DNA of 56,189 nt from Steroidobacteraceae bacterium (GTDB taxonomy: Bacteria; Pseudomonadota; Gammaproteobacteria; Steroidobacterales; Steroidobacteraceae), in the NCBI GenBank assembly GCA_035547375.1, contig DASZVD010000105.1:1-56189 (forward strand), in the 5' to 3' direction. Below are positions 1 through 56,189 of this stretch, piece by piece; position 1 is the first letter of the stretch, and each line of letters opens with the position of its first letter. The translations under genes were made by a program, and so were the position numbers. The notes below the pieces were generated by a model. The model was not told where the DNA came from, did no database searches, and saw only the letters and a list, made by a program, of their open reading frames with translations.

Positions 1-490
1 TCGTCGCCGCCGAGCGTGACGTCCCCGGGAAGACACCCGCCAGGATCTGACACAGGCCCACCCAGATGGCGACACTCCACGTGACGGTGTCCACCTTGGG
101 CTTATTGGCCACGTACGACTCGATCGCGAGGATGAGGATGCCGCCGACGAGCTCGGCCACCGCGATGGGCACGATTTTCTCGGGCAGCTTGAAGCCGGCG
201 TGCGTGACCACGAACCCCACGGCGGCAGTGATCAGGAAGGCCGCGACCAGCTTGAACAGATAGTCGCGGCTCTCGGCATCCCCGAAGTGGGTCAGCAGGC
301 CCACCAGGCGCTTCCAGTAGATGAGCACGATGGCGAGAATGGCGCCGGCCTGGATCGCGACATTGAACAGCTCCGAGCGCTCGCCGAGCCATTTCTCCGC
401 GATCAGCAAGTGGCCCGTGCTGGAGATCGGCAGGAACTCCGTGATGCCTTCGATCACGCCCAGGACAATCGTATTGAGGGTATCAGCCAC
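1..490 (-). CDS. uppP: undecaprenyl-diphosphatase UppP/BacA (partial; C-terminal part lies beyond window start)
   Basis: Not in ORF track because it runs off the window. Own minus-strand translation from GTG at 490: VADTLNTIVLGVIEGITEFLPISSTGHLLIAEKWLG...ILAGVFPGTSRSAAT. The EGxTEFLPxSSTGH and PGxSRS motifs are UppP signatures. Confidence 0.85.
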   Translation of the reverse strand, partial: MADTLNTIVLGVIEGITEFLPISSTGHLLIAEKWLGERSELFNVAIQAGAILAIVLIYWKRLVGLLTHFGDAESRDYLFKLVAAFLITAAVGFVVTHAGFKLPEKIVPIAVAELVGGILILAIESYVANKPKVDTVTWSVAIWVGLCQILAGVFPGTSRSAAT

Positions 491-528
491 TTGGGTCTCG
501 CTTCGGTAGATCTCTTAATCTCTTAGCC

Positions 529-662
529 AGAGCGTCCGACAAAAAGGCCCTTCCCGGGGGACGGCAGCAAGTACGTCCCTGTAAGCCTCTGGCGCAGCTC
601 CCGACCGCGCACTGGGGGGCGTCCGCCCCCCATTCTTGAAGGGCCTTTTTGTCGGACGCTCT
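529..662. repeat. 25-bp perfect inverted repeat (529-553 / 638-662) enclosing two GC hairpins
   Basis: agagcgtccgacaaaaaggcccttc at 529-553 is the exact reverse complement of 638-662. Inner stems are gggacg/cgtccc (558-563/574-579) and ggggggc/gcccccc (614-620/625-631). It lies between the stop of the 682 gene and the uppP start. Confidence 0.7.
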
Positions 663-681
663 TCTCATGTTAGCTTGTGAG

Positions 682-1992
682 TCACAACGAATGACGCAGA
701 TCTTGCAGGGAAAAGCCCGCCAGCGCTGTGTCGTGTGCACGGGTCAGGGCCATGACCTTGAAAGCCTCGCCCATCTCCCCCGGCATGAGCAGTCGCCGCG
801 CCTCGCCGGCGCGCCGGGTCTGCTCCACGATACCACTGGATTCTGACACGAGCCTTTCAATGCCAGTCGCCAGCAGAAAGGCGGCCTGCGTGCAGAACCC
901 ATTGACTTCCAGGCCCGCCGCCACCGCCGCTTCGGCCACCCGCGTGAAATCGACCCAGGCGGTAATGTCCTGCACCCCAACGTTGACATAGGGATTGTCG
1001 TGCGCGAGGTGTTTGAAATGGCACTGCAAGGTGCCGTTGACGCGCTGCGGATGGTAGTAGTGCGAGCGCGGCAGCCCGTAATCGAACAGCAATATCAGGC
1101 CGCGCTCCAGACACTCGGCTAGGCTGGCGATCCAGGGCTCCACGCGCAGGCAGATCTCGGAGGTGTAGCCGGAAGGCAAGGGTTGCGGCAACTCGTCCAG
1201 CAAGGCTGCGCAAGCCGCGGCCAGGGAGCTGTCAGGAGTCGCGGCACAATCAACAAAAGACGCGCCCTCCAGAGTCGTCGTCCGAGCAGCGAACAGCTCG
1301 CCTTGGAGCGCGACACCCAACTCGAGAATACCCCGCGCCCCCCCCGCACCGGCGTCACCAGCACCGAACGCCGCAGCACCGCCTGCGGCCGCATCGACTC
1401 CTGTATCAGCTCCGGCTGCCGCATCCCCGGCAATGACAAACCGCCGGCACGGCAATGCATCCAGCACCTCATTCGCCAGCACGACACCGCGCAGAGGCTT
1501 CTCCGGCAGCCGCTCGAGCCACGCCACCCGCTCGCGCAAGCGCACCGGCAGCCCATTCAACAAAGCCCGCTGACGCTCGGCGAGGTCGGCGCTCACCTCG
1601 AGAATCGCGTAACGATCCGGCAGGACTCCGAGAGCATCGAGCGCCAGCAGAACATCGGCAGCCATCCGCCCGGTCCCGGCCCCGAGCTCGAGAATCCCGC
1701 CGCCGGTCGCGGACAACACGTCCGCGCACTGACGCGCGACACAACGGCTGAACAGATCGGAGACCTCCGGCGCCGTGACGAAGTCCCCGCTCGCACCGAG
1801 CTTGCTGCTGCCGGCGCTGTAGTAACCCAGCCCGGGAGCGTAGAGCGCGAGCTCCATGAAGCGCTCGAAAGACAACCAGCCGCCGGCCGCGGTGACGGCC
1901 TCGCGCAGCCGCCGCTCGAGCGCGCTCGAATGTTGTTGCTCATCCGCCGAGAGCGGTGGGAGGATGGAGCGTAATTCGGAACGGTTCATCAT
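682..1992 (-). CDS. class I SAM-dependent methyltransferase, DUF185/MidA (NDUFAF7-like) family
   Basis: 447-aa ORF with SAM-binding loop ILELGAGTGRMAAD and overall DUF185-like layout. It carries an Ala/Gly low-complexity insert. Start trimmed to Met12 because the longest ORF overlaps the divergent gene; the start is uncertain (1989/1992/2025). Confidence 0.7.
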   Translation of the reverse strand: MMNRSELRSILPPLSADEQQHSSALERRLREAVTAAGGWLSFERFMELALYAPGLGYYSAGSSKLGASGDFVTAPEVSDLFSRCVARQCADVLSATGGGILELGAGTGRMAADVLLALDALGVLPDRYAILEVSADLAERQRALLNGLPVRLRERVAWLERLPEKPLRGVVLANEVLDALPCRRFVIAGDAAAGADTGVDAAAGGAAAFGAGDAGAGGARGILELGVALQGELFAARTTTLEGASFVDCAATPDSSLAAACAALLDELPQPLPSGYTSEICLRVEPWIASLAECLERGLILLFDYGLPRSHYYHPQRVNGTLQCHFKHLAHDNPYVNVGVQDITAWVDFTRVAEAAVAAGLEVNGFCTQAAFLLATGIERLVSESSGIVEQTRRAGEARRLLMPGEMGEAFKVMALTRAHDTALAGFSLQDLRHSL

Positions 1993-2009
1993 CGAAGCCA
2001 GCGCGACCC

Positions 2010-2801
2010 ATGCCAAACGATCCAACGCCGCAGCCCGCCCACGAGGCCTTCCCTCCCGACACCCGGCTCAAGGGAAAGACCGCGCTCATTACCGGCGCCG
2101 CACGGCGCGTCGGAGCCGCTATCGCACGCACGCTGCACGGCGCCGGCGCGAATCTCGTCCTCCACTACCGAAGCTCGGGAGAAGACGCTGCAGAGCTTGC
2201 GCGAGAGCTGAACGACGCGCGAGCCGGCTCCGCAGCGCTGGTGAGCGGTGATCTGCTGGATGTCGAAAAGCTGCCGGCGCTGGCCACTGCCGCGGCACAG
2301 GCTTTCGGCGGTCTGGACATCCTCGTCAACAATGCGTCGTCGTTCTACCCCACGCCGATAGGCGACATCACCCTGCTCGACTGGGACGATCTCATCGGCA
2401 CGAACCTGAAAGCGCCGTTGTTCCTGACACAGGCGGCGGCCCCCGCGCTGCACGCCAACCAGGGACTGGTGCTGAATCTCTGTGACATTCACGGCCTGCG
2501 CCCTCTGCGCCGCCACCCGGTGTACAGCGTGGCGAAGGCCGGACTCATCATGCTGACGAAGTCGCTGGCTCGCGAGCTGGGACCGCACGTGCGGGTGAAC
2601 GCCATTGCGCCGGGGCCCGTGTTGTGGCCCGACGACGGACTCGACAAAGCCCTGCAAGCCGAGATCATCGACCGCACCGCGCTCAAGCGGCCCGGATCGG
2701 CGCAGGATGTCGCGCGGGCCGCGCTGTTTTTCGCCGCCGAAGCGCCGTACGTCACGGGGCAGATCCTGGCGGTCGACGGGGGTCGAAGCGTAGGTTGGTA
2801 G
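2010..2801 (+). CDS. short-chain dehydrogenase/reductase, pteridine reductase (FolM/PTR1-like)
   Basis: TGAARRVG Rossmann motif, NNAS, catalytic YSVAK and PGPV are present. Position next to folK/folB fits a pteridine reductase. ATG at 2010 chosen over the longer ORF. Confidence 0.75.
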   Translation: MPNDPTPQPAHEAFPPDTRLKGKTALITGAARRVGAAIARTLHGAGANLVLHYRSSGEDAAELARELNDARAGSAALVSGDLLDVEKLPALATAAAQAFGGLDILVNNASSFYPTPIGDITLLDWDDLIGTNLKAPLFLTQAAAPALHANQGLVLNLCDIHGLRPLRRHPVYSVAKAGLIMLTKSLARELGPHVRVNAIAPGPVLWPDDGLDKALQAEIIDRTALKRPGSAQDVARAALFFAAEAPYVTGQILAVDGGRSVGW

Positions 2802-3282
2802 GCGGCTCGACCTCGATGAGCGGATGAGCGGCGCGGTCGAAGCGCTCCCAGAGCTCACCGATCGTCACCTTCTCGGTCGGGTGAACGATGTGCGGCGCAA
2901 GGGCAGCGAGCGGCCCCAGCATGAAAGGCCGCTTCAACAGGTCCGGCCGGGGCAACTTCAAACGGGGCCCGTCCGAGATCCGGTCCCCATACAGCAAGAC
3001 GTCGAGATCCATGGAGCGCGGCGCCCAGCGGGGCGCGCCGGGCGGCCGGCCACAGAGCGCCTCGATCGCGTGCAGCTTCTCGAGCATGACCTCCGGCTCC
3101 AACTCCGTCGTGAAGCCGGCGACGTAGTTGATGAAGTCATCGCCCTCGAACCCGACGGCGCGGTTCCGATACCACGGCGAGAAGCGGACATCGGGAAATT
3201 CGCGCAGCAGCTCGCTCGCAGCCAGAGCAAGATTGCGCTCAGGCTCGACGTTGCTCCCGGCCGCGACGTAGACCGTCGGCAC
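2752..3282 (-). CDS. folK: 2-amino-4-hydroxy-6-hydroxymethyldihydropteridine diphosphokinase (HPPK)
   Basis: VYVAAGSNVEPERNL...RWAPRSMDLDVLLYGD...LKLPRPDL pattern typical of HPPK. GTG start at 3282, 7 nt after the folB stop. The 3' end overlaps the convergent reductase by 50 nt. Confidence 0.85.
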   Translation of the reverse strand: MPTVYVAAGSNVEPERNLALAASELLREFPDVRFSPWYRNRAVGFEGDDFINYVAGFTTELEPEVMLEKLHAIEALCGRPPGAPRWAPRSMDLDVLLYGDRISDGPRLKLPRPDLLKRPFMLGPLAALAPHIVHPTEKVTIGELWERFDRAAHPLIEVEPPTNLRFDPRRPPGSAP

Positions 3283-3288
3283 GCCGGC

Positions 3289-3693
3289 TCAGGCCCGGTT
3301 CGCCGCCGCCGCCGGCAGATCGGCCCGGCCGCGCTCGATGGTCACCCCGACGTCACGCGAGCTGCGGATGGCGCCGGGCTTGTTGACCGACAGCCGCACC
3401 CATTCGACGCCGAACTCCTCGAGAATGAGCAGCGCGAGGCGCTGCGCCAGGGTCTCCACCAGCTTGAATTCGGAGGCCTCGATGAAGGCCAGCGTCCGTT
3501 TCGCCACTTTCTTATAGTCGACGGTGTCGGCGACCTCATCCGTGACAGCCGCGCCCCGGCAATCGACCGGCAGCTCGAGATCGATCACGACGGTCTGCCG
3601 GACGCGGCGCTCCCAATCGATGAAGCCGATGACGCATTCGGCCGTCAGTCCGCGCAGAAAGATCCGGTCACCGGAATACAACGCACTCGTCAT
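3289..3693 (-). CDS. folB: dihydroneopterin aldolase
   Basis: MTSALYSGDRIFLRGLTAECVIGFIDWERRVRQTVVIDLEL matches the FolB N-terminal pattern. ATG at 3693 chosen (Met20 of the 153-aa ORF). Confidence 0.85.
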   Translation of the reverse strand: MTSALYSGDRIFLRGLTAECVIGFIDWERRVRQTVVIDLELPVDCRGAAVTDEVADTVDYKKVAKRTLAFIEASEFKLVETLAQRLALLILEEFGVEWVRLSVNKPGAIRSSRDVGVTIERGRADLPAAAANRA

Positions 3694-3756
3694 GGACAGC
3701 TCGAGCTCCTGAAATCGGCCTGCGGAAGGCCGGGGACTGGATCGCGGCACGGCACC

Positions 3757-4812
3757 TCAGCCCGCCTCGATGGGCCGCACACCCTGCGACGTACCGCCCG
3801 AGAGCGGCTGCAGGGACTCGAGCGGCCAACGCGCGCGCGCCTGGATAGTGAGACCGTCGTGCTGGCCGGCCTTCAGCCGGGCAAGACCGGCGACCGCGAT
3901 CATCGCCGCATTGTCGGTGCAAAACTCAATGCGCGGATAGTACACGCGCGCACCGTGGCGGCGGGCCGCTTCCGCAAGGTGCGACCGCAAGCTGCGATTG
4001 GCGCTGACACCTCCGGACACCACCAGCGTATCGAGCCCGGTTGCCTCCAGCGCCCGGAGCGCCTTGCCGGTCAGGGTCGCGACAATCGACCGCTGCACGC
4101 CTTCGGCCACATCGGCCCGCAGCGTGTCCGTCATCTCCCGACCCCGCAGGGCGTGCAATACCGCGGTCTTCAGCCCCGAGAAGCTGAACTCCAGGCCCGG
4201 CCGATCGAGCATGGGCCGGGGGAAATCGAAGGTCCCCGGCCGGCCGCGCTCGGCCAGTCGGGCGAGCTCCGGGCCCCCGGGATAGGGCAGCCCCAGGAGC
4301 TTGGCCGTCTTGTCGAAGGCCTCCCCCGCCGCATCGTCCCGGGTCTCGCCCAGGAGCCGGTACGCGCCGATGCCGCGCACTTCGATCAGCATGGTGTGAC
4401 CGCCCGAAACCAGGAGCGCCACATGGGGAAACGGCGGCGGCTCGGGCTCGAGCAGCGGCGCCAGCAGGTGGCCCTCCAGGTGGTGGACCCCCAGCGCCGG
4501 CACCCCCCAGGCGTATGCCAGGCTCCGCGCCAGCGACGCCCCGGTCAGCAAGGCCCCGATCAGCCCGGGTCCCGCGGTATAGGCGACCCCGTCCAGGGCC
4601 TCGGGCGACGTATTCGCCCGCGCCAGGACGCTCCGTACCAGAGGCAGGAGCCGGCGGACGTGGTCGCGGGATGCCAGCTCGGGCACCACCCCCCCGTAGA
4701 CCCGGTGAAGCTCGATCTGGCTGAACAATTCGTGCGCGAGCAGGCCCCGGCCGTCGTCCAGAATGGCCGCGGCGCTCTCATCGCAGGAGGATTCAATTGC
4801 CAGAATACGCAT
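3757..4812 (-). CDS. tsaD: tRNA N6-adenosine threonylcarbamoyltransferase TsaD
   Basis: [25 protein letters not shown] and VSGGHT motifs; divergent from rpsU as in many proteobacteria. Confidence 0.95.
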
Positions 4813-4898
4813 GTCGCCTTAGAATCCCGGCCCCCGTCTCGCTGGGCCCCGGTGGGCGCGGGTCACATTCCCTTATCCGTCAGTGAGTTGAGGTTTCG

Positions 4899-5108
4899 AT
4901 GCCGAGCGTTCGTGTGCGTGAGAACGAGTATTTCGATGCCGCCTTGCGGCGTTTCAAACGCGCTTGCGAGAAGGCCGGGATTCTCACCGAGCTGCGCCGG
5001 CGCGAATTCTACGAGAAGCCCACCCAGGAGCGGAAACGCAAAAAAGCCGCCGCGGTGAAGCGCCACATGAAGCGCCTCTCCCGCGACGTCATGCGGGCCC
5101 CGCGATAA
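4899..5108 (+). CDS. rpsU: 30S ribosomal protein S21
   Basis: [49 protein letters not shown] is a canonical S21 sequence. Confidence 0.95.
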
Positions 5109-5117
5109 GGCGTAGAC

Positions 5118-5561
5118 ATGACGCTCAAGGAACGCATCACCGAGGACATGAAGAGCGCGATGCGAGCCGGTGAGAAAGAGCGGCTTGGCACGATCCGGCT
5201 GATTCTCGCCGCGATCAAGCAGCGCGAAGTCGACGAGCGCATCACCCTGGACGACGGTCAGGTGTTGGCGGTGCTCGAAAAGATGATCAAGCAGCGCAAG
5301 GAAGCCATCTCCCAATTCGAAAGCGGCGGACGCGCGGATCTCGTTGCGAAGGAGCAGTCGGAGCTCGCCGTGCTGCAGGCCTACCTCCCCGCACAGCTGA
5401 GCGACGCCGAGCTCGACGCGCTGATTGCCGAAGCCGTCGCCTCCGCGGGCGCCACGTCCATCAAGGACATGGGCAAGGTCATGGGCATCGTCAAAGCGAA
5501 GGCCCAGGGCAGAGCCGACATGAGCGTCGTCAGCGCCCGGATCAAACAGAAGTTGGGTTGA
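5118..5561 (+). CDS. GatB/YqeY domain-containing protein
   Basis: MTLKERITEDMKSAMRAGEKERLGTIRLILAAIKQREVDE... is typical of the YqeY family. It sits in the canonical rpsU-yqeY-dnaG position. Confidence 0.9.
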   Translation: MTLKERITEDMKSAMRAGEKERLGTIRLILAAIKQREVDERITLDDGQVLAVLEKMIKQRKEAISQFESGGRADLVAKEQSELAVLQAYLPAQLSDAELDALIAEAVASAGATSIKDMGKVMGIVKAKAQGRADMSVVSARIKQKLG

Positions 5562-5915
5562 TTGCCCGGCAAGGGCCTCCCAGCGGCGGCGGCGCTCATT
5601 GCCATTGCGCTCGCCTGTCTCGCGATCACTCGTAAACTGGACCGCGAACGCCGCCTGCTCGCGAAGCTCCGCAGGCGTGGGGCCCTGAGCCCGGGCATCA
5701 CCGCCATCCCGCTCGATGACCTCTCGGAGGACGAGCGCGACGCGGCCGGCTCGTTGAGTGCCGCCGGCGTGCTCGAGATCCGCGAAAAGCGCGTATTCAT
5801 CCGCACCACGACGCTCGGCGCCTTCCGGCGCAAGCGCGCGCGGCTGCTGTTGATGGGCGGCTTCGGGGCGTTCCTCCTGGCGTGCCTCGTGGCCATGTTG
5901 ATTTTGCGCCGGTGA
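5562..5915 (+). CDS. hypothetical membrane protein (two terminal TM helices)
   Basis: TTG start directly after the yqeY TGA. High third-position GC throughout. Hydrophobic N- and C-terminal segments flank a charged core. No family recognised. Confidence 0.5.
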   Translation: MPGKGLPAAAALIAIALACLAITRKLDRERRLLAKLRRRGALSPGITAIPLDDLSEDERDAAGSLSAAGVLEIREKRVFIRTTTLGAFRRKRARLLLMGGFGAFLLACLVAMLILRR

Positions 5916-5931
5916 GCCGCTATCTGATGCC

Positions 5932-7749
5932 ATGGGCCGTATCCCTCAAAGCTTCATCGATGAGTTGATCGCTCGCGCGGACATCGTCGAGATCATCGGC
6001 TTGCGAGTGCCGCTGAAGAAGGCCGGCCGCGAGTACAAGGCCTGCTGCCCCTTTCACGGCGAGAAGACGCCGTCCTTCTGGGTGAGCCCCGAGAAGCAGT
6101 TCTATCACTGTTTCGGCTGCGGCGCGCACGGCACCGTGCTGCGCTTCCTGATGGAGCACGATCGCATGGCCTTTCCGGAGGCCGTCGAGGAGTTGGCGCA
6201 GCGCCTGGGCCTCGAGGTCCCGCACGAGGGCGGTGGCCCGGGCGATAACACGAAACGCGTCGACGAGCCGTTATATGAGCTCATGGCGCGAGTCGCCGGC
6301 TTCTACTGCGAGTCCCTGGGGCGTGACGCCCGGGCGCGCGCCTACGTGGAGCGCCGGGGCCTGGAGCACGCGACGCTCGAGCACTTCAGCATCGGCTATG
6401 CGCCCAATTCCTGGAATGAAGTCCTTCGGCGCTTCGGCGGCAACGACGCGTCACGCCGTGCGCTGACCGAGTTGGGGCTGATCATCGAGCGCGAGCGCGG
6501 GCAGGTGCGCGACGGCGAGCGTCATTACGATCGCTTCCGGGATCGCATCATGTTTCCCATCCGCGACGTGCGCGGCCGGGTCATTGCCTTCGGCGGCCGG
6601 ATCATCGAGCAGGGGGAGCCCAAGTATCTCAACTCCCCCGAGACGTCCCTCTTTCACAAGGGCCGCGAACTGTACGGGCTGTACGAGACGCGGCGGGCAC
6701 GTTCCAACCTCAAGAGGCTGCTGATCGTCGAAGGCTACATGGACGCGGTCCGGCTCCATCAATCGGGCCTCACCTACGCGGTGGCGACACTCGGAACCGC
6801 CACGACCCCGGAGCATTTCAAGCGGATCTTCCGCCTGGTGAACGAAGTTGTGTTTGCTTTCGACGGTGACCGGGCCGGCCGCGCGGCCGCCTGGCGCGCC
6901 CTGCAGCACGCGTTGCCCGAGGCGCGCGAGGGCCGCGAGATCCGCTTCCTGTTCCTGCCGGACGGCCACGATCCCGACTCCCTGGTGGGCGAGGAAGGCC
7001 GCGAGGCGTTCGAAAAACGGCTCGACACCACCCTGACATTGTCGCAATACTTGATCGGCGAGCTGAAGTCCCAGGCGGACCTGTCACACGCGGACGGCCG
7101 CGCGCGGTTCTCCGAGTTGGCTCGCCCGTTGCTGGCCAGGCTCTCGGCGGGCATCTACCGCGAGCTGGTGCTCAAGGAGATCGCAAGTGCGCTGGGCATT
7201 GCCCTGGGTAAGCTGCAGGAGCTCATGAATCTGGCGCCGCCGGCACCGGCCCGCGCCGGCGGGCACACGGATGCGACGGACCCTGGGCCCGCGCACCGCC
7301 CCGCGCTTCCTGGGCAGGCACGAACGAGCAGTGGGCGGGGCAGTCTCGTCCGGCAGGCTATCGTCAGGCTGGTGAGATTTCCGGCCATCGCGGCACAGGT
7401 TACCGAGGAGGAGCGCGCCACGCTGGACGCCTGCGGCGAGGCCGGAATCGAGCTGCTCCGGGGGCTCCTGGACGACCTGAAGGAGCGTCCACTGCAAATT
7501 CCCGCTCAGGTTATCGAGCGCTGGGCCGACAAACCAGGTGGAGAGCACCTGCAGAAACTGCTTCACCGGGAAGAGGTCGTAAGTGAGGCGCTGGCTGCGG
7601 GAGAGCTCCGGGAAGCCCTGGTCAAGCTCGCGGACACGGTTGCCGTGGAGCGCATGAAGGCGCTCGAGGACAAGAGCCGCTGGACCCGTCTCGATCCCGA
7701 GGAACTCAAGGAATATCAGGAACTTATCGTGCGAAAGGCGCGCCATTGA
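5932..7749 (+). CDS. dnaG: DNA primase
   Basis: Zinc-ribbon CPFHGEKTPSFWVSPEKQFYHCFGCGAHG and Toprim EGYMD/FDGDRAGRAA motifs. Confidence 0.95.
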   Translation: MGRIPQSFIDELIARADIVEIIGLRVPLKKAGREYKACCPFHGEKTPSFWVSPEKQFYHCFGCGAHGTVLRFLMEHDRMAFPEAVEELAQRLGLEVPHEGGGPGDNTKRVDEPLYELMARVAGFYCESLGRDARARAYVERRGLEHATLEHFSIGYAPNSWNEVLRRFGGNDASRRALTELGLIIERERGQVRDGERHYDRFRDRIMFPIRDVRGRVIAFGGRIIEQGEPKYLNSPETSLFHKGRELYGLYETRRARSNLKRLLIVEGYMDAVRLHQSGLTYAVATLGTATTPEHFKRIFRLVNEVVFAFDGDRAGRAAAWRALQHALPEAREGREIRFLFLPDGHDPDSLVGEEGREAFEKRLDTTLTLSQYLIGELKSQADLSHADGRARFSELARPLLARLSAGIYRELVLKEIASALGIALGKLQELMNLAPPAPARAGGHTDATDPGPAHRPALPGQARTSSGRGSLVRQAIVRLVRFPAIAAQVTEEERATLDACGEAGIELLRGLLDDLKERPLQIPAQVIERWADKPGGEHLQKLLHREEVVSEALAAGELREALVKLADTVAVERMKALEDKSRWTRLDPEELKEYQELIVRKARH

Positions 7750-7774
7750 GGAGCTTGCCGTGAAGAACTTGAAT

Positions 7775-7803
7775 TTGGCGTTTTGCCCTCTGTCAAATAC
7801 AAT
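7775..7803 (+). promoter_or_regulatory. candidate sigma-70 promoter upstream of rpoD
   Basis: TTGGCG (7775-7780), 17-nt spacer, TACAAT (7798-7803), about 85 nt upstream of the 7888 ATG. Sequence match only. Confidence 0.3.
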
Positions 7804-7887
7804 TGCCCGCTTTGCTTTGGCGCCCCTTGAGTTGGCCTGTCACGGTCAGCACATAGGGGAAATGCAAGCCCATCGCCGCCGCTAACC

Positions 7888-10074
7888 ATGACGACACGCA
7901 AGCACAAGCCCGCCGCTCCCGCCGCGAAAAAACGCCCATCCGCGCAAGCCAGCAAGCCCGTGAAGACCGCGGCCGCCGAAAAGACCGTGGCCGTCACCTC
8001 CGTGGCTCGCGACAAAGAGCGGACGAAGTCTGCTGCCCCCAGGAAGAGCACGGCCGAAGCACCCGCGCCAAAGCAGCAGCATTCGCCCGCGCCGGTTGAA
8101 GTCAAACCTGCCGCCGAAGCACCGCGGCCGGCGGAGACCCGAAGTGCCGCCCCCGCCGGCGCGAAGAGTGCTGTCGACAAGAAACCCCTGGGTATCGAGC
8201 GCCGTGTTCCCGTAATGCCTGAAGATCGCCAATCACAACTCAAGCTGCTCATTGCCCGAGGCAAGGAGCAGGGCTACCTCACGTACTCGCAGGTGAACGA
8301 TCACCTGCCCTCCGAAATCGTCGATCCCGAGCAGATCGAGGATATCGTCAACACGATCAACGACATGGGCATCCCGGTGTACGAGAAGGCACCGGATACC
8401 GAGTCGCTGCTCCAGAGCGAGCCTTCGGCACCGGCCGACGAAGAGGCGATCGAGGAGGCTGCCGCCGCGCTGGCCGCGCTCGACGCCGAGCTCGGCCGCA
8501 CCACCGATCCCGTCCGCATGTACATGCGCGAGATGGGCACCGTGGAGCTCCTGACGCGCGAGGGCGAGATCCGTATCGCGAAGCGCATCGAGGAAGGTCT
8601 CGACGCCGTGCGCCGCGCTCTGGCCATGTATCCGGCCACGTACGATTTCCTGCAGAAGGCCTATGAGCCCGTCAAAGCGGGCCAGTCGCGCCTCGTCGAC
8701 GTGATCGTGGGCTTCATCGACCCGAACGCCCCCGACATCATTGCGCAACCGCAGAACCCGACGAAGATGGAACTGGTCGAGGCCGACGAGAAGTCGGATG
8801 ACGGCGATGAGGAGGAGGAAGGTAGCGGCGAGGACGGCGACGAAGAGGCCGTCGACACTGGCCCGGATCCAGAAGAGGCCGCCGCGCGCTTCGCGTCCAT
8901 CGCGAAAGGTCACGTCGGCGTGCTGTCGGCCATCGAAAAGGCCGGCGCAAAGGACCCGAAGACCCTGAAGGCCCGCACGAAGCTCGCCGACGAGTTCATG
9001 GAGCTGAAGCTGGCGCCCCGCATGTTCGATGCGCTCATTCTCAACCTGCGCTCTCACATTTCGGAAGTGCGGCAGCTCGAGAAAGAGATCATGGTCATCG
9101 CCGTGCGCGATGCCGGCATGCCGCGCAAGGACTTCATCGCCTCGTTCCCGAAGAACGAGACGAACCCCCGCTGGCTGCAGAAGCACGTCAAGGCGGGGAA
9201 GAAGTACTCCGCGCCGCTGGCGAAGTTCAAAGACGAGGTCGAGCGCCGCCAGAAGAAGCTGGAAGGGCTCGAGCAGCTGTACCACCTGACGATCAACGAC
9301 CTGAAGGAGGTCAATCGCGAGGTGTCGATCGGCGAAGCCAAGGCGCGCCGGGCGAAGAAGGAGATGGTCGAGGCGAACCTGCGCCTCGTGATCTCGATCG
9401 CGAAGAAGTACACGAACCGCGGCCTGCAGTTCCTCGACCTCATCCAGGAAGGCAACATCGGCCTGATGAAGGCGGTCGACAAGTTCGAATACCGCCGCGG
9501 CTACAAGTTCAGCACCTACGCGACCTGGTGGATTCGCCAGGCGATCACCCGCTCCATCGCGGACCAGGCGCGCACGATCCGTATTCCGGTGCACATGATC
9601 GAGACCATCAACAAGCTCAACCGCATCTCCCGCCAGATGCTGCAGGAGATGGGCCGCGAGCCCACGCCGGAGGAGCTGGCCGTGCGGATGGAGATGCCCG
9701 AGGACAAGGTGCGCAAGGTCCTGAAGATCGCGAAAGAGCCGATCTCGATGGAGACCCCGATCGGCGACGACGAGGACTCGCACCTTGGCGACTTCATCGA
9801 GGACACCTCGGTGGCCTCGCCCATCGACCAGGCGACGATGGAGTCCCTGCGCGAGACCACCCACTCGGTGCTGGCGCAGCTGACGCCGCGGGAAGCGAAG
9901 GTCCTGCGCATGCGCTTCGGCATCGACATGAACACGGACCACACCCTCGAGGAAGTGGGCAAGCAGTTCGATGTCACCCGCGAGCGGATCCGTCAGATAG
10001 AGGCGAAGGCGCTGCGCAAGCTCCGCCACCCGAGCCGCAGCGAGCAGCTGCGCAGCTTCCTGATGGATGACTGA
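7888..10074 (+). CDS. rpoD: RNA polymerase sigma factor RpoD with ~109-aa Ala/Lys/Pro-rich N-terminal extension
   Basis: [27 protein letters not shown] (region 1.1), [39 protein letters not shown] (region 2) and region 4.2 [14 protein letters not shown]...[30 protein letters not shown]. An alternative start is ATG 8215. Confidence 0.95.
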
Positions 10075-10108
10075 GAGCCCCGGCGCGCGCCAGAGCGCCG
10101 TCGAGATG

Positions 10109-10150
10109 AAAAGGCCCGGTAGCCCATAAAGGCACCGGGCCTTTTGTTTT
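10109..10150 (+). terminator. rho-independent terminator after rpoD
   Basis: Stem ggcccggt (10113-10120) / accgggcc (10134-10141) followed by ttttgtttt. Confidence 0.75.
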
Positions 10151-10203
10151 CGCGCCGTCCGGCGCCCCTGCCGCGTAGCCAGCAAAAGGGCCGTAGGCAA
10201 CTT

Positions 10204-10482
10204 TTAAATTCCGGCGTTGCTCAGCAGGTCCGCGAGCCTGCGCAGCGAAGCCGCCAGGGCCGGGTGATCCGCCTCGAACCTCACCGCCAGCGCCTCCAGG
10301 CGCGGGGTGTTGGCCTCCGCCGCGGTCCCCTGCTCGCCGAGCGCGCGCTCGATATCCCCCATGACCTGGCGGAGCAGCTCGCGCGAGGCGGCATCGACCG
10401 AGCCGGCTTCGCCCAGCCGCTCGTGTACCTTCCCAAGCAAGGCCTGCAGGCTTTCCCGATCGGCGGTGGGCGGCTGGGTCAT
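10204..10482 (-). CDS. DUF4404 family protein
   Basis: 92-aa product MTQPPTADRESLQALLGKVHERL...LEALAVRFEADHPALAASLRRLADLLSNAGI fits the DUF4404 pattern. ATG 10482 chosen instead of the 206-aa longest ORF. Confidence 0.7.
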   Translation of the reverse strand: MTQPPTADRESLQALLGKVHERLGEAGSVDAASRELLRQVMGDIERALGEQGTAAEANTPRLEALAVRFEADHPALAASLRRLADLLSNAGI

Positions 10483-10867
10483 TTCGGAAGGCTTCCGCGA
10501 AAGAGTCGACGCCTGCGATTCTAAACGATCACAACCTGACCCGAGAGCCCGGCGCGAGGCGCGGGGGGTTTCACCCGGATCTGTGATCGGGTCATCGCCT
10601 CCAGGGGCTTTGGTCCGATGGTTCGCCGCCCGCGCGCTTTCTAACATGGCGTTGGATCGAGACTCCAAGCCAGCCTCGAGGAGCGGCTTCGCAGGATGCG
10701 ATGGCACGGGGATCAGCGGTAGACAACGGATCGAGTGACGCGCGCCGCAGCTGGCTGTGGCGAGCAAGGACTGCGTACGCCGCCGCTGCATCCCCCCGCC
10801 AAGGACCCGCCTCGCTCTCTCCAATAGCCTTGGTTCTGCTCTTCCACTCGAGCTCCGCTTTGCTCTC

Positions 10868-10895
10868 TAATATATAAGTACTTGCTTATATATTA
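10868..10895. promoter_or_regulatory. AT-rich 28-bp palindrome (11-bp perfect arms, 6-bp spacer)
   Basis: taatatataag (10868-10878) and cttatatatta (10885-10895) are exact reverse complements. It is an isolated AT-rich island in a GC-rich non-coding stretch. An operator or promoter role is only inferred. Confidence 0.4.
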
Positions 10896-10924
10896 TCCCG
10901 CACCGGTATGGCGGTAAAACGGAC

Positions 10925-10957
10925 GCGGCGGCGGAATTGCCAAGCTTCCGCCGCCGC
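10925..10957 (-). terminator. hairpin downstream of the 11027-11245 gene (candidate terminator)
   Basis: 12-bp perfect stem gcggcggcggaa / ttccgccgccgc with a 9-nt loop. On the minus strand it is followed by gtccgtttta, a weak U tract. Confidence 0.45.
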
Positions 10958-11026
10958 TTCATCGGATCTGGAACCCGGACGCCCCGCGGTCAGACTTACC
11001 TGCTGCAGGGCGTCGAGGATGCTCGC

Positions 11027-11245
11027 TTACTCGGCTGCAGCGTCGGCAGCAGCCTCTTCCGTCGCCCCTGTGAGCACCGTGGCCTGAGCGGCCTGGCCGG
11101 CGAGAAGATTCTTCCAGGAGAGTTCCTGGCCCTTGCGCTTGCCTTTCTCCGTGAGCTTCAGGCCCTCCGGCGTGATCGCAAGCATGTACGGCTTGCCGTC
11201 GACATCAATTTCGCGCTTGAGCTGCTTGTCGAGCTTAGTTGCCAT
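11027..11245 (-). CDS. small hypothetical protein (72 aa)
   Basis: GC3-rich ORF with GAGGGTG Shine-Dalgarno 3 nt before the ATG (gagggtgcaATG). Product MATKLDKQLKREIDVDGKPYMLAITPEGLKLTEKGKRKG.... No family recognised. Confidence 0.6.
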   Translation of the reverse strand: MATKLDKQLKREIDVDGKPYMLAITPEGLKLTEKGKRKGQELSWKNLLAGQAAQATVLTGATEEAAADAAAE

Positions 11246-11268
11246 TGCACCCTCATTGAACTGACCAA

Positions 11269-12045
11269 ATGTCGAAGTACTACTCTCGTACAGTTTACCT
11301 CGCTGGAGCCGTTGCAGCCTTGGCCGTCAGCATCTCGCGGACCCGGCACGCCTACGAGGCTCGCGATGCAAGCCAGTGGAACAGTGTGGGAGCCTTCGCA
11401 GCCGCGCAGACCGCCATCGTGAGCTTGCTCGCGGCATTTTGCCTATGGGCCCTGGGGACCCAGCCCCTTTCCGCGGAGTCGAGCTGGACCGACGACGGAA
11501 CCGTACAGCAGCAGCTGGATGCCGGACAGATTCCCGTGCACTTCGCCTTCGAGTCGAATGAATCGAGCATGCGCGTGAGCGCCGCCGTCGACATCCACGC
11601 CACTCCCGAGGCGATCTGGCGCGTGCTCACCGACTGCGAGCATGCGGCGAGCTTCATCCCCGGCGTGAAGCGCTGCCATCGCATCGAATCCGCACCCGAC
11701 GGATCCTGGGAGCTCATCGAGCAGGAAGCGAAGTACTCCTGGCTGATGCCGGCCGTGACTTGCCGCATCCGCGCGGACTTCAAGCGCCCACGACGCATCG
11801 ACTTCAAAAGGGTCAGCGGCGATCTCAAGGAAGAGCGCGGCACCTGGCTGCTGGCCACCGCGCCAGCCCCCTCATCGACAACACACGCGGATTCGACGAT
11901 CGTCGAATACGAGCTCTATGTCGACCCGGGGTTTTGGATCCCACGCGTGCTGTTGCGACACTCACTGCGAAGCGAGTTGCCGGCAGCGCTGACCGCACTG
12001 CGCAACCGCGTGGAGAATGAAACGCGACAGCCCGACTCCCGCTGA
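11269..12045 (+). CDS. SRPBCC (polyketide cyclase/dehydrase-like) domain protein with N-terminal TM segment
   Basis: The C-terminal ~150 aa (RVSAAVDIHATPEAIWRVLTDCEHAASFIPGVKRC...ERGTWLL) resembles cyclase/dehydrase SRPBCC proteins. The start codon is uncertain. Confidence 0.7.
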   Translation: MSKYYSRTVYLAGAVAALAVSISRTRHAYEARDASQWNSVGAFAAAQTAIVSLLAAFCLWALGTQPLSAESSWTDDGTVQQQLDAGQIPVHFAFESNESSMRVSAAVDIHATPEAIWRVLTDCEHAASFIPGVKRCHRIESAPDGSWELIEQEAKYSWLMPAVTCRIRADFKRPRRIDFKRVSGDLKEERGTWLLATAPAPSSTTHADSTIVEYELYVDPGFWIPRVLLRHSLRSELPAALTALRNRVENETRQPDSR

Positions 12046-12053
12046 CTTCCCGG

Positions 12054-13481
12054 TCACGGCGCAATCCGCTTGAGTCCCTCCCGAATCAGGCGTTCCGTCA
12101 ACATCGAGAAGGACAGCAGGTAATCGTTCGCCGGCGCCTTGTCGAGGTAGTACGCGCTGACGTCCCGCAGCTGGACCTTGTTACGCTCCGCCCGGGAGCC
12201 GACCCCCGCATCGGCGAAACGCACATAAGCGTGCATGCCGGCGGCCTCGCCCAAGACCGACGCCCGATCGCCGAAATAGCGCTGCAGCGCCTCCATCAAC
12301 GCGGCGCGACGCAAACCGTACACCCGCCTCATTTTGCGGATATGCCGCTCGAGGTGCCCTTCCCTCATGAAGTGATAAAGCGTCGCCTGTTGGTGCACGG
12401 CCGTGTGACGATCCGCGAGCCACTTGGCGCGCGTGAAGGTTGCGATCATGGAGCGCGGCACCACGAGATACCCCACGCGCAGCCCGGGAAACATCACCTT
12501 CGAGAAGGTTCCGCAGTAAATGACGGGCACCTCCCCGACCAACCCCTGCAGGGCGGGCATCGGCGCGCCGCCGTAGCGATACTCGCTGTCATAGTCGTCC
12601 TCGATGACGATCGCCCGGCGCTCGCGCGCCCAGGCAATCAACTCCAGGCGGCGGCGCAGCGACAAGGCCACGCCGGTAGGAAACTGATGTGTCGGCGTGA
12701 CATAGGCCAGCCGCGCCCCGTCACCCAATCGATCGCAGAGCAACCCTTCCGCATCCACGGGGACGGGCCGCAGGCGCGCGCCGCAAGCCTCGAAGATGCG
12801 GCTCGCCCCGGTATAGCCGGGATTTTCTACCACCACGTCATCGCCGGGCTCGAGGAGGAGACGCGCGCACAGATCCAGGCCCTGCTGGGAGCCGTTGACC
12901 ACGATGACCTGCTCCGGCGAGCACACCACCGCCCGCGATTGCGACAGGTACTTGGCGATCTCCTCGCACAGAGGCTCATATCCGCGGACGTGGTCGTGGT
13001 AATCCAGGGCATCCGGGCCCAGCGAGCGCAGCGTTCGGGTGTACAGCCGGTGCCACAGCGGCAAGGGAAACAGGCTGAGGTCCGGACCCCAATGAGACAG
13101 GCAGACATGCCCGGATTGCTTGCGGAGCAGCGGATAGTCCTGCTGTAAGCGCTTCCCGAAGCTGGACAAGGAGGCTGCGGCGATCTGCGCGGCACCGCGG
13201 CGCGCGGCGGCCGGAGCGTGCAGCAACTGTTCCGGCAACTGCCGGCACACGAACGTTCCTGCCCCGTGCGTGGTCTGGAAATAACCTTCGCTCACCAGCT
13301 GCTCATACGCCTGAGTGATCGTGCCGCGCGACAGACCCAGGGCCGCCGCGACCTCCCGAGTGGACGGCACCCGCTCTCCCCCGGCAAAGCGGCCGCTCAG
13401 GATACCGAGACGCCAGAAGTCATAGATTTGCCGGGACAGGGGTAGCGGCGAGTCGCGATCGATGACGACGGCGGGGCGCAT
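12054..13481 (-). CDS. MocR/PdxR-type regulator (GntR HTH fused to aminotransferase-like PLP domain)
   Basis: N-terminal winged HTH (LPSTREVAAALGLSRGTITQAYEQLVSEGY) followed by a fold-type I aminotransferase domain (YCGTFSKVMFPGLRVGY with the PLP lysine). Confidence 0.9.
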   Translation of the reverse strand: MRPAVVIDRDSPLPLSRQIYDFWRLGILSGRFAGGERVPSTREVAAALGLSRGTITQAYEQLVSEGYFQTTHGAGTFVCRQLPEQLLHAPAAARRGAAQIAAASLSSFGKRLQQDYPLLRKQSGHVCLSHWGPDLSLFPLPLWHRLYTRTLRSLGPDALDYHDHVRGYEPLCEEIAKYLSQSRAVVCSPEQVIVVNGSQQGLDLCARLLLEPGDDVVVENPGYTGASRIFEACGARLRPVPVDAEGLLCDRLGDGARLAYVTPTHQFPTGVALSLRRRLELIAWARERRAIVIEDDYDSEYRYGGAPMPALQGLVGEVPVIYCGTFSKVMFPGLRVGYLVVPRSMIATFTRAKWLADRHTAVHQQATLYHFMREGHLERHIRKMRRVYGLRRAALMEALQRYFGDRASVLGEAAGMHAYVRFADAGVGSRAERNKVQLRDVSAYYLDKAPANDYLLSFSMLTERLIREGLKRIAP

Positions 13482-13507
13482 GAGTGGTCCAGTCCATTTA
13501 TGAAAAA

Positions 13508-13528
13508 GTGGCTGATGTGGCGCGCCAC
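13508..13528. promoter_or_regulatory. GTGGC repeat cluster, candidate MocR operator
   Basis: aGTGGCtgatGTGGCgcGCCACt has two direct GTGGC copies and one inverted copy. gtggcgcgccac (13517-13528) is a 12-bp perfect palindrome. It lies in the 71-bp divergent intergenic region. Confidence 0.3.
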
Positions 13529-13552
13529 TAGTTTACCTATGATCGCCTCACC

Positions 13553-14218
13553 ATGAGCACCTACACACCCACGCCACGCACCAAGGTCCGCCGTCTGAGC
13601 AAGCGTGCCGCGTACGACAGGGAAACCGTCCATGCGATCCTCGACGAGGGGTTTCTCTGTCATGTCGGATTCGCGCAGGAGGGGCAGCCGTACGTGATCC
13701 CGACCCTGTATGCCCGCTCGGACGAGACGCTCTACGTGCACGGCGCGCTGGCCAGCCGGATGTTGAAAAACCTGGGCGAGGGGGTCGACCTGTGCGTGAC
13801 GGTAACGCTCGTCGACGGCTTCGTGCTCGCGCGCTCGGCGTTCCATCACTCGATGAACTATCGATCGGTCGTCATCCTGGGGCGTGGCCGGTTGGTATCG
13901 GACGTGACGCAGAAGCTGGAGGCTCTGCGCACGATCACGGACCACATCGTGCCGGGCCGGTGGGACGAGGTTCGCGGCCCCAACGAGTTGGAAATGAAGC
14001 AGACGGTCGTGATCGCCGTGCCGATCGACGAGGTTTCGGCAAAGATCCGCGTGGGACCGCCCGTCGACGACGACGAGGATTACACCCTGCCCGTATGGGC
14101 CGGCGTGGTTCCCATCCACACCCAACTCGGCTCGCCCATCGCTGACGGCCGCGTCCTGCCGGAAGCCCCGACCGTGGACGTGTCACGTTTCGCGAAGCGC
14201 GGCAAAGCCGCTCGCTAA
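13553..14218 (+). CDS. pyridoxamine 5'-phosphate oxidase family (FMN-binding split-barrel) protein
   Basis: ILDEGFLCHVGFAQEGQPYVIPTLYARSDETLYVHGA pattern of NimA/PNPOx-like proteins. It is divergent from a MocR regulator, a common pairing. Confidence 0.85.
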   Translation: MSTYTPTPRTKVRRLSKRAAYDRETVHAILDEGFLCHVGFAQEGQPYVIPTLYARSDETLYVHGALASRMLKNLGEGVDLCVTVTLVDGFVLARSAFHHSMNYRSVVILGRGRLVSDVTQKLEALRTITDHIVPGRWDEVRGPNELEMKQTVVIAVPIDEVSAKIRVGPPVDDDEDYTLPVWAGVVPIHTQLGSPIADGRVLPEAPTVDVSRFAKRGKAAR

Positions 14219-14604
14219 GCGCTGGTGCGCGCCGCCCGCGGCATGAGAAATGCCAGAACCGCCGCGGCGATCAGCAACACCGGCACATCGCCGTAAAGAT
14301 GCCCCAGGTGCTGAGTGTTGGCGAGCGCCTGGACGGCCATGATTCCGCCGTGGACGACGCTCGACCAGATGGCGAACCAGATGAGACTGCGGTGAGCGAG
14401 CGGGTCGCGCGCGGCGAGAACCAGGAAGACGCCGAGCGTGGCGTAGATTCCCAGAATCATTTGCAGGTAATCGGAAGGTCCCCCGGTGTGCCACGTCCAG
14501 CCCGAAGGCCACACCACGGTGAGCGGGTAGACGCCGAAGATGGCGAACAGCCCAATCAGTACCAGGGCAACCCGTAGATACTTGATCCGGTCGGCTTCTG
14601 TCAT
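14215..14604 (-). CDS. small integral membrane protein (about 4 TM, His-rich loops), unknown family
   Basis: ATG 14604 is preceded by GGGGGAG. Four hydrophobic segments. It lies 44 nt downstream of the beta-barrel gene on the same strand. Confidence 0.6.
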   Translation of the reverse strand: MTEADRIKYLRVALVLIGLFAIFGVYPLTVVWPSGWTWHTGGPSDYLQMILGIYATLGVFLVLAARDPLAHRSLIWFAIWSSVVHGGIMAVQALANTQHLGHLYGDVPVLLIAAAVLAFLMPRAARTSA

Positions 14605-14648
14605 GGCTCCCCCTTCTCGCGCCACAACGCCCGGCCCGTGAGCTTACC

Positions 14649-15758
14649 TCAGAAAAAGCCGTGAAGCTCCACGAAATACAGCTTGGTGTGTTGCGTGTCG
14701 ATCTGTGGAATGCCGTCCTGGTAGCGCACTCCGCCGCGGACCTGCGCGAACTGTATGGGCGTCCATTCATACACGATGCTCCAGCGGGTCTGCGCGTTGT
14801 TCGGGACGCGCCGGTCCGGATCGTAGTACTCGCTGGTGATCTTCAGATTGTTGCCCTTCGCGATGGCCCAGTTGGCCTCGGCCAGCGAAGCGAGTTGGCG
14901 CTGTCCCGCGACCGTGGTGCCCTCCTGGATGGACCGGTCGTCGATGAGCTCCACCTGCCCCAGCCAGGCGATCGGCCCCGTGCGCAGCCCGGCGAACAGG
15001 GCAAAGACGCTCTTGTCGCCCACGGACTTGTTGTTGAGGTTGGCGGCCGCCCCGGCGCGCCAGAGGGATTCGACCCAGGCCAGTTGCCCGCTGTATTGCT
15101 TGCCGTTCTCGCTGGCGGCCCCGCCCGCGGTCCCGTTGCTGACCGCGAGCTGGGCATCCCAATGCCCCCGCTCCCAGCCGAATTCGACGCCCTGGTCGGG
15201 GGTGGTCATGTTGATCCCGGAGGCGGTTTGAATGAAGGCGGTCTGGTCCTGCAGGCGCAGCCCGAACGGCAGGTACATCTGGCCGGCCTTGAGGTACCAG
15301 TCGTGGCTCTTCGACCAGTAGAGACCGTAAGCCTCCCGATTGAGCGCCCCGCCCGGAGCCACCTGCTCATCGACGTAAACGATGAGGCGGTCGGGAATCA
15401 CGCTGGCCTCCAGATAGACTCGAGCCTGATCGAGGCTGAAGGTATTGAGGGTCTTCGTATGGGGGACCTGAGTGACGGTTCCGTCGAACCGCAGGTCCCC
15501 CCCGGCCCGCAGGAACTTCACGATGTCGCCTGTCCAGACCTCGTTTCCCGTATCGAGGTGCTCGGCCGGCATGAGCGTCTGCGCGAATACATCTCCGTAC
15601 GCGGTGCGTAAGCCGCCGCCGGTGGGATTCACGTGACACTGCCCACACTTGAGTCCCATCTGTACCGCCAGGTAGGGCTCCGCGTGTGCGCGCAGAGCCA
15701 CACAACAAAGCCCCAACAGCAAGCAGCGCAGCAACACGCGCGAGATCCGTCGGGTCAT
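14649..15758 (-). CDS. outer-membrane beta-barrel protein with N-terminal CxxCH motif (candidate fused cytochrome-porin)
   Basis: Signal peptide ...CCVALRAHA/EP. CGQCH lies 14-18 residues after the predicted cleavage site. The body has alternating hydrophobic beta-strand character and ends ...YFVELHGFF (aromatic C terminus typical of OMPs). Its ATG overlaps the upstream stop (ATGA). Confidence 0.7.
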   Translation of the reverse strand: MTRRISRVLLRCLLLGLCCVALRAHAEPYLAVQMGLKCGQCHVNPTGGGLRTAYGDVFAQTLMPAEHLDTGNEVWTGDIVKFLRAGGDLRFDGTVTQVPHTKTLNTFSLDQARVYLEASVIPDRLIVYVDEQVAPGGALNREAYGLYWSKSHDWYLKAGQMYLPFGLRLQDQTAFIQTASGINMTTPDQGVEFGWERGHWDAQLAVSNGTAGGAASENGKQYSGQLAWVESLWRAGAAANLNNKSVGDKSVFALFAGLRTGPIAWLGQVELIDDRSIQEGTTVAGQRQLASLAEANWAIAKGNNLKITSEYYDPDRRVPNNAQTRWSIVYEWTPIQFAQVRGGVRYQDGIPQIDTQHTKLYFVELHGFF

Positions 15759-16723
15759 GGATTAACGTCCACCGTGAACGTGAAGGAGTAGTCGGCGCCA
15801 AGAACCTGCGCCCCGAGATCGGCAAGCGCCCCACCGCCGGTTCCGCGCACCGTGACCCGGTAAACACCAGGCACCAACGGAGCAGCCGGAGTGATGAGCG
15901 CCACGTCGGGGTTACCGTTCGCCAACGCGGCATAGGCGGGCACGTGAACCACCTCAGCATCGAGCCGCTCGACCACGAGAGTCGTGTAGTTGACGAGCGA
16001 CGCGTCCAACTCATGATTGAACGCCACCACGATCGTTCGAACCGGCTCGGAGACCACCGCTCCGTCCACCGGCGAGGTGTCGACAACGCTGAAATTGTGC
16101 GATTGCACGTGCGCCACAGGCGTCGTCATGGTGGTCGCACCCAGTACCGTCGTGCCGTCCATGCCGGTTGCGCCCACCGCCCCGGAGGTTGCGCCCATGG
16201 CCCCGGAGCTCGTCGCCGGCGGCGCCCCATTCGTCACCCATTGCCGGATGACATCGATCGTTGCTTGGGGAAGCGGCGTCTCGTGCAACGGCATCTGCGA
16301 CCCGACGATGCCCGCGCTGCCTTGAATCTTGAGCACCAGGTAGCTGTTGTCAGGATCGCCGGGCTTGATGCGATCCAGGCTCGGCACCTCGGTGCTGGGT
16401 ACGCCAACCAACAGGTTGTAGCTGTGATTCGCATCCAGCATCAGCCCCTCCGGCGCGGTGGCCCCGCTGTGGCACGGCGAGCAGATCGGCGTGAAGACAT
16501 TCGCCTGGATCGACTCGAAGTCCGCGGTCAACGTCCCCGGCCCGCTTCCGCCCGAGCCACTTCCGCCCGACCCGCTCCCGCTGGAGCCGCTGCCTGCAGG
16601 TACGCCGTTGGCGTTGAGACCGGCCCCGTTGCCCGCGCACCCCCCGAGCCAGGCCAGCATGACCGCGGCCGCGATCCGCGTGACGAGACCGTGCTTGTTT
16701 TTGGGAAACGACATCGCCCTCAC
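15755..16723 (-). CDS. lipoprotein with CxxCH cytochrome-c-like domain and C-terminal Ig-like domain
   Basis: Lipobox LGGC, then a Gly/Ser linker. FESIQANVFTPICSPCHSG...SQMPL...IRQWVTNGA resembles the planctomycete-type cytochrome c (PSCyt1-like) pattern. The C terminus resembles bacterial Ig-like (SbsA/Big_5-type) domains. Confidence 0.7.
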   Translation of the reverse strand: MRAMSFPKNKHGLVTRIAAAVMLAWLGGCAGNGAGLNANGVPAGSGSSGSGSGGSGSGGSGPGTLTADFESIQANVFTPICSPCHSGATAPEGLMLDANHSYNLLVGVPSTEVPSLDRIKPGDPDNSYLVLKIQGSAGIVGSQMPLHETPLPQATIDVIRQWVTNGAPPATSSGAMGATSGAVGATGMDGTTVLGATTMTTPVAHVQSHNFSVVDTSPVDGAVVSEPVRTIVVAFNHELDASLVNYTTLVVERLDAEVVHVPAYAALANGNPDVALITPAAPLVPGVYRVTVRGTGGGALADLGAQVLGADYSFTFTVDVNP

Positions 16724-16895
16724 TCGAGCAACTGCGCACCTGCCGTAAGTGCCGCGGCCCGAAGCCCGGGTTTCCGTTCCCGGCGAGGGGTGAGGCGTTC
16801 CGCCTTTGAACCGGAACGCGCCGCCACCGAACCTACCTGCAAGTCAGGAGCTTGTCCGACTGGCTCCGGGGATGCTGCGTGAGGGCTCGTGGACA

Positions 16896-18308
16896 ATGCT
16901 TTCCATTCTGGTCTGCCACTCGTACTTCCTGCGTTTCGACCAGAAGCAACAGGAGCGAGCCAAACCGTATCCGCCGTTGGCGACCCTGCAGGTAGCCGCG
17001 CGACTGCGGCAATCGGGTCACCGGATATCCTTCTTCGACGCCATGCTCGCGGAGGGCACCGCGGAGTACGCGCGGCTGTTGCACGAGACCGCGCCGCAGG
17101 TCGTCTTGCTCTATGAGGACAACTTCAACTTCCTGAGCAAAATGTGCCTGAGCAAGATGCGCGGCGCGTGTTGCGAGATGATTGAGGCGGCACAGCGGCG
17201 GGGCGCACGCGTCATTGTTGCCGGTCCTGATGCGACGGACGCTCCTGAGCCGTACCTGAGATCGGGCGCGAACGTCGTCCTGCTCGGCGAGGGACTGGAA
17301 ACGCTGTTGACGTTGATCTCCCGCCTCGACGACGATCCAGGTTGCGACACTGAGCGGCTCGTGGAAGGGGCCTCCGGCCTCGCTTCCCTGACCGCCGATT
17401 TACAGGTGCGGACGGCGCGCACCGTAGGCGCCCCCCGTTCGCTCCAACACGTCGCACCGGCCGCCTGGGACCTCGTCGACATGGAGCGCTATCGCGGCAT
17501 CTGGCGCAACGCCCACGGATTCTTCAGCCTCAACATGGCGGCGTCCAAGGGATGCCCCTTCCGCTGCGCCTGGTGTGCCAAACCCATCTGGGGCAATCAG
17601 TATCTGCAGCGTCCGGCGGCCGAAGTCGCTGCTGAGATGGCGTATCTGAAGCGGACCTACGCGCCGGACCACATCTGGTTCGCGGACGACATCTTTGGAT
17701 TCCGTGCGGACTGGGTGACGGAATTCGCCCACGCGGTGCGCTCTTGCGGCGGCGCTGTCCCGTTCACCATACAGATCCGGGCCGACCTCCTGAGCGAGCG
17801 CATGGCGGGCGCTCTGCGGGAGGCCGGCTGCCACGAGGCCTGGATCGGCGCGGAGAGCGGCAGCCAGCGTGTCCTGGATGCCATGAACAAGGGCACGAAA
17901 GTGACCGAGATCCTGACCGCCCGCGCGCGGCTCAAGTCAGCCGGGATCCGGGTCGGCTTCTTCATTCAACTCGGCTACCTCGGCGAGGATCTGACCGACC
18001 TCCTGGCGACCCGCGAGCTGCTCGCGCTGGCCCGGCCGGACGATGTCGGAGTCAGTGTGTCGTATCCGTTGCCCGGCACCCGCTTCTACGAGGTCGTCAA
18101 AGAGCAGCTGCACGGGAAAACTCACTGGCGGGAGAGCGATGACCTCGAGATGATGTTCGAGGGCACCTACACGTCCGAATTCTACCGGGCCTTTCGAGAT
18201 CTGCTGCACGCCCAGGTCGACCTCGAGCAGCGCTGGAGCGGGCTGCTGTCCCGGGAATCGCAATACCGCACGGCGAGCGAGCGATATCGATGGCGCACAT
18301 CCTCCTGA
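16896..18308 (+). CDS. B12-binding domain radical SAM protein (1 of 3)
   Basis: N-terminal cobalamin-binding-like Rossmann segment (ILVCHSYFL...KPYPPLATL). Radical SAM cluster motif CPFRCAWC. ATG 16896 chosen; 16872 and 16806 are possible alternatives. Confidence 0.9.
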   Translation: MLSILVCHSYFLRFDQKQQERAKPYPPLATLQVAARLRQSGHRISFFDAMLAEGTAEYARLLHETAPQVVLLYEDNFNFLSKMCLSKMRGACCEMIEAAQRRGARVIVAGPDATDAPEPYLRSGANVVLLGEGLETLLTLISRLDDDPGCDTERLVEGASGLASLTADLQVRTARTVGAPRSLQHVAPAAWDLVDMERYRGIWRNAHGFFSLNMAASKGCPFRCAWCAKPIWGNQYLQRPAAEVAAEMAYLKRTYAPDHIWFADDIFGFRADWVTEFAHAVRSCGGAVPFTIQIRADLLSERMAGALREAGCHEAWIGAESGSQRVLDAMNKGTKVTEILTARARLKSAGIRVGFFIQLGYLGEDLTDLLATRELLALARPDDVGVSVSYPLPGTRFYEVVKEQLHGKTHWRESDDLEMMFEGTYTSEFYRAFRDLLHAQVDLEQRWSGLLSRESQYRTASERYRWRTSS

Positions 18309-19666
18309 CGCACGGCTATTTCCTGCTGGAGGACGAGAAGGAGCGGCAGATCATGAAGCCCTATCCGCCGCTCGGCCTTCTCTATCTGTCCGCCTACCTG
18401 AAGGCGCGGGGAATCGGAGTAGACGTGTACGACAGCACATTCGGCTCCCGGACCGAGCTGTTGGATGTGCTGCGGAGCGCAACCCGCGGGACGATCGGGA
18501 TCTACACGAATCTCATGACACGCCAGAGCGTGCTCGAGATCGTCGCCGCGGCGAAGCAGGCAGACTGGTCGGTCCTTCTCGGAGGCCCCGAAAGCGCCAA
18601 CTATCCGGCGGAGTATCTCGCGAGCGGTGCAGACGTCATCGTCATCGGCGAGGGTGAGGCAACTCTCACTGAGTTACTGGCGGCCCTGCCCGCAGTCGGG
18701 CCACATCAACTCCATCGGGTCGCAGGGATAGCGTTCAAGGACCTGTCCGGACAGGTCGTCCGCACGCCCGAGCGGGCGAAAATTCCGGACCTGGACGCCC
18801 TGCCGCTTCCGGACCGCCAGGCCATCGACCACGGCAAATACCTGGACGCCTGGCGAACCCACCATGGCGCGAGCAGCATCAATCTCATTACCGCCCGCGG
18901 CTGTCCGTACCGGTGCAAGTGGTGCTCGCACGCCGTGTACGGCTATTCGCACCGCAGGCGAAGCCCGGCAAACGTCGCTGCGGAGGTGCAGGGGATCGTC
19001 GATCATTACGATCCTGACCAGCTCTGGTATGCGGATGACGTGTTCACGATCAGTCATCCCTGGATGAAGAGCTACGCGGCGGAGTTGCGCGCCCGGGGCA
19101 TCCACAAACCCTTCGAGACGATCACCAGAGCTGACCGGCTGCAAAGCGAGGCGGCCGTGGAGACGTTGCGTGAGCTGGGATGCTATCGCATATGGATCGG
19201 CTCCGAGAGCGGCAGCCAACGCATCCTGGACGCAATGGAGCGCGGCGTGGAGGTCGAGGAAGTACAGCGGTCGGTCAAGCTCGCCCAACGGTACGGCATT
19301 CAGGTTGGAATGTTCCTGATGTGGGGCTACGAAGGCGAGGAGCTGGAGGATATCGCTGCGACGGTCGAGCACGTGAAGCGCAGCAATCCGGACATCTTCT
19401 TCACGACCGTTGCGTACCCCATCAAGGGCACCCCCTACTTCGACAGTGTGCAGCAGAAAGTGACACTGCCGATTCCCTGGGCGCAAGCGACCGACCGCGA
19501 CTACCGGATCGCCGATCGACGGGGGAAGTCGTATTACGGGCTGGCCGACACCTGGCTGCGTAACGAAGTCGAGGCTGCCCGGCTGGAAGCGAGTGATCCC
19601 CGGCGCGCCGCCGAGCTGCTGGCCGCGGCCCGAAGAGCGAAAAAAGCCCTGGGAGAGCTGGCATGA
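18290..19666 (+). CDS. B12-binding domain radical SAM protein (2 of 3; paralog of the preceding gene)
   Basis: ILLTHGYFLLEDEKERQIMKPYPPLGLLYLSAYL N terminus parallels the upstream gene. Cluster motif CPYRCKWC. It overlaps the upstream gene by 19 nt. Confidence 0.9.
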   Translation: MAHILLTHGYFLLEDEKERQIMKPYPPLGLLYLSAYLKARGIGVDVYDSTFGSRTELLDVLRSATRGTIGIYTNLMTRQSVLEIVAAAKQADWSVLLGGPESANYPAEYLASGADVIVIGEGEATLTELLAALPAVGPHQLHRVAGIAFKDLSGQVVRTPERAKIPDLDALPLPDRQAIDHGKYLDAWRTHHGASSINLITARGCPYRCKWCSHAVYGYSHRRRSPANVAAEVQGIVDHYDPDQLWYADDVFTISHPWMKSYAAELRARGIHKPFETITRADRLQSEAAVETLRELGCYRIWIGSESGSQRILDAMERGVEVEEVQRSVKLAQRYGIQVGMFLMWGYEGEELEDIAATVEHVKRSNPDIFFTTVAYPIKGTPYFDSVQQKVTLPIPWAQATDRDYRIADRRGKSYYGLADTWLRNEVEAARLEASDPRRAAELLAAARRAKKALGELA

Positions 19667-20880
19667 CGGCGACGCCGTCCCGCGCGGCCGTGCAAGGAGC
19701 TTTGCGGGTCACGACCGAGCGACTGGCGGGCGAGCTGGCACGACCGACTCGACAGCGGCCCGACTGGTCGGACTTCGAATGGCGGATCGCCCGTGCCGCG
19801 GCGGCGGTACACGGAGCCTCACCCCTCCTCCGCACGAGGCTGTTGTGGCAAGGCCCGGAAGACTGGCAAAGCTTTTTGGCCTCCCAGAGAGCACACACCG
19901 AGCAACGGCAACACCGCATCGAACAGCTCCTGTGGAGAGTCGATGCGTTGGCTCGGGACGAGGCACTGGGCATCGTAGCGCTGAAGGGGGCGGCGCTCCA
20001 CGGCCTCGGCCTTTACAAGCCAGGCGAGCGGCCCATGGCCGACCTCGACTTGCTCGTCGCACGGCAGGACGTCACGCGTGCCTCGAGTCTCCTCGAGACA
20101 CTCGGCTTCCGACAGACCCTCACTTATTGGCGGCATCGATCCTTCTCGCCTGCCGACACTCGCACTCACACCGAGCTGGGCGAGCATGCCGACAACTACA
20201 TCAAGATCGAGCTGCACGAGCAGCTCAGCGAGAGACTCCCGGTACGGCAGGTCGACGTGTCCGATCTGGTCATGCCGGACGATCCCCGTCCCGGCCTGAA
20301 TCCGTACCGCTCGGGCGCGGCGTTGATGGCGCATCTGCTACTGCACACGGCCGGCTCCATCGTCACTCGCTCTGTGCGGCTCCTGCAATTGCACGACATC
20401 GCCCTGCTGACAGAGCGTCTCACGGAACGGGACTGGTGTGAAATACTCGACTCGAGCGGCAACGAGCGCGACCCGTGGTGGTGGGCTCTGCCGCCCCTCA
20501 TGTTGACAGCGCGCTATTATCCCAACGTTGTCCGGCCCGACATCCTGAAACGCCTCTCGCTCCATTGCCCGCGGCATCTGCGCAAAATCATGCAGGGACG
20601 GACGCTTTCGGACGTGTCTCTGTCCTATCTCACCCTGGAAGCGTTTCCGGGCATCGAATGGGCGCAATCGAGCCGGGAGAGAGCTCGATATGTCAGCCTC
20701 CGCATCCTGCCCAGCGCCGAAATGCTGGCGACCCGCCGATCGCAGGCCCTGACGGAGCCCGGCCTGGCCGGCAATCCGTGGACTCACCTGCGCCAAGGCG
20801 CGCGCATTCTCCATTGGATGGTGCGACGTCCGGCTCGGCCCGCCACGATGTATGCCGTCAATGCGGCACTCTCACAATAG
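19663..20880 (+). CDS. uncharacterised nucleotidyltransferase family protein (NTP_transf_5-like)
   Basis: VALKGAALHGLGLYKPGERPMADLDLLVARQDVTRASSLLETLGF matches the hallmark segment of this family. ATGA overlap with the upstream radical SAM gene. Confidence 0.8.
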   Translation: MTATPSRAAVQGALRVTTERLAGELARPTRQRPDWSDFEWRIARAAAAVHGASPLLRTRLLWQGPEDWQSFLASQRAHTEQRQHRIEQLLWRVDALARDEALGIVALKGAALHGLGLYKPGERPMADLDLLVARQDVTRASSLLETLGFRQTLTYWRHRSFSPADTRTHTELGEHADNYIKIELHEQLSERLPVRQVDVSDLVMPDDPRPGLNPYRSGAALMAHLLLHTAGSIVTRSVRLLQLHDIALLTERLTERDWCEILDSSGNERDPWWWALPPLMLTARYYPNVVRPDILKRLSLHCPRHLRKIMQGRTLSDVSLSYLTLEAFPGIEWAQSSRERARYVSLRILPSAEMLATRRSQALTEPGLAGNPWTHLRQGARILHWMVRRPARPATMYAVNAALSQ

Positions 20881-20919
20881 CGCAGGCCTCTCACGCAGGC
20901 TTCTCACGCAGACCTCTCA
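20881..20919. repeat. 3 x 13-bp tandem repeat filling the gap between convergent stop codons
   Basis: cgcaggcctctca / cgcaggcttctca / cgcagacctctca at 20881-20893, 20894-20906 and 20907-20919. The last copy contains the stop (tca on plus) of the minus-strand GT gene. Confidence 0.9.
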
Positions 20920-22020
20920 CAATGAGACACACCCCCGGTAAATCGCATCGAACTCCCGTGCAGTGTGATCTGCATCCTCGCGACGCGCACGATCAAACGC
21001 CCTCCGCGCCAGGCGCATACGGAGCTCCTCGTCGCTCAAGGCGCTCGCGATAGCCCGGGCAAGGCTCGCAGAATCCCCCACCGGCACCGCCAGCGCGGCG
21101 TTCGGAGACCACTCTGCAACATGGCCCACGGCCGTCCCCACGGTCGGAACACCAACGACGGCCGCCTCCAACATTACAACCGGCCCCGCTTCGTGTCGCG
21201 ATGACAGGACCAGCAGATCGGCACGTTCCAACACCGGGCGCAGCGCACGCTGCGTCATGAATCCGTGGAAAGTGACGCAGGGTGCCAAGCCGAGCCGCTG
21301 CGCAAGGGACTGGATCTCGCCTTGCAGCGTATCCTCTCCCACGACATCCAACAGAAACTCGCATTTCATCGCTCGCAGTGAGCGCAGTGCCCACAGCAAC
21401 GTCGGCTGATCCTTGACGCGATTGAGATTCGCAATATGGATCAGCCGCGCGGGAGCACCCGGCGGGCGTCGTTCCGGCGGCCGTGGCGGCCAGATCTTCA
21501 GATCCACTCCGAGCGGCATCCGTCTGGCCCCCACACCGAGTTGGGATAACGATTCCAGAATGAGGGTGCTCGCCGCCGTGACCACGGTAGCACCGCGAAG
21601 GACGGTCATCTCCCGCAATCGACCGCGCCAGGTGAGTCGCCCGCCGTAGGCGATGTCGCGCAGCGCCGCCAACTCCCCACCGGCGACGTGGACCACACTC
21701 GGAATACCCAACAGACGCGCCGCCGACACGGCCACCAGCCCGGGCAGCCAGGACCAGATGGAGTGAATCAGATCGAACGGCACAGGGCGGGACTGCCGCA
21801 GAATCTCGCGAATCGCCCGCCAACGGGTCCGGTGGGTGCCGATGTTGATGACCTTGGCACCGGCCAGTCGCCACTCTCCAGGCTGAGGCTCCTGGGTGAG
21901 CGCAAAGACGGTGAGATCGTGCTGCGCCGCCAGCCGCTCAACGAGCCCGAGAAGGGCCGGGACGACACGGTATTCTCCCGACCGATCCACGCCGCCCGGC
22001 ACGACCAAGGCAATACGCAT
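20917..22020 (-). CDS. glycosyltransferase family 4 (GT-B fold)
   Basis: MRIALVVPGGVDRSGEYRV... N terminus and C-terminal EAGPVVMLEAAVVGVPTVGTAVG (EX7E-like) motif. ATG 22020 chosen, 4 nt after the upstream stop. Confidence 0.85.
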   Translation of the reverse strand: MRIALVVPGGVDRSGEYRVVPALLGLVERLAAQHDLTVFALTQEPQPGEWRLAGAKVINIGTHRTRWRAIREILRQSRPVPFDLIHSIWSWLPGLVAVSAARLLGIPSVVHVAGGELAALRDIAYGGRLTWRGRLREMTVLRGATVVTAASTLILESLSQLGVGARRMPLGVDLKIWPPRPPERRPPGAPARLIHIANLNRVKDQPTLLWALRSLRAMKCEFLLDVVGEDTLQGEIQSLAQRLGLAPCVTFHGFMTQRALRPVLERADLLVLSSRHEAGPVVMLEAAVVGVPTVGTAVGHVAEWSPNAALAVPVGDSASLARAIASALSDEELRMRLARRAFDRARREDADHTAREFDAIYRGCVSL

Positions 22021-22024
22021 GGGA

Positions 22025-23086
22025 TCACCGCCCGCCCTTCGCGAGCCAGCAGCCTTTCGCGCCCCTTCCGTGCTTCGCGAGCAGCGCGCGCATGAGCGGC
22101 ACGGCCTGCGAAGGATGCGCCCCCCGCGCCAGTTCGTAGGCCGGCAACCGAGCGACACTTTTGCAAAACGCGGACCACTCCGGTCGCGCCGCCGCATAGG
22201 GCTGCGTCGCTTCGAGTCTCGCCAACAGATCTCGACTTTGCAGCCGTCGCAGGGCGGGCTCCGCCCCGGCGTTGTGTGCCGTGGCGAAGACCACCGCCGC
22301 GAGCTTCATCGGTGCTCGAGCCAGACGGGTGCGCGTCCGGCGGACATCGACCTCGAATTTCTCGACGCCGCTGCGCCGGCGGATGACCGGCGACTTTTGC
22401 ACCATCGCGCGCTCCCGTCCCGACAGAAAGCGCAGCGAATCGTCACGGACGTGCAGAAAGTTGCCGACACCGGTCGCCAACAGAGTCTTCGGCTGGACGA
22501 ACACACTGTCCTCGGCAACGAGCTTGAAGTCACCCAGCAGGCAATGAAGCGCCAACGTGGATTTCCCGGCCCCGCTGTCCCCGATCAGCAGCAGACCACG
22601 GCCGCCCTGACCGACACAGGCGGCATGGAGCGGGGTCAACGCCTGCACCCGGGCAGCCAAGGTGAAGACGGCGAACTCGATCAACTCGTAGCGCGCGTGA
22701 TAGGCCGACGAGACGAGCTCAGGCGACACCACCACCAGCGCGGCACGCTCCACGGGCGACAGTGCCACGAAGCTGGCTGAGGCAGTTACGGCTCCCAGCA
22801 GGCCCACGCCGGAGTGAGGCTGCATGGGAGGAGGATCACCTGTCAGTCGCGTTCCGGCGTCATGCTCGCAACGGACGAGCCGGATGCGAATACGGGGCAT
22901 CGTAGCGGACAGGCGGTGTGCCGGCAGGCCGGCGAACGCCCATCTCACCAGCCGCAGCAGCTCCGGGCTGCTGCTCTGAAATTCAAAGCGGGCGCCCAAC
23001 AGGGACAGATCGAGCCGCGCCCCGCCCCGCAGTCGCTCCCCGAACGGATCCGCTGTGGGACCCGAGACGGCGCCGGATGAAGACAT
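22025..23086 (-). CDS. HPr kinase-related P-loop protein (HprK-related kinase-like)
   Basis: GLLLIGDSGAGKSTLALHCL Walker A in an HprK C-terminal-like context. GAGGAG Shine-Dalgarno lies 7 nt before ATG 23086. Confidence 0.75.
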   Translation of the reverse strand: MSSSGAVSGPTADPFGERLRGGARLDLSLLGARFEFQSSSPELLRLVRWAFAGLPAHRLSATMPRIRIRLVRCEHDAGTRLTGDPPPMQPHSGVGLLGAVTASASFVALSPVERAALVVVSPELVSSAYHARYELIEFAVFTLAARVQALTPLHAACVGQGGRGLLLIGDSGAGKSTLALHCLLGDFKLVAEDSVFVQPKTLLATGVGNFLHVRDDSLRFLSGRERAMVQKSPVIRRRSGVEKFEVDVRRTRTRLARAPMKLAAVVFATAHNAGAEPALRRLQSRDLLARLEATQPYAAARPEWSAFCKSVARLPAYELARGAHPSQAVPLMRALLAKHGRGAKGCWLAKGGR

Positions 23087-24098
23087 TCACAGGCTCCTCG
23101 TACGAGACAAATAAGCCAATCGCGATGATCCAGGTCACGACACAGGTGAGACCGGCGGCGAGCGGCCGGCTTCCCAGCGCGGGCAACAGCAACGGCACGC
23201 CGACGTAGTCGATCACCAGGGTGTGCAACAGATAGAAGGAATAGGACGCCCTTCCCAACAGGCGCGCCCAGGGCTGTGACAGGAGTCGGGCCAGCACGGT
23301 GTCTTCCCGGATCAGCCCCCAGTACAGCAAGGCGATCGGCACCGGGATGACGAGGTTATTGATCAGGAGGATCGCGCCGGCGCTGAGCGGCCTGTGCCGG
23401 TAGACGATCACCATCGCCGCGATCAGCATCAACACCAGCACGGACCCCAGGAGCGTGCGCCGGCAACCGGCGACGGACAATGATCCGTGCCGCTCCTGCC
23501 TCATCACCACCAGGGCCAGGAAAACGCCCGCGAAGAACTCCACGAAGTGACCGAAGAACGTAGTCGACAACACGAACGCCGGCGTCCCGAGAAAGGCAAC
23601 GCCCAGACGGGAAACGGCCAGGGCGATGGCTGACAGCACACAGCTCAACACGAATGGGGCCAGGAACCCACCGCGATGCGCCAACAGCATGAGCAGCGGC
23701 GCGAGGAAGTAGAAGCATTCCTCCACCGTAAGAGACCAGCTCGGTGCGATCAGGAGCGGCGTTCCGTGGAACAAAGCGTGTGTCAGCGTGTAGTTCTGCA
23801 CGAGCACCCAAGGCCGCGCGCCCCCGCCAAGAAGGACCGCCGCCGTCAGGAGCAGCGCATACACGGGATAGATCCGAGCGAACCGATTCACGAAGTACTG
23901 CGTCAGCCAGGCGCTTCCGAGCCGCACCCCTTCGTAATACAGACGCACGATCAGGAATCCGCTCAACGCGAAGAAGAAAGCGAGGACATTGAGGGTGATG
24001 TGAAGATCGGGCCAAAGCGGCAGATGGTCGAAAAACACCACGGTCGCGCCCACCGCGCGGACGCCCGTGAGAGCGGGATATTTCTGCGGCACCGCCAT
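22983..24098 (-). CDS. membrane acyltransferase, acyltransferase_3 (OafA/YrhL-like) family
   Basis: YPALTGVRAVGATVVFFDH start and about 10 TM segments typical of the family. ATG 24098 chosen. Its 3' tail overlaps the next gene by 104 nt in another frame. Confidence 0.85.
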   Translation of the reverse strand: MAVPQKYPALTGVRAVGATVVFFDHLPLWPDLHITLNVLAFFFALSGFLIVRLYYEGVRLGSAWLTQYFVNRFARIYPVYALLLTAAVLLGGGARPWVLVQNYTLTHALFHGTPLLIAPSWSLTVEECFYFLAPLLMLLAHRGGFLAPFVLSCVLSAIALAVSRLGVAFLGTPAFVLSTTFFGHFVEFFAGVFLALVVMRQERHGSLSVAGCRRTLLGSVLVLMLIAAMVIVYRHRPLSAGAILLINNLVIPVPIALLYWGLIREDTVLARLLSQPWARLLGRASYSFYLLHTLVIDYVGVPLLLPALGSRPLAAGLTCVVTWIIAIGLFVSYEEPVNVFIRRRLGSHSGSVRGATAGRGAARSVPVGRPL

Positions 24099-24183
24099 TT
24101 CCGTGAGTGGCCGGATGCCGCGCACCGGTTCACCCGCCCGGGCGCGCCGTCGGAAATATTCCCGCGCCTCGCAGCGAGCCGCT

Positions 24184-24861
24184 ATGCTGCCAAGGATGGT
24201 GGCGGGCGATGAGTATGTTGCCGCGATAACCGCGCGGGAGTCCGATCGGCGCACGCGCCGCGCATTCCAGGAGCTGGCACTACGCTCGGCTTCACCCGGC
24301 CGTGACGTGTTCGATTTCGGAGCGGGCCCCGGCATCGATGCCAAGCAGTACGCCGCACATGGCTTGCGGGTTCTGGCTTACGACATCGATCCGCGGATGT
24401 GCGCCTCATTCATACGCCATTGCGGGGCGGAAATCGCGGCGGGCCGGGTGCATCTTTACGAAGGCAACTACCGCGCATTTCTGGAGCGTGTTCCCCACCT
24501 CCGCTCGAGCTTCGATATCGGGCTGGTCACGGCCAACTTCGCGCCCCTCAATCTCGTGGACGACCTGCGAGAACTCTTCGCGGGCCTGCACGCACTCACT
24601 GGACGGCGAGCAAAGCTGGTTGCGAGCGTACTCAACCCCAACTATGTGGGCGATCTGTGCTACCGATGGTGGTGGGCCAATCGGCTGCGATACTGGCGGA
24701 AGGGATCCTTCAGCGTCGCCGGAACGGACATGAGCATCCATCGCCATTCGATCCGCCGCGTCACCGACCTGGCCGCGCCTCACTTCACGCTCGAAGCGGT
24801 GCAGCGTGACTCGAGCCCGCTGGCGCGCCGTTATCTCTTCCTCATTTTCGCCAGACGCTAG
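24184..24861 (+). CDS. class I SAM-dependent methyltransferase
   Basis: VFDFGAGPGIDAKQYAAHGLRVLAYDID motif I/II. ATG 24184 chosen over the longer ORF. Confidence 0.8.
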   Translation: MLPRMVAGDEYVAAITARESDRRTRRAFQELALRSASPGRDVFDFGAGPGIDAKQYAAHGLRVLAYDIDPRMCASFIRHCGAEIAAGRVHLYEGNYRAFLERVPHLRSSFDIGLVTANFAPLNLVDDLRELFAGLHALTGRRAKLVASVLNPNYVGDLCYRWWWANRLRYWRKGSFSVAGTDMSIHRHSIRRVTDLAAPHFTLEAVQRDSSPLARRYLFLIFARR

Positions 24862-24863
24862 TC

Positions 24864-25835
24864 ATGCGACTGCCTCTACCGGACTCCGTCAGGAGCAAGT
24901 TGCGACCCACTCCACAGTGGCTCGCGATATCGCTGCCTCCAGCGGAGCAGGTCGTCACGTTGACACTTGGCATATCAGGCCTGGAATTCGACGTCACCCA
25001 CAACATCGCCGTCGCCGCCCTGCGGCCGTTCACGCTCCGCCTGGGGATGGATTTCGCGATGGCCGCGGCCGTGAGAAGGACTCCGCAACCTTCATTGCGA
25101 CTGATCGATGCAGAGCTGCAGCGGACGATCGGCGTCATGCGCCTCGAACATTCGCGTGACTGGGCGGCGGCGGGTGCCTGCATTGGTCTGTTCACCATCC
25201 GTGAAGCGCAGCACCGCTGCACTCCGAGAGCACGTCGGGCTTGGGATACCTGGATGTACGCGCGTGCCGTTCGTAACGTGCCCCGCGAGAGCCTGCTCAT
25301 GCTTCCCGATGCGGTCGAGCAGATGCTGGTGTTCTACCTGCGGCCCAGACCGGTGTGCCTGGTGAGTGTCGACGATGGAGAGCACAGCAACATATTCCCA
25401 ATGGACCTCATCGGGCCCCTGCCCCCTGACCGATTCACTTTGGCCTTGCGCAATACGAGCCCATCGGTGGCGACCATCAAGGCGGCACGGCGGATAGCGG
25501 TGGCGGACCTGCCGGGCACGGCGTGTCGGATCGCCTATCAGCTGGGAGCTCATCACAAACGGGCCCAAGTGGATTGGGACAGCCTTCCCTTCCCTACGCT
25601 GCGCTCACGGGAGTTCGACCTTCCGGTCCCCGCGATGGCGCCCAGAATCCGGGAGATCGAGATCCTGGCCTTTCAAACCATCGGATCGCACACGCTCTTC
25701 GTCGGCTGTGTCCGCTCGGAGATCATCAACGGCGAAAGCACCGAACGACTCTGCCACACGTCCGGAGCACACCAGCGACTGCGCATCCGGTGCAACCGGC
25801 CCTTTCACGAAGCGCTCACTGGCGAGCCCCACTGA
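24864..25835 (+). CDS. flavin reductase-like (FMN-binding split-barrel) domain protein with ~150-aa N-terminal extension
   Basis: The C-terminal half (VCLVSVDDGEHSNIFPMDL...IGSHTLFVGCVRSEI) follows the flavin reductase domain pattern. The N-terminal half is unrecognised. It starts 2 nt after the methyltransferase stop. Confidence 0.55.
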   Translation: MRLPLPDSVRSKLRPTPQWLAISLPPAEQVVTLTLGISGLEFDVTHNIAVAALRPFTLRLGMDFAMAAAVRRTPQPSLRLIDAELQRTIGVMRLEHSRDWAAAGACIGLFTIREAQHRCTPRARRAWDTWMYARAVRNVPRESLLMLPDAVEQMLVFYLRPRPVCLVSVDDGEHSNIFPMDLIGPLPPDRFTLALRNTSPSVATIKAARRIAVADLPGTACRIAYQLGAHHKRAQVDWDSLPFPTLRSREFDLPVPAMAPRIREIEILAFQTIGSHTLFVGCVRSEIINGESTERLCHTSGAHQRLRIRCNRPFHEALTGEPH

Positions 25836-27592
25836 GCGAGGAATTGCCCCGCGGCTCCACGACGGACAATACGCCCGTTGGCAAGCTCGTAGATCACATC
25901 GCAAAGGCGGAGCGCGCTCGGACGATGCGCCACCAGGATCATCGTCTCACCTCGCTCCCGGCATCTGTCCACGAGTAAATCCATGATGGTCCGTTCGGCC
26001 GCCATGTCGAGCGCGCTCGTAGCCTCGTCCATGACCAACACGGAAGCCTCGCGATACAGGGCACGCGCGATTCCAAGCCGCTGCCGCTGTCCGCCGCTCA
26101 ACCATGCTCCGCGTTCTCCGATCAGTTCGTCGTATCCGCGGGGTAGCGTGTCCACATAATTCTCCAACCGTGCCAGCCGAGCCGCGGCCCGCACTTTGTT
26201 CCGGTCGACTCGCGCGGCCGGAACTCCCAGTGCGATGTTTTCAGCAATCGTGGCATCGAGCAAGGCAATGCTCTGCGGAACGTAGGCAATGGACGCCTGC
26301 CACCACGCCCGGTTCCGATCGTCCAGGGCAACTCCGTTCACCTCCACACTGCCTCCCTGAGGCTCGAGCAATCCCACTATGAGGTCGAGCAACGTGGACT
26401 TGCCACAGCCATTCACGCCTACCAGACCGACGACCGCACCCGCCGGAACGTGCAACGTCAAATGGTCCAGCACCGCGGGACGATCCGAGGCGTACGCAAA
26501 CGAAAGCTCCCGCAATAGAAGGTCCGGCGGCCCGGCAGCCTTCGTCATCACGGACGCCGGGCGCTTGCCGGCTCTGCCGCGAGCCGACCTGAGATCGGCG
26601 GCGATGGATTCAAATGCCGGAATCTCGGCACGGATCCTCACCAACGCGGCAAACGCCTCCTGCATCGCGGGGAGGAGCCGGTAAGCGGCGAACCCGATGA
26701 AACTCAACTGCGCCACCCAGGGATCGGCGTCGTTCTGCTGCCGACTGAGATGAAGCGCGATGCTGACCAGCGCACACACCGCGGCGCCCTCGAGAATGTA
26801 CTTGGGACTGTGCGCAATGGTCAGGGTATCGACAATCGTATTGGAGATCGAGCGGCAGTATCGTGCGAACTTCTCCGCGAACGGTCGCTGTGCGTGCAGA
26901 ACGAGCAACTCCTTGATGGCCAGGAAGCTCTCATTGATCACCTGCGTACGCGCCACGTAGTCGCGCGTCTCACTGCGGCCATTGCGCAGCAGACGACCTT
27001 GAACGGCGGTATAGACCGCGAGATAGCACGAGCCAAACCCGACCAGCGTCGCGACCGCGACCCACGGATTGACCCAGATCAGGGACCCGGCAATGAAGGC
27101 AATCGTGACGGCGTTTGCAATGAGGACCAGGCCGCTCCGCAGCACCCCGGCGGTAGCGCGAGTGGTCGCGTGCACGACATTGGAGACGAGTTGCGCACTG
27201 TTCGTCCGCAGGTGAAACGCATAGCTGCGGTGCAGGTAGTCATCGAACAGCTCCGTGTGAAATCGCTCGCCGATGCGCGCGGCAAAGCGGTTCATGGCGC
27301 GCGTGCCGAAAAGGTTGATGCCGCTCGCGAGCACAACGGCGATCACGAAAGCAACGCCCAGCACGACGACGAACCGGCGCTCACTCTCGAAGTGCAATCG
27401 GTCATAAAGCGCCAGAAGGAACGGGTGACGACGCAGGGCTTCCGACTCGGAAAGCACCGTGAAGAATGGCAGAACGGCAGCCACCCCACCCACGGTGGAG
27501 CACGCCATGAGCACGGCGAGTGCCTGCAAGCTGATGAAGACGAGCTTTTGGCGCCGATCGAGGAGTTGCCACACCGACAGGAACGTCCTCAT
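25805..27592 (-). CDS. ABC transporter, fused permease/ATPase exporter (MsbA-like; no peptidase domain)
   Basis: Six-TM N-terminal half. Walker A GVNGCGKST, signature LSGGQRQRLGIARAL, Walker B VLVMDEATSALD. The protein begins directly with the TMD. Confidence 0.9.
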   Translation of the reverse strand: MRTFLSVWQLLDRRQKLVFISLQALAVLMACSTVGGVAAVLPFFTVLSESEALRRHPFLLALYDRLHFESERRFVVVLGVAFVIAVVLASGINLFGTRAMNRFAARIGERFHTELFDDYLHRSYAFHLRTNSAQLVSNVVHATTRATAGVLRSGLVLIANAVTIAFIAGSLIWVNPWVAVATLVGFGSCYLAVYTAVQGRLLRNGRSETRDYVARTQVINESFLAIKELLVLHAQRPFAEKFARYCRSISNTIVDTLTIAHSPKYILEGAAVCALVSIALHLSRQQNDADPWVAQLSFIGFAAYRLLPAMQEAFAALVRIRAEIPAFESIAADLRSARGRAGKRPASVMTKAAGPPDLLLRELSFAYASDRPAVLDHLTLHVPAGAVVGLVGVNGCGKSTLLDLIVGLLEPQGGSVEVNGVALDDRNRAWWQASIAYVPQSIALLDATIAENIALGVPAARVDRNKVRAAARLARLENYVDTLPRGYDELIGERGAWLSGGQRQRLGIARALYREASVLVMDEATSALDMAAERTIMDLLVDRCRERGETMILVAHRPSALRLCDVIYELANGRIVRRGAAGQFLAQWGSPVSAS

Positions 27593-28704
27593 TGCTGTAC
27601 ATCCTCGTACATCTGCTTCAGCTTGACGCCGACCGCGTCGAACGACAGCTTCCGATCAAAATGGGCGCGTGTGATTCTGCGGGACAGGGGAGACAGCTGC
27701 CGAGCGACCCGCAGCAAGGCGCTGCACAGCGCGTCGGAATCGCCTACCGGCCAAAGAGCACCAACCGCTCCCGAAGCCGTCAGGCTGCGGAAGGAAGGGA
27801 TGTCCGTGACGACGGGCACCACTCCACACGCAAGGGCCTCCAACAAGGAATAGCCGCTGCCTTCCCGATGGCTGCCGAGCACGTACAGATCCGCCGCTTG
27901 CATCAGGCGTTCGATCCTGGCGTGCGGCAAGCGGCCCATGAGTTGGACGCGATTGTGGAGCACGGGATCCCTGGCCACGCGCCTCTGCACCGCCTGGAGT
28001 AACGGCGCACTCCCATAACAGCAATACAGCTTCAGTCCGTGCAGCGTGCGCGCCGCCTTCGAGATGCCGTCCAACACGGTCAGGGGATCTTTGTTCCCGT
28101 TCAGATGGCCTACCCAGACCACCAGCGGATCCCCGCCGATATCCAGCTCGCGGCGCGCGCGCTCGCGGTCGCCGGGCATGAACCGGCTCGTGGACTCCGG
28201 AATCTCATAGACCCGTGTCCGCGGGCCCAGCAGACCAGCGGAATGGAACGGCCGCGCCTGAGCGCGCGAGCAGAACGCAACTCCCGCGGAGACGTCAAAG
28301 CCTCGCTTCCACGACGGGCGGTGCCAGAGACGCGGGACACTGTCGGCGTGATCCTGCAGGACGATAGGAACCCCTCGCGAAATCCTGGCGAGAGCGACCA
28401 CATCGCGCGGGAACCCCAAGCCGTGCACGTGGATGACTTCCGGTTGCAGCTCATCCAGCAGCACGGTGAGGTCGGAGCTCAGCCGGCGTGCCGGCGTTGC
28501 GTTACCGAAAGGCAGGAAGTAGTAATGCACATTGTTTCGACACATCTCCTGGAGGTGCGTCGACGCCTGGATGACGGACACTTCCAGATTCGCGGCCGTG
28601 GCGCACTCGGCAACGTCACCCAGCGACGGCCAGGCTTTGAGCAACTCTTCCGGCCGGCGCCCGCTCGGGTCACTGAAAAAGCTCAACTGCGCCACGTGCA
28701 ACAC
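27589..28704 (-). CDS. glycosyltransferase family 4 (GT-B fold)
   Basis: MLHVAQLSFF... N terminus and HREGSGYSLLEALACGVVPVVTDIPS (EX7E-like) motif. ATGA overlap with the downstream ABC gene. Confidence 0.85.
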   Translation of the reverse strand: MLHVAQLSFFSDPSGRRPEELLKAWPSLGDVAECATAANLEVSVIQASTHLQEMCRNNVHYYFLPFGNATPARRLSSDLTVLLDELQPEVIHVHGLGFPRDVVALARISRGVPIVLQDHADSVPRLWHRPSWKRGFDVSAGVAFCSRAQARPFHSAGLLGPRTRVYEIPESTSRFMPGDRERARRELDIGGDPLVVWVGHLNGNKDPLTVLDGISKAARTLHGLKLYCCYGSAPLLQAVQRRVARDPVLHNRVQLMGRLPHARIERLMQAADLYVLGSHREGSGYSLLEALACGVVPVVTDIPSFRSLTASGAVGALWPVGDSDALCSALLRVARQLSPLSRRITRAHFDRKLSFDAVGVKLKQMYEDVQQ

Positions 28705-28717
28705 GGCTTCCGCCCGC

Positions 28718-30316
28718 TTACAGGCCGGTCACCCGAGGATCCCAAAGCCGAATGAGCTTCCTGGAAAAGCGCAGCTCCCAGGGCCGGTCGTACCGCCGAA
28801 ATCGATAACGCCACGAGGCCAGCGCCCGCAGAGCCGCCCTGCCCCACGGCGGCGAGCGCACATCCGTGGCTGTTGGAAACCGGCAGCCCAGGACAGTGGT
28901 GAAGTCGCGGATGCGTTGACGCAGCCGCTCGGAGACCCAGGGCGCGTCGCTGTGACACCAATAGTCGATCCACTCCGGCCGCGCCCATTCGTCCGCTGTC
29001 CTGGGAAACTCGACCGTGTTTCCCGCGCAGTCACGCAAACTCTTCGTGGCGCGCGCCACGGGCGCGTCAGCGATACCCGGGCGCGGCGGCAGCGGAGTGT
29101 AGACGTAGATCATGATCTCGGTCCGCGGATAGCGGCGCTTGATATGCCGGATGAACTCGAAGGTTCGCTCGGTCTCGCCCTCGGGGTCCTGAGGCGGCGC
29201 CAACATGAACGACAGCTCGGGAATGACTCCGTGGCGATGGCAGACCTCGACCGCCGCGAGCGTCTGGTCGGAGCGCGTGCCTTTGCGAATATCGTGCAGC
29301 AGCCAGTCGCTGGGCGACTCCGCCCCGATATAGGCCATCCGCAAACGACTCTTCCGCACCAGCTCCCAGGACGGCTCGGACAGATCGATGAGGGCGTCCG
29401 CCCGGGCAAAGCACCACCAGGGCAACCGGAGCTTCGCCAACACCTCGAGCAACGGCACCATATCGACTTCACGGTCGAAGAAATTGTGGTCGTAGAAGTT
29501 GATCGAGTCGGCGCCCAGCGTGTCGCCGAGGAACCGCAGGTCCTGCTCCAGGCGCACGGCGGTCGGCAGCGCCATCCTGCCGCGAAACATGGAGGCCACC
29601 CCACAGAACGTACAACGGAAGCGGCAACCGAGCGCGGCCTGATAGCCGGCGGTACGCTTGCCAAGAAAGGTCTGCGTCAGGTAGCGGCGCGGATTCTCCA
29701 ACCGCTCATACGGCAACCGGCTTCCGAGGCTGCGTTTCGAGAACGGACGCTCCCTGTTGTGCACGATCTCCGAGTCGTCCACGGCCCCGGCGCGGTTCAC
29801 GACCCCGTCGCCACGCACGACCGCGTCACCGTACACGGCCCCGGCGCCACGCGCGGCCCCGGCGCCGCGGCGCCAGCTGAGTCCCGCGATATGGGCCACG
29901 CGCTCCAGCTCATCTTCGCGGCCCAGAGCGTCGAACAGCTCGGTGAAAGTGTCCTCGCCCTGGCCCCTGACCGCGTAATCGACGTAGGGCTCGCGGAGCG
30001 CCGCTTCCGGACAAATCGTCGGAAAGTGACCACCCCAGACGATCGGCGTCGTCGGAGCACGCTCTCTGATTGCCTTCGACACAGCAATGGCGGTACGCAG
30101 CTGCGGCCCGCCCATGACACTCACACCGACAACATCGACGGGTCCCGATTCGAAAGAACGCAGGGCGGTCGCGACGAAGTTGCGGTCAACATTGCCGTCA
30201 ACGATCTGACACGATGCTCGCCCTTCCAATGCAGTGGCGAGACTCAGCACGGCAAGCGGAAAGCGCGCCGTGCGAGCCGAGGTGATGGTCGGATTGATGA
30301 GCAGGGCGCCTCTCAC
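28718..30316 (-). CDS. B12-binding domain radical SAM protein (3 of 3, divergent from the other two)
   Basis: N-terminal B12-binding-like segment (VVGVSVMGGPQLRTAIAVSKAIR...PIVWGGHFPT). Cluster motif CRFRCTFC. GTG 30316 chosen because it forms a GTGA overlap with the upstream stop. Confidence 0.9.
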   Translation of the reverse strand: MRGALLINPTITSARTARFPLAVLSLATALEGRASCQIVDGNVDRNFVATALRSFESGPVDVVGVSVMGGPQLRTAIAVSKAIRERAPTTPIVWGGHFPTICPEAALREPYVDYAVRGQGEDTFTELFDALGREDELERVAHIAGLSWRRGAGAARGAGAVYGDAVVRGDGVVNRAGAVDDSEIVHNRERPFSKRSLGSRLPYERLENPRRYLTQTFLGKRTAGYQAALGCRFRCTFCGVASMFRGRMALPTAVRLEQDLRFLGDTLGADSINFYDHNFFDREVDMVPLLEVLAKLRLPWWCFARADALIDLSEPSWELVRKSRLRMAYIGAESPSDWLLHDIRKGTRSDQTLAAVEVCHRHGVIPELSFMLAPPQDPEGETERTFEFIRHIKRRYPRTEIMIYVYTPLPPRPGIADAPVARATKSLRDCAGNTVEFPRTADEWARPEWIDYWCHSDAPWVSERLRQRIRDFTTVLGCRFPTATDVRSPPWGRAALRALASWRYRFRRYDRPWELRFSRKLIRLWDPRVTGL

Positions 30317-31482
30317 GCCGCTCTCCCCAGAACTTCGACTCCGGGCTCGAGGCAAGCCCAGTGCGGGTCGCTCATCACCACGTCCACTTCCGAGGCGATG
30401 CACTTGTTGCGGCCATCAACCCGTACGGCAACCGAGCGAGACTCCGCCATCAGCTGCGAGGCATAGTCCGGGTCGCCACAGCGCACGCTCCCTCCCGACA
30501 CGACCAGGCGAACATCCTTGCGCGCAGCCTGGGTCAGCGGTGTATTCGCGGGGAAAACCACGAGATCCGCTCGAGCGCCGGGTCGCAAGGCTCCGCGGTC
30601 GGTCAGGCGCAGCAGCCGGGCGCTGCTGTCGGTCACCAAGGACTGCAACAGGGGCTCGTCCAGAACACCCAACTCCGCTGCCACGCGCAGCTCGTCCAGC
30701 AGGTCGCGCGCCCCGCTCAATCGCGAATCCGTGCCCAGGGCGACACGCCCGCGGTGCGCCAGATCGGTGACCTCGGCGGTCGCATCGAACAACCGCAGGT
30801 TCGAGCTCGGACACCAGACCAGGCCTGCCGCGGCTCGTTCGACCTTTGCCCGGCCGTTCCGATCCAACGCGACACCGTGCACGAGCAGAGTGTTCGGCCC
30901 GAGGCAGCCGAGCGCATCGAGACGATCCAGCTCGGCGGCGGCCGGCGCGTCGACGCCCTCGGCTGCATGAATGATCCACGGCCAGCCGGCGGGCGTGTGC
31001 CGGTGCGCGGCCTGGACTTTCTGCGGACCGTCGATCTCCAACGAGTGCGACCAGCCGTAACGATCCAAGACCTGCGTCGGATAACCCGTGCTCGTCAGGA
31101 CCGGATACAAGGGATCGTGGTGCACCACCGTGGTGACACCGCTGAGAAGATTCTTGATGCCACCGTGCAGCAGCCGGGCGTCCCGCGGTATCGCCTTGCA
31201 CGCGACAAAGGCGCTCTCGTTGAGAAAGCGGCTGTTCAGGTCCGCGATCCACTCGCCGGCGTTGCGGTATTTGCGGCCGTAGTGCGGCGTGGGAAAACTG
31301 TTCAACTGCAGATGATCATGGGCGTTGATGAGCCCGGGCAGCAGGCGGTCTCCGTCCAGATCCACCACCCGGTCCCGCGGCACGGCTTGCGCCCCGATCG
31401 AGGCGATGCGCGAGCCTTCGATCCGCAATGTCGACGGCAGGCGCGGTCCCATATCAGCGTTGACGAACGTCAATCCGCGCAT
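30313..31482 (-). CDS. amidohydrolase superfamily protein (metal-dependent hydrolase)
   Basis: PGLINAHDHLQLN carries the HxH metal-binding motif, with later HG/H and D positions typical of the superfamily. ATG 31482 chosen. Confidence 0.8.
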   Translation of the reverse strand: MRGLTFVNADMGPRLPSTLRIEGSRIASIGAQAVPRDRVVDLDGDRLLPGLINAHDHLQLNSFPTPHYGRKYRNAGEWIADLNSRFLNESAFVACKAIPRDARLLHGGIKNLLSGVTTVVHHDPLYPVLTSTGYPTQVLDRYGWSHSLEIDGPQKVQAAHRHTPAGWPWIIHAAEGVDAPAAAELDRLDALGCLGPNTLLVHGVALDRNGRAKVERAAAGLVWCPSSNLRLFDATAEVTDLAHRGRVALGTDSRLSGARDLLDELRVAAELGVLDEPLLQSLVTDSSARLLRLTDRGALRPGARADLVVFPANTPLTQAARKDVRLVVSGGSVRCGDPDYASQLMAESRSVAVRVDGRNKCIASEVDVVMSDPHWACLEPGVEVLGRAA

Positions 31483-32162
31483 GGCGCCCTCTTCCGCGCA
31501 CGGACGATCAACACGAGAGGCAATCCGTGCCACTGCCGATAGAAGGCCTCGGAGCCCGCGAACGGCTCGCTGACTTCCATACCCGCGCGCAGCTCCTGGA
31601 CCGCCTCGATACGGAAGCCGACCGAGCCGGCAGCGCCGGTTTGTGATGCGACGTCGTAGGCGTTATGTGACAGGGTATAGGTATGCCCCTGTCCATCCTT
31701 GAACGTGCGCGTCAACCCTGCATGAGCAGCCTCGGGATGAAAATCCGAATAGAGCAGCTCACCCCCTGTGTCGAGCACGCGTGACACTTCACTCATCCAT
31801 TGCAACAGGCTGAAGGCGTGCCCGACTGCAAGTCCTGAGATGACGACGTCGAATACGCTGCTCCCGAACGGCAAGCTCATCATGTTCGCCCGGATTCGCG
31901 GACAATCGGTCACGCGACGCAACATGGCCGCCGAGAAATCGAGAGCCGTGACGGAGCGGGCGCCGGAGTCGATCAGCAGCCGCGTGTAGCGTCCCGTGCC
32001 GCACGCGAGATCCAGCGCCCGCCGGCCGTTCACGGGGGGCCATCGTTCCAGCATGCCCCGCTGCTCGGCACGCATGAGTGGGTTATGCGGGAACGCCGAG
32101 TAGGTCGGAGCCCAGCGCTCGTACGCTTCCAATGTTGAACAGACAGGCTGGCCCGATTGCAC
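31470..32162 (-). CDS. class I SAM-dependent methyltransferase
   Basis: ALDLACGTGRYTRLLIDSGARSVTALDFS motif I/II. GTG start at 32162, 9 nt after the upstream stop. Confidence 0.85.
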   Translation of the reverse strand: MQSGQPVCSTLEAYERWAPTYSAFPHNPLMRAEQRGMLERWPPVNGRRALDLACGTGRYTRLLIDSGARSVTALDFSAAMLRRVTDCPRIRANMMSLPFGSSVFDVVISGLAVGHAFSLLQWMSEVSRVLDTGGELLYSDFHPEAAHAGLTRTFKDGQGHTYTLSHNAYDVASQTGAAGSVGFRIEAVQELRAGMEVSEPFAGSEAFYRQWHGLPLVLIVRARKRAPCAD

Positions 32163-32171
32163 GGGGACAAC

Positions 32172-33170
32172 TCACGCGCTCGCCCGGAGCGGCTCCCGGG
32201 GCAACAGCGTGTCGCCTCGTTGGAAGTCGCGCCAAAGGGGACAAACGCAGGTTCGGCACTCGGGACGGGCGCCATTACGAATCTGCGCCCGCAGCTCCTT
32301 CATCGGCCCGCTGTCCAGCACCGCCCGCAGATCTCCCGGCGTCGGCGGCCCCGGGATGAAGAAACAGGGCCGCACCTGTCCGCCGGCCTCCACCACGGCG
32401 GAAAACTCCGGCGCGTTGCAACGAACCGGCGGATAGGCCCCGCACCCGCGCAGAGCCGAGAAATAGCGCAGCAGGCGCCGCAGTTTCTGCGGACTCTCGG
32501 CAATGAGCCCTGACTCGAACGCGTTGGCGTGATTGCGCTCCAGATCCTGAAGGACCTCCTCGAACACCGGCAAGTCCTCGGGTCCCAGGGCAACCTCCGA
32601 AACGAAGTCCCCAGCGCGGGCGAACGCATGAGGGTTGGCAACGTCCACTGCCAGGAACGAGATCTGGCGGACACCCAGCCGGCGCGCGAGGGGAACGAAG
32701 CCCGGCAGCTCCCGATAGTTCGCTCGTTGCACCGTGATCCGCAAACTGACCGGCGCGCCGGCTGCCGTGGCCGCGCTGATCCCTTCACAAACTTTGTCGA
32801 ACGCGTCCAGACCGCGAATCGCGGCATATGTCCCGCGACAGGTACCGTCCAATGAAACCGTGACCGCAGCAAACAAGTCAGCGACGCGACGCGCGTGCTT
32901 GGCCAGCGAGAGGCCCGAGGTCAACAGCCACAACTGCAGTCCCCGACGCCGCAGCAACTCTGCAATCGCCGCCCACTGTGGATTCAGAAGCGGCTCGCCG
33001 CCGGAGATCAGCACGACCTCGGTCTTCAGGTCAGCGAGGCTGGGCAACAGGCGCTCCACGGCCGCCAGGTCCATGTCGGCGCGACCGTGACGCCAGTAGT
33101 CGCACGTGACACAACGTGAATTGCAGCGCTCGCTCAGGTAGAGAGTCAGCAACGGAAGTCGGCTGCTCAC
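32172..33170 (-). CDS. radical SAM protein with C-terminal SPASM/twitch-like Cys-rich domain
   Basis: Cluster motif CNSRCVTC. C-terminal cysteines are CNAPEFSAVVEAGGQVRPC and CRTCVC. GTG 33170 forms a GTGA overlap with the upstream stop. No N-terminal PqqD/RRE-like extension remains with this start. Confidence 0.85.
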   Translation of the reverse strand: MSSRLPLLTLYLSERCNSRCVTCDYWRHGRADMDLAAVERLLPSLADLKTEVVLISGGEPLLNPQWAAIAELLRRRGLQLWLLTSGLSLAKHARRVADLFAAVTVSLDGTCRGTYAAIRGLDAFDKVCEGISAATAAGAPVSLRITVQRANYRELPGFVPLARRLGVRQISFLAVDVANPHAFARAGDFVSEVALGPEDLPVFEEVLQDLERNHANAFESGLIAESPQKLRRLLRYFSALRGCGAYPPVRCNAPEFSAVVEAGGQVRPCFFIPGPPTPGDLRAVLDSGPMKELRAQIRNGARPECRTCVCPLWRDFQRGDTLLPREPLRASA

Positions 33171-33958
33171 ACGGGATCGCCCGTCAGACGGGTCGCCTCC
33201 ATCACATAGTGATCCGCCAGGTGCGCCAGGACACTCCACCGCTGTGCGATGCTCTCGAGGCGCGTCAGGGCATTCAACAGAAGGGGCCGGCGCTCCAGCC
33301 AGGGACCTGCGTAACTCGGTGGCAACGCGAACCCGAGCGGCGCCACGCATTCAATCTTGAAATGCCGGCGCAGCGCGGCCGTGAGCTGTACCGGCGTCGG
33401 GTAGAGGATGCGCATCCCGCGCCAGCTCACGCCCCCGGGAGTGAATCGCCGCCACGCCTTCTTCCACTCGCCCCGGACCGAGTACCAGAGCCATTCCCAA
33501 GGCACGTGACGCCCCATGACCACCCAGACGAGCCGCGCTCCCGGCTTCAGGCGCAGGGCCACCTGCTCGGCGAGGGACGCGACATCCCCAACACAATTGA
33601 TCGCGCCGAAGTTCGACAGAACCCCATCGAAGCGCTCCCCCTCGAGCACCGTCGCGAGCTGCTCCATGGAGAGGCAGTGCAGCTCGAGGTGTCCTGAATG
33701 TCCCTGCGTCCGGGCCTTCTGCCGTGTGACCTGGATCATCCGCGCCGAGCTGTCGAGCGCCACGACCTCACAGCCCTGTCGGGCGAGGTATAGAGCGTCC
33801 TCTCCCGTTCCGCACCCGAGCTCGAGAATGCGGCACGGCGCCGGAAACGCCCGCTCAAGCCGCGACCAGACGAGCTCGCGCAGCGCTTTACCGATCGCCG
33901 ATCCGGTGAACGACGCGTCGTACTCCCAGGCCAGCTCATCGAAGGGTCGGACCCGCAA
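33167..33958 (-). CDS. class I SAM-dependent methyltransferase (first gene of the minus-strand operon)
   Basis: ILELGCGTGEDALYLARQGCEVVALDSS motif I/II. TTG start at 33958 is preceded by AAGGAGG with a 6-nt spacer. Confidence 0.85.
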   Translation of the reverse strand: MRVRPFDELAWEYDASFTGSAIGKALRELVWSRLERAFPAPCRILELGCGTGEDALYLARQGCEVVALDSSARMIQVTRQKARTQGHSGHLELHCLSMEQLATVLEGERFDGVLSNFGAINCVGDVASLAEQVALRLKPGARLVWVVMGRHVPWEWLWYSVRGEWKKAWRRFTPGGVSWRGMRILYPTPVQLTAALRRHFKIECVAPLGFALPPSYAGPWLERRPLLLNALTRLESIAQRWSVLAHLADHYVMEATRLTGDPV

Positions 33959-34053
33959 CTTACGCCTCCTTCTCGTCCCTTAATTAATTACGCCGCCGCC
34001 TCCTCCTCGCCCCTTACGCCTCCTCCTCGCCTCCTTACGCCTCCCTCCTCGCC
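33959..34053 (-). repeat. four tandem purine-rich Shine-Dalgarno-like repeat units plus a TAATTAATTAA triple-frame stop
   Basis: Minus strand reads GCGAGGAGGGAGGCGTAAGGAG / GCGAGGAGGAGGCGTAAGGG / GCGAGGAGGAGGCGGCGGCGTAATTAATTAAGGG / ACGAGAAGGAGGCGTAAG, followed by the TTG start. Confidence 0.85.
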
Positions 34054-34197
34054 CGAAGATGAGTCGCGCGCCTTCCCGGAAAGGTTCAAAGTGGGGGCCC
34101 GGAGGGCGGGAACGGGCCGCCGGCGCTTGCGGCGACATATGAGAAATCATAGTATCCGGCCGAAACTTTAGATCTGAAGCGTTCGCGCAGCACCGCC

Positions 34198-34452
34198 ATG
34201 GCCGATCTCCCCGCCGCTCTGCCTGCCGCCCTGGCCGGCCCCTGCTCCGTCGCGCTGAAGGTGGGCCGGACGTATTTCTGGTGCTCCTGCGGACGCAGTC
34301 GACGCCAACCCTTCTGCGACGGCTCGCACGCCGGAACCGCATTCACGCCGCTGCGATTCGCGCCGAGCGCGGACCACAGCGCCGTCTTGTGCGGCTGCAA
34401 GCGCACCGCCGCCGGGCCGTTTTGCGACTGCAGCCCGAATGAGCACGCCTGA
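34198..34452 (+). CDS. CDGSH iron-sulfur domain protein
   Basis: CSCGRSRRQPFCDGSH is a canonical CDGSH [2Fe-2S] motif. A second motif, CGCKRTAAGPFCDCSPNEH, is degenerate. Confidence 0.85.
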   Translation: MADLPAALPAALAGPCSVALKVGRTYFWCSCGRSRRQPFCDGSHAGTAFTPLRFAPSADHSAVLCGCKRTAAGPFCDCSPNEHA

Positions 34453-34490
34453 GGCATGAGCGAGCGTGCGCCGCGATTTCCTGGAGTGAC

Positions 34491-35888
34491 ATGGATACAT
34501 CCCTGATCGCGGCACGCGAGGGGGGCCTCAACCAGGCTCTCACCCGCGCCCAAGTCATCATGATCGGGCTGGGCGGCGCCATCGGCACCGGCCTCTTCAT
34601 GGGCAGCGGGCTCGCCATCGGCTACGCCGGCCCCGCGGTGGTGCTCAGCTTTGCGATCGCGGCGCTGGCTGCGGTCGCGATCGTGTTCAGCCTGTCCGAG
34701 ATGGCGGTGGTCCACCCCACGGCAGGCTCGTTCGGCACTTACGCTGAGATTTATCTCAATCCCTGGGCCGGGTTCATCGTCCGCTACGCCTACTGGCTGG
34801 CGCAGGTCATTGCCGTCGGCGGCGAGGCCGTGGCGGCCGGTGTGTACATGACCTTCTGGTTCCCCGGGACGCCGGTCTGGCTGTGGTCGCTCGGCTTCGC
34901 CTTCGTGCTGTTGTATTTCAACTCCCGCTCGGTCCACAACTTCGGCGCCATCGAGTACTGGTTCGCCATGATCAAGGTGGTGGCCATCGTGCTGTTCATC
35001 GTGCTCGGCGCCAGCATGATCTTCGGGCTCGGACATCAGGCGACCGGGTTCCACAACCTCACGGGCCTGCCGGGCGGATTCATGCCGCACGGCTTCGGCG
35101 GCGTGTGGATGGCGGTGTTGGTCGGTGTGCTGTCCTTCAACGGCATCGAGGTCATCGCGGTGACCTCGGGTGAGACACGCAACCCGGTCAAGGACATCCC
35201 TGCCGCCCTGCGCAACATGGGACTGCGCTTGTTCCTGTTTTACATTCTCGCGTTGGGGATCGTGGTGACCATCGTGCCGTGGACCGAGACCGGCGCGCAG
35301 ATCGTCACCCAGAGCCCGTTCGTGCGCGTCTTCGCCGACTCCGGCATCCGGCACGCCGCCGGCATCATGAACTTCGTCGTCCTGACGGCGGCGCTGTCGA
35401 GCATGAACACCAACGTTTACCTGTGCTCGCGCATGCTGTTCTCGCTCTCCCGCGGCGACTTCGCGCCCCGCTTCCTCGGCAAGCTGAGTAAAAACGGCAC
35501 CCCCGTCGCGGCCATCCTGGTCTCGGGCGCGTGCATTCTCCTGGCCGCCGGCGTCTCGAAACTGACTCCGCGCGCCTACAACTATCTCTTCGGCATCGCT
35601 CTCTTTGACGCGATGATCGTCTGGGTAGCCATTCTCCTGAGCCACCTGAGCTTCCGGCGCCGCTTCCGCAAGGCGGACCTCCCGGTGCGCATGCCCCTTT
35701 TTCCGTTCGTGCAGCTCGTCGGGCTCGCTGTGCTGTTCGCGGTCATGATCACCATGGGCCTGGACAAGGAGGTGTGGGGCATCTCCTGGATCGTCGGCAT
35801 CCCTTTCCTGGGAGTGCTCTCCATCGCCTATTTCGTCCGCAAGGGCCGCCGCAACCGCGCCGCGGCGTGTGTCGCGGCCGATGATTGA
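34491..35888 (+). CDS. amino acid permease (APC superfamily)
   Basis: About 12 TM segments. The N-terminal LTRAQVIMIGLGGAIGTGLFMGSG consensus is typical of AAT-family permeases. Confidence 0.9.
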   Translation: MDTSLIAAREGGLNQALTRAQVIMIGLGGAIGTGLFMGSGLAIGYAGPAVVLSFAIAALAAVAIVFSLSEMAVVHPTAGSFGTYAEIYLNPWAGFIVRYAYWLAQVIAVGGEAVAAGVYMTFWFPGTPVWLWSLGFAFVLLYFNSRSVHNFGAIEYWFAMIKVVAIVLFIVLGASMIFGLGHQATGFHNLTGLPGGFMPHGFGGVWMAVLVGVLSFNGIEVIAVTSGETRNPVKDIPAALRNMGLRLFLFYILALGIVVTIVPWTETGAQIVTQSPFVRVFADSGIRHAAGIMNFVVLTAALSSMNTNVYLCSRMLFSLSRGDFAPRFLGKLSKNGTPVAAILVSGACILLAAGVSKLTPRAYNYLFGIALFDAMIVWVAILLSHLSFRRRFRKADLPVRMPLFPFVQLVGLAVLFAVMITMGLDKEVWGISWIVGIPFLGVLSIAYFVRKGRRNRAAACVAADD

Positions 35889-35947
35889 GTAGTTATATGA
35901 AATTGCATATGATTCTCCTCCCCCCGCTTTACCCCTGAACGCCCCCC

Positions 35948-37114
35948 ATGGAACCGAACTTCGCCGCGCTGCGCAAAGAATTCCCCGTTCTCGAGCGCAA
36001 GACCTACCTGAACAGCGGCTCGTACTGCGCGCTGGCCAACGACGTCAAGGCCGCGATCGAGGCGTACATGGACGACCGCCTGGCTGTCGGCGCCAATTGG
36101 GACGTCTGGATCATGAAGAACGAGGCGGTCCGTGCTTTGACCGCACAGCTGCTGGGCGCCGCGCCGGACGAGATCGCGGTAACCGCCTCGGTTTCCGCGG
36201 GATTGAACGCGCTGGCGAGCGCGATGGACTTCACGGGCACGCGCGACAAGGTCGTGATCAGCGACTTTGAATTCCCCACGAATGCTCAGATCTGGCATGC
36301 GCAGGAGCCGCGCGGCGCTCGCGTCGTCCACGTCTCCCGCGACGCCAGCGGCTACATCCCCGCGGAGAAGTTTGTCGATGCGATCGACGAGAACACGAAG
36401 CTCGTGGCGATCACACACGTCTGCTTCCGCAACGGCGCGAAGCTGGAAATTCCGGAGATCGTGCGCATCGCGCGGTCCAAGGGCGCGCTGGTATTGCTGG
36501 ACTGTTATCAGTCCGTCGGCTCGATGGACATCAACGTCAAGACGCTCGACGTCGACTTCGCCGTAGGCGGCATGCTCAAGTACCTGCTCGGCACGGCGGG
36601 TATCGGCTTCATGTACGTCCGGGACTCCTTTACGAAATCGCTGGTCCCGACGAATTCCGGCTGGTTCGCGCAGGAGAACATCGCCGCGATGGACATCACG
36701 GCCAACCGCCCTCACCCGAGCGCCCGGCGCTTCGAGGCCGGCACTCCCGCCGTGGTGAATTGCTATGCCTCCGAAGCCGGGCTGAAGTTCCTGCTCGGCG
36801 TCGGCACTCCAGCGATCGAGAAGCGCAACTATGCGCTGACGCGGCGCTGCATGGAGAAGCTCGTCGAGATCGGTTGGCCGAGCGTCACGCCCATCCCCGA
36901 TGCGCGGCGGGGCATGACCGTGTGCGTGCCTTCGCGAGACGCCGGCGCCCTGGCGCGCGAGCTCATGAATCGCGACATCGTGACGTCCCATCGGGATGCC
37001 AACCTGCGCGCGAGCTTTCATTTCTATAACAACGAAGCCGACATAGAATCCTTCATTGCCGCAATGAAAGACCTGCGCGGCGAGTTCGTGCCCAGGAGCC
37101 CGTCCGGCTCATGA
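35948..37114 (+). CDS. aminotransferase class V-fold PLP-dependent enzyme
   Basis: The overall pattern (YLNSGSY..., ITHVCFRNGAKLEIPEI, VDFAVGGMLKYLLG with the PLP lysine) matches cysteine desulfurase/isopenicillin-N-epimerase-like proteins. Confidence 0.8.
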   Translation: MEPNFAALRKEFPVLERKTYLNSGSYCALANDVKAAIEAYMDDRLAVGANWDVWIMKNEAVRALTAQLLGAAPDEIAVTASVSAGLNALASAMDFTGTRDKVVISDFEFPTNAQIWHAQEPRGARVVHVSRDASGYIPAEKFVDAIDENTKLVAITHVCFRNGAKLEIPEIVRIARSKGALVLLDCYQSVGSMDINVKTLDVDFAVGGMLKYLLGTAGIGFMYVRDSFTKSLVPTNSGWFAQENIAAMDITANRPHPSARRFEAGTPAVVNCYASEAGLKFLLGVGTPAIEKRNYALTRRCMEKLVEIGWPSVTPIPDARRGMTVCVPSRDAGALARELMNRDIVTSHRDANLRASFHFYNNEADIESFIAAMKDLRGEFVPRSPSGS

Positions 37115-37204
37115 TCTCCCTTGCGAGGGCGAGCGACTCTCGTCTCCCGCGGTAGAGGGGTTGGCGGGCTTCGGGGCGTTCGCGCCGCTGATCTGGAGGC
37201 TTCC

Positions 37205-38188
37205 GTGGAAATACGTATCCTGCGCGCCACCGACGTGCACGCCCTGCTGCCGATGGCGGAGTGCATCGACCTGATGCACCGGACCATGATCGCTGTCTCC
37301 GCGGGCCGTATCGTGCTGCCGCTGCGCTCGATCATGGTCATGCCGGGCGACACCGGCATGATGGGTAACATGCCCGGATACCTCGCGGACCCCGAGTGCT
37401 TCGGGGTCAAGCTCGTCAGCCTCATGCCGCGCAACAAGCCGCCGCAATACTCCTCACACCTGGGCATCGTGCTGTTGTTCGAGGCGGAGCACGGCCAGCC
37501 GGTCGCCCTGGTGGACGCAGCCGAGATCACGGCGATCCGGACCGCCGCGGCCAGCGGCCTGGCGACCCGGCTGTTGGCTCGACCGGACGCCTCCGACCTT
37601 GCGATTCTCGGCGCCGGCGAGCAGGCCAGCAGCCACCTTGCCGCCATGGCCACCGTTCGCAAGCTGCGTCACGTTCGGGTCTGGGCCCGTGATCGCCTCA
37701 AGGCATCGGCCTTCGCGAAGGCGGAAAGCGCGAAACACGGCCTCACGATCGAAGTCGCCGAAACACCTCGCGACGCCGTTACCGATGCCCATATCATCTG
37801 CACGGTGACGAAGGCACGCGACCCGATCCTTCACGGTGATTGGATCGCACCCGGCGCCCACCTGAACGTCGTTGGATCGAGCGTCGCTTCCGCGGCGGAG
37901 GTCGACACCACCACGGTCGTTAGGTCACGCTTCTTTGTCGACTACCGGACATCGACGATCAACGAAGGCGGAGAATATCTGCGCGCTCTGCAATCGGGCG
38001 CGATCACGCCGGAGCACATCCTTGCAGAAATCGGCGAAGTGGCGAGCGGATCGAAGGTGGGGCGCACGTCGCCGGCCGACGTGACCCTTTACAAGTCCCT
38101 TGGCATCGCGCCACAGGATCTGGCTTCCGCTCACTATGTGCTTCAGAAAGCGCGTGAGCGCGGCGTAGGCAAGGTGTTCGATTTCTGA
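37205..38188 (+). CDS. ornithine cyclodeaminase/mu-crystallin family protein
   Basis: IRTAAASGLATRLLARPDASDLAILGAGEQASSHL Rossmann segment typical of the OCD family. GTG 37205 is preceded by GGAGG at a 5-nt spacing. Confidence 0.85.
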   Translation: MEIRILRATDVHALLPMAECIDLMHRTMIAVSAGRIVLPLRSIMVMPGDTGMMGNMPGYLADPECFGVKLVSLMPRNKPPQYSSHLGIVLLFEAEHGQPVALVDAAEITAIRTAAASGLATRLLARPDASDLAILGAGEQASSHLAAMATVRKLRHVRVWARDRLKASAFAKAESAKHGLTIEVAETPRDAVTDAHIICTVTKARDPILHGDWIAPGAHLNVVGSSVASAAEVDTTTVVRSRFFVDYRTSTINEGGEYLRALQSGAITPEHILAEIGEVASGSKVGRTSPADVTLYKSLGIAPQDLASAHYVLQKARERGVGKVFDF

Positions 38189-38272
38189 CGACGGCCCGCT
38201 TTCTGATGGCGGCCGCCTTCTGATGACGGCACGCCATCTGATGGCGACCCGTGTTCTGATGATGATCCGCCG
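38183..38272. repeat. five tandem ~18-bp repeats each containing TCTGA(T/C)G
   Basis: TCTGA begins at 38184, 38202, 38219, 38237 and 38255 (spacing 18/17/18/18). The first copy contains the TGA stop of the cyclodeaminase gene. The array fills most of the gap to the convergent ligD stop. Confidence 0.85.
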
Positions 38273-38329
38273 TTCGCCAGCCTCCCGCCTCATCTCGTCC
38301 TGCCGCTCGCGACGCGCCGCTTCCGCCCC

Positions 38330-41300
38330 CTAGGGTTTGCGTCCCGTTCTGTTCCCTGACTTCGTTCTGTCCCCTGACTTCGCTCTCTTCGCCAACAACT
38401 CCACCGCGCGCACCACCGGCCGCGCAGCATCCTGATAACCCTCCCATGCCTTGCTCCTCGCGAGCAGCCCCGGCACGGTCAGGACAGTGAAGCGGCGGGG
38501 ATCGAGGCCGGCGCGCACCTGCGCCCAGGTGATCGGCATCGACACCGGAGCGCCCTCCCGCACTCGTGGCGAAAGCGGCGCCACCGCGGTCGCCAGGCGA
38601 TCGTTGCGCAAGTAGTCGAGAAAGATGAGCCCCTTGCGCGCGCTCTTCGACATGTTGATCAGGTAACGGTTGGGCTGGTCCGCGGCCATCTGCCGGCAGA
38701 TCTCACGCGCGAAGGCCTTAACCAGCGCCCAGTCGAGATGGGTGTCACGAGGCTGAGCCAGCGGCGTCACCACGTGCAACCCCTTGCCGCCCGTGGTCTT
38801 GCAGAAACTCTCCAGGCCGATGGCGGACAGACGGTCGCGCATCTCCTGCGCGGCGCCGATGACGGCGGCGAATTCGACATCCGGAGCGGGATCGAGATCG
38901 AATACCAGCCGCCCGGGAACCTCCGGCCTGCCGGGCTCGCAATTCCACGGGTGCAGCTCGACGCCGCCGCTTTGCGCCACCGCGGCGAGCGACTCCACGT
39001 GGTTGATGACGACATAGGGCCGGCGATCGCCGGAAACGTGCACCAGGTCGAGTAATTCCGACATGCCCGCCATGGCGTGCCGCTGAAAGAAAGTTTCTCC
39101 CTGCAAGCCGTCGGGAGCGCGCAAGATCGAGCACGGCCGGCCCGCAATGTGCGGAATGAGCCATTCCCCGACCGTCTCGAAGTAACGCGCCAGATCCAAC
39201 TTCGTCACCGCGCGCCCACCGCCGGCAGCCGGCCAGAAGACTTTGTCCGGCTTCGAGATCGTGACGCCCATGACGACGTTCGCCGCGCCGGCCCCCCACC
39301 CCACAGCACCTCGACCGCCGCTCCCGCCGCTATTGCCGCTTCTGTTATTGCCGCTCCTGCTGCCACCGTTCCCGCCGTTGTTACCGCTCCAGCCGTTGGT
39401 GCCGCTTCTGTTATTGTTATTGTCGCTCCTGCTGTTACCGCTCCCGCCACTGGTGCCGCCCCTGCCGGTTCTCGCAGTCTTCTTTCCAGCTTTTCCGGGC
39501 CTCATGACTCGCTCCTTTCCGCTCACGACCGATGACCCGCCACCCTCATCGGGTTGCACCGCCGCTTTACGAGCCTTCACCGCTCCCGTGGCCATGGGTG
39601 CGACCGTTGGCGTTTCCGCGCGAACCTCCTTGGCCGGCTTGTCCTCCCGCAGCCCCTTGAACGCGGCCTGACTGACATTGCAACCGTCCGACCACCCGGC
39701 GAACTCGATTTCGGCCACCAGCTCGGGCCTCACCCAGTGCACCTGCCGGTCGCTCGGCAGCGGCACGCGCTCCCCGAAAGGACTCTTGTCGCTCGCCAAC
39801 TTCTTCAGACGCGCGGTGAGCGGCCCGATGTTGGTGCTGTTGAATCCGGTGCCGACCCGACCCGCGTGAACCAACCGGCCGTCCTTGTAGACGCCCGCGA
39901 TCAGCGCCCGCAGCTCCCCGGCATCCGCGGTCCAACCGCCGATCACCACCTCCTGGCCCATACGGCACTTCGCTTTGGTCCAACTCGACCCACGCCCCGA
40001 CGTGTAGGGCGCGTCGAGCTCCTTGGAGACGATACCTTCGAGCCCGGTCTTGCAGGCGGACTGCAGAACTGCTTCCCCATCGGCTTCGATGTGCCCGACG
40101 TAGCGGATGTGGTCGGTGATTTTCCTGGGCTGCGCAGCCAGCAGCCCATCCAGCCGGTGCTTACGCTCCCTCAGGGGCAGCGCGCGCAAATCCTCGCCTT
40201 CCAGAAAGAGAAGATCGAAGACGCAGAATACGAGCGCCCCGCTGTCCTTCTCGGACAGAGCAGCCTGCAGGGCGGAAAAATTCGTGTTGCCCTTCTCGTC
40301 CAGCGCGACCGCCTCACCGTCGATGATGCAGTCCGGCAACCCGCTCGCCGCCGCGGCAATGGCCGCGAATTTCTCGGTCCAATCGAGGCCCTTGCGCGTC
40401 TTCAACACCGCGCGACCCCGCTCGACACGCAATTGCAGGCGATAGCCGTCGAGCTTGATCTCATGGCCCCACCCGGTGGCACCCGGAGGACGGTCGACCA
40501 ACAGCGCCAACTGCGGCTCGATGAACTGCGGCATGGGTGCGCGCCTTGCCTTGCCGGCCTTCGCTGTTCCCGGCTTTGTTCTTTCCGCGCTGCTTTCTGC
40601 CGGACTTTCTGCCCGACTTTCCACTTTGCTTTCCAGCCGACTTCCCGCCAGGCTTTCCGCCCTACCTGCCGCTCTGCTCTCCGGCCTGACTCCCACCGGT
40701 TGCTCCTCCCTGGCCGGCTGCTCCTCCCTGTTGGAATGCCACACGGCATCCGCCTCCAGCGACGTCCCCTTCGCCGACATGAACGGCTGCGGCGCCCGCC
40801 CACTGCCTGCGGCGATCTGCTCCATCGATCGGCCCGAAGCCACCGACCGGTCCTGCGCCAACAGCGCGTCATGGTCGCCCGGACGAGCGTAGTCATCCCG
40901 ATGCTTGATCAACAGCCAGTTCGTGCGTCGACCGCCGAAGCGATCGCCCTTCATCCGCACGAGCACCCAGCTGCCGTGCAGGCGACTGCCTTCGAGAACG
41001 AACTTGAGATCACCCGCGGCCAGCATGGACTGTGCGGTTTTTCCCCCCTCGGGGGCCCAGTACCCGCGGTCCCAGAGTTGGACGGTACCGCCGCCGTATT
41101 GACCGCCCGGAATGGTGCCCTCGAAATCACCGTACTCGAGCGGATGATCCTCCACCTCCACGGCCAGCCGCTTCTCCGCGGGATCGAGGGACGGGCCGCG
41201 AGTCACGGCCCAGGATTTGAAGACCCCGTCGAGCTCGAGGCGCAGATCGTAATGGAGACGGCGCGCCGCGTGCTTCTGGATGACGAAACGCAGGTGCTCG

Positions 41301-41389
41301 GCCCGCGCCACCGCCGCCGTGCCGCTCGGCTCGGCCGTCCTGGTGAAATCACGCTTGGCGCGATATTTGTCGAGTTTGCGACTGCCCAT
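38330..41389 (-). CDS. ligD: ATP-dependent DNA ligase D (phosphoesterase-ligase-polymerase fusion)
   Basis: PE domain [22 protein letters not shown]. Ligase adenylation motif EIKLDGYR. Polymerase/primase domain [10 protein letters not shown]...ETFFQRH...GGKGLHV. Low-complexity linkers lie between the domains. Confidence 0.95.
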
Positions 41390-41453
41390 GTCCGCGCTGT
41401 AGCCACAAATGTGCCCACCCTCCCTGACCGGGTGGGCACGGCCCGAGCGGATG

Positions 41454-42068
41454 TTACGTCTTTTTCAACAGCCCCTCGGACGTCAGCGCCTCGATCGTGT
41501 GCGGCCGGGCAGCGACACGCTGCAGGAAGGCCTGCAGATTCGGCCAGGGGCTCAGGTCGAACTTCACGTGCGCCGACCAACTCAGCACCACGAACAGATA
41601 GGCATCCGCCACCGTGAACGACTCACCCGTCAGATAGGGCTTCGCGCCCAGTTTCTCCGCCAACCACGCGATGCGCTTCTTGAGGTTCGTGCGCGCATAC
41701 TCCTTCATGTCCTCCGACGAGTGGGGCGCGAACAGCGGACTGAAGGACTTGTGCAGCTCGGAATTGATGTAGGCCAGCCATTCGGCGACGCGATAACGCT
41801 CGAGCGTCCCCACGGGCGGCGCCAGCTTCGCGGCCGGATTCAGGTCGGCGACGTACAGCAACAGCGCCGAGTTCTCGGTCAACAGCTCCCCGTTGTCGAG
41901 ACGCAGCGCCGGGACATAGCCCTTGGAGTTGATCTCGTTGAAATCGACCCCGTCGGAGGTCCGGTGATTATGGTGACTGACTTTGATGAGCTCGAACGGC
42001 ACGCCGGCTTCGCGCAGCGCGATGTTCGTGGCCAGGGAACAGGCCCCCGGCAGGGTATATAGCTTCAT
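41454..42068 (-). CDS. gstA: glutathione S-transferase (beta class, GstA-like)
   Basis: [30 protein letters not shown]... closely parallels the E. coli GstA N terminus, and the ...[12 protein letters not shown]... segment also matches. Confidence 0.85.
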
Positions 42069-42127
42069 GGGATCTCCTAAGCTCGTGCCGGCGCCATGCT
42101 AGCGGGGTCTCACGGCGACGCAAGTGC

Positions 42128-42159
42128 CTCCGCTTCCCGCGACCTCCGCTTCCCGCGAC
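42128..42159. repeat. perfect 16-bp tandem duplication
   Basis: ctccgcttcccgcgac at 42128-42143 is repeated exactly at 42144-42159, in the gstA upstream region. Confidence 0.9.
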
Positions 42160-42277
42160 CCCATGACCCTTGCCGCCCACCCGGCCCAAACGGCGGCGAC
42201 CCGCCCGCCTCCGGCGACCGGAGGCCACATTTGGACGCTCCCGCTCCCTCGCGCGCCGGAGTAAACTCCTGGGCGCC

Positions 42278-42532
42278 ATGAAAGCCATGTGCATAGCCAC
42301 TGCGGTCCTCGCCGCAGCCATTACCGTGGCCGGTTGCAAGTACCGCCATAGCCAGCCCGTTCCGGGACCCAAGGTCGCGCCGCCCGCTCCTTCGGCGGAC
42401 CTGCCCCAGGAGACGGGGCCCAGGGGGCCTGCCCACCGTGGAGCCAGCGGCATCTCCTGGTTCCAGGGCACGCTCGAAGAGGCGTTTTCCACGACCTGTC
42501 CCCGGTGTACCGCGGTGGTCTTCCACCACTGA
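42278..42532 (+). CDS. small lipoprotein, possibly a truncated thioredoxin-fold gene
   Basis: MKAMCIATAVLAAAITVAGC has a lipobox. The C terminus ISWFQGTLEEAFSTTCPRC resembles the start of thioredoxin-like lipoproteins but ends after 84 aa. No good RBS. This is a weak call. Confidence 0.35.
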   Translation: MKAMCIATAVLAAAITVAGCKYRHSQPVPGPKVAPPAPSADLPQETGPRGPAHRGASGISWFQGTLEEAFSTTCPRCTAVVFHH

Positions 42533-42601
42533 CACCTCGCCCACTGCTCTCACTCGTGCGGCTCAGGGATCCACGGCGCACCCCTCGCCCGCGCCGCGGC
42601 T

Positions 42602-42610
42602 GCTACAATC
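42602..42610 (+). promoter_or_regulatory. extended -10 element (TGcTACAAT) upstream of the tRNA
   Basis: tgctacaat lies at 42602-42610, 18 nt before the tRNA 5' end. No convincing -35 element. Confidence 0.3.
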
Positions 42611-42627
42611 CCCGCCCCTTTTCGGCG

Positions 42628-42700
42628 GGCCTGTAGCACAGCGGTTAGTGCAGGGGACTCATAATCCCTTGGTCCTGGGTTCGAATCCCAGCGGGCCCAC
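42628..42700 (+). tRNA. tRNA with anticodon CAT (Met, or Ile2 if lysidine-modified)
   Basis: Cloverleaf folded by hand. Acceptor GGGCCTG/CGGGCCC, D arm GCAC-AGCGGTTA-GTGC, anticodon arm GGGGA-CTCATAA-TCCCT, variable TGGTC, T arm CTGGG-TTCGAAT-CCCAG, discriminator A. No encoded CCA. The loop/variable region GACTCATAATCnCTTGGTC resembles E. coli ileX. Confidence 0.9.
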
Positions 42701-42725
42701 ACTCCAAGTCGCTGTTCCATAAAGA

Positions 42726-42764
42726 AAAATCGCCGCCGCCTTTCTGCGGTGAGGACGCGATTTT
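42726..42764 (+). terminator. hairpin with T tract downstream of the tRNA
   Basis: aaaatcgc (42726-42733) pairs with gcgatttt (42757-42764). An inner ccgc/gcgg stem is present. Confidence 0.45.
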
Positions 42765-42795
42765 CAACTCGGGGCAAACCGGTACCGCAGAAAGC

Positions 42796-43000
42796 AAGCA
42801 ATACGATGTGCTCGCCCGCCAACACCTTGTTGACGAACGAGCTCCCCGCTTTGCGGCGCCGTTGAAATTCGTCCCTGGTCAATAGAGTCGGGCTGATTTT
42901 TCTGGCGAGCTCTCTCTCGACTGCGGGAGTAAACCTGCTCTAGCGCAAGATGATCGGAGACGATGAGCAGGTCTACGTCGCTGGAGGCTGTGTCGACGGA
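42796..43000 (-). pseudogene. decayed remnant of a nucleotidyltransferase-domain gene
   Basis: Own translation: one frame gives SVDTASSDVDLLIVSDHLALEQVYS. A second frame, after a frameshift near 42921-42930, gives ERELARKISPTLLTRDEFQRRRKAGSSFVNKVLAGEHIVLL. A stop lies upstream of the NT motif, and the 3' end runs into the tRNA without its own stop. Confidence 0.45.
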
Positions 43001-43132
43001 TCGATGCAGCTGGCCTTGCTGGTCTTGCCGCGCAAGCGTGTCGCTTCGGTCCTTTTAAGCTGCATGCCGGTTCACTTGAACCCGCCCGCCCCAGACGTCA
43101 TGCGAGAACAAGCCACGCGAACGGCAAGGACA

Positions 43133-44167
43133 TCATCGACGTCGCAGCGTATCGCGTGGACTTTCCCCAAAGCGTTCGCGGTAGCGTTCGGAAAATCTGC
43201 CAACATGTCCAAAACCATACTTCAGCGCCACCTCGGTAACCGAGGTTTGCGAGCGGTTCTTGAGCTCCAGTTCACGATGTGCGTGCTCGAGTCGGCGGTT
43301 GTTCAGCCATCGTGTTGGCGTGGTGCCAAATTCTCTCGTGAAAATTCGATAGAGCGAGCGGGCGGAAATGCCAACCGCATCGGCAATGGCGGCCCAGTCG
43401 AGCTCGCCGGCCAGATTTTGATCCACACGGTCGCGGATGTAACGGCCTACGCGACTGAGCGAGGGCGTATCACCCATTGATCGGCATGCGAATGTTGCTC
43501 GCACCAATTCGTCCAAGGTGGCCCCGACATAGGATGCAATTCTTGGCGCCGCCTCCAGGGTATGGCAAAGCACGATCTCGTTCACGATCAGATCGACAAT
43601 GCAGGAGAGTGAACGACCTTTCGGTTTGCTGAGGTCGACTATTCCGCCAAATGGCGTATCGGCGGTAGTGAAGGGATTCGCGGCATGAATTGGATCATCA
43701 GGGTCCACGTTGAAGCGAACCGCCATCAGAGTGCAGTCCGGTGACCACTCCATCCGTAGTGGTACACCCGTTGGCAGTAGATGCGCCGATCCTTCGTTGA
43801 CGACAGCAGTGTAGTTGGGCTGGTGAAGAATAAAATGCCCGCACACCGGAACCTGGAGTAGGGCAAAACGCTTCAGACAGCCAGCGTCGATGATCACGTG
43901 CTTGCCGTAGCGGATGAACACGATGTCGAGCTTGCCAATCCGTCTTTGGAGCAAGGTTGCAGTGTGGGGTTGGTTTGCGGCCTCAACGAAACGGAAAGGC
44001 TTGAGGCACGCCGATACACGATGGGCAAAGAGCGGCAGGTCAGTCGTTTCGAAGTCCCAGTTGAGCGACAGGCCGTTCACGTTGAAGCTCTCACGCTGGC
44101 ATCGTCGGCAAAGCTGCTGATCAAGGCAACCTCCCATCCCGGCTCTTATCGGATCGGCACGCGGCAA
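43133..44167 (-). CDS. AraC family transcriptional regulator
   Basis: C-terminal double HTH: IADAVGISARSLYRIFTREFGTTPTRWLNNRRLEHAHREL...VTEVALKYGFGHVGRFSERYRERFGESP. Confidence 0.9.
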   Translation of the reverse strand: MPRADPIRAGMGGCLDQQLCRRCQRESFNVNGLSLNWDFETTDLPLFAHRVSACLKPFRFVEAANQPHTATLLQRRIGKLDIVFIRYGKHVIIDAGCLKRFALLQVPVCGHFILHQPNYTAVVNEGSAHLLPTGVPLRMEWSPDCTLMAVRFNVDPDDPIHAANPFTTADTPFGGIVDLSKPKGRSLSCIVDLIVNEIVLCHTLEAAPRIASYVGATLDELVRATFACRSMGDTPSLSRVGRYIRDRVDQNLAGELDWAAIADAVGISARSLYRIFTREFGTTPTRWLNNRRLEHAHRELELKNRSQTSVTEVALKYGFGHVGRFSERYRERFGESPRDTLRRR

Positions 44168-44250
44168 GAATTGACTTGATTGGCACTCGCTGGCTAGCCG
44201 CGCACGCCCCGGATCGTTACGTTGGCATTATCCGCTAACGGTGAAAACAA

Positions 44251-45387
44251 GTGAATCATTCCAAGACGGTACTGGGCGGCAAGAAGAGCAGAAGGGTTTG
44301 CCTGGCGCAAATCTCGCCGGCCTTCATGGATCGCGAAGCCAGCGTTGCTCGCGCGGTCAGCGCAATAGGCGAGGCCGCAAAGGGCGGCGCCGAGCTCATC
44401 GTATTCCCCGAAGCATGGCTGGCCGGCTACCCGTATTGGACCGAAGGCTGGGATAGCAGACTCGCTCAGTGGATAGATGGTCGCGTCCGATTCTTCGACC
44501 AAGCGGTAATCGTACCGTCGGCGGCAACCGCGGCAATAGCCAAGGCCGCGCGAGATGCCGAGATAGTGGTCATCATGGGCTGCAATGAGGCCGATCCGCG
44601 TCCGGGCGTCAACACTATCTACAATTCCCTGCTTTTTTTCGATCAAAGCGGACGTCTACTGGGGCGGCACAGGAAACTGATGCCGACTTTCAGCGAGCGC
44701 CTCTTCTGGGGTGCGGGGGATGGCTCGGACCTGTCGGTCTACGAGACGAGCATTGGCCGCATCGGCGCACTGATCTGCGGCGAACATCTCATGACTTCCG
44801 TGCGTGCCGCCATGATTGCCATGGGTGAGGATTTCCACGTCGCCGTGTTTCCCGGGGCATTCGGCCTTCACACCGGCCCTCGCCTCGAAGAATGGAACGG
44901 CAACGGCGACTTCTGGGGACATTTCGTTTGTCGCGCGCACGCGTTTGAGTCGGGCAGCTTCGTCCTGTCGGCAAGCGCCATCGTAAACCCGCACGATGTG
45001 CCCGATGATTTTCCTTACAAGGAAAAAATGAATATCGATTACGCCAAAGGCGGTAGTCAGATCATCTCCCCGCTGGGTGTGCCGCTTGTCGGTCCCGTCG
45101 AAGGTGAACAGCTCATCTTCGCGGATTGTGAGGCCTGGATGATCAAGGCGGTCAAGGCAATCATCGACACCGCTGGTCATTACGGTCGCGCCGATGTGGT
45201 GCGTGTCCTGCTGTCAAGGCACGGAGGTTGGGTTCCAGCCGGGGCGGAATATCGCAGCGGACCGATTCCGACATTGAGTGGCAGTGAGCTGGCGCGGAGC
45301 TCGGATCAGTGGGAGATCGAGCAACATGTGGTGGCGGAGGTCGTCGACCAGGCCTGTATCCCGATCAAACGGGAGCCCGTCGCATGA
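44251..45387 (+). CDS. nitrilase (carbon-nitrogen hydrolase superfamily)
   Basis: ELIVFPEAWLAGYPYW (catalytic Glu), HRKLMPT (Lys) and GALICGEHLM (Cys) form the nitrilase triad. GTG start. Confidence 0.9.
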   Translation: MNHSKTVLGGKKSRRVCLAQISPAFMDREASVARAVSAIGEAAKGGAELIVFPEAWLAGYPYWTEGWDSRLAQWIDGRVRFFDQAVIVPSAATAAIAKAARDAEIVVIMGCNEADPRPGVNTIYNSLLFFDQSGRLLGRHRKLMPTFSERLFWGAGDGSDLSVYETSIGRIGALICGEHLMTSVRAAMIAMGEDFHVAVFPGAFGLHTGPRLEEWNGNGDFWGHFVCRAHAFESGSFVLSASAIVNPHDVPDDFPYKEKMNIDYAKGGSQIISPLGVPLVGPVEGEQLIFADCEAWMIKAVKAIIDTAGHYGRADVVRVLLSRHGGWVPAGAEYRSGPIPTLSGSELARSSDQWEIEQHVVAEVVDQACIPIKREPVA

Positions 45388-46409
45388 CGAAGAGCAGACC
45401 GGCGGGTTTCACACCACCTTATGATGCTTATGAGGCGCGCTTTCGTGACTCGACAAAACCGCTCGTTGCCGCCTTCATCGGTATTCAGGACAGGGGCGGC
45501 GATGTCGAGGTAACTGTAAATAGACTCCATGACCTGCTCGCGGGCCCAGACGGTCCGGGAAGCATGGAGCGTGGTTGGCACGTTGATGATCCGGGGGCAT
45601 ATACCCGTCTCGTCATGGCATATTGGCGCGATCACGAGGCCTTCGAACGCTGGTATGCGCAACGCGCGTGCCAACAATGGTTATGCGACCTCACGTGCGA
45701 CCCGCTGGTCGGCCGCTGGATCGAGATTTCAAAGTTGCTGCCGCGCGGCATCGATACGCTCATCGCCAATCCAAAAGTTCATTGGGGCATTGCACAGATC
45801 GCCGACGACGTTGAGGTCACGCCCGACCATGCTTATTGGGGCGGTACGCGCGATCGCATCCGCATGTCGGAGGAAAGCGATCTTGTCTGCGCGGCAGGTC
45901 CAGACCTTCCGGACGCAAAAAAGATATCGGGTGTCGGTGCGATTGTCGACGTCCAGATGCCGGCACAGACCGTCGTAGCACGCGGCGGCCCGGACTGGTC
46001 GAAATGTCCAGCGGACGAGGCGGTGATCTTCAAAAACTCGGTTTATCCCGCCTATGTCGCAGGCGGGCGATACCTTCGCAACCATCCCCAGGAGGCCCAT
46101 TGCTACACCGCCTACCTGGTGCAGGAAACCGACGAGACTGGGCGGGATGTGCTCCGCAACCACCTGATTGCGTACTTCGTGCAGTTGTCCGACATCGAGA
46201 ACTGGACACGCAACCACCCGACTCATCTGGAGATTTACGGCCGATTCATGGCGATGGTGCAACAGCTCGGCCGAATGCCGGACATGAATCTGTACCACGA
46301 GGTCAGCGTGATCCCCGCGGGAGGATTGACCGCCACCTACGTCAATTGCCTCCCCTCAACCGGCCTGTTGCGCTTTGGCAATGTCCGAAAGAATGAGGCC
46401 GGCCGATGA
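45384..46409 (+). CDS. oxd: aldoxime dehydratase (heme-dependent Oxd family)
   Basis: HAYWGGTRDRIRMSE, IENWTRNHPTHLEIYGRFM, NLYHEVSV and YVNCLPSTGLL parallel remembered OxdA/OxdB segments. ATGA overlap with the nitrilase gene. Confidence 0.85.
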   Translation: MTKSRPAGFTPPYDAYEARFRDSTKPLVAAFIGIQDRGGDVEVTVNRLHDLLAGPDGPGSMERGWHVDDPGAYTRLVMAYWRDHEAFERWYAQRACQQWLCDLTCDPLVGRWIEISKLLPRGIDTLIANPKVHWGIAQIADDVEVTPDHAYWGGTRDRIRMSEESDLVCAAGPDLPDAKKISGVGAIVDVQMPAQTVVARGGPDWSKCPADEAVIFKNSVYPAYVAGGRYLRNHPQEAHCYTAYLVQETDETGRDVLRNHLIAYFVQLSDIENWTRNHPTHLEIYGRFMAMVQQLGRMPDMNLYHEVSVIPAGGLTATYVNCLPSTGLLRFGNVRKNEAGR

Positions 46410-46933
46410 CCGGAACGCCGCTGCTCCATGGCTTTGCCTTCTCTCACAATACGCGCAAGGTCCTGGCCGTTGCCCACCATCTCGGGGTGGCAATCGAGCT
46501 CAAATCCGTGAATCTGTTGGCCAAGGAGACCTCTACCGACGCATTCAAGGCCATGAACCCCAACGCTCTGTCGCCCGTCCTCATCGATGGCACGCTCACA
46601 CTATGGGATGCAGCCGAAATAGCCCGTGGCGAGGCACTTGTTGCCAAAGCCGCACCGGTCCTCGACAGGCATCTGTCGGATAGAATTTTTGTTGCTGGTC
46701 ATAACCTGACGTTGGCCGACTACGCATTGGCAGCGGTACTCGAATACCACCATATCGTCGGCTATCCGATTGCCCACTTCGCCAACGTGCTGCGCTGGCA
46801 CGCGGAGGTGCGCGATACCGCCGGCTGGCAGGCTACCGAGCCGCCCTGGGAGCAAGTCGGTTTGGCGCGGGCGCCGCGCACTCGGGCGCTCGATATAGGT
46901 CAGAGAGCCCTTATCCCTAGCGACGTACCGTAG
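46406..46933 (+). CDS. glutathione S-transferase-like protein (short, 175 aa)
   Basis: The N-terminal thioredoxin-like part (KAMNPNALSPVLIDGTLTLWDAAEI) joins almost directly to a C-terminal helical part (LTLADYALAAVLEY). ATGA overlap with oxd. Confidence 0.65.
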   Translation: MTGTPLLHGFAFSHNTRKVLAVAHHLGVAIELKSVNLLAKETSTDAFKAMNPNALSPVLIDGTLTLWDAAEIARGEALVAKAAPVLDRHLSDRIFVAGHNLTLADYALAAVLEYHHIVGYPIAHFANVLRWHAEVRDTAGWQATEPPWEQVGLARAPRTRALDIGQRALIPSDVP

Positions 46934-46968
46934 CAGAACAAGAATCCGCCGGACCATACGCACAACTA

Positions 46969-46989
46969 GCGGGTCGCTTTGCGACCCGC
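46969..46989 (+). terminator. perfect 9-bp stem hairpin between the GST-like gene and the TonB receptor (attenuator/terminator candidate, no U tract)
   Basis: gcgggtcgc ttt gcgacccgc. Confidence 0.3.
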
Positions 46990-47000
46990 CATCGGGGGAG

Positions 47001-49406
47001 ATGCAGATGCGATTTGCAGTCTTGAAAGGCGAGCGGTACATCGGGCTGACCGCTGCCGCTTATTCCTTCGTACTTGCGGCCACCGTACAGTCCGCGCCAG
47101 CCGTCGAACCCTTGACCACCGGTCCAAACTCCTCCGGCGCTCTCGAGGAGGTGGTTGTCACCGCGCGCAAGCGCGAGGAGAACCTCCAGGCCACGCCAAT
47201 TTCGATTGCCGCCTTTTCGGGCGCTGACCTGGGCACGCGCGATGCCGCGCGCATCGACGCGCTGGCGCAATTCGTGCCTAACCTCGTGCTGCAGGAGAAT
47301 CCAGGCGCGGGCGGATCGGCCTCGAATGCCGCAGTCTTTATCCGCGGCGTTGGTCAGTCCGACTTCATACCGACCGTCGACCCTGGAGTAGGTATCTACT
47401 TGGACGGCGTCTACTTGGCGCGTAGCGTCGGCTCGCTGCTCGACCTCATGGACATCGATCGTGTCGAGGTGCTGCGTGGTCCGCAGGGTACTCTGTTCGG
47501 CCGGAATACCATTGGCGGCGCGGTCAACATAACCAGCCTCAAACCGGACTTCTCGGGTTTTGCGAGCAAGCTTGGTGCTACCTTCGGTACCGCCAATCAC
47601 GCGGACGTGAAGGCTTGGATGAACCTGCCAATTGCCTCCGATCTTGCTGTCACCTTGTCAGTGGGGCATTTCGGCCAAGGCGGCTACGTCGACCAGCCTG
47701 CAGACGGCGAGAGCCTCGGAAACACCAATACTCTGGTAGGGCGCGCGGCGCTGCGCTGGAAGAGCGGCCCGCTGGAAGTCCTTTTCAGCGTCGACGGCAC
47801 GCGGACACGCGAAAACGGCCCGGCTTTCACGCTGCGTGGCGTTAGTTTCGCGTCATCGATCTTCAACCCGCAGCACCTGCCGCTGCTGCCCCCCGGGTCC
47901 CTGCCGCTGCCTGGCCACTACGTAGTCAATCCGCCGGCGGATGCTCCGGTGGATAACTTCGCGCTTTTCAACAATTACGTCGCCACATTGGTCAATGCCG
48001 GCAACTGTCTTGGTATCGGCGCACCAACCTATAACCCGGCCGGCGACCCCGCGAACCCGGCCTGCTATGGTCCGCAGTATGCGCGGGAGTCCTCGAAGGA
48101 GAATCTCGGGACATTTCCCAGCTTCAGCGACGACAATCTCTGGGGAACGGCGCTCACCATCGACTGGAGCATTGCCGACGACGTCTCCTTGAGGTCGATC
48201 ACCGCTTATCGACATCTCAACAGCGATTTCCAGCGCGACGGCGATGAGTCGCCATTGACGATTTATCAGCTCGCAGATCAGCTGAGCGACCGTCAATTCA
48301 GCGAGGAACTGCAGCTCCAGGGTGACTCATTCAACCAGGCGCTCAAGTGGATCGCAGGTGTCTACTATTTCAACGAGAAGGCGGACAATGCAAACACGAT
48401 CGACTTCGCGCCCATTGAGGCGCTGTCCGGGGGCTTGAGCGCCACGACCAGCTGGGCGGGATTCGCGCAGGCGACCTATAACCTCACCTCGCAGCTGTCG
48501 ATCACCGGAGGCGCTCGCTACACGCGCGATAGCAAGACATTCCTGCCGATTCAATACGTGCTGGACAGCAAGGGTGGGCCCTTCCCGGACGGTACTCCGC
48601 TGCTGCCCGAGGTTGAGGTGCAGCGCGTGTTCTCGAAGGCCACGCCGATGGTGAATATCGCCGATCAGCTGGACCCCAACTTCATGATCTACGCGACCTT
48701 TAGCGAGGGCTTCAAGTCAGGTGGCTTCACGCAACGCGTCTTCCCGCCGTTGCCGGCGACGCCCTCGTTCAACCCAGAGACGGTGCGCTCGTATGAGATC
48801 GGACTCAAGACCATCTGGTTGGACGATACGCTGCGTGTGAACATCGCCGGGTTCCACACAGACTACGACGACATCCAGGTCCAGATCTTCCGCGACGTCG
48901 CACCGGTAACGGCCAACGGTGGCAAGGCCCGTATTAACGGCTTCGAGTTCGAGTCTCAGTGGGCGCCCGGGGCCGGCTGGCGCCTCGAGGTGAATGCGGG
49001 TCTGACCGATGCGCGCTACACCGAGATAGACCCGGACGCGACCGAGCTCAATCTGAGCTCGAAGTTCGCGCTCGTCTCGAAGTGGACATATTCACTCGCC
49101 GTGCAGAAGCAGTTCACACTCGCGGCCGGTGGTTATATCACTCCGCGGGTCGATTGGTCGTACCGCTCCTCCTACTACAATGATGCGCTCAACACCCCAG
49201 CCTTGTTCCAGCCGGGATATGGGCTGCTGGGTGCCTCCGTCTCATGGGACTCTCCGCAGAGGGCTTACGGGGTCGTCGCAGGGCTTCGCAATGCCCTGAA
49301 CAAGGATTACACCCTGGCCGGTTATTTCTCGCCCAGCTCGGGAACCGAGGAAGTTATCCCGAGCCGCGGCCGAGAGTGGTACGTCACACTCAAGGCGCAG
49401 TTTTAG
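47001..49406 (+). CDS. TonB-dependent receptor
   Basis: Plug region EEVVVTARKREENLQATPISIAAFSGADL...VEVLRGPQGTLFGRNTIGGAVNI. The C-terminal barrel ends ...YVTLKAQF. ATG 47007 is the better-spaced start relative to GGGGAG. Confidence 0.9.
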   Translation: MQMRFAVLKGERYIGLTAAAYSFVLAATVQSAPAVEPLTTGPNSSGALEEVVVTARKREENLQATPISIAAFSGADLGTRDAARIDALAQFVPNLVLQENPGAGGSASNAAVFIRGVGQSDFIPTVDPGVGIYLDGVYLARSVGSLLDLMDIDRVEVLRGPQGTLFGRNTIGGAVNITSLKPDFSGFASKLGATFGTANHADVKAWMNLPIASDLAVTLSVGHFGQGGYVDQPADGESLGNTNTLVGRAALRWKSGPLEVLFSVDGTRTRENGPAFTLRGVSFASSIFNPQHLPLLPPGSLPLPGHYVVNPPADAPVDNFALFNNYVATLVNAGNCLGIGAPTYNPAGDPANPACYGPQYARESSKENLGTFPSFSDDNLWGTALTIDWSIADDVSLRSITAYRHLNSDFQRDGDESPLTIYQLADQLSDRQFSEELQLQGDSFNQALKWIAGVYYFNEKADNANTIDFAPIEALSGGLSATTSWAGFAQATYNLTSQLSITGGARYTRDSKTFLPIQYVLDSKGGPFPDGTPLLPEVEVQRVFSKATPMVNIADQLDPNFMIYATFSEGFKSGGFTQRVFPPLPATPSFNPETVRSYEIGLKTIWLDDTLRVNIAGFHTDYDDIQVQIFRDVAPVTANGGKARINGFEFESQWAPGAGWRLEVNAGLTDARYTEIDPDATELNLSSKFALVSKWTYSLAVQKQFTLAAGGYITPRVDWSYRSSYYNDALNTPALFQPGYGLLGASVSWDSPQRAYGVVAGLRNALNKDYTLAGYFSPSSGTEEVIPSRGREWYVTLKAQF

Positions 49407-49709
49407 ACTTGCCTTGATTGCGAGGTACAGCGCATTTCATGCCGCGCGGGATAGAACTCATAGTGCTGACTGTTGAGCCCCCTGAGTACGCGCCGCGCCT
49501 ATGTTCGTGAGCTTCGGGGGCGGCCGCCAGGCGCATCCAATAAAATAAACCGAGATATTCGATCGGCGCTGCGTGACCTCGCGAAGGGAAATGCCGACCA
49601 GCAGGGTGAGTGCGCGGCCGAGCGCGTCTTGCGTGGCAGCGGGCCAGTCATGCTCGAGGTCGTACAGCGCGCGGGCAACGAGGGCGCGCACCGGGTCAGG
49701 GACCATACC

Positions 49710-49738
49710 TTGTAGTTCTGTAATGTATATGTTACAAT
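49710..49738 (+). promoter_or_regulatory. candidate sigma-70 promoter with embedded TGTAA-N8-TTACA inverted repeat (TA operator candidate)
   Basis: TTGTAG (49710-49715), 17-nt spacer, TACAAT (49733-49738). The toxin ATG lies only 5 nt after the -10, so the transcript could be leaderless. Confidence 0.4.
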
Positions 49739-49743
49739 GCATC

Positions 49744-50037
49744 ATGTTCGAAGTCCGCCAAACCCAGGAATTCCGCGAGTGGCTGCACAAGCTGCGCGAC
49801 GACCGGGCCTGAGTGAAAATCACTGAACGGCTGCTGCGTGTTGAGGGCGGAAACTTCGGGGACGTGGAACCCGTTGGCGACGGCGTTTCGGAATTGCGTA
49901 TCGACTACGGTCCCGGCTACCGGGTGTATTTCACGCGCCGCGGACGGATGGTCGTCGTCATCCTCTGCGGTGGCGACAAGCGAACCCAAACCGCAGACAT
50001 CAAGCGTGCAAAGCGTATGGCGCGCAATCTGGAGTAA
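49744..50037 (+). pseudogene. RelE/ParE-superfamily addiction-module killer (HigB-like) gene interrupted by an in-frame TGA at codon 23
   Basis: MFEVRQTQEFREWLHKLRDDRA-TGA(49810-49812)-VKITERLLRVEGGNFGDVEPVGDGVSELRIDYGPGYRVYFTRRGRMVVVILCGGDKRTQ. Both halves are in the same frame and together match the full-length family pattern. Confidence 0.8.
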
Positions 50038-50040
50038 GCC

Positions 50041-50328
50041 ATGGCAAAACTGAAGACAACCCGCTTTGATGCAGCCGAATACCTGAAGTCCGAAAAGGAT
50101 TGCGCCGTGTTTCTGGAAGCCGCCTTTGAGAGCGGCGATACCGCGCACATTGCCAAAGCGCTTGGTGTCGTAGCCCGTGCCCGTGGGATGATGAAGCTGG
50201 CGAAGGAAACCGGACTGACTCGCGAGGCGCTGTACCGAATGTTGTCGGAGGACGGCAATCCCACGCTGGACACGCTGCTCAAGGTCGCCAAGGCGTTTGG
50301 CGTTCACTTGACCGTGAGTCCGGCCTGA
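50041..50328 (+). CDS. addiction-module antidote protein (HigA-family HTH antitoxin)
   Basis: MAKLKTTRFDAAEYLKSEKDCAVFLEAAFESGD...LAKETGLTREALYRMLSEDGNPTLDTLLKVAKAFG is typical of the antidote family paired with the upstream killer family. Confidence 0.9.
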   Translation: MAKLKTTRFDAAEYLKSEKDCAVFLEAAFESGDTAHIAKALGVVARARGMMKLAKETGLTREALYRMLSEDGNPTLDTLLKVAKAFGVHLTVSPA

Positions 50329-50505
50329 GCCTCGCCCAACGCAATAGGAAGGCGCCAGAGAGCGGCGATCGATCCAAGGCCGGGCGAGCGGACGTTTGAA
50401 GGGGCGCTCGCGGCACTGCGGTTCGCCGAGTTTCGACAGCAGACCTCTGGCATTCTGCCGGCGGGACGATAGGCCAAAGAGGGGCTATGCTGTTCGCCGC
50501 CTTCC

Positions 50506-51015
50506 TCACGCCTCGTTGCTGACCATGACGCCGAGTATCGTGCAAGGCTCCGAACCGCGATTTTCCCAGGCGTGATTGGTCCCGCGCTGAATGAGGACAT
50601 CTCCTGCACGTAAGACGACGACGCCCTCCTCCAGCACGCAGTGCATTTCACCCTTCAAGACGACTACGTAGTCAATCGTCATCGTCCTGTGCATGGAGCC
50701 ACCATCGTTAGTCTGTGCGGAAGCACCGATGGTTTCGTACACTCCCTTCCAGTCATCCTCCTTGTATTGCGAAATCGGGGGGAAGGTCACCACCTTCAAA
50801 ATCGTTCCGAATCGTCTCGGTTCCAACCGGACAGGCCTCGTGACCGTATCGGTTGTACCGTTGACGTCGTTTGGAGGCGTTACCGTCTCCCACAGATCAC
50901 TGAAGATCAGCCCCGGAATCGGCTCTATCGTATTCGGCGGCGGCCCATCCAGGAGCACACGGGAGCGTCCGTCACTCCCAGCTCCAGTGACAACCCTGCG
51001 AACGTGTCCCGGCAT
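50506..51015 (-). CDS. cupin domain protein
   Basis: HRTMTIDYVVVLKGEMHCVLEEGVVVLRAGDVLIQRGTNHAWENRG follows the two-motif cupin pattern. Confidence 0.75.
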   Translation of the reverse strand: MPGHVRRVVTGAGSDGRSRVLLDGPPPNTIEPIPGLIFSDLWETVTPPNDVNGTTDTVTRPVRLEPRRFGTILKVVTFPPISQYKEDDWKGVYETIGASAQTNDGGSMHRTMTIDYVVVLKGEMHCVLEEGVVVLRAGDVLIQRGTNHAWENRGSEPCTILGVMVSNEA

Positions 51016-51050
51016 GGAGGTTCCTCCGTATTGCGTTGATTGAGCGTATC

Positions 51051-52136
51051 TCAGACTGACGACAAACCCGCCACAGTGCGCTCAGCAATCTGCCTCGCCG
51101 AGTCCAGCACGGCATGTCGCCACTGATCATTCGTAGGACTGAAGCACTCGGAAATCGTGGCTCGGAGGCGTAGCGAGCGAGGCGACGTACGATCCGCAGA
51201 AAAACGCAGCCAGCGATCGATCATGAGCGCACTCAGCACGTCCGCATTGGCCTTCGTGCCGAATTCGACCACCACAGCATAGGTTTGAGCGTCCGGCAAC
51301 ATCTGAGGAAGCGCCATAGTCAGGATCCCTGCGAAGCGCGGCGCCTCTCCCCCGGGGAAATGCCTTTCTATCAGGGTGACATCCTTCTTATACCATTTAC
51401 TCAGAGCCTGCGCGGACGGCGTACCTGGCGTATGGAACGCCAGCGGCACCGGCTCGGCGAATCGCCCAATCCCCGTGTGCCAGTCGATGCAGGCAACGTG
51501 TCGGGCAGCCGAAAGATGCGCCGCGACGAGGGAGCGGAAGGCCGAATTGGACCACTCCTCGCGATGCCCACCGAAGTTGACGCCATCGGGATACTCATAT
51601 TGTCCGCGCATGATGGCGTCGACTCGAGAGGTCGCAGCCCGGTCGCCTGGCGCCAATGCGGTCTTCAGCTGCGTCGCGGCCGACTCGACATCGGCTGCGC
51701 AGAGCAGGGGGTGAAGCTCCGAGTAAACCGGGTTTGAGGGCAGTCCCGCCGCAAAATCAATGAAGTTCCTGTTGAGATCCACATTGTTTTCGGTTGTCCG
51801 CAGCTGATGAGCCATGCCCCACGGATTGAGCGCGTGGACGAGGATTGCATTCATGTCCGGTGGCAGCGCCGAAACCAGGGGTGAGGTCAGGAAGTCGTTG
51901 AGCAGGCCCGTGGAAATAATGGCCTCGGTGCCGTGAACACCGGAGATCATCAGCAGCGATCTGGGGGCATTTCGCTGTCCAACGGTGCCGACGTCGACGT
52001 ACAGTGCCTCACCTGTCGGGCCCACGGCTCCCGCGTTGAGATAGCTGGTCACTTGCCCGCCGCACGCGACGACATTCTTCAGGAACTTCGCGCGAGAGGC
52101 GCGGTAGTCCCCACTGAAGCAGCTGAGGTCACCCAT
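51051..52136 (-). CDS. M14-like zinc hydrolase fold protein (DUF2817-like)
   Basis: LMISGVHGTEAI contains an HxxE zinc-binding-type motif. Size and layout resemble DUF2817 proteins. ATG 52136 preferred over TTG 52148. Confidence 0.6.
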   Translation of the reverse strand: MGDLSCFSGDYRASRAKFLKNVVACGGQVTSYLNAGAVGPTGEALYVDVGTVGQRNAPRSLLMISGVHGTEAIISTGLLNDFLTSPLVSALPPDMNAILVHALNPWGMAHQLRTTENNVDLNRNFIDFAAGLPSNPVYSELHPLLCAADVESAATQLKTALAPGDRAATSRVDAIMRGQYEYPDGVNFGGHREEWSNSAFRSLVAAHLSAARHVACIDWHTGIGRFAEPVPLAFHTPGTPSAQALSKWYKKDVTLIERHFPGGEAPRFAGILTMALPQMLPDAQTYAVVVEFGTKANADVLSALMIDRWLRFSADRTSPRSLRLRATISECFSPTNDQWRHAVLDSARQIAERTVAGLSSV

Positions 52137-52144
52137 GGGCGGCG

Positions 52145-54271
52145 TCAATACTTGTACGTGAACTGCGCGCCGTACCGACGCGGATTGTTGAATTGGGTGG
52201 GCAACCCGATCCCTTGATTCAGGAACGGCTGAATCTGGATGGCATGACGCTCATTGGACAGGTTCTCACCGTAGAGGCCAGCGCTCCACTGGGGGGTGAC
52301 CTGCCACGTCAGCCGCAGATTATAGTCAGTGTAGCCGTCGTTGCCTTCCCGGGGGTCGTTGATTCGCGTGAAGAACACGCTCGAATCGTGGGTCAGTTCC
52401 GCCTGCGCCGTGAGATCCCCGTGGTTGGGGATCGGGATCGTGTAGGCGGGAATCAGATTCACCTGAAACTTGGGGGCGAACGGCAGCTGATTGCCGGAGT
52501 ACAGGTATGATTCCCCCGGACCGACATCGCTCGGATTGCCGATGAACGTGCCGTATTTGGTGTGAAGGAGCGAGCCGTTGAAGGTCACATGGAAGTGCTC
52601 TACCGGCGTCAACTGCACTTCAGCCTCGAAACCGTCTATGTTGGCGGACGTGGCATTGCGTTCCGAGGTCACTCCGACAGCCACGACAACCTGCTCCTGC
52701 TTGTCCCGGATCTGTTCGTGGAAGACCGCGAAATTCGCCGTCCCGTGGCCGTCCAGGAATTGGGTCTTCAGTCCCGCCTCGTAGTTCCAGACGATTTCGG
52801 GCTTGGCCGGAATCGCGCTGTCCGTGGTCAGTCCCCACGTGCCGCTGCGGAATCCCTCACTGATCGAAACATACGCCATGGTGGCGTGAGTGAACGAGTA
52901 CTTGGCCACGAACCGCGGAGATACATTGCCCCAGCCCTGCGCGGCATCCAGCTTGAGGGGCTGGGGGAGCTCCAGATTCCGCCCGACGATGGTCTTTCGA
53001 TCATACGTATAGCGCAGGCCGGCGGTGAGGTCGAATCCGTCCGACACGGAATACGTAGTTTCGGCAAACGCCGCAGCGCTGCGCGTGGTGGAGTTGTTGT
53101 CGAGTCGATTCAGCACGGCCGGGGCACCACCCGTGACGCCGGAGCCCAGGTCGACGTCACCGGTCTCGACGGCATTCTCGCCGTACAGGAAGAGTCCGCC
53201 GATCCAGGTCCACGGCCCGACCGAGCTCGATGCCAGGCGGCCCTCGAGCGCAAACTCATGATCTCTGAGATTGAAATCGATCAGGTTCACCAGGTCGAGG
53301 GCCGAGCTGTCCGAGTCGAAGTCGGAGACGGAGTCACTGGCGACGTAGCTGGCAATGACCGTCGCCTTGCCGAAACCCACGTTGCACTCGTACTTCGCGC
53401 TGAAAGTGCTGTTGTCACGCTCTTCGTCGTGAGGCGAGTTTGTGGTGTTGACGTCGATGGGTTGATTTGGAAACAGGGCGACGTTCACGAACTGGCTGTG
53501 ATCCCGCGACGTGCTGTGATCGGCTTGCAGGACGAACTCGCTGTCATCGTCCTGATAGTGAAGGCTCCCCCGGACGATGCTCTCTGCGTCGTCCGCGAAG
53601 TTCTGTCGCTTGACGTAGTTGTAAGCCCAGCCATCCGTCGAGGAAGTGCCGGCCGCAAGCTTTACTCCCCAACCCCCGCCAAGGGGAGCCAGTACATATC
53701 CCCTCATGTTCACGGTGTTGAAATCTCCATACGATGCCGTGCCATATGCCTGGAGCTCGGTGCCGGGCTGCACGGTGATGAATTGAACCGCGCCGGCGGA
53801 GGCATTCCTGCCGAACAGCGTCCCCTGCGGCCCGCGCAGCACTTCAACCCGCTCGATATCGGGCAGCAGAAAGATGTTCGCGTAGGGGCGGCTGAGGTAG
53901 ACGTCATCCACGTACACCGCGACCGGGTTGTCCTGGGTATTTCCGTTGGGATCGACTACCCCCACCCCACGCAACACGATGGGCGTGGTTCCGAGCTGCC
54001 CGTCGCCTCCGATCGTGAGGCTGGGGGTGTGGGCCGCGATATCGGTGCTGCTCACTATTGCGAATTTATCGAGGTCCGCAGCGGAGAAGGCGGAAATGGC
54101 GATGGGAGTGTCCTGCAGCTTCGATTCCGTGCGCCCCGCCGTGACGACGATTTCGTTCAGCTCCTGCTCGGCAGGGGGCGGATCCGCCTGCGCCCGTGCG
54201 GCTGCGAGCAGAGCCGAGGAGATGAGTATCGCCGCACGGAAATCGCGCGATTCGAGCTGTCGACGAGCCAT
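52145..54271 (-). CDS. TonB-dependent receptor
   Basis: Signal peptide. Plug region EIVVTAGRTESKLQDTPIAISAFSAADL...VEVLRGPQGTLFGRNASAGAVQF. Long beta-barrel with an aromatic C terminus. Confidence 0.9.
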   Translation of the reverse strand: MARRQLESRDFRAAILISSALLAAARAQADPPPAEQELNEIVVTAGRTESKLQDTPIAISAFSAADLDKFAIVSSTDIAAHTPSLTIGGDGQLGTTPIVLRGVGVVDPNGNTQDNPVAVYVDDVYLSRPYANIFLLPDIERVEVLRGPQGTLFGRNASAGAVQFITVQPGTELQAYGTASYGDFNTVNMRGYVLAPLGGGWGVKLAAGTSSTDGWAYNYVKRQNFADDAESIVRGSLHYQDDDSEFVLQADHSTSRDHSQFVNVALFPNQPIDVNTTNSPHDEERDNSTFSAKYECNVGFGKATVIASYVASDSVSDFDSDSSALDLVNLIDFNLRDHEFALEGRLASSSVGPWTWIGGLFLYGENAVETGDVDLGSGVTGGAPAVLNRLDNNSTTRSAAAFAETTYSVSDGFDLTAGLRYTYDRKTIVGRNLELPQPLKLDAAQGWGNVSPRFVAKYSFTHATMAYVSISEGFRSGTWGLTTDSAIPAKPEIVWNYEAGLKTQFLDGHGTANFAVFHEQIRDKQEQVVVAVGVTSERNATSANIDGFEAEVQLTPVEHFHVTFNGSLLHTKYGTFIGNPSDVGPGESYLYSGNQLPFAPKFQVNLIPAYTIPIPNHGDLTAQAELTHDSSVFFTRINDPREGNDGYTDYNLRLTWQVTPQWSAGLYGENLSNERHAIQIQPFLNQGIGLPTQFNNPRRYGAQFTYKY

Positions 54272-54295
54272 TGTGCCTACCCCACTGCGTTCGTT

Positions 54296-54344
54296 TTACT
54301 CAAGTGAGTAAATAGATTACACAGTTGAGTAAGCGAGTCAAGTG
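54296..54344. promoter_or_regulatory. palindrome and repeated half-sites in the TetR / TonB-receptor divergent region (operator candidate)
   Basis: TTACTCA-ag-TGAGTAA lies at 54296-54311. TGAGTAA recurs at 54326-54332. TCAAGTG occurs at 54300-54306 and 54338-54344. Confidence 0.4.
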
Positions 54345-54416
54345 TGTGCTAGGATCCGCGTGTGGGTCGCGCTCGCGGCTCAGGATCGTTTGGCACTCCA
54401 CCGAAGCGTTCGAGAC

Positions 54417-55184
54417 ATGCGGCGACGAGGAAAGGGAAAGGCGACTGTCGAACGGGAAGCTGCCGTGATCCGCCCGGCCACAGCGTCATCAGCTACAGGA
54501 TCGGCTTCCCGGGGCGGCAGGCCCCGTGCTGCGAGAATCGCCTTGGGCCTGGGGACGAAGGAGAAGATCCTGGAGGCGGCGAAGCAGCATTTCGCCGAAT
54601 TCGGCCTGGCGCACGCATCCATCAGGGCCATCACCCGCATGGCGGGGGTGAACTCGGCGCTGATCCGTTACCACTACGGTTCCAAGCACGCCCTTTACGA
54701 GGAAGTCGTCCGGGCCATTGCGCGGCGCCTCATTGCGACACGCGTCGCGGCGCTCGAGGACTTAAGGGCCGCGCATGGAGGCGATGTTGTACCGATTGAG
54801 CAACTCCTGCGGGCATACGCCGAGCCCCTGTTTCCTCGAGCGCACGCGGATCTTTCGCAGGACGCAGCGATTTACCTGCGCTTTTTCGGTCGGATGTACA
54901 CAGAGCCCTCGGACGAGCTCAAAGGGATCATTCAATCTCAGTTCACCGAGCTGCAGCTGATGTACATCGAGGAAATTCACAAAGCCGTTGCCCACCTGTC
55001 GCGCGAGACCACGGTATTCAGGTTTGGGTTGCTGATCGGCTCACTGACCCTGCTTGGCTCCAAACTGGGCGTGCTCAGCATTCTGTCTGCTGGGCGCCTG
55101 AACGAAGACGACACAGCGGCAACGCTGTCGCAATACGTAACCGCCTACGCGGCGTTGTTCAGGGCACCGGAACCCAGCGCGTAG
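54417..55184 (+). CDS. TetR/AcrR family transcriptional regulator
   Basis: ILEAAKQHFAEFGLAHASIRAITRMAGVNSALIRYHYGSKHALYEEV is a canonical TetR HTH. The start is uncertain (54342 or 54417). Confidence 0.85.
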   Translation: MRRRGKGKATVEREAAVIRPATASSATGSASRGGRPRAARIALGLGTKEKILEAAKQHFAEFGLAHASIRAITRMAGVNSALIRYHYGSKHALYEEVVRAIARRLIATRVAALEDLRAAHGGDVVPIEQLLRAYAEPLFPRAHADLSQDAAIYLRFFGRMYTEPSDELKGIIQSQFTELQLMYIEEIHKAVAHLSRETTVFRFGLLIGSLTLLGSKLGVLSILSAGRLNEDDTAATLSQYVTAYAALFRAPEPSA

Positions 55185-55439
55185 ACTGGATGCTGGGATC
55201 CCATCCCCTGGCGATCGCGGTTGACCCCAGGCACAGCATCACACGGCTATTTATCGACCCCGGCAAAGATGGGGAATTACTGCGTGAAATCGATGAATAG
55301 GAAGGGCAGCCAACAACGGCGGCGGCACTTAAACTAGCGCAGCGTATTTGTTCGGCCCGTCGAGCTTCAAGGGTGTAGCCGATCACTTGACATCAACTTG
55401 CGTGCGAACGTCGCTTAACGCACTTCATCGAGAAGACAC

Positions 55440-55715
55440 ATGCGCTTCGTCTGGGATCCAAAGAAGGCCGCTGCCAACTCGAGGAAGCACGGCGTTTCCT
55501 TTGAAGAGGCCAGTACTGCGTTCATCGACGACTTTGCTGCAACCGGCGCAGATCCTGACCACTCCAGCGAGGAGGAGCGCTGGATCACATTCGGGGTATC
55601 AGCACGCCGACGGCTACTGGCGGTGTCCCATACCGAGGAGGAAGGGGATATTATTCGCATTATCAGCGCACGGCCGGCAACGCGTACTGAGCGGAAATTT
55701 TATGAAGAAGGGTAA
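55440..55715 (+). CDS. BrnT family toxin (DUF497)
   Basis: MRFVWDPKKAAANSRKHGVSFEEASTAF...ERWITFGVSARRRLLAVSHTEEEGDIIRIISARPATRTERKFYEE matches the BrnT pattern. Confidence 0.9.
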   Translation: MRFVWDPKKAAANSRKHGVSFEEASTAFIDDFAATGADPDHSSEEERWITFGVSARRRLLAVSHTEEEGDIIRIISARPATRTERKFYEEG

Positions 55716-55935
55716 ATCATCTCGGAACGACGAGCTGCGTCGCGAATACAAGCGCGCGGATTTTCCGAGAGGACTCGTGCGAGGCAAGTACGCGGCGCGG
55801 GTCGCCGCACGGTCCAATATCGTTCGCCTGGACCCAGAAATTGCAGATGCCTTTCCCACGAGCGAGGCGGTGAACGAAGCGCTGGGCGCTGTTCTTCGGG
55901 CCGCCAAGCACGCGCGCTTGGTCAAACGGCGTTGA
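55702..55935 (+). CDS. putative cognate antitoxin of BrnT (family not confidently recognised)
   Basis: The ATG overlaps the toxin 3' end by 14 nt. The 77-aa product has ...EYKRADFPRGLVRGKYAARVAARSNIVRLDPEIADAFPTSEAVNEALGAVL, a pattern I associate with small partners of DUF497 toxins. Confidence 0.65.
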   Translation: MKKGKSSRNDELRREYKRADFPRGLVRGKYAARVAARSNIVRLDPEIADAFPTSEAVNEALGAVLRAAKHARLVKRR

Positions 55936-56031
55936 TCTCTCTTCCAGTCGTATGATTGCCCGATGAAGTCACTCGGGTGGCGCTGACGAACGAGCAAGCC
56001 GGCATCCCATGACCGGCCCTCCCCGTCGCGA

Positions 56032-56189
56032 CTACTGCTCGTGAAAAAACCTTTGGCGCAAGGCGACGCGACGGGCCAGCTCCCGCAGGGCGGCCGGCGT
56101 CAGGATGTTCCAGGTCGGAAAGCGCACCGGCACGAGTGCGGGCTGTGTCGTGGGAGGGGCTCCGGCCAGACACAGCCAGCGGCCGCTGC
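56032..56189 (-). CDS. 3' end of an unidentified gene (partial, continues beyond window end)
   Basis: Own translation of the GC3-rich frame: ...ALVPVRFPTWNILTPAALRELARRVALRQRFFHEQ, with stop TAG at 56034-56032. It codes better than the tracked 83-aa ORF in another frame. No family call. Confidence 0.3.
   Translation of the reverse strand, partial: SGRWLCLAGAPPTTQPALVPVRFPTWNILTPAALRELARRVALRQRFFHEQ

Follow-up and report, generated by a model that had tools for sequence, protein, structure and literature searches.

What could a 17-kb locus make that encodes four radical SAM proteins and neither a scaffold enzyme nor a precursor peptide? The question is raised by positions 16896-33958 of the window analysed here, a stretch of 56,189 nucleotides. 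The locus belongs, as one of several versions, to an unstudied island that is widespread in soil and plant-associated Gammaproteobacteria. We give roughly an even chance to the reading that it is a variant of a hypervariable envelope-glycoconjugate island, which would assemble, decorate and export either a glycolipid or a lipid-linked glycan of short length.

Layout and gene content of the locus

GC3-based gene calling combined with Pfam placed 15 genes in four tightly packed units, with adjoining genes overlapping or separated by a few bases (Table 1). An earlier note on this DNA had described sixteen contiguous genes; the contiguous packing and the four units were borne out, but not the number. 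All of the components that it listed were recovered, and the four cysteine motifs were found letter for letter as quoted. Pfam matches were significant for three proteins with B12-binding and Radical_SAM domains, three class I methyltransferases, two GT4 glycosyltransferases, Acyl_transf_3, Amidohydro_1, NTP_transf_5 and an ABC_membrane plus ABC_tran exporter without a peptidase domain. Three further labels fell below the Pfam gathering score, namely Hpr_kinase_C (27.6 vs 33.3 bits), Flavin_Reduct (26.4 vs 27 bits) and SPASM (16.6 vs 21.5 bits), although the HprK P-loop and signature (GDSGAGKSTLALHCLL...LVAEDSV) are readable in the kinase sequence and a cysteine cluster (Cys303/311/329/365/368/370) is visible at the C-terminus of the SPASM-type protein. 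In a profile search against NCBIfam, no protein of the locus reached a curated cutoff.

Table 1. Coordinates of the locus genes, the transcription units and flanking features
Feature	Positions	Strand	Basis and remarks
Cyc2-like fused monoheme cytochrome-porin	14649-15758	-	CGQCH after signal peptide, OprO/P-like barrel; weak Porin_O_P
Lipoprotein c-type cytochrome, C-terminal Big_5 domain	15755-16714	-	lipobox LGGC, Ser/Gly linker, CSPCH
Unit 1	16896-20880	+	
B12-binding radical SAM #1, core, CPFRCAWC	16896-18308	+	Pfam B12-binding + Radical_SAM
B12-binding radical SAM #2, accessory, CPYRCKWC	18290-19666	+	Pfam
NTP_transf_5 nucleotidyltransferase-fold protein, core, PsmN-like	19663-20880	+	PF14907, E 4.6e-25
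Unit 2	24098-20917	-	
GT4 glycosyltransferase a	20917-22020	-	Pfam Glycos_transf_1 / Glyco_trans_4_4; likely start ATG 22020
HprK/ScmC-like P-loop kinase, core	22025-23086	-	weak Hpr_kinase_C
Acyl_transf_3 membrane O-acyltransferase	22983-24098	-	PF01757; likely start ATG 24098
Unit 3	about 24184-25835	+	
Class I methyltransferase a (MT_a)	24184-24861	+	Methyltransf_25/23/11; start uncertain, 24067-24196
Flavin_Reduct-like protein	24864-25835	+	PF01613, 26.4 bits, just under cutoff
Unit 4	33958-25805	-	
ABC exporter, fused TMD-NBD half-transporter, PglK/MsbA-like, without peptidase domain	25805-27592	-	ABC_membrane + ABC_tran
GT4 glycosyltransferase b	27589-28704	-	Pfam
B12-binding radical SAM #3, CRFRCTFC	28718-30403	-	Pfam; likely start GTG 30316
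18-nt tandem repeat, in frame within radical SAM #3	29761-29868		
Amidohydrolase, TRZ/ATZ-deaminase class	30313-31533	-	Amidohydro_1; likely start ATG 31482
Class I methyltransferase b	31470-32162	-	Methyltransf_11/25
Radical SAM, C-terminal Cys-rich SPASM/twitch-like region, CNSRCVTC	32172-33350	-	Radical_SAM + Fer4_12, SPASM under cutoff; true start probably 33170-33239
Class I methyltransferase c	33167-33958	-	Methyltransf_25/11/31

Scaffold, sugar-nucleotide, Wzx/Wzy, lasso and precursor genes were found neither in the locus nor in the whole 56-kb window, and neither small-ORF families nor tRNAs or Rfam elements turned up in the gaps between the locus genes. The earlier note had reported these absences and the lack of a convincing short ORF, and its conclusion that the locus does not fit standard RiPP, polysaccharide or PKS/NRPS templates holds, as scaffold and precursor are not encoded. 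In the literature searched, no product was assigned to the island.

A conserved triad among interchangeable modules

We compared 87 related loci from Steroidobacteraceae, Xanthomonas, Pseudoxanthomonas and Rhodanobacter, taking core percentages from 46 non-redundant full-flank loci. The locus had been proposed to be a single co-conserved unit. This is true of the HprK-like, NTP_transf_5 and B12-radical SAM triad only, which is kept across the related loci; the other genes are swappable modules, each present in 7-48% of them, and there is no fixed 15-gene operon set. Radical SAM #1 or #2 occurs in 93% of the full-flank loci and NTP_transf_5 in 85%. Orthologs of radical SAM #1 (56-73% identity) are found in 87%, and the gene adjoins NTP_transf_5 co-directionally in 49 of 53 pairs. 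In most of the related loci, the neighbour of the kinase gene is a class I methyltransferase gene.

Around this core, the same modules recur. Radical SAM #3, with orthologs in 29 loci, is adjacent to GT4b in 18/18 cases, and MT_a is paired with the Flavin_Reduct-like gene in all 13 loci where both occur. The latter has orthologs in 13 loci, and its protein carries an N-terminal extension of ~160 aa without assignment. True orthologs of radical SAM #2 (>60% identity, about 15 loci) often form a module with these two genes. GT4a orthologs (32 loci, 56-63% identical) directly follow the HprK-like gene on its downstream side in 17 loci, always co-directionally. Acyl_transf_3 is a rare accessory gene, with orthologs of 370-371 aa in L085 and L087. 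A chance juxtaposition of unrelated genes for tailoring enzymes, or an island for defence against phage, would agree with the presence of most genes individually in under half of the related loci and with a weak GT4-conflict match of GT4a. However, identical modules recur around the core in dozens of genomes in varied order, and PADLOC gave no match beyond generic radical-SAM similarity, which makes the absence of a single system extremely improbable.

The accessory genes are, in their great majority, directed at carbohydrates or the envelope. Genes inserted in related islands encode GT2 (16 loci), DUF6716-like glycosyltransferases (9), AT3-SGNH (8), GFO_IDH/2-Hacid_dh (8), GT87 (5) and sulfotransferases (4). 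Neighbouring genes include a complete GDP-heptose pathway, a UDP-sugar dehydrogenase and an epimerase in one locus (L001), a polysaccharide deacetylase and a sulfotransferase in another (L004), Wzz/GNVR in X. translucens and a WbpM-type Polysacc_synt_2 in Pseudoxanthomonas.

Two flanking cytochrome genes are possibly associated with the island. The lipoprotein cytochrome recurs beside the core in several arrangements, with CXXCH kept in 13/13 homologs. The Cyc2-like gene, assessed by published criteria (bioRxiv 10.1101/228056), adjoins radical SAM #1 or the HprK-like gene in three different arrangements, and 18 of its 20 homologs contain CXXCH.

The core enzymes and the candidate products

The best NCBIfam match of the kinase was HprK_rel_A (40 bits vs a cutoff of 200), ScmC scored 17.8 against a cutoff of 125, and homologs of the kinase match Pfam PF27840 'ScmC'. 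Its AF2 model (pLDDT 86) matched ATP-dependent PEPCK over the whole length (E 6e-10) and HprK/P over the C-domain only (E 6e-6). The predicted fold is thus PEPCK-like throughout, with a PEPCK-like N-domain rather than a winged helix. In the NTP_transf_5 protein, G109, D127 and D129 are invariant, accompanied by E183/H185. Foldseek searches with its model (pLDDT 89) returned weak PDB neighbours (E > 0.007), including ANT(2'')-Ia (5cfs, 4xje) and LnuA; the ANT(2'') entries are identical to those reported as structurally similar to PsmN. The modelled core appears to resemble ANT(2'') and LnuA, which are O-nucleotidyltransferases of sugar hydroxyls, in line with what has been reported for PsmN.

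The island is built around this trio, and those relatives of the trio that have been studied all modify peptides. Characterised HprK-family members are without exception Ser kinases of proteins or peptides, and PsmN, the only NTP_transf_5-like enzyme studied, acts on a phosphopeptide. One alternative is a RiPP-like or protein-modifying system with its substrate gene at another genomic site. Its kinase would target a Ser/Thr of that peptide or protein, hexose would be added to the resulting phosphate by the PsmN-like enzyme, residues would be C-methylated or cross-linked by the B12-radical SAM and SPASM enzymes, and glycosylation and export would fall to the GT4 enzymes and the ABC protein. In lasso-peptide precursors, the C-terminal Ser is indeed the site at which the PadeK/PsmK kinases and PsmN act, and the 'ScmC' family matched by the homologs is the signature protein of the SynChlorMet cassette, a presumed peptide-maturation system according to its TIGRFAM description. 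Some of the related loci contain sulfotransferases, a feature also of lasso clusters in Firmicutes, and RiPP clusters commonly hold B12-radical SAM enzymes, radical SAM-SPASM enzymes and peptidase-less ABC exporters. On the other hand, no precursor, no RRE and no conserved small ORF in or beside the cluster, down to 12 aa, was found in the 87 loci. PqqD, lasso cyclase, B2 protease and leader peptidase are likewise absent, the N-terminal domain of the kinase is modelled as PEPCK-like and not as an RRE, and the SPASM-type protein has no N-terminal RRE extension with the corrected start. The accessory genes are moreover of glycan type; they include GT87 and AT3-SGNH, two families known from their characterised members to act on periplasmic glycans. 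The earlier note had kept a RiPP with a distant or very small precursor as a caveat; we retain it because the only characterised relatives of the kinase and nucleotidyltransferase act on peptides, but consider it unlikely.

Other similarities would suit a small-molecule product. The nearest solved relatives are BshA, WaaG and MshA for GT4a, AprD4 for radical SAM #1, and BlsE followed by PqqE for the SPASM-type protein. In NCBIfam, ScmF was matched at 56.6 bits vs a cutoff of 400. The amidohydrolase belongs to the nucleobase-deaminase class, closest to 8-oxoguanine, 5'-deoxyadenosine and MTA/SAH deaminases, all far under cutoffs. A soluble exported glycoside with a primary metabolite as its base, made by aminoglycoside- or nucleoside-antibiotic-like logic (a pseudo-oligosaccharide, a nucleoside-sugar or a thiol/solute-like compound), would fit several of these relatives, as BshA and MshA, nearest to GT4a/b, use small-molecule acceptors; it would also fit the ANT(2'')- and LnuA-like core and a PEPCK-like kinase fold, which suggests a small substrate. 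The GT4 enzymes would then glycosylate a small acceptor, the kinase and nucleotidyltransferase activate or modify hydroxyls, the radical SAM enzymes C-methylate or dehydrate, and the ABC protein export. This too has a low probability, since cyclitol synthase, aminotransferase and other small-molecule scaffold genes are absent, gene content varies strongly between close relatives, the GT87, AT3-SGNH, Wzz and WbpM neighbours indicate envelope polymers, and the similarities are all weak and generic to superfamilies.

Radical modification of a non-glycosylated membrane lipid, for instance through acyl or isoprenoid chains being C-methylated or cross-linked, would make glycosylation incidental and is very unlikely. 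Radical SAM #1 and #2 scored ~94-96 bits to the lipid-biosynthesis B12-radical SAM family TIGR04072 and the hopanoid enzymes HpnJ/HpnR, and the exporter is MsbA/ABCB4-like, but with cutoffs of 360-650 bits these scores fall far short, and class B radical SAMs give them generically. Lipid-synthesis genes are absent, glycosyltransferases and sugar genes dominate the accessory repertoire, and no role would be left for the kinase/nucleotidyltransferase core.

The exported envelope glycolipid or glycan that the earlier note called plausible is the most plausible product, although itself unproven. The cross-genome context agrees with it, given the GT2, GT4 and GT87 enzymes, AT3-SGNH, sulfotransferases, sugar-nucleotide genes, Wzz/WbpM neighbours and PglK-like exporter. 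The ABC protein scored 255 bits for MsbA and 235 for PglK in NCBIfam, both under cutoffs; among solved structures, the lipid-linked oligosaccharide flippase PglK was its best full-length bacterial match (211 bits, residues 10-575; MsbA 168). Further support comes from the conserved core and recurrent modules, from the proximity of GT4b to PimA, of GT4a to BshA/WaaG and of the SPASM-type protein to the sugar-modifying BlsE, from the lack of precursor and RRE, and from the predicted folds of the kinase N-domain and nucleotidyltransferase core. Surface-antigen loci typically keep their place in the chromosome while differing in gene content from one close relative to the next, and the island does so as well (L087 is syntenic with the window). 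The same reading is weakened by the peptide and protein substrates of the characterised HprK family and PsmN, by the weak Foldseek matches, and by the absence of an initiating polyprenyl-phosphate glycosyltransferase, Wzx/Wzy/Wza and Wzm/Wzt from the window and the annotated related loci. The window also has no sugar-nucleotide gene, and about half of the related loci have no GT4 within 10 kb. The missing scaffold gene would be explained by a lipid acceptor from housekeeping genes elsewhere.

Gene content, the conserved core, the modular make-up, the glycan-type accessory genes, the lack of peptide-pathway genes and the fold relationships are results of the analysis itself. For such an envelope product, we infer the following substrate, step order and chemistry, the last being a guess because single-enzyme similarities to characterised enzymes all lie far under family cutoffs. 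Cytoplasmic GT4a and GT4b would put sugars on a lipid or lipid-linked acceptor. The triad would then install a signature phospho-linked, radically modified substituent: the PEPCK/HprK-fold kinase may phosphorylate a hydroxyl, the PsmN-like enzyme may elaborate the phosphate by activating it with a nucleotidyl group or, on the model of pseudomycoidin, by linking it to a hexose, and radical SAM #1 may C-methylate or otherwise radically modify the unit. Optionally, radical SAM #2, #3 and the SPASM enzyme could introduce further radical modifications and the three methyltransferases O/N-methyl groups; methyltransferase c is closest in NCBIfam to the corrinoid-protein-associated CpaM (67 bits vs a cutoff of 180). 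The Flavin_Reduct-like protein and the amidohydrolase may act on the product or serve the radical SAM enzymes, through electron supply and removal of 5'-deoxyadenosine/SAH. Finally, the PglK-like half-transporter would flip or export the product, and Acyl_transf_3 would O-acylate it at the periplasmic face.

Comparison with known systems

The PsmK/PsmN and PadeK/ThcoK systems tailor phosphorylated or phosphoglycosylated lasso peptides (pseudomycoidin, paeninodin). Like the island, PsmK/PsmN pairs an HPr-kinase-family P-loop kinase with a nucleotidyltransferase-fold partner, in a cluster with an ABC half-transporter; sulfotransferases occur in some relatives. The partner is structurally similar only to ANT(2'') and has an essential DxD pair. 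The island differs in its lack of a precursor peptide and of RRE (B1), protease (B2) and cyclase (C) genes, in the PEPCK-like N-domain predicted for its kinase, in its gammaproteobacterial hosts, and in that its pair is locked to a B12-radical SAM amid glycosyltransferase and acyltransferase genes. The SynChlorMet cassette (ScmC, the PqqD-like ScmD and the radical SAM/SPASM proteins ScmE/ScmF) and the HprK-related kinase A/PqqD system (TIGR04352/TIGR04353) share with it the 'ScmC' matches of the homologs, HprK_rel_A as best NCBIfam family and a radical SAM/SPASM protein, but scores are far under cutoffs and the island has no PqqD-family partner.

In fosfomycin biosynthesis, the cytidylyltransferase domain of Fom1 acts with Fom3, a B12-radical SAM C-methylase on a CMP-linked substrate. 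The coupling of NTP_transf_5 to radical SAM #1 is comparable, whereas the nucleotidyltransferase family differs, PEP mutase and phosphonate genes are absent, and radical SAM #1 reaches no P- or C-methylase family cutoff.

The E. coli O9a antigen depends on the GT4 mannosyltransferases WbdA-C, the kinase-methyltransferase WbdD, which adds a terminal phosphate/methyl cap, and an ABC transporter, with wecA located elsewhere. The island likewise combines GT4 enzymes, a kinase, class I methyltransferases and an ABC exporter without Wzx/Wzy or an initiating transferase. Its exporter is, however, a PglK/MsbA-type half-transporter and not Wzm/Wzt, its kinase fold is HprK/PEPCK as opposed to eukaryotic-like, and its nucleotidyltransferase and B12-radical SAM enzymes have no counterpart. 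In mycobacterial PIM/LM/LAM synthesis, the GT4 enzymes PimA/PimB act on phosphatidylinositol, together with an acyltransferase and periplasmic GT-C/GT87 extension. These pathways have no radical SAM, kinase and nucleotidyltransferase core, and the Gram-negative island hosts show no sign of inositol lipids. The two nevertheless share a GT4 (GT4b, whose nearest relative in PDB is PimA), an acyltransferase and, in five related islands, GT87, and PIM/LM/LAM synthesis can do without a scaffold enzyme because it starts from a membrane lipid of housekeeping origin.

Gene content and surroundings of the locus

Since the GC content of the window is 65%, genes were called by third-position GC, and the calls were confirmed by Pfam. 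The four transcription units proposed in the earlier note for the locus at 16896-33958 were recovered, but its count of sixteen genes was not, as the locus comprises fifteen. Adjoining genes overlap or nearly abut within each unit, and the four cysteine motifs named in that note are found exactly in the protein sequences.

Features of the locus and its surroundings. Refined and probable starts follow from homolog lengths; solved relatives, from PDB sequence searches, are all distant.
Feature	Coordinates	Strand	Unit	Nearest solved relatives
Cyc2-like cytochrome-porin	14649-15758	-		
Lipoprotein c-type cytochrome	15755-16714	-		
B12-rSAM #1	16896-18308	+	1	AprD4
B12-rSAM #2		+	1	
NTP_transf_5 nucleotidyltransferase	19663-20880	+	1	
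Acyl_transf_3 (AT3)	start 24098 (refined)	-	2	
HprK-like kinase	22025-23086	-	2	
Glycosyltransferase GT4a	start 22020 (refined)	-	2	BshA, WaaG, MshA
Methyltransferase a (MT_a)		+	3	
Flavin_Reduct-like protein		+	3	
Methyltransferase c		-	4	
rSAM-SPASM protein	start 33170-33239 (probable)	-	4	BlsE, then PqqE
Methyltransferase b		-	4	
Amidohydrolase	start 31482 (probable)	-	4	8-oxoguanine and MTA/SAH deaminase class
B12-rSAM #3	start 30316 (probable)	-	4	
Tandem repeat in rSAM #3	29761-29868	-	4	
Glycosyltransferase GT4b		-	4	PimA
ABC exporter		-	4	PglK (best bacterial match, full-length, 211 bits); MsbA (168 bits)
CDGSH-type ORF	34198-34452	+		
LigD	38330-41464	-		
tRNA-Met	42627-42700			
Possible aldoxime/nitrile island	42.7-56.2 kb			
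WXXGXW protein, related locus L001	15525-15830			
WXXGXW protein, related locus L003	15467-15778			
LNALSKWP-repeat protein, X. translucens locus L072	13190-21001	-		

The locus is chromosomal, with dnaG and rpoD upstream. Its left flank encodes a GntR-aminotransferase, a Pyridox_ox_2 protein, a DUF6632 protein, a porin-like protein and a Big_5 protein, and its right flank an amino-acid permease, an aminotransferase, an ornithine cyclodeaminase and LigD. The rest of the window contains housekeeping genes, an aldoxime-dehydratase/nitrilase unit and TonB-dependent receptors. Neither a GC shift nor a tRNA or flanking repeat marks island borders at the locus, and an Rfam search for riboswitches or other RNAs returned nothing but the distant tRNA-Met. 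The absences listed in the earlier note extend to the whole 56 kb, where we found no PKS/NRPS/terpene, sugar-nucleotide, Wzx/Wzy/Wza, lasso, PqqD or plausible precursor gene, and no gene for an initiating glycosyltransferase either.

Several further features were observed. The tandem repeat in rSAM #3 is in frame, with an 18-nt period and about 4-6 copies, and inserts a Gly/Ala/Val/Arg-rich hexapeptide repeat (…RGAGAARGAGAVYGDAVVRGDGVVNRAGAVDD…) into the protein between its B12-binding and radical SAM domains. Just outside the locus, in the gap separating methyltransferase c from the amino-acid permease, lies an 84-aa CDGSH-type iron-sulfur ORF (FWCSCGRSRRQPFCDGSH and a second, degenerate motif). 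It was considered as a sixteenth island gene or electron donor, but because only one other related locus (L076) has a homolog, we treat it as probably a flanking gene. LigD is a full-length three-domain protein of 1,044 aa (phosphoesterase, ATP-dependent ligase and primase-polymerase), which indicates a capacity for NHEJ repair and is unrelated to the island. At the tRNA-Met the GC content falls from ~0.65 to ~0.60, and the segment beyond it encodes an AraC regulator, a nitrilase-family CN_hydrolase, a haem-containing aldoxime dehydratase, a GST, two TonB-dependent receptors, a DUF2817 protein and a TetR regulator; this segment may constitute a distinct, acquired island that serves aldoxime/nitrile metabolism.

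Protein families and predicted folds

Profile-HMM searches against Pfam bore out the domains proposed in the earlier note, and in NCBIfam no protein of the locus reached any curated cutoff. The Hpr_kinase_C, Flavin_Reduct and SPASM matches fall slightly below the Pfam gathering scores; the HprK P-loop and signature are readable in the kinase sequence. All similarities of the locus enzymes to known enzymes are remote. The three B12-binding radical SAM proteins (rSAM #1 to #3) share the class B architecture of PF02310, PF04055 and a CxxxCxxC motif, with the B12-binding domain of rSAM #1 scoring slightly under its cutoff (31.2 vs 32.1 bits). Their top scores against named NCBIfam families are 74-128 bits, compared with cutoffs of 251-775 bits, and no named equivalog was reached (BchE, HpnJ/R, PhpK, MCR Gln methylase, RiPP C-methylases, AprD4, BzaD). 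A role in tetrapyrrole modification, to which the top matches BchE, AhbC/NirJ and BchM would point, was rejected, as the scores are both generic and low and the glycosyltransferase, AT3 and ABC genes are at odds with it. The SPASM protein carries the motif CNSRCVTC and six C-terminal cysteines including CRTCVC, and scores 16.6 bits with PF13186 (cutoff 21.5). The ABC exporter is a fused TMD-NBD half-transporter with NCBIfam scores of 255 bits for MsbA (cutoff 602) and 235 bits for PglK (cutoff 1000).

The kinase scores 40 bits with HprK_rel_A (TIGR04352; cutoff 200) and 29.4 bits with the bona fide HPr kinase/phosphorylase family TIGR00679 (cutoff 240). Its AF2 model (pLDDT 86) matches ATP-dependent PEP carboxykinase over the whole length in Foldseek (E ~6e-10, 350-390 columns), whereas the match to HprK/P is confined to the P-loop domain, or C-domain (E ~6e-6). 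The N-terminal domain of the model is therefore PEPCK-like rather than a winged-helix peptide-recognition element, and a kinase N-terminal RRE was rejected as a candidate. The NTP_transf_5 model (pLDDT 89) has no strong PDB neighbor in Foldseek; its catalytic core aligns weakly to Pol-beta-type nucleotidyltransferases, including ANT(2'')-Ia (5cfs, 4xje) and LnuA, and D127/D129 are invariant. The same ANT(2'') entries are reported as the sole structural relatives of PsmN, the nucleotidyltransferase of the lasso peptide pseudomycoidin, in which the pair D134/D136 is essential (PMC6993621). In lasso systems, the C-terminal Ser of the precursors is the phosphorylation site of HPr-kinase homologs, and PsmN is required for joining one or two hexoses to that phosphate (PMC8498205, PMC6993621).

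A peptide or protein substrate encoded elsewhere in the genome stays under consideration through the studied relatives of this kinase/nucleotidyltransferase pair, all of which act on peptides. This is an improbable alternative, as three independent small-ORF searches yielded no shared peptide family and RRE, protease and cyclase are all missing. In these searches, intergenic ORFs of 25-140 aa from 84 related loci and the window were clustered, regions upstream of rSAM #1 were inspected, and intergenic ORFs of 12-80 aa were compared by short-peptide BLAST, with the window gaps also read directly. No conserved small ORF of at least 12 aa was found in the window gaps or the 87 related loci; the precursor candidates that turned up were ORFs shadowing real genes on the opposite strand and a secreted WXXGXW protein that is unrelated. 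The lasso B1 (PqqD/RRE), B2 (transglutaminase-like protease) and C (Asn-synthetase-like cyclase) proteins had no Pfam or NCBIfam match in the window and the annotated neighborhoods.

Conservation of the core and exchange of modules

More than 2,588 proteins, nearly all of them from metagenomes and carrying Pfam PF27840 'ScmC', are homologous to the HprK-like protein at 54-66% identity, and a scan of 185,579 species-representative genomes identified 284 carriers. The best 80 of these 284 are Steroidobacteraceae MAGs together with Xanthomonas (translucens, bonasiae and further species), Pseudoxanthomonas and Rhodanobacter. Using tblastn, we compared the 15 window proteins with 84 loci, covered to 10 kb on each side of the kinase gene and with GC3-based gene calls; the close relatives L085-L087 were added afterwards. 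Frequency counts were confined to the 46 non-redundant loci with full 10-kb flanks.

The core in these 46 loci consists of the kinase, rSAM #1 or #2 (93%) and NTP_transf_5 (85%), the latter being adjacent to and co-directional with rSAM #1 in 49 of 53 pairs. The remaining genes are more variable: any GT4 is present in 48%, rSAM #3 in 43%, the amidohydrolase in 22%, the Flavin_Reduct-like protein in 15%, and SPASM and AT3 in 7% each. The ABC exporter is found in at least 35% and MT_a in 37%, values that are too low for ABC and methyltransferase genes, given the identity and coverage thresholds applied. A more divergent ABC gene follows the kinase in the annotated Xanthomonadales loci. Sub-modules recur, namely rSAM3-GT4b (18/18), MT_a-FlavRed (13/13) and kinase-GT4a (17 adjacent, all co-directional), and the nearest full equivalents of the window are L085, L026 and the syntenic L087. 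Thus, the expectation of one co-conserved unit was borne out strongly for the core but not for the 15-gene set, which is one combination out of a shared module pool. Separate contigs of the same MAG carry two kinase/rSAM core copies in two cases (L060/L074 and L081/L082; SMAG_U5150 and MFD05705.bin.3.308), so one genome can hold more than one island.

Related islands also hold intercalated genes that the window does not have. The commonest encodes a class I methyltransferase adjoining the kinase (27 loci), followed by genes for GT2 (16), a DUF6716-like putative glycosyltransferase (9), AT3-SGNH O-acyltransferases (8), GFO_IDH/2-Hacid_dh oxidoreductase fusions (8), GT87 (5) and sulfotransferases (4). 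Both AT3-SGNH and GT-C/GT87 enzymes have glycans as substrates, on the periplasmic side of the membrane. Neighbors of individual islands include a complete GDP-glycero-manno-heptose-type pathway with a UDP-sugar dehydrogenase and an epimerase (L001), a polysaccharide deacetylase (L004), a FemAB-like Acetyltransf_6 (L086), a WbpM-type dehydratase in Pseudoxanthomonas, and Wzz/GNVR adjoining the X. translucens locus, the only one where a Wzz-like gene was seen. It is a hallmark of surface-antigen loci that close relatives differ in gene content while the chromosomal site stays fixed. A defence system, or a chance juxtaposition of genes, is very improbable: PADLOC was negative for anti-phage systems, its matches to pVip and PDC-M51A reflecting nothing beyond generic radical-SAM similarity.

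Other neighbors were noted. 'Minimal' islands have a conserved right flank encoding a secreted WXXGXW-repeat protein of ~100 aa (PF12779; L001, L003 and ~15 other loci), Metallophos_2, MFS_3 and an OYE-type oxidoreductase, a flank that the window does not have. Directly adjoining the island of X. translucens pv. cerealis CFBP 2541 is a gene for a 2,603-aa protein with about 35 LNALSKWP repeats, which we take to belong to the XopAD/RipS (SKWP-repeat) type III effector family; considered as a substrate of the island, it was rejected as unrelated, being of the effector type by its repeats.

To the left of the locus in the window lie genes for a 369-aa Cyc2-like fused monoheme cytochrome-porin, with CGQCH right after the signal peptide and an OprO/P-like barrel (the 370-aa Pfam query included a few upstream codons), and for a lipoprotein c-type cytochrome with an LGGC lipobox, a Ser/Gly linker, CSPCH and a C-terminal Big_5 domain. 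Cyc2 proteins are defined by a signal peptide, a single CXXCH, an OprO/P-like 16-strand porin, at least 365 aa, and AXPXFAR[Q/K][T/Y] upstream and PXL downstream of CXXCH (bioRxiv 10.1101/228056). The porin agrees in architecture and length and in part of the motif (AEPYLAVQM, spacing 3 not 5, no PXL). CXXCH is kept in 18 of 20 porin homologs and in all 13 homologs of the lipoprotein cytochrome. The pair, or the porin alone, adjoins the core in about 26% of loci in three different arrangements, including between rSAM #1 and the kinase, which suggests a functional link with the core in Steroidobacteraceae.

Proposed product and comparison with known systems

The analysis establishes how the locus is built and conserved, its context and the fold relationships of its proteins; the substrate and chemistry that follow are inferred. 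The locus is most likely a surface-glycoconjugate island whose conserved tailoring core is without precedent, and we hold with moderate confidence that its product is an envelope glycoconjugate built on a housekeeping lipid acceptor, which would explain the missing scaffold. Analogies for this are wecA-independent O-antigen clusters and the PimA pathway. The GT4 enzymes would build up the sugars, and the triad of kinase, nucleotidyltransferase and B12-rSAM would add a phospho-linked, radically modified substituent: the kinase would phosphorylate a hydroxyl, the PsmN-like enzyme would elaborate the phosphate, and the tightly coupled B12-rSAM would modify the unit. Fom1/Fom3 provide a precedent for a nucleotidyltransferase coupled to a B12-rSAM. 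Optional modules may contribute further radical and methyl modifications, after which the PglK-like ABC protein would flip the product and AT3 would acylate it outside the cytoplasm. More speculatively, a supporting role in radical SAM turnover (5'-dA/SAH removal, reduction) may fall to the deaminase-class amidohydrolase and the Flavin_Reduct-like protein. Modification of a lipid bearing no sugar is quite improbable; a soluble small-molecule glycoside, assembled along the lines of aminoglycoside or nucleoside pathways, is somewhat less so, yet still unlikely.

A bolder form of the envelope-glycoconjugate reading, which we regard as doubtful, is that the triad is previously unrecognised machinery attaching to envelope glycans or glycolipids a substituent that is phosphodiester-linked and radically C-methylated; PsmK/PsmN-type 'phosphoglycosylation' would then have carbohydrates instead of peptides as its target. 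In Steroidobacteraceae the machinery might be functionally coupled to the Cyc2-like cytochrome-porin and lipoprotein cytochrome, e.g. through a surface glycoconjugate conditioning extracellular electron transfer or metal handling.

The island family locks a kinase/nucleotidyltransferase pair to a B12-radical SAM protein in at least 284 species-level genomes and more than 2,500 metagenome protein clusters, with no peptide pathway nearby. It occurs in Steroidobacteraceae that are abundant in soil as well as in plant pathogens that can be cultivated (Xanthomonas translucens). Should the product be an envelope glycoconjugate, it would bring to light new modifications of sugars or lipids (C-methyl, phospho-linked groups), with possible consequences for plant immunity, soil colonisation and recognition by phages and antibodies. 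Cultivable Xanthomonas and Rhodanobacter carriers make direct testing feasible and would offer genetically tractable hosts for learning the function of NTP_transf_5. Cultured strains with the island are X. translucens pv. cerealis CFBP 2541 (CP074364.1, about 2,321,500-2,342,500), Rhodanobacter umsongensis KACC 12917 and Pseudoxanthomonas sp. CCNWLY206-1. Because of these carriers and the non-peptide envelope context, we rate the value of the finding as moderate to high.

No product has been assigned to an orthologous cluster, and the cluster itself is undescribed, in the literature searched (PF14907; SynChlorMet/ScmC; Xanthomonas radical SAM with HPr kinase; cobalamin rSAM with polysaccharide). 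Unlike a Wzx/Wzy- or Wzm/Wzt-dependent polysaccharide locus, the window lacks the flippase, polymerase and ABC-2 transporter, the initiating polyprenyl-P glycosyltransferase and OPX/PCP. It also differs from the SynChlorMet cassette, with scores of 17.8/125 (ScmC), 56.6/400 (ScmF) and 43.9/400 (ScmE) bits and no PqqD-like ScmD, and from the HprK-related kinase A system (TIGR04352), whose PqqD-family partner is missing here. B12-dependent radical SAM enzymes have been described for antibiotics, cofactors, hopanoids and peptides, and we know of no Gram-negative surface-glycan loci in which they are standard parts. To our knowledge, PsmK/PsmN-type pairs have been studied in lasso peptides only; the locus would place their type of chemistry, together with multiple B12-radical SAM proteins, in a non-peptide envelope context. 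The optional tailoring pair of lasso clusters, an HPr-kinase homolog and a PsmN-type nucleotidyltransferase, does have a counterpart in the locus, PsmK and PsmN being compared by description rather than by sequence.
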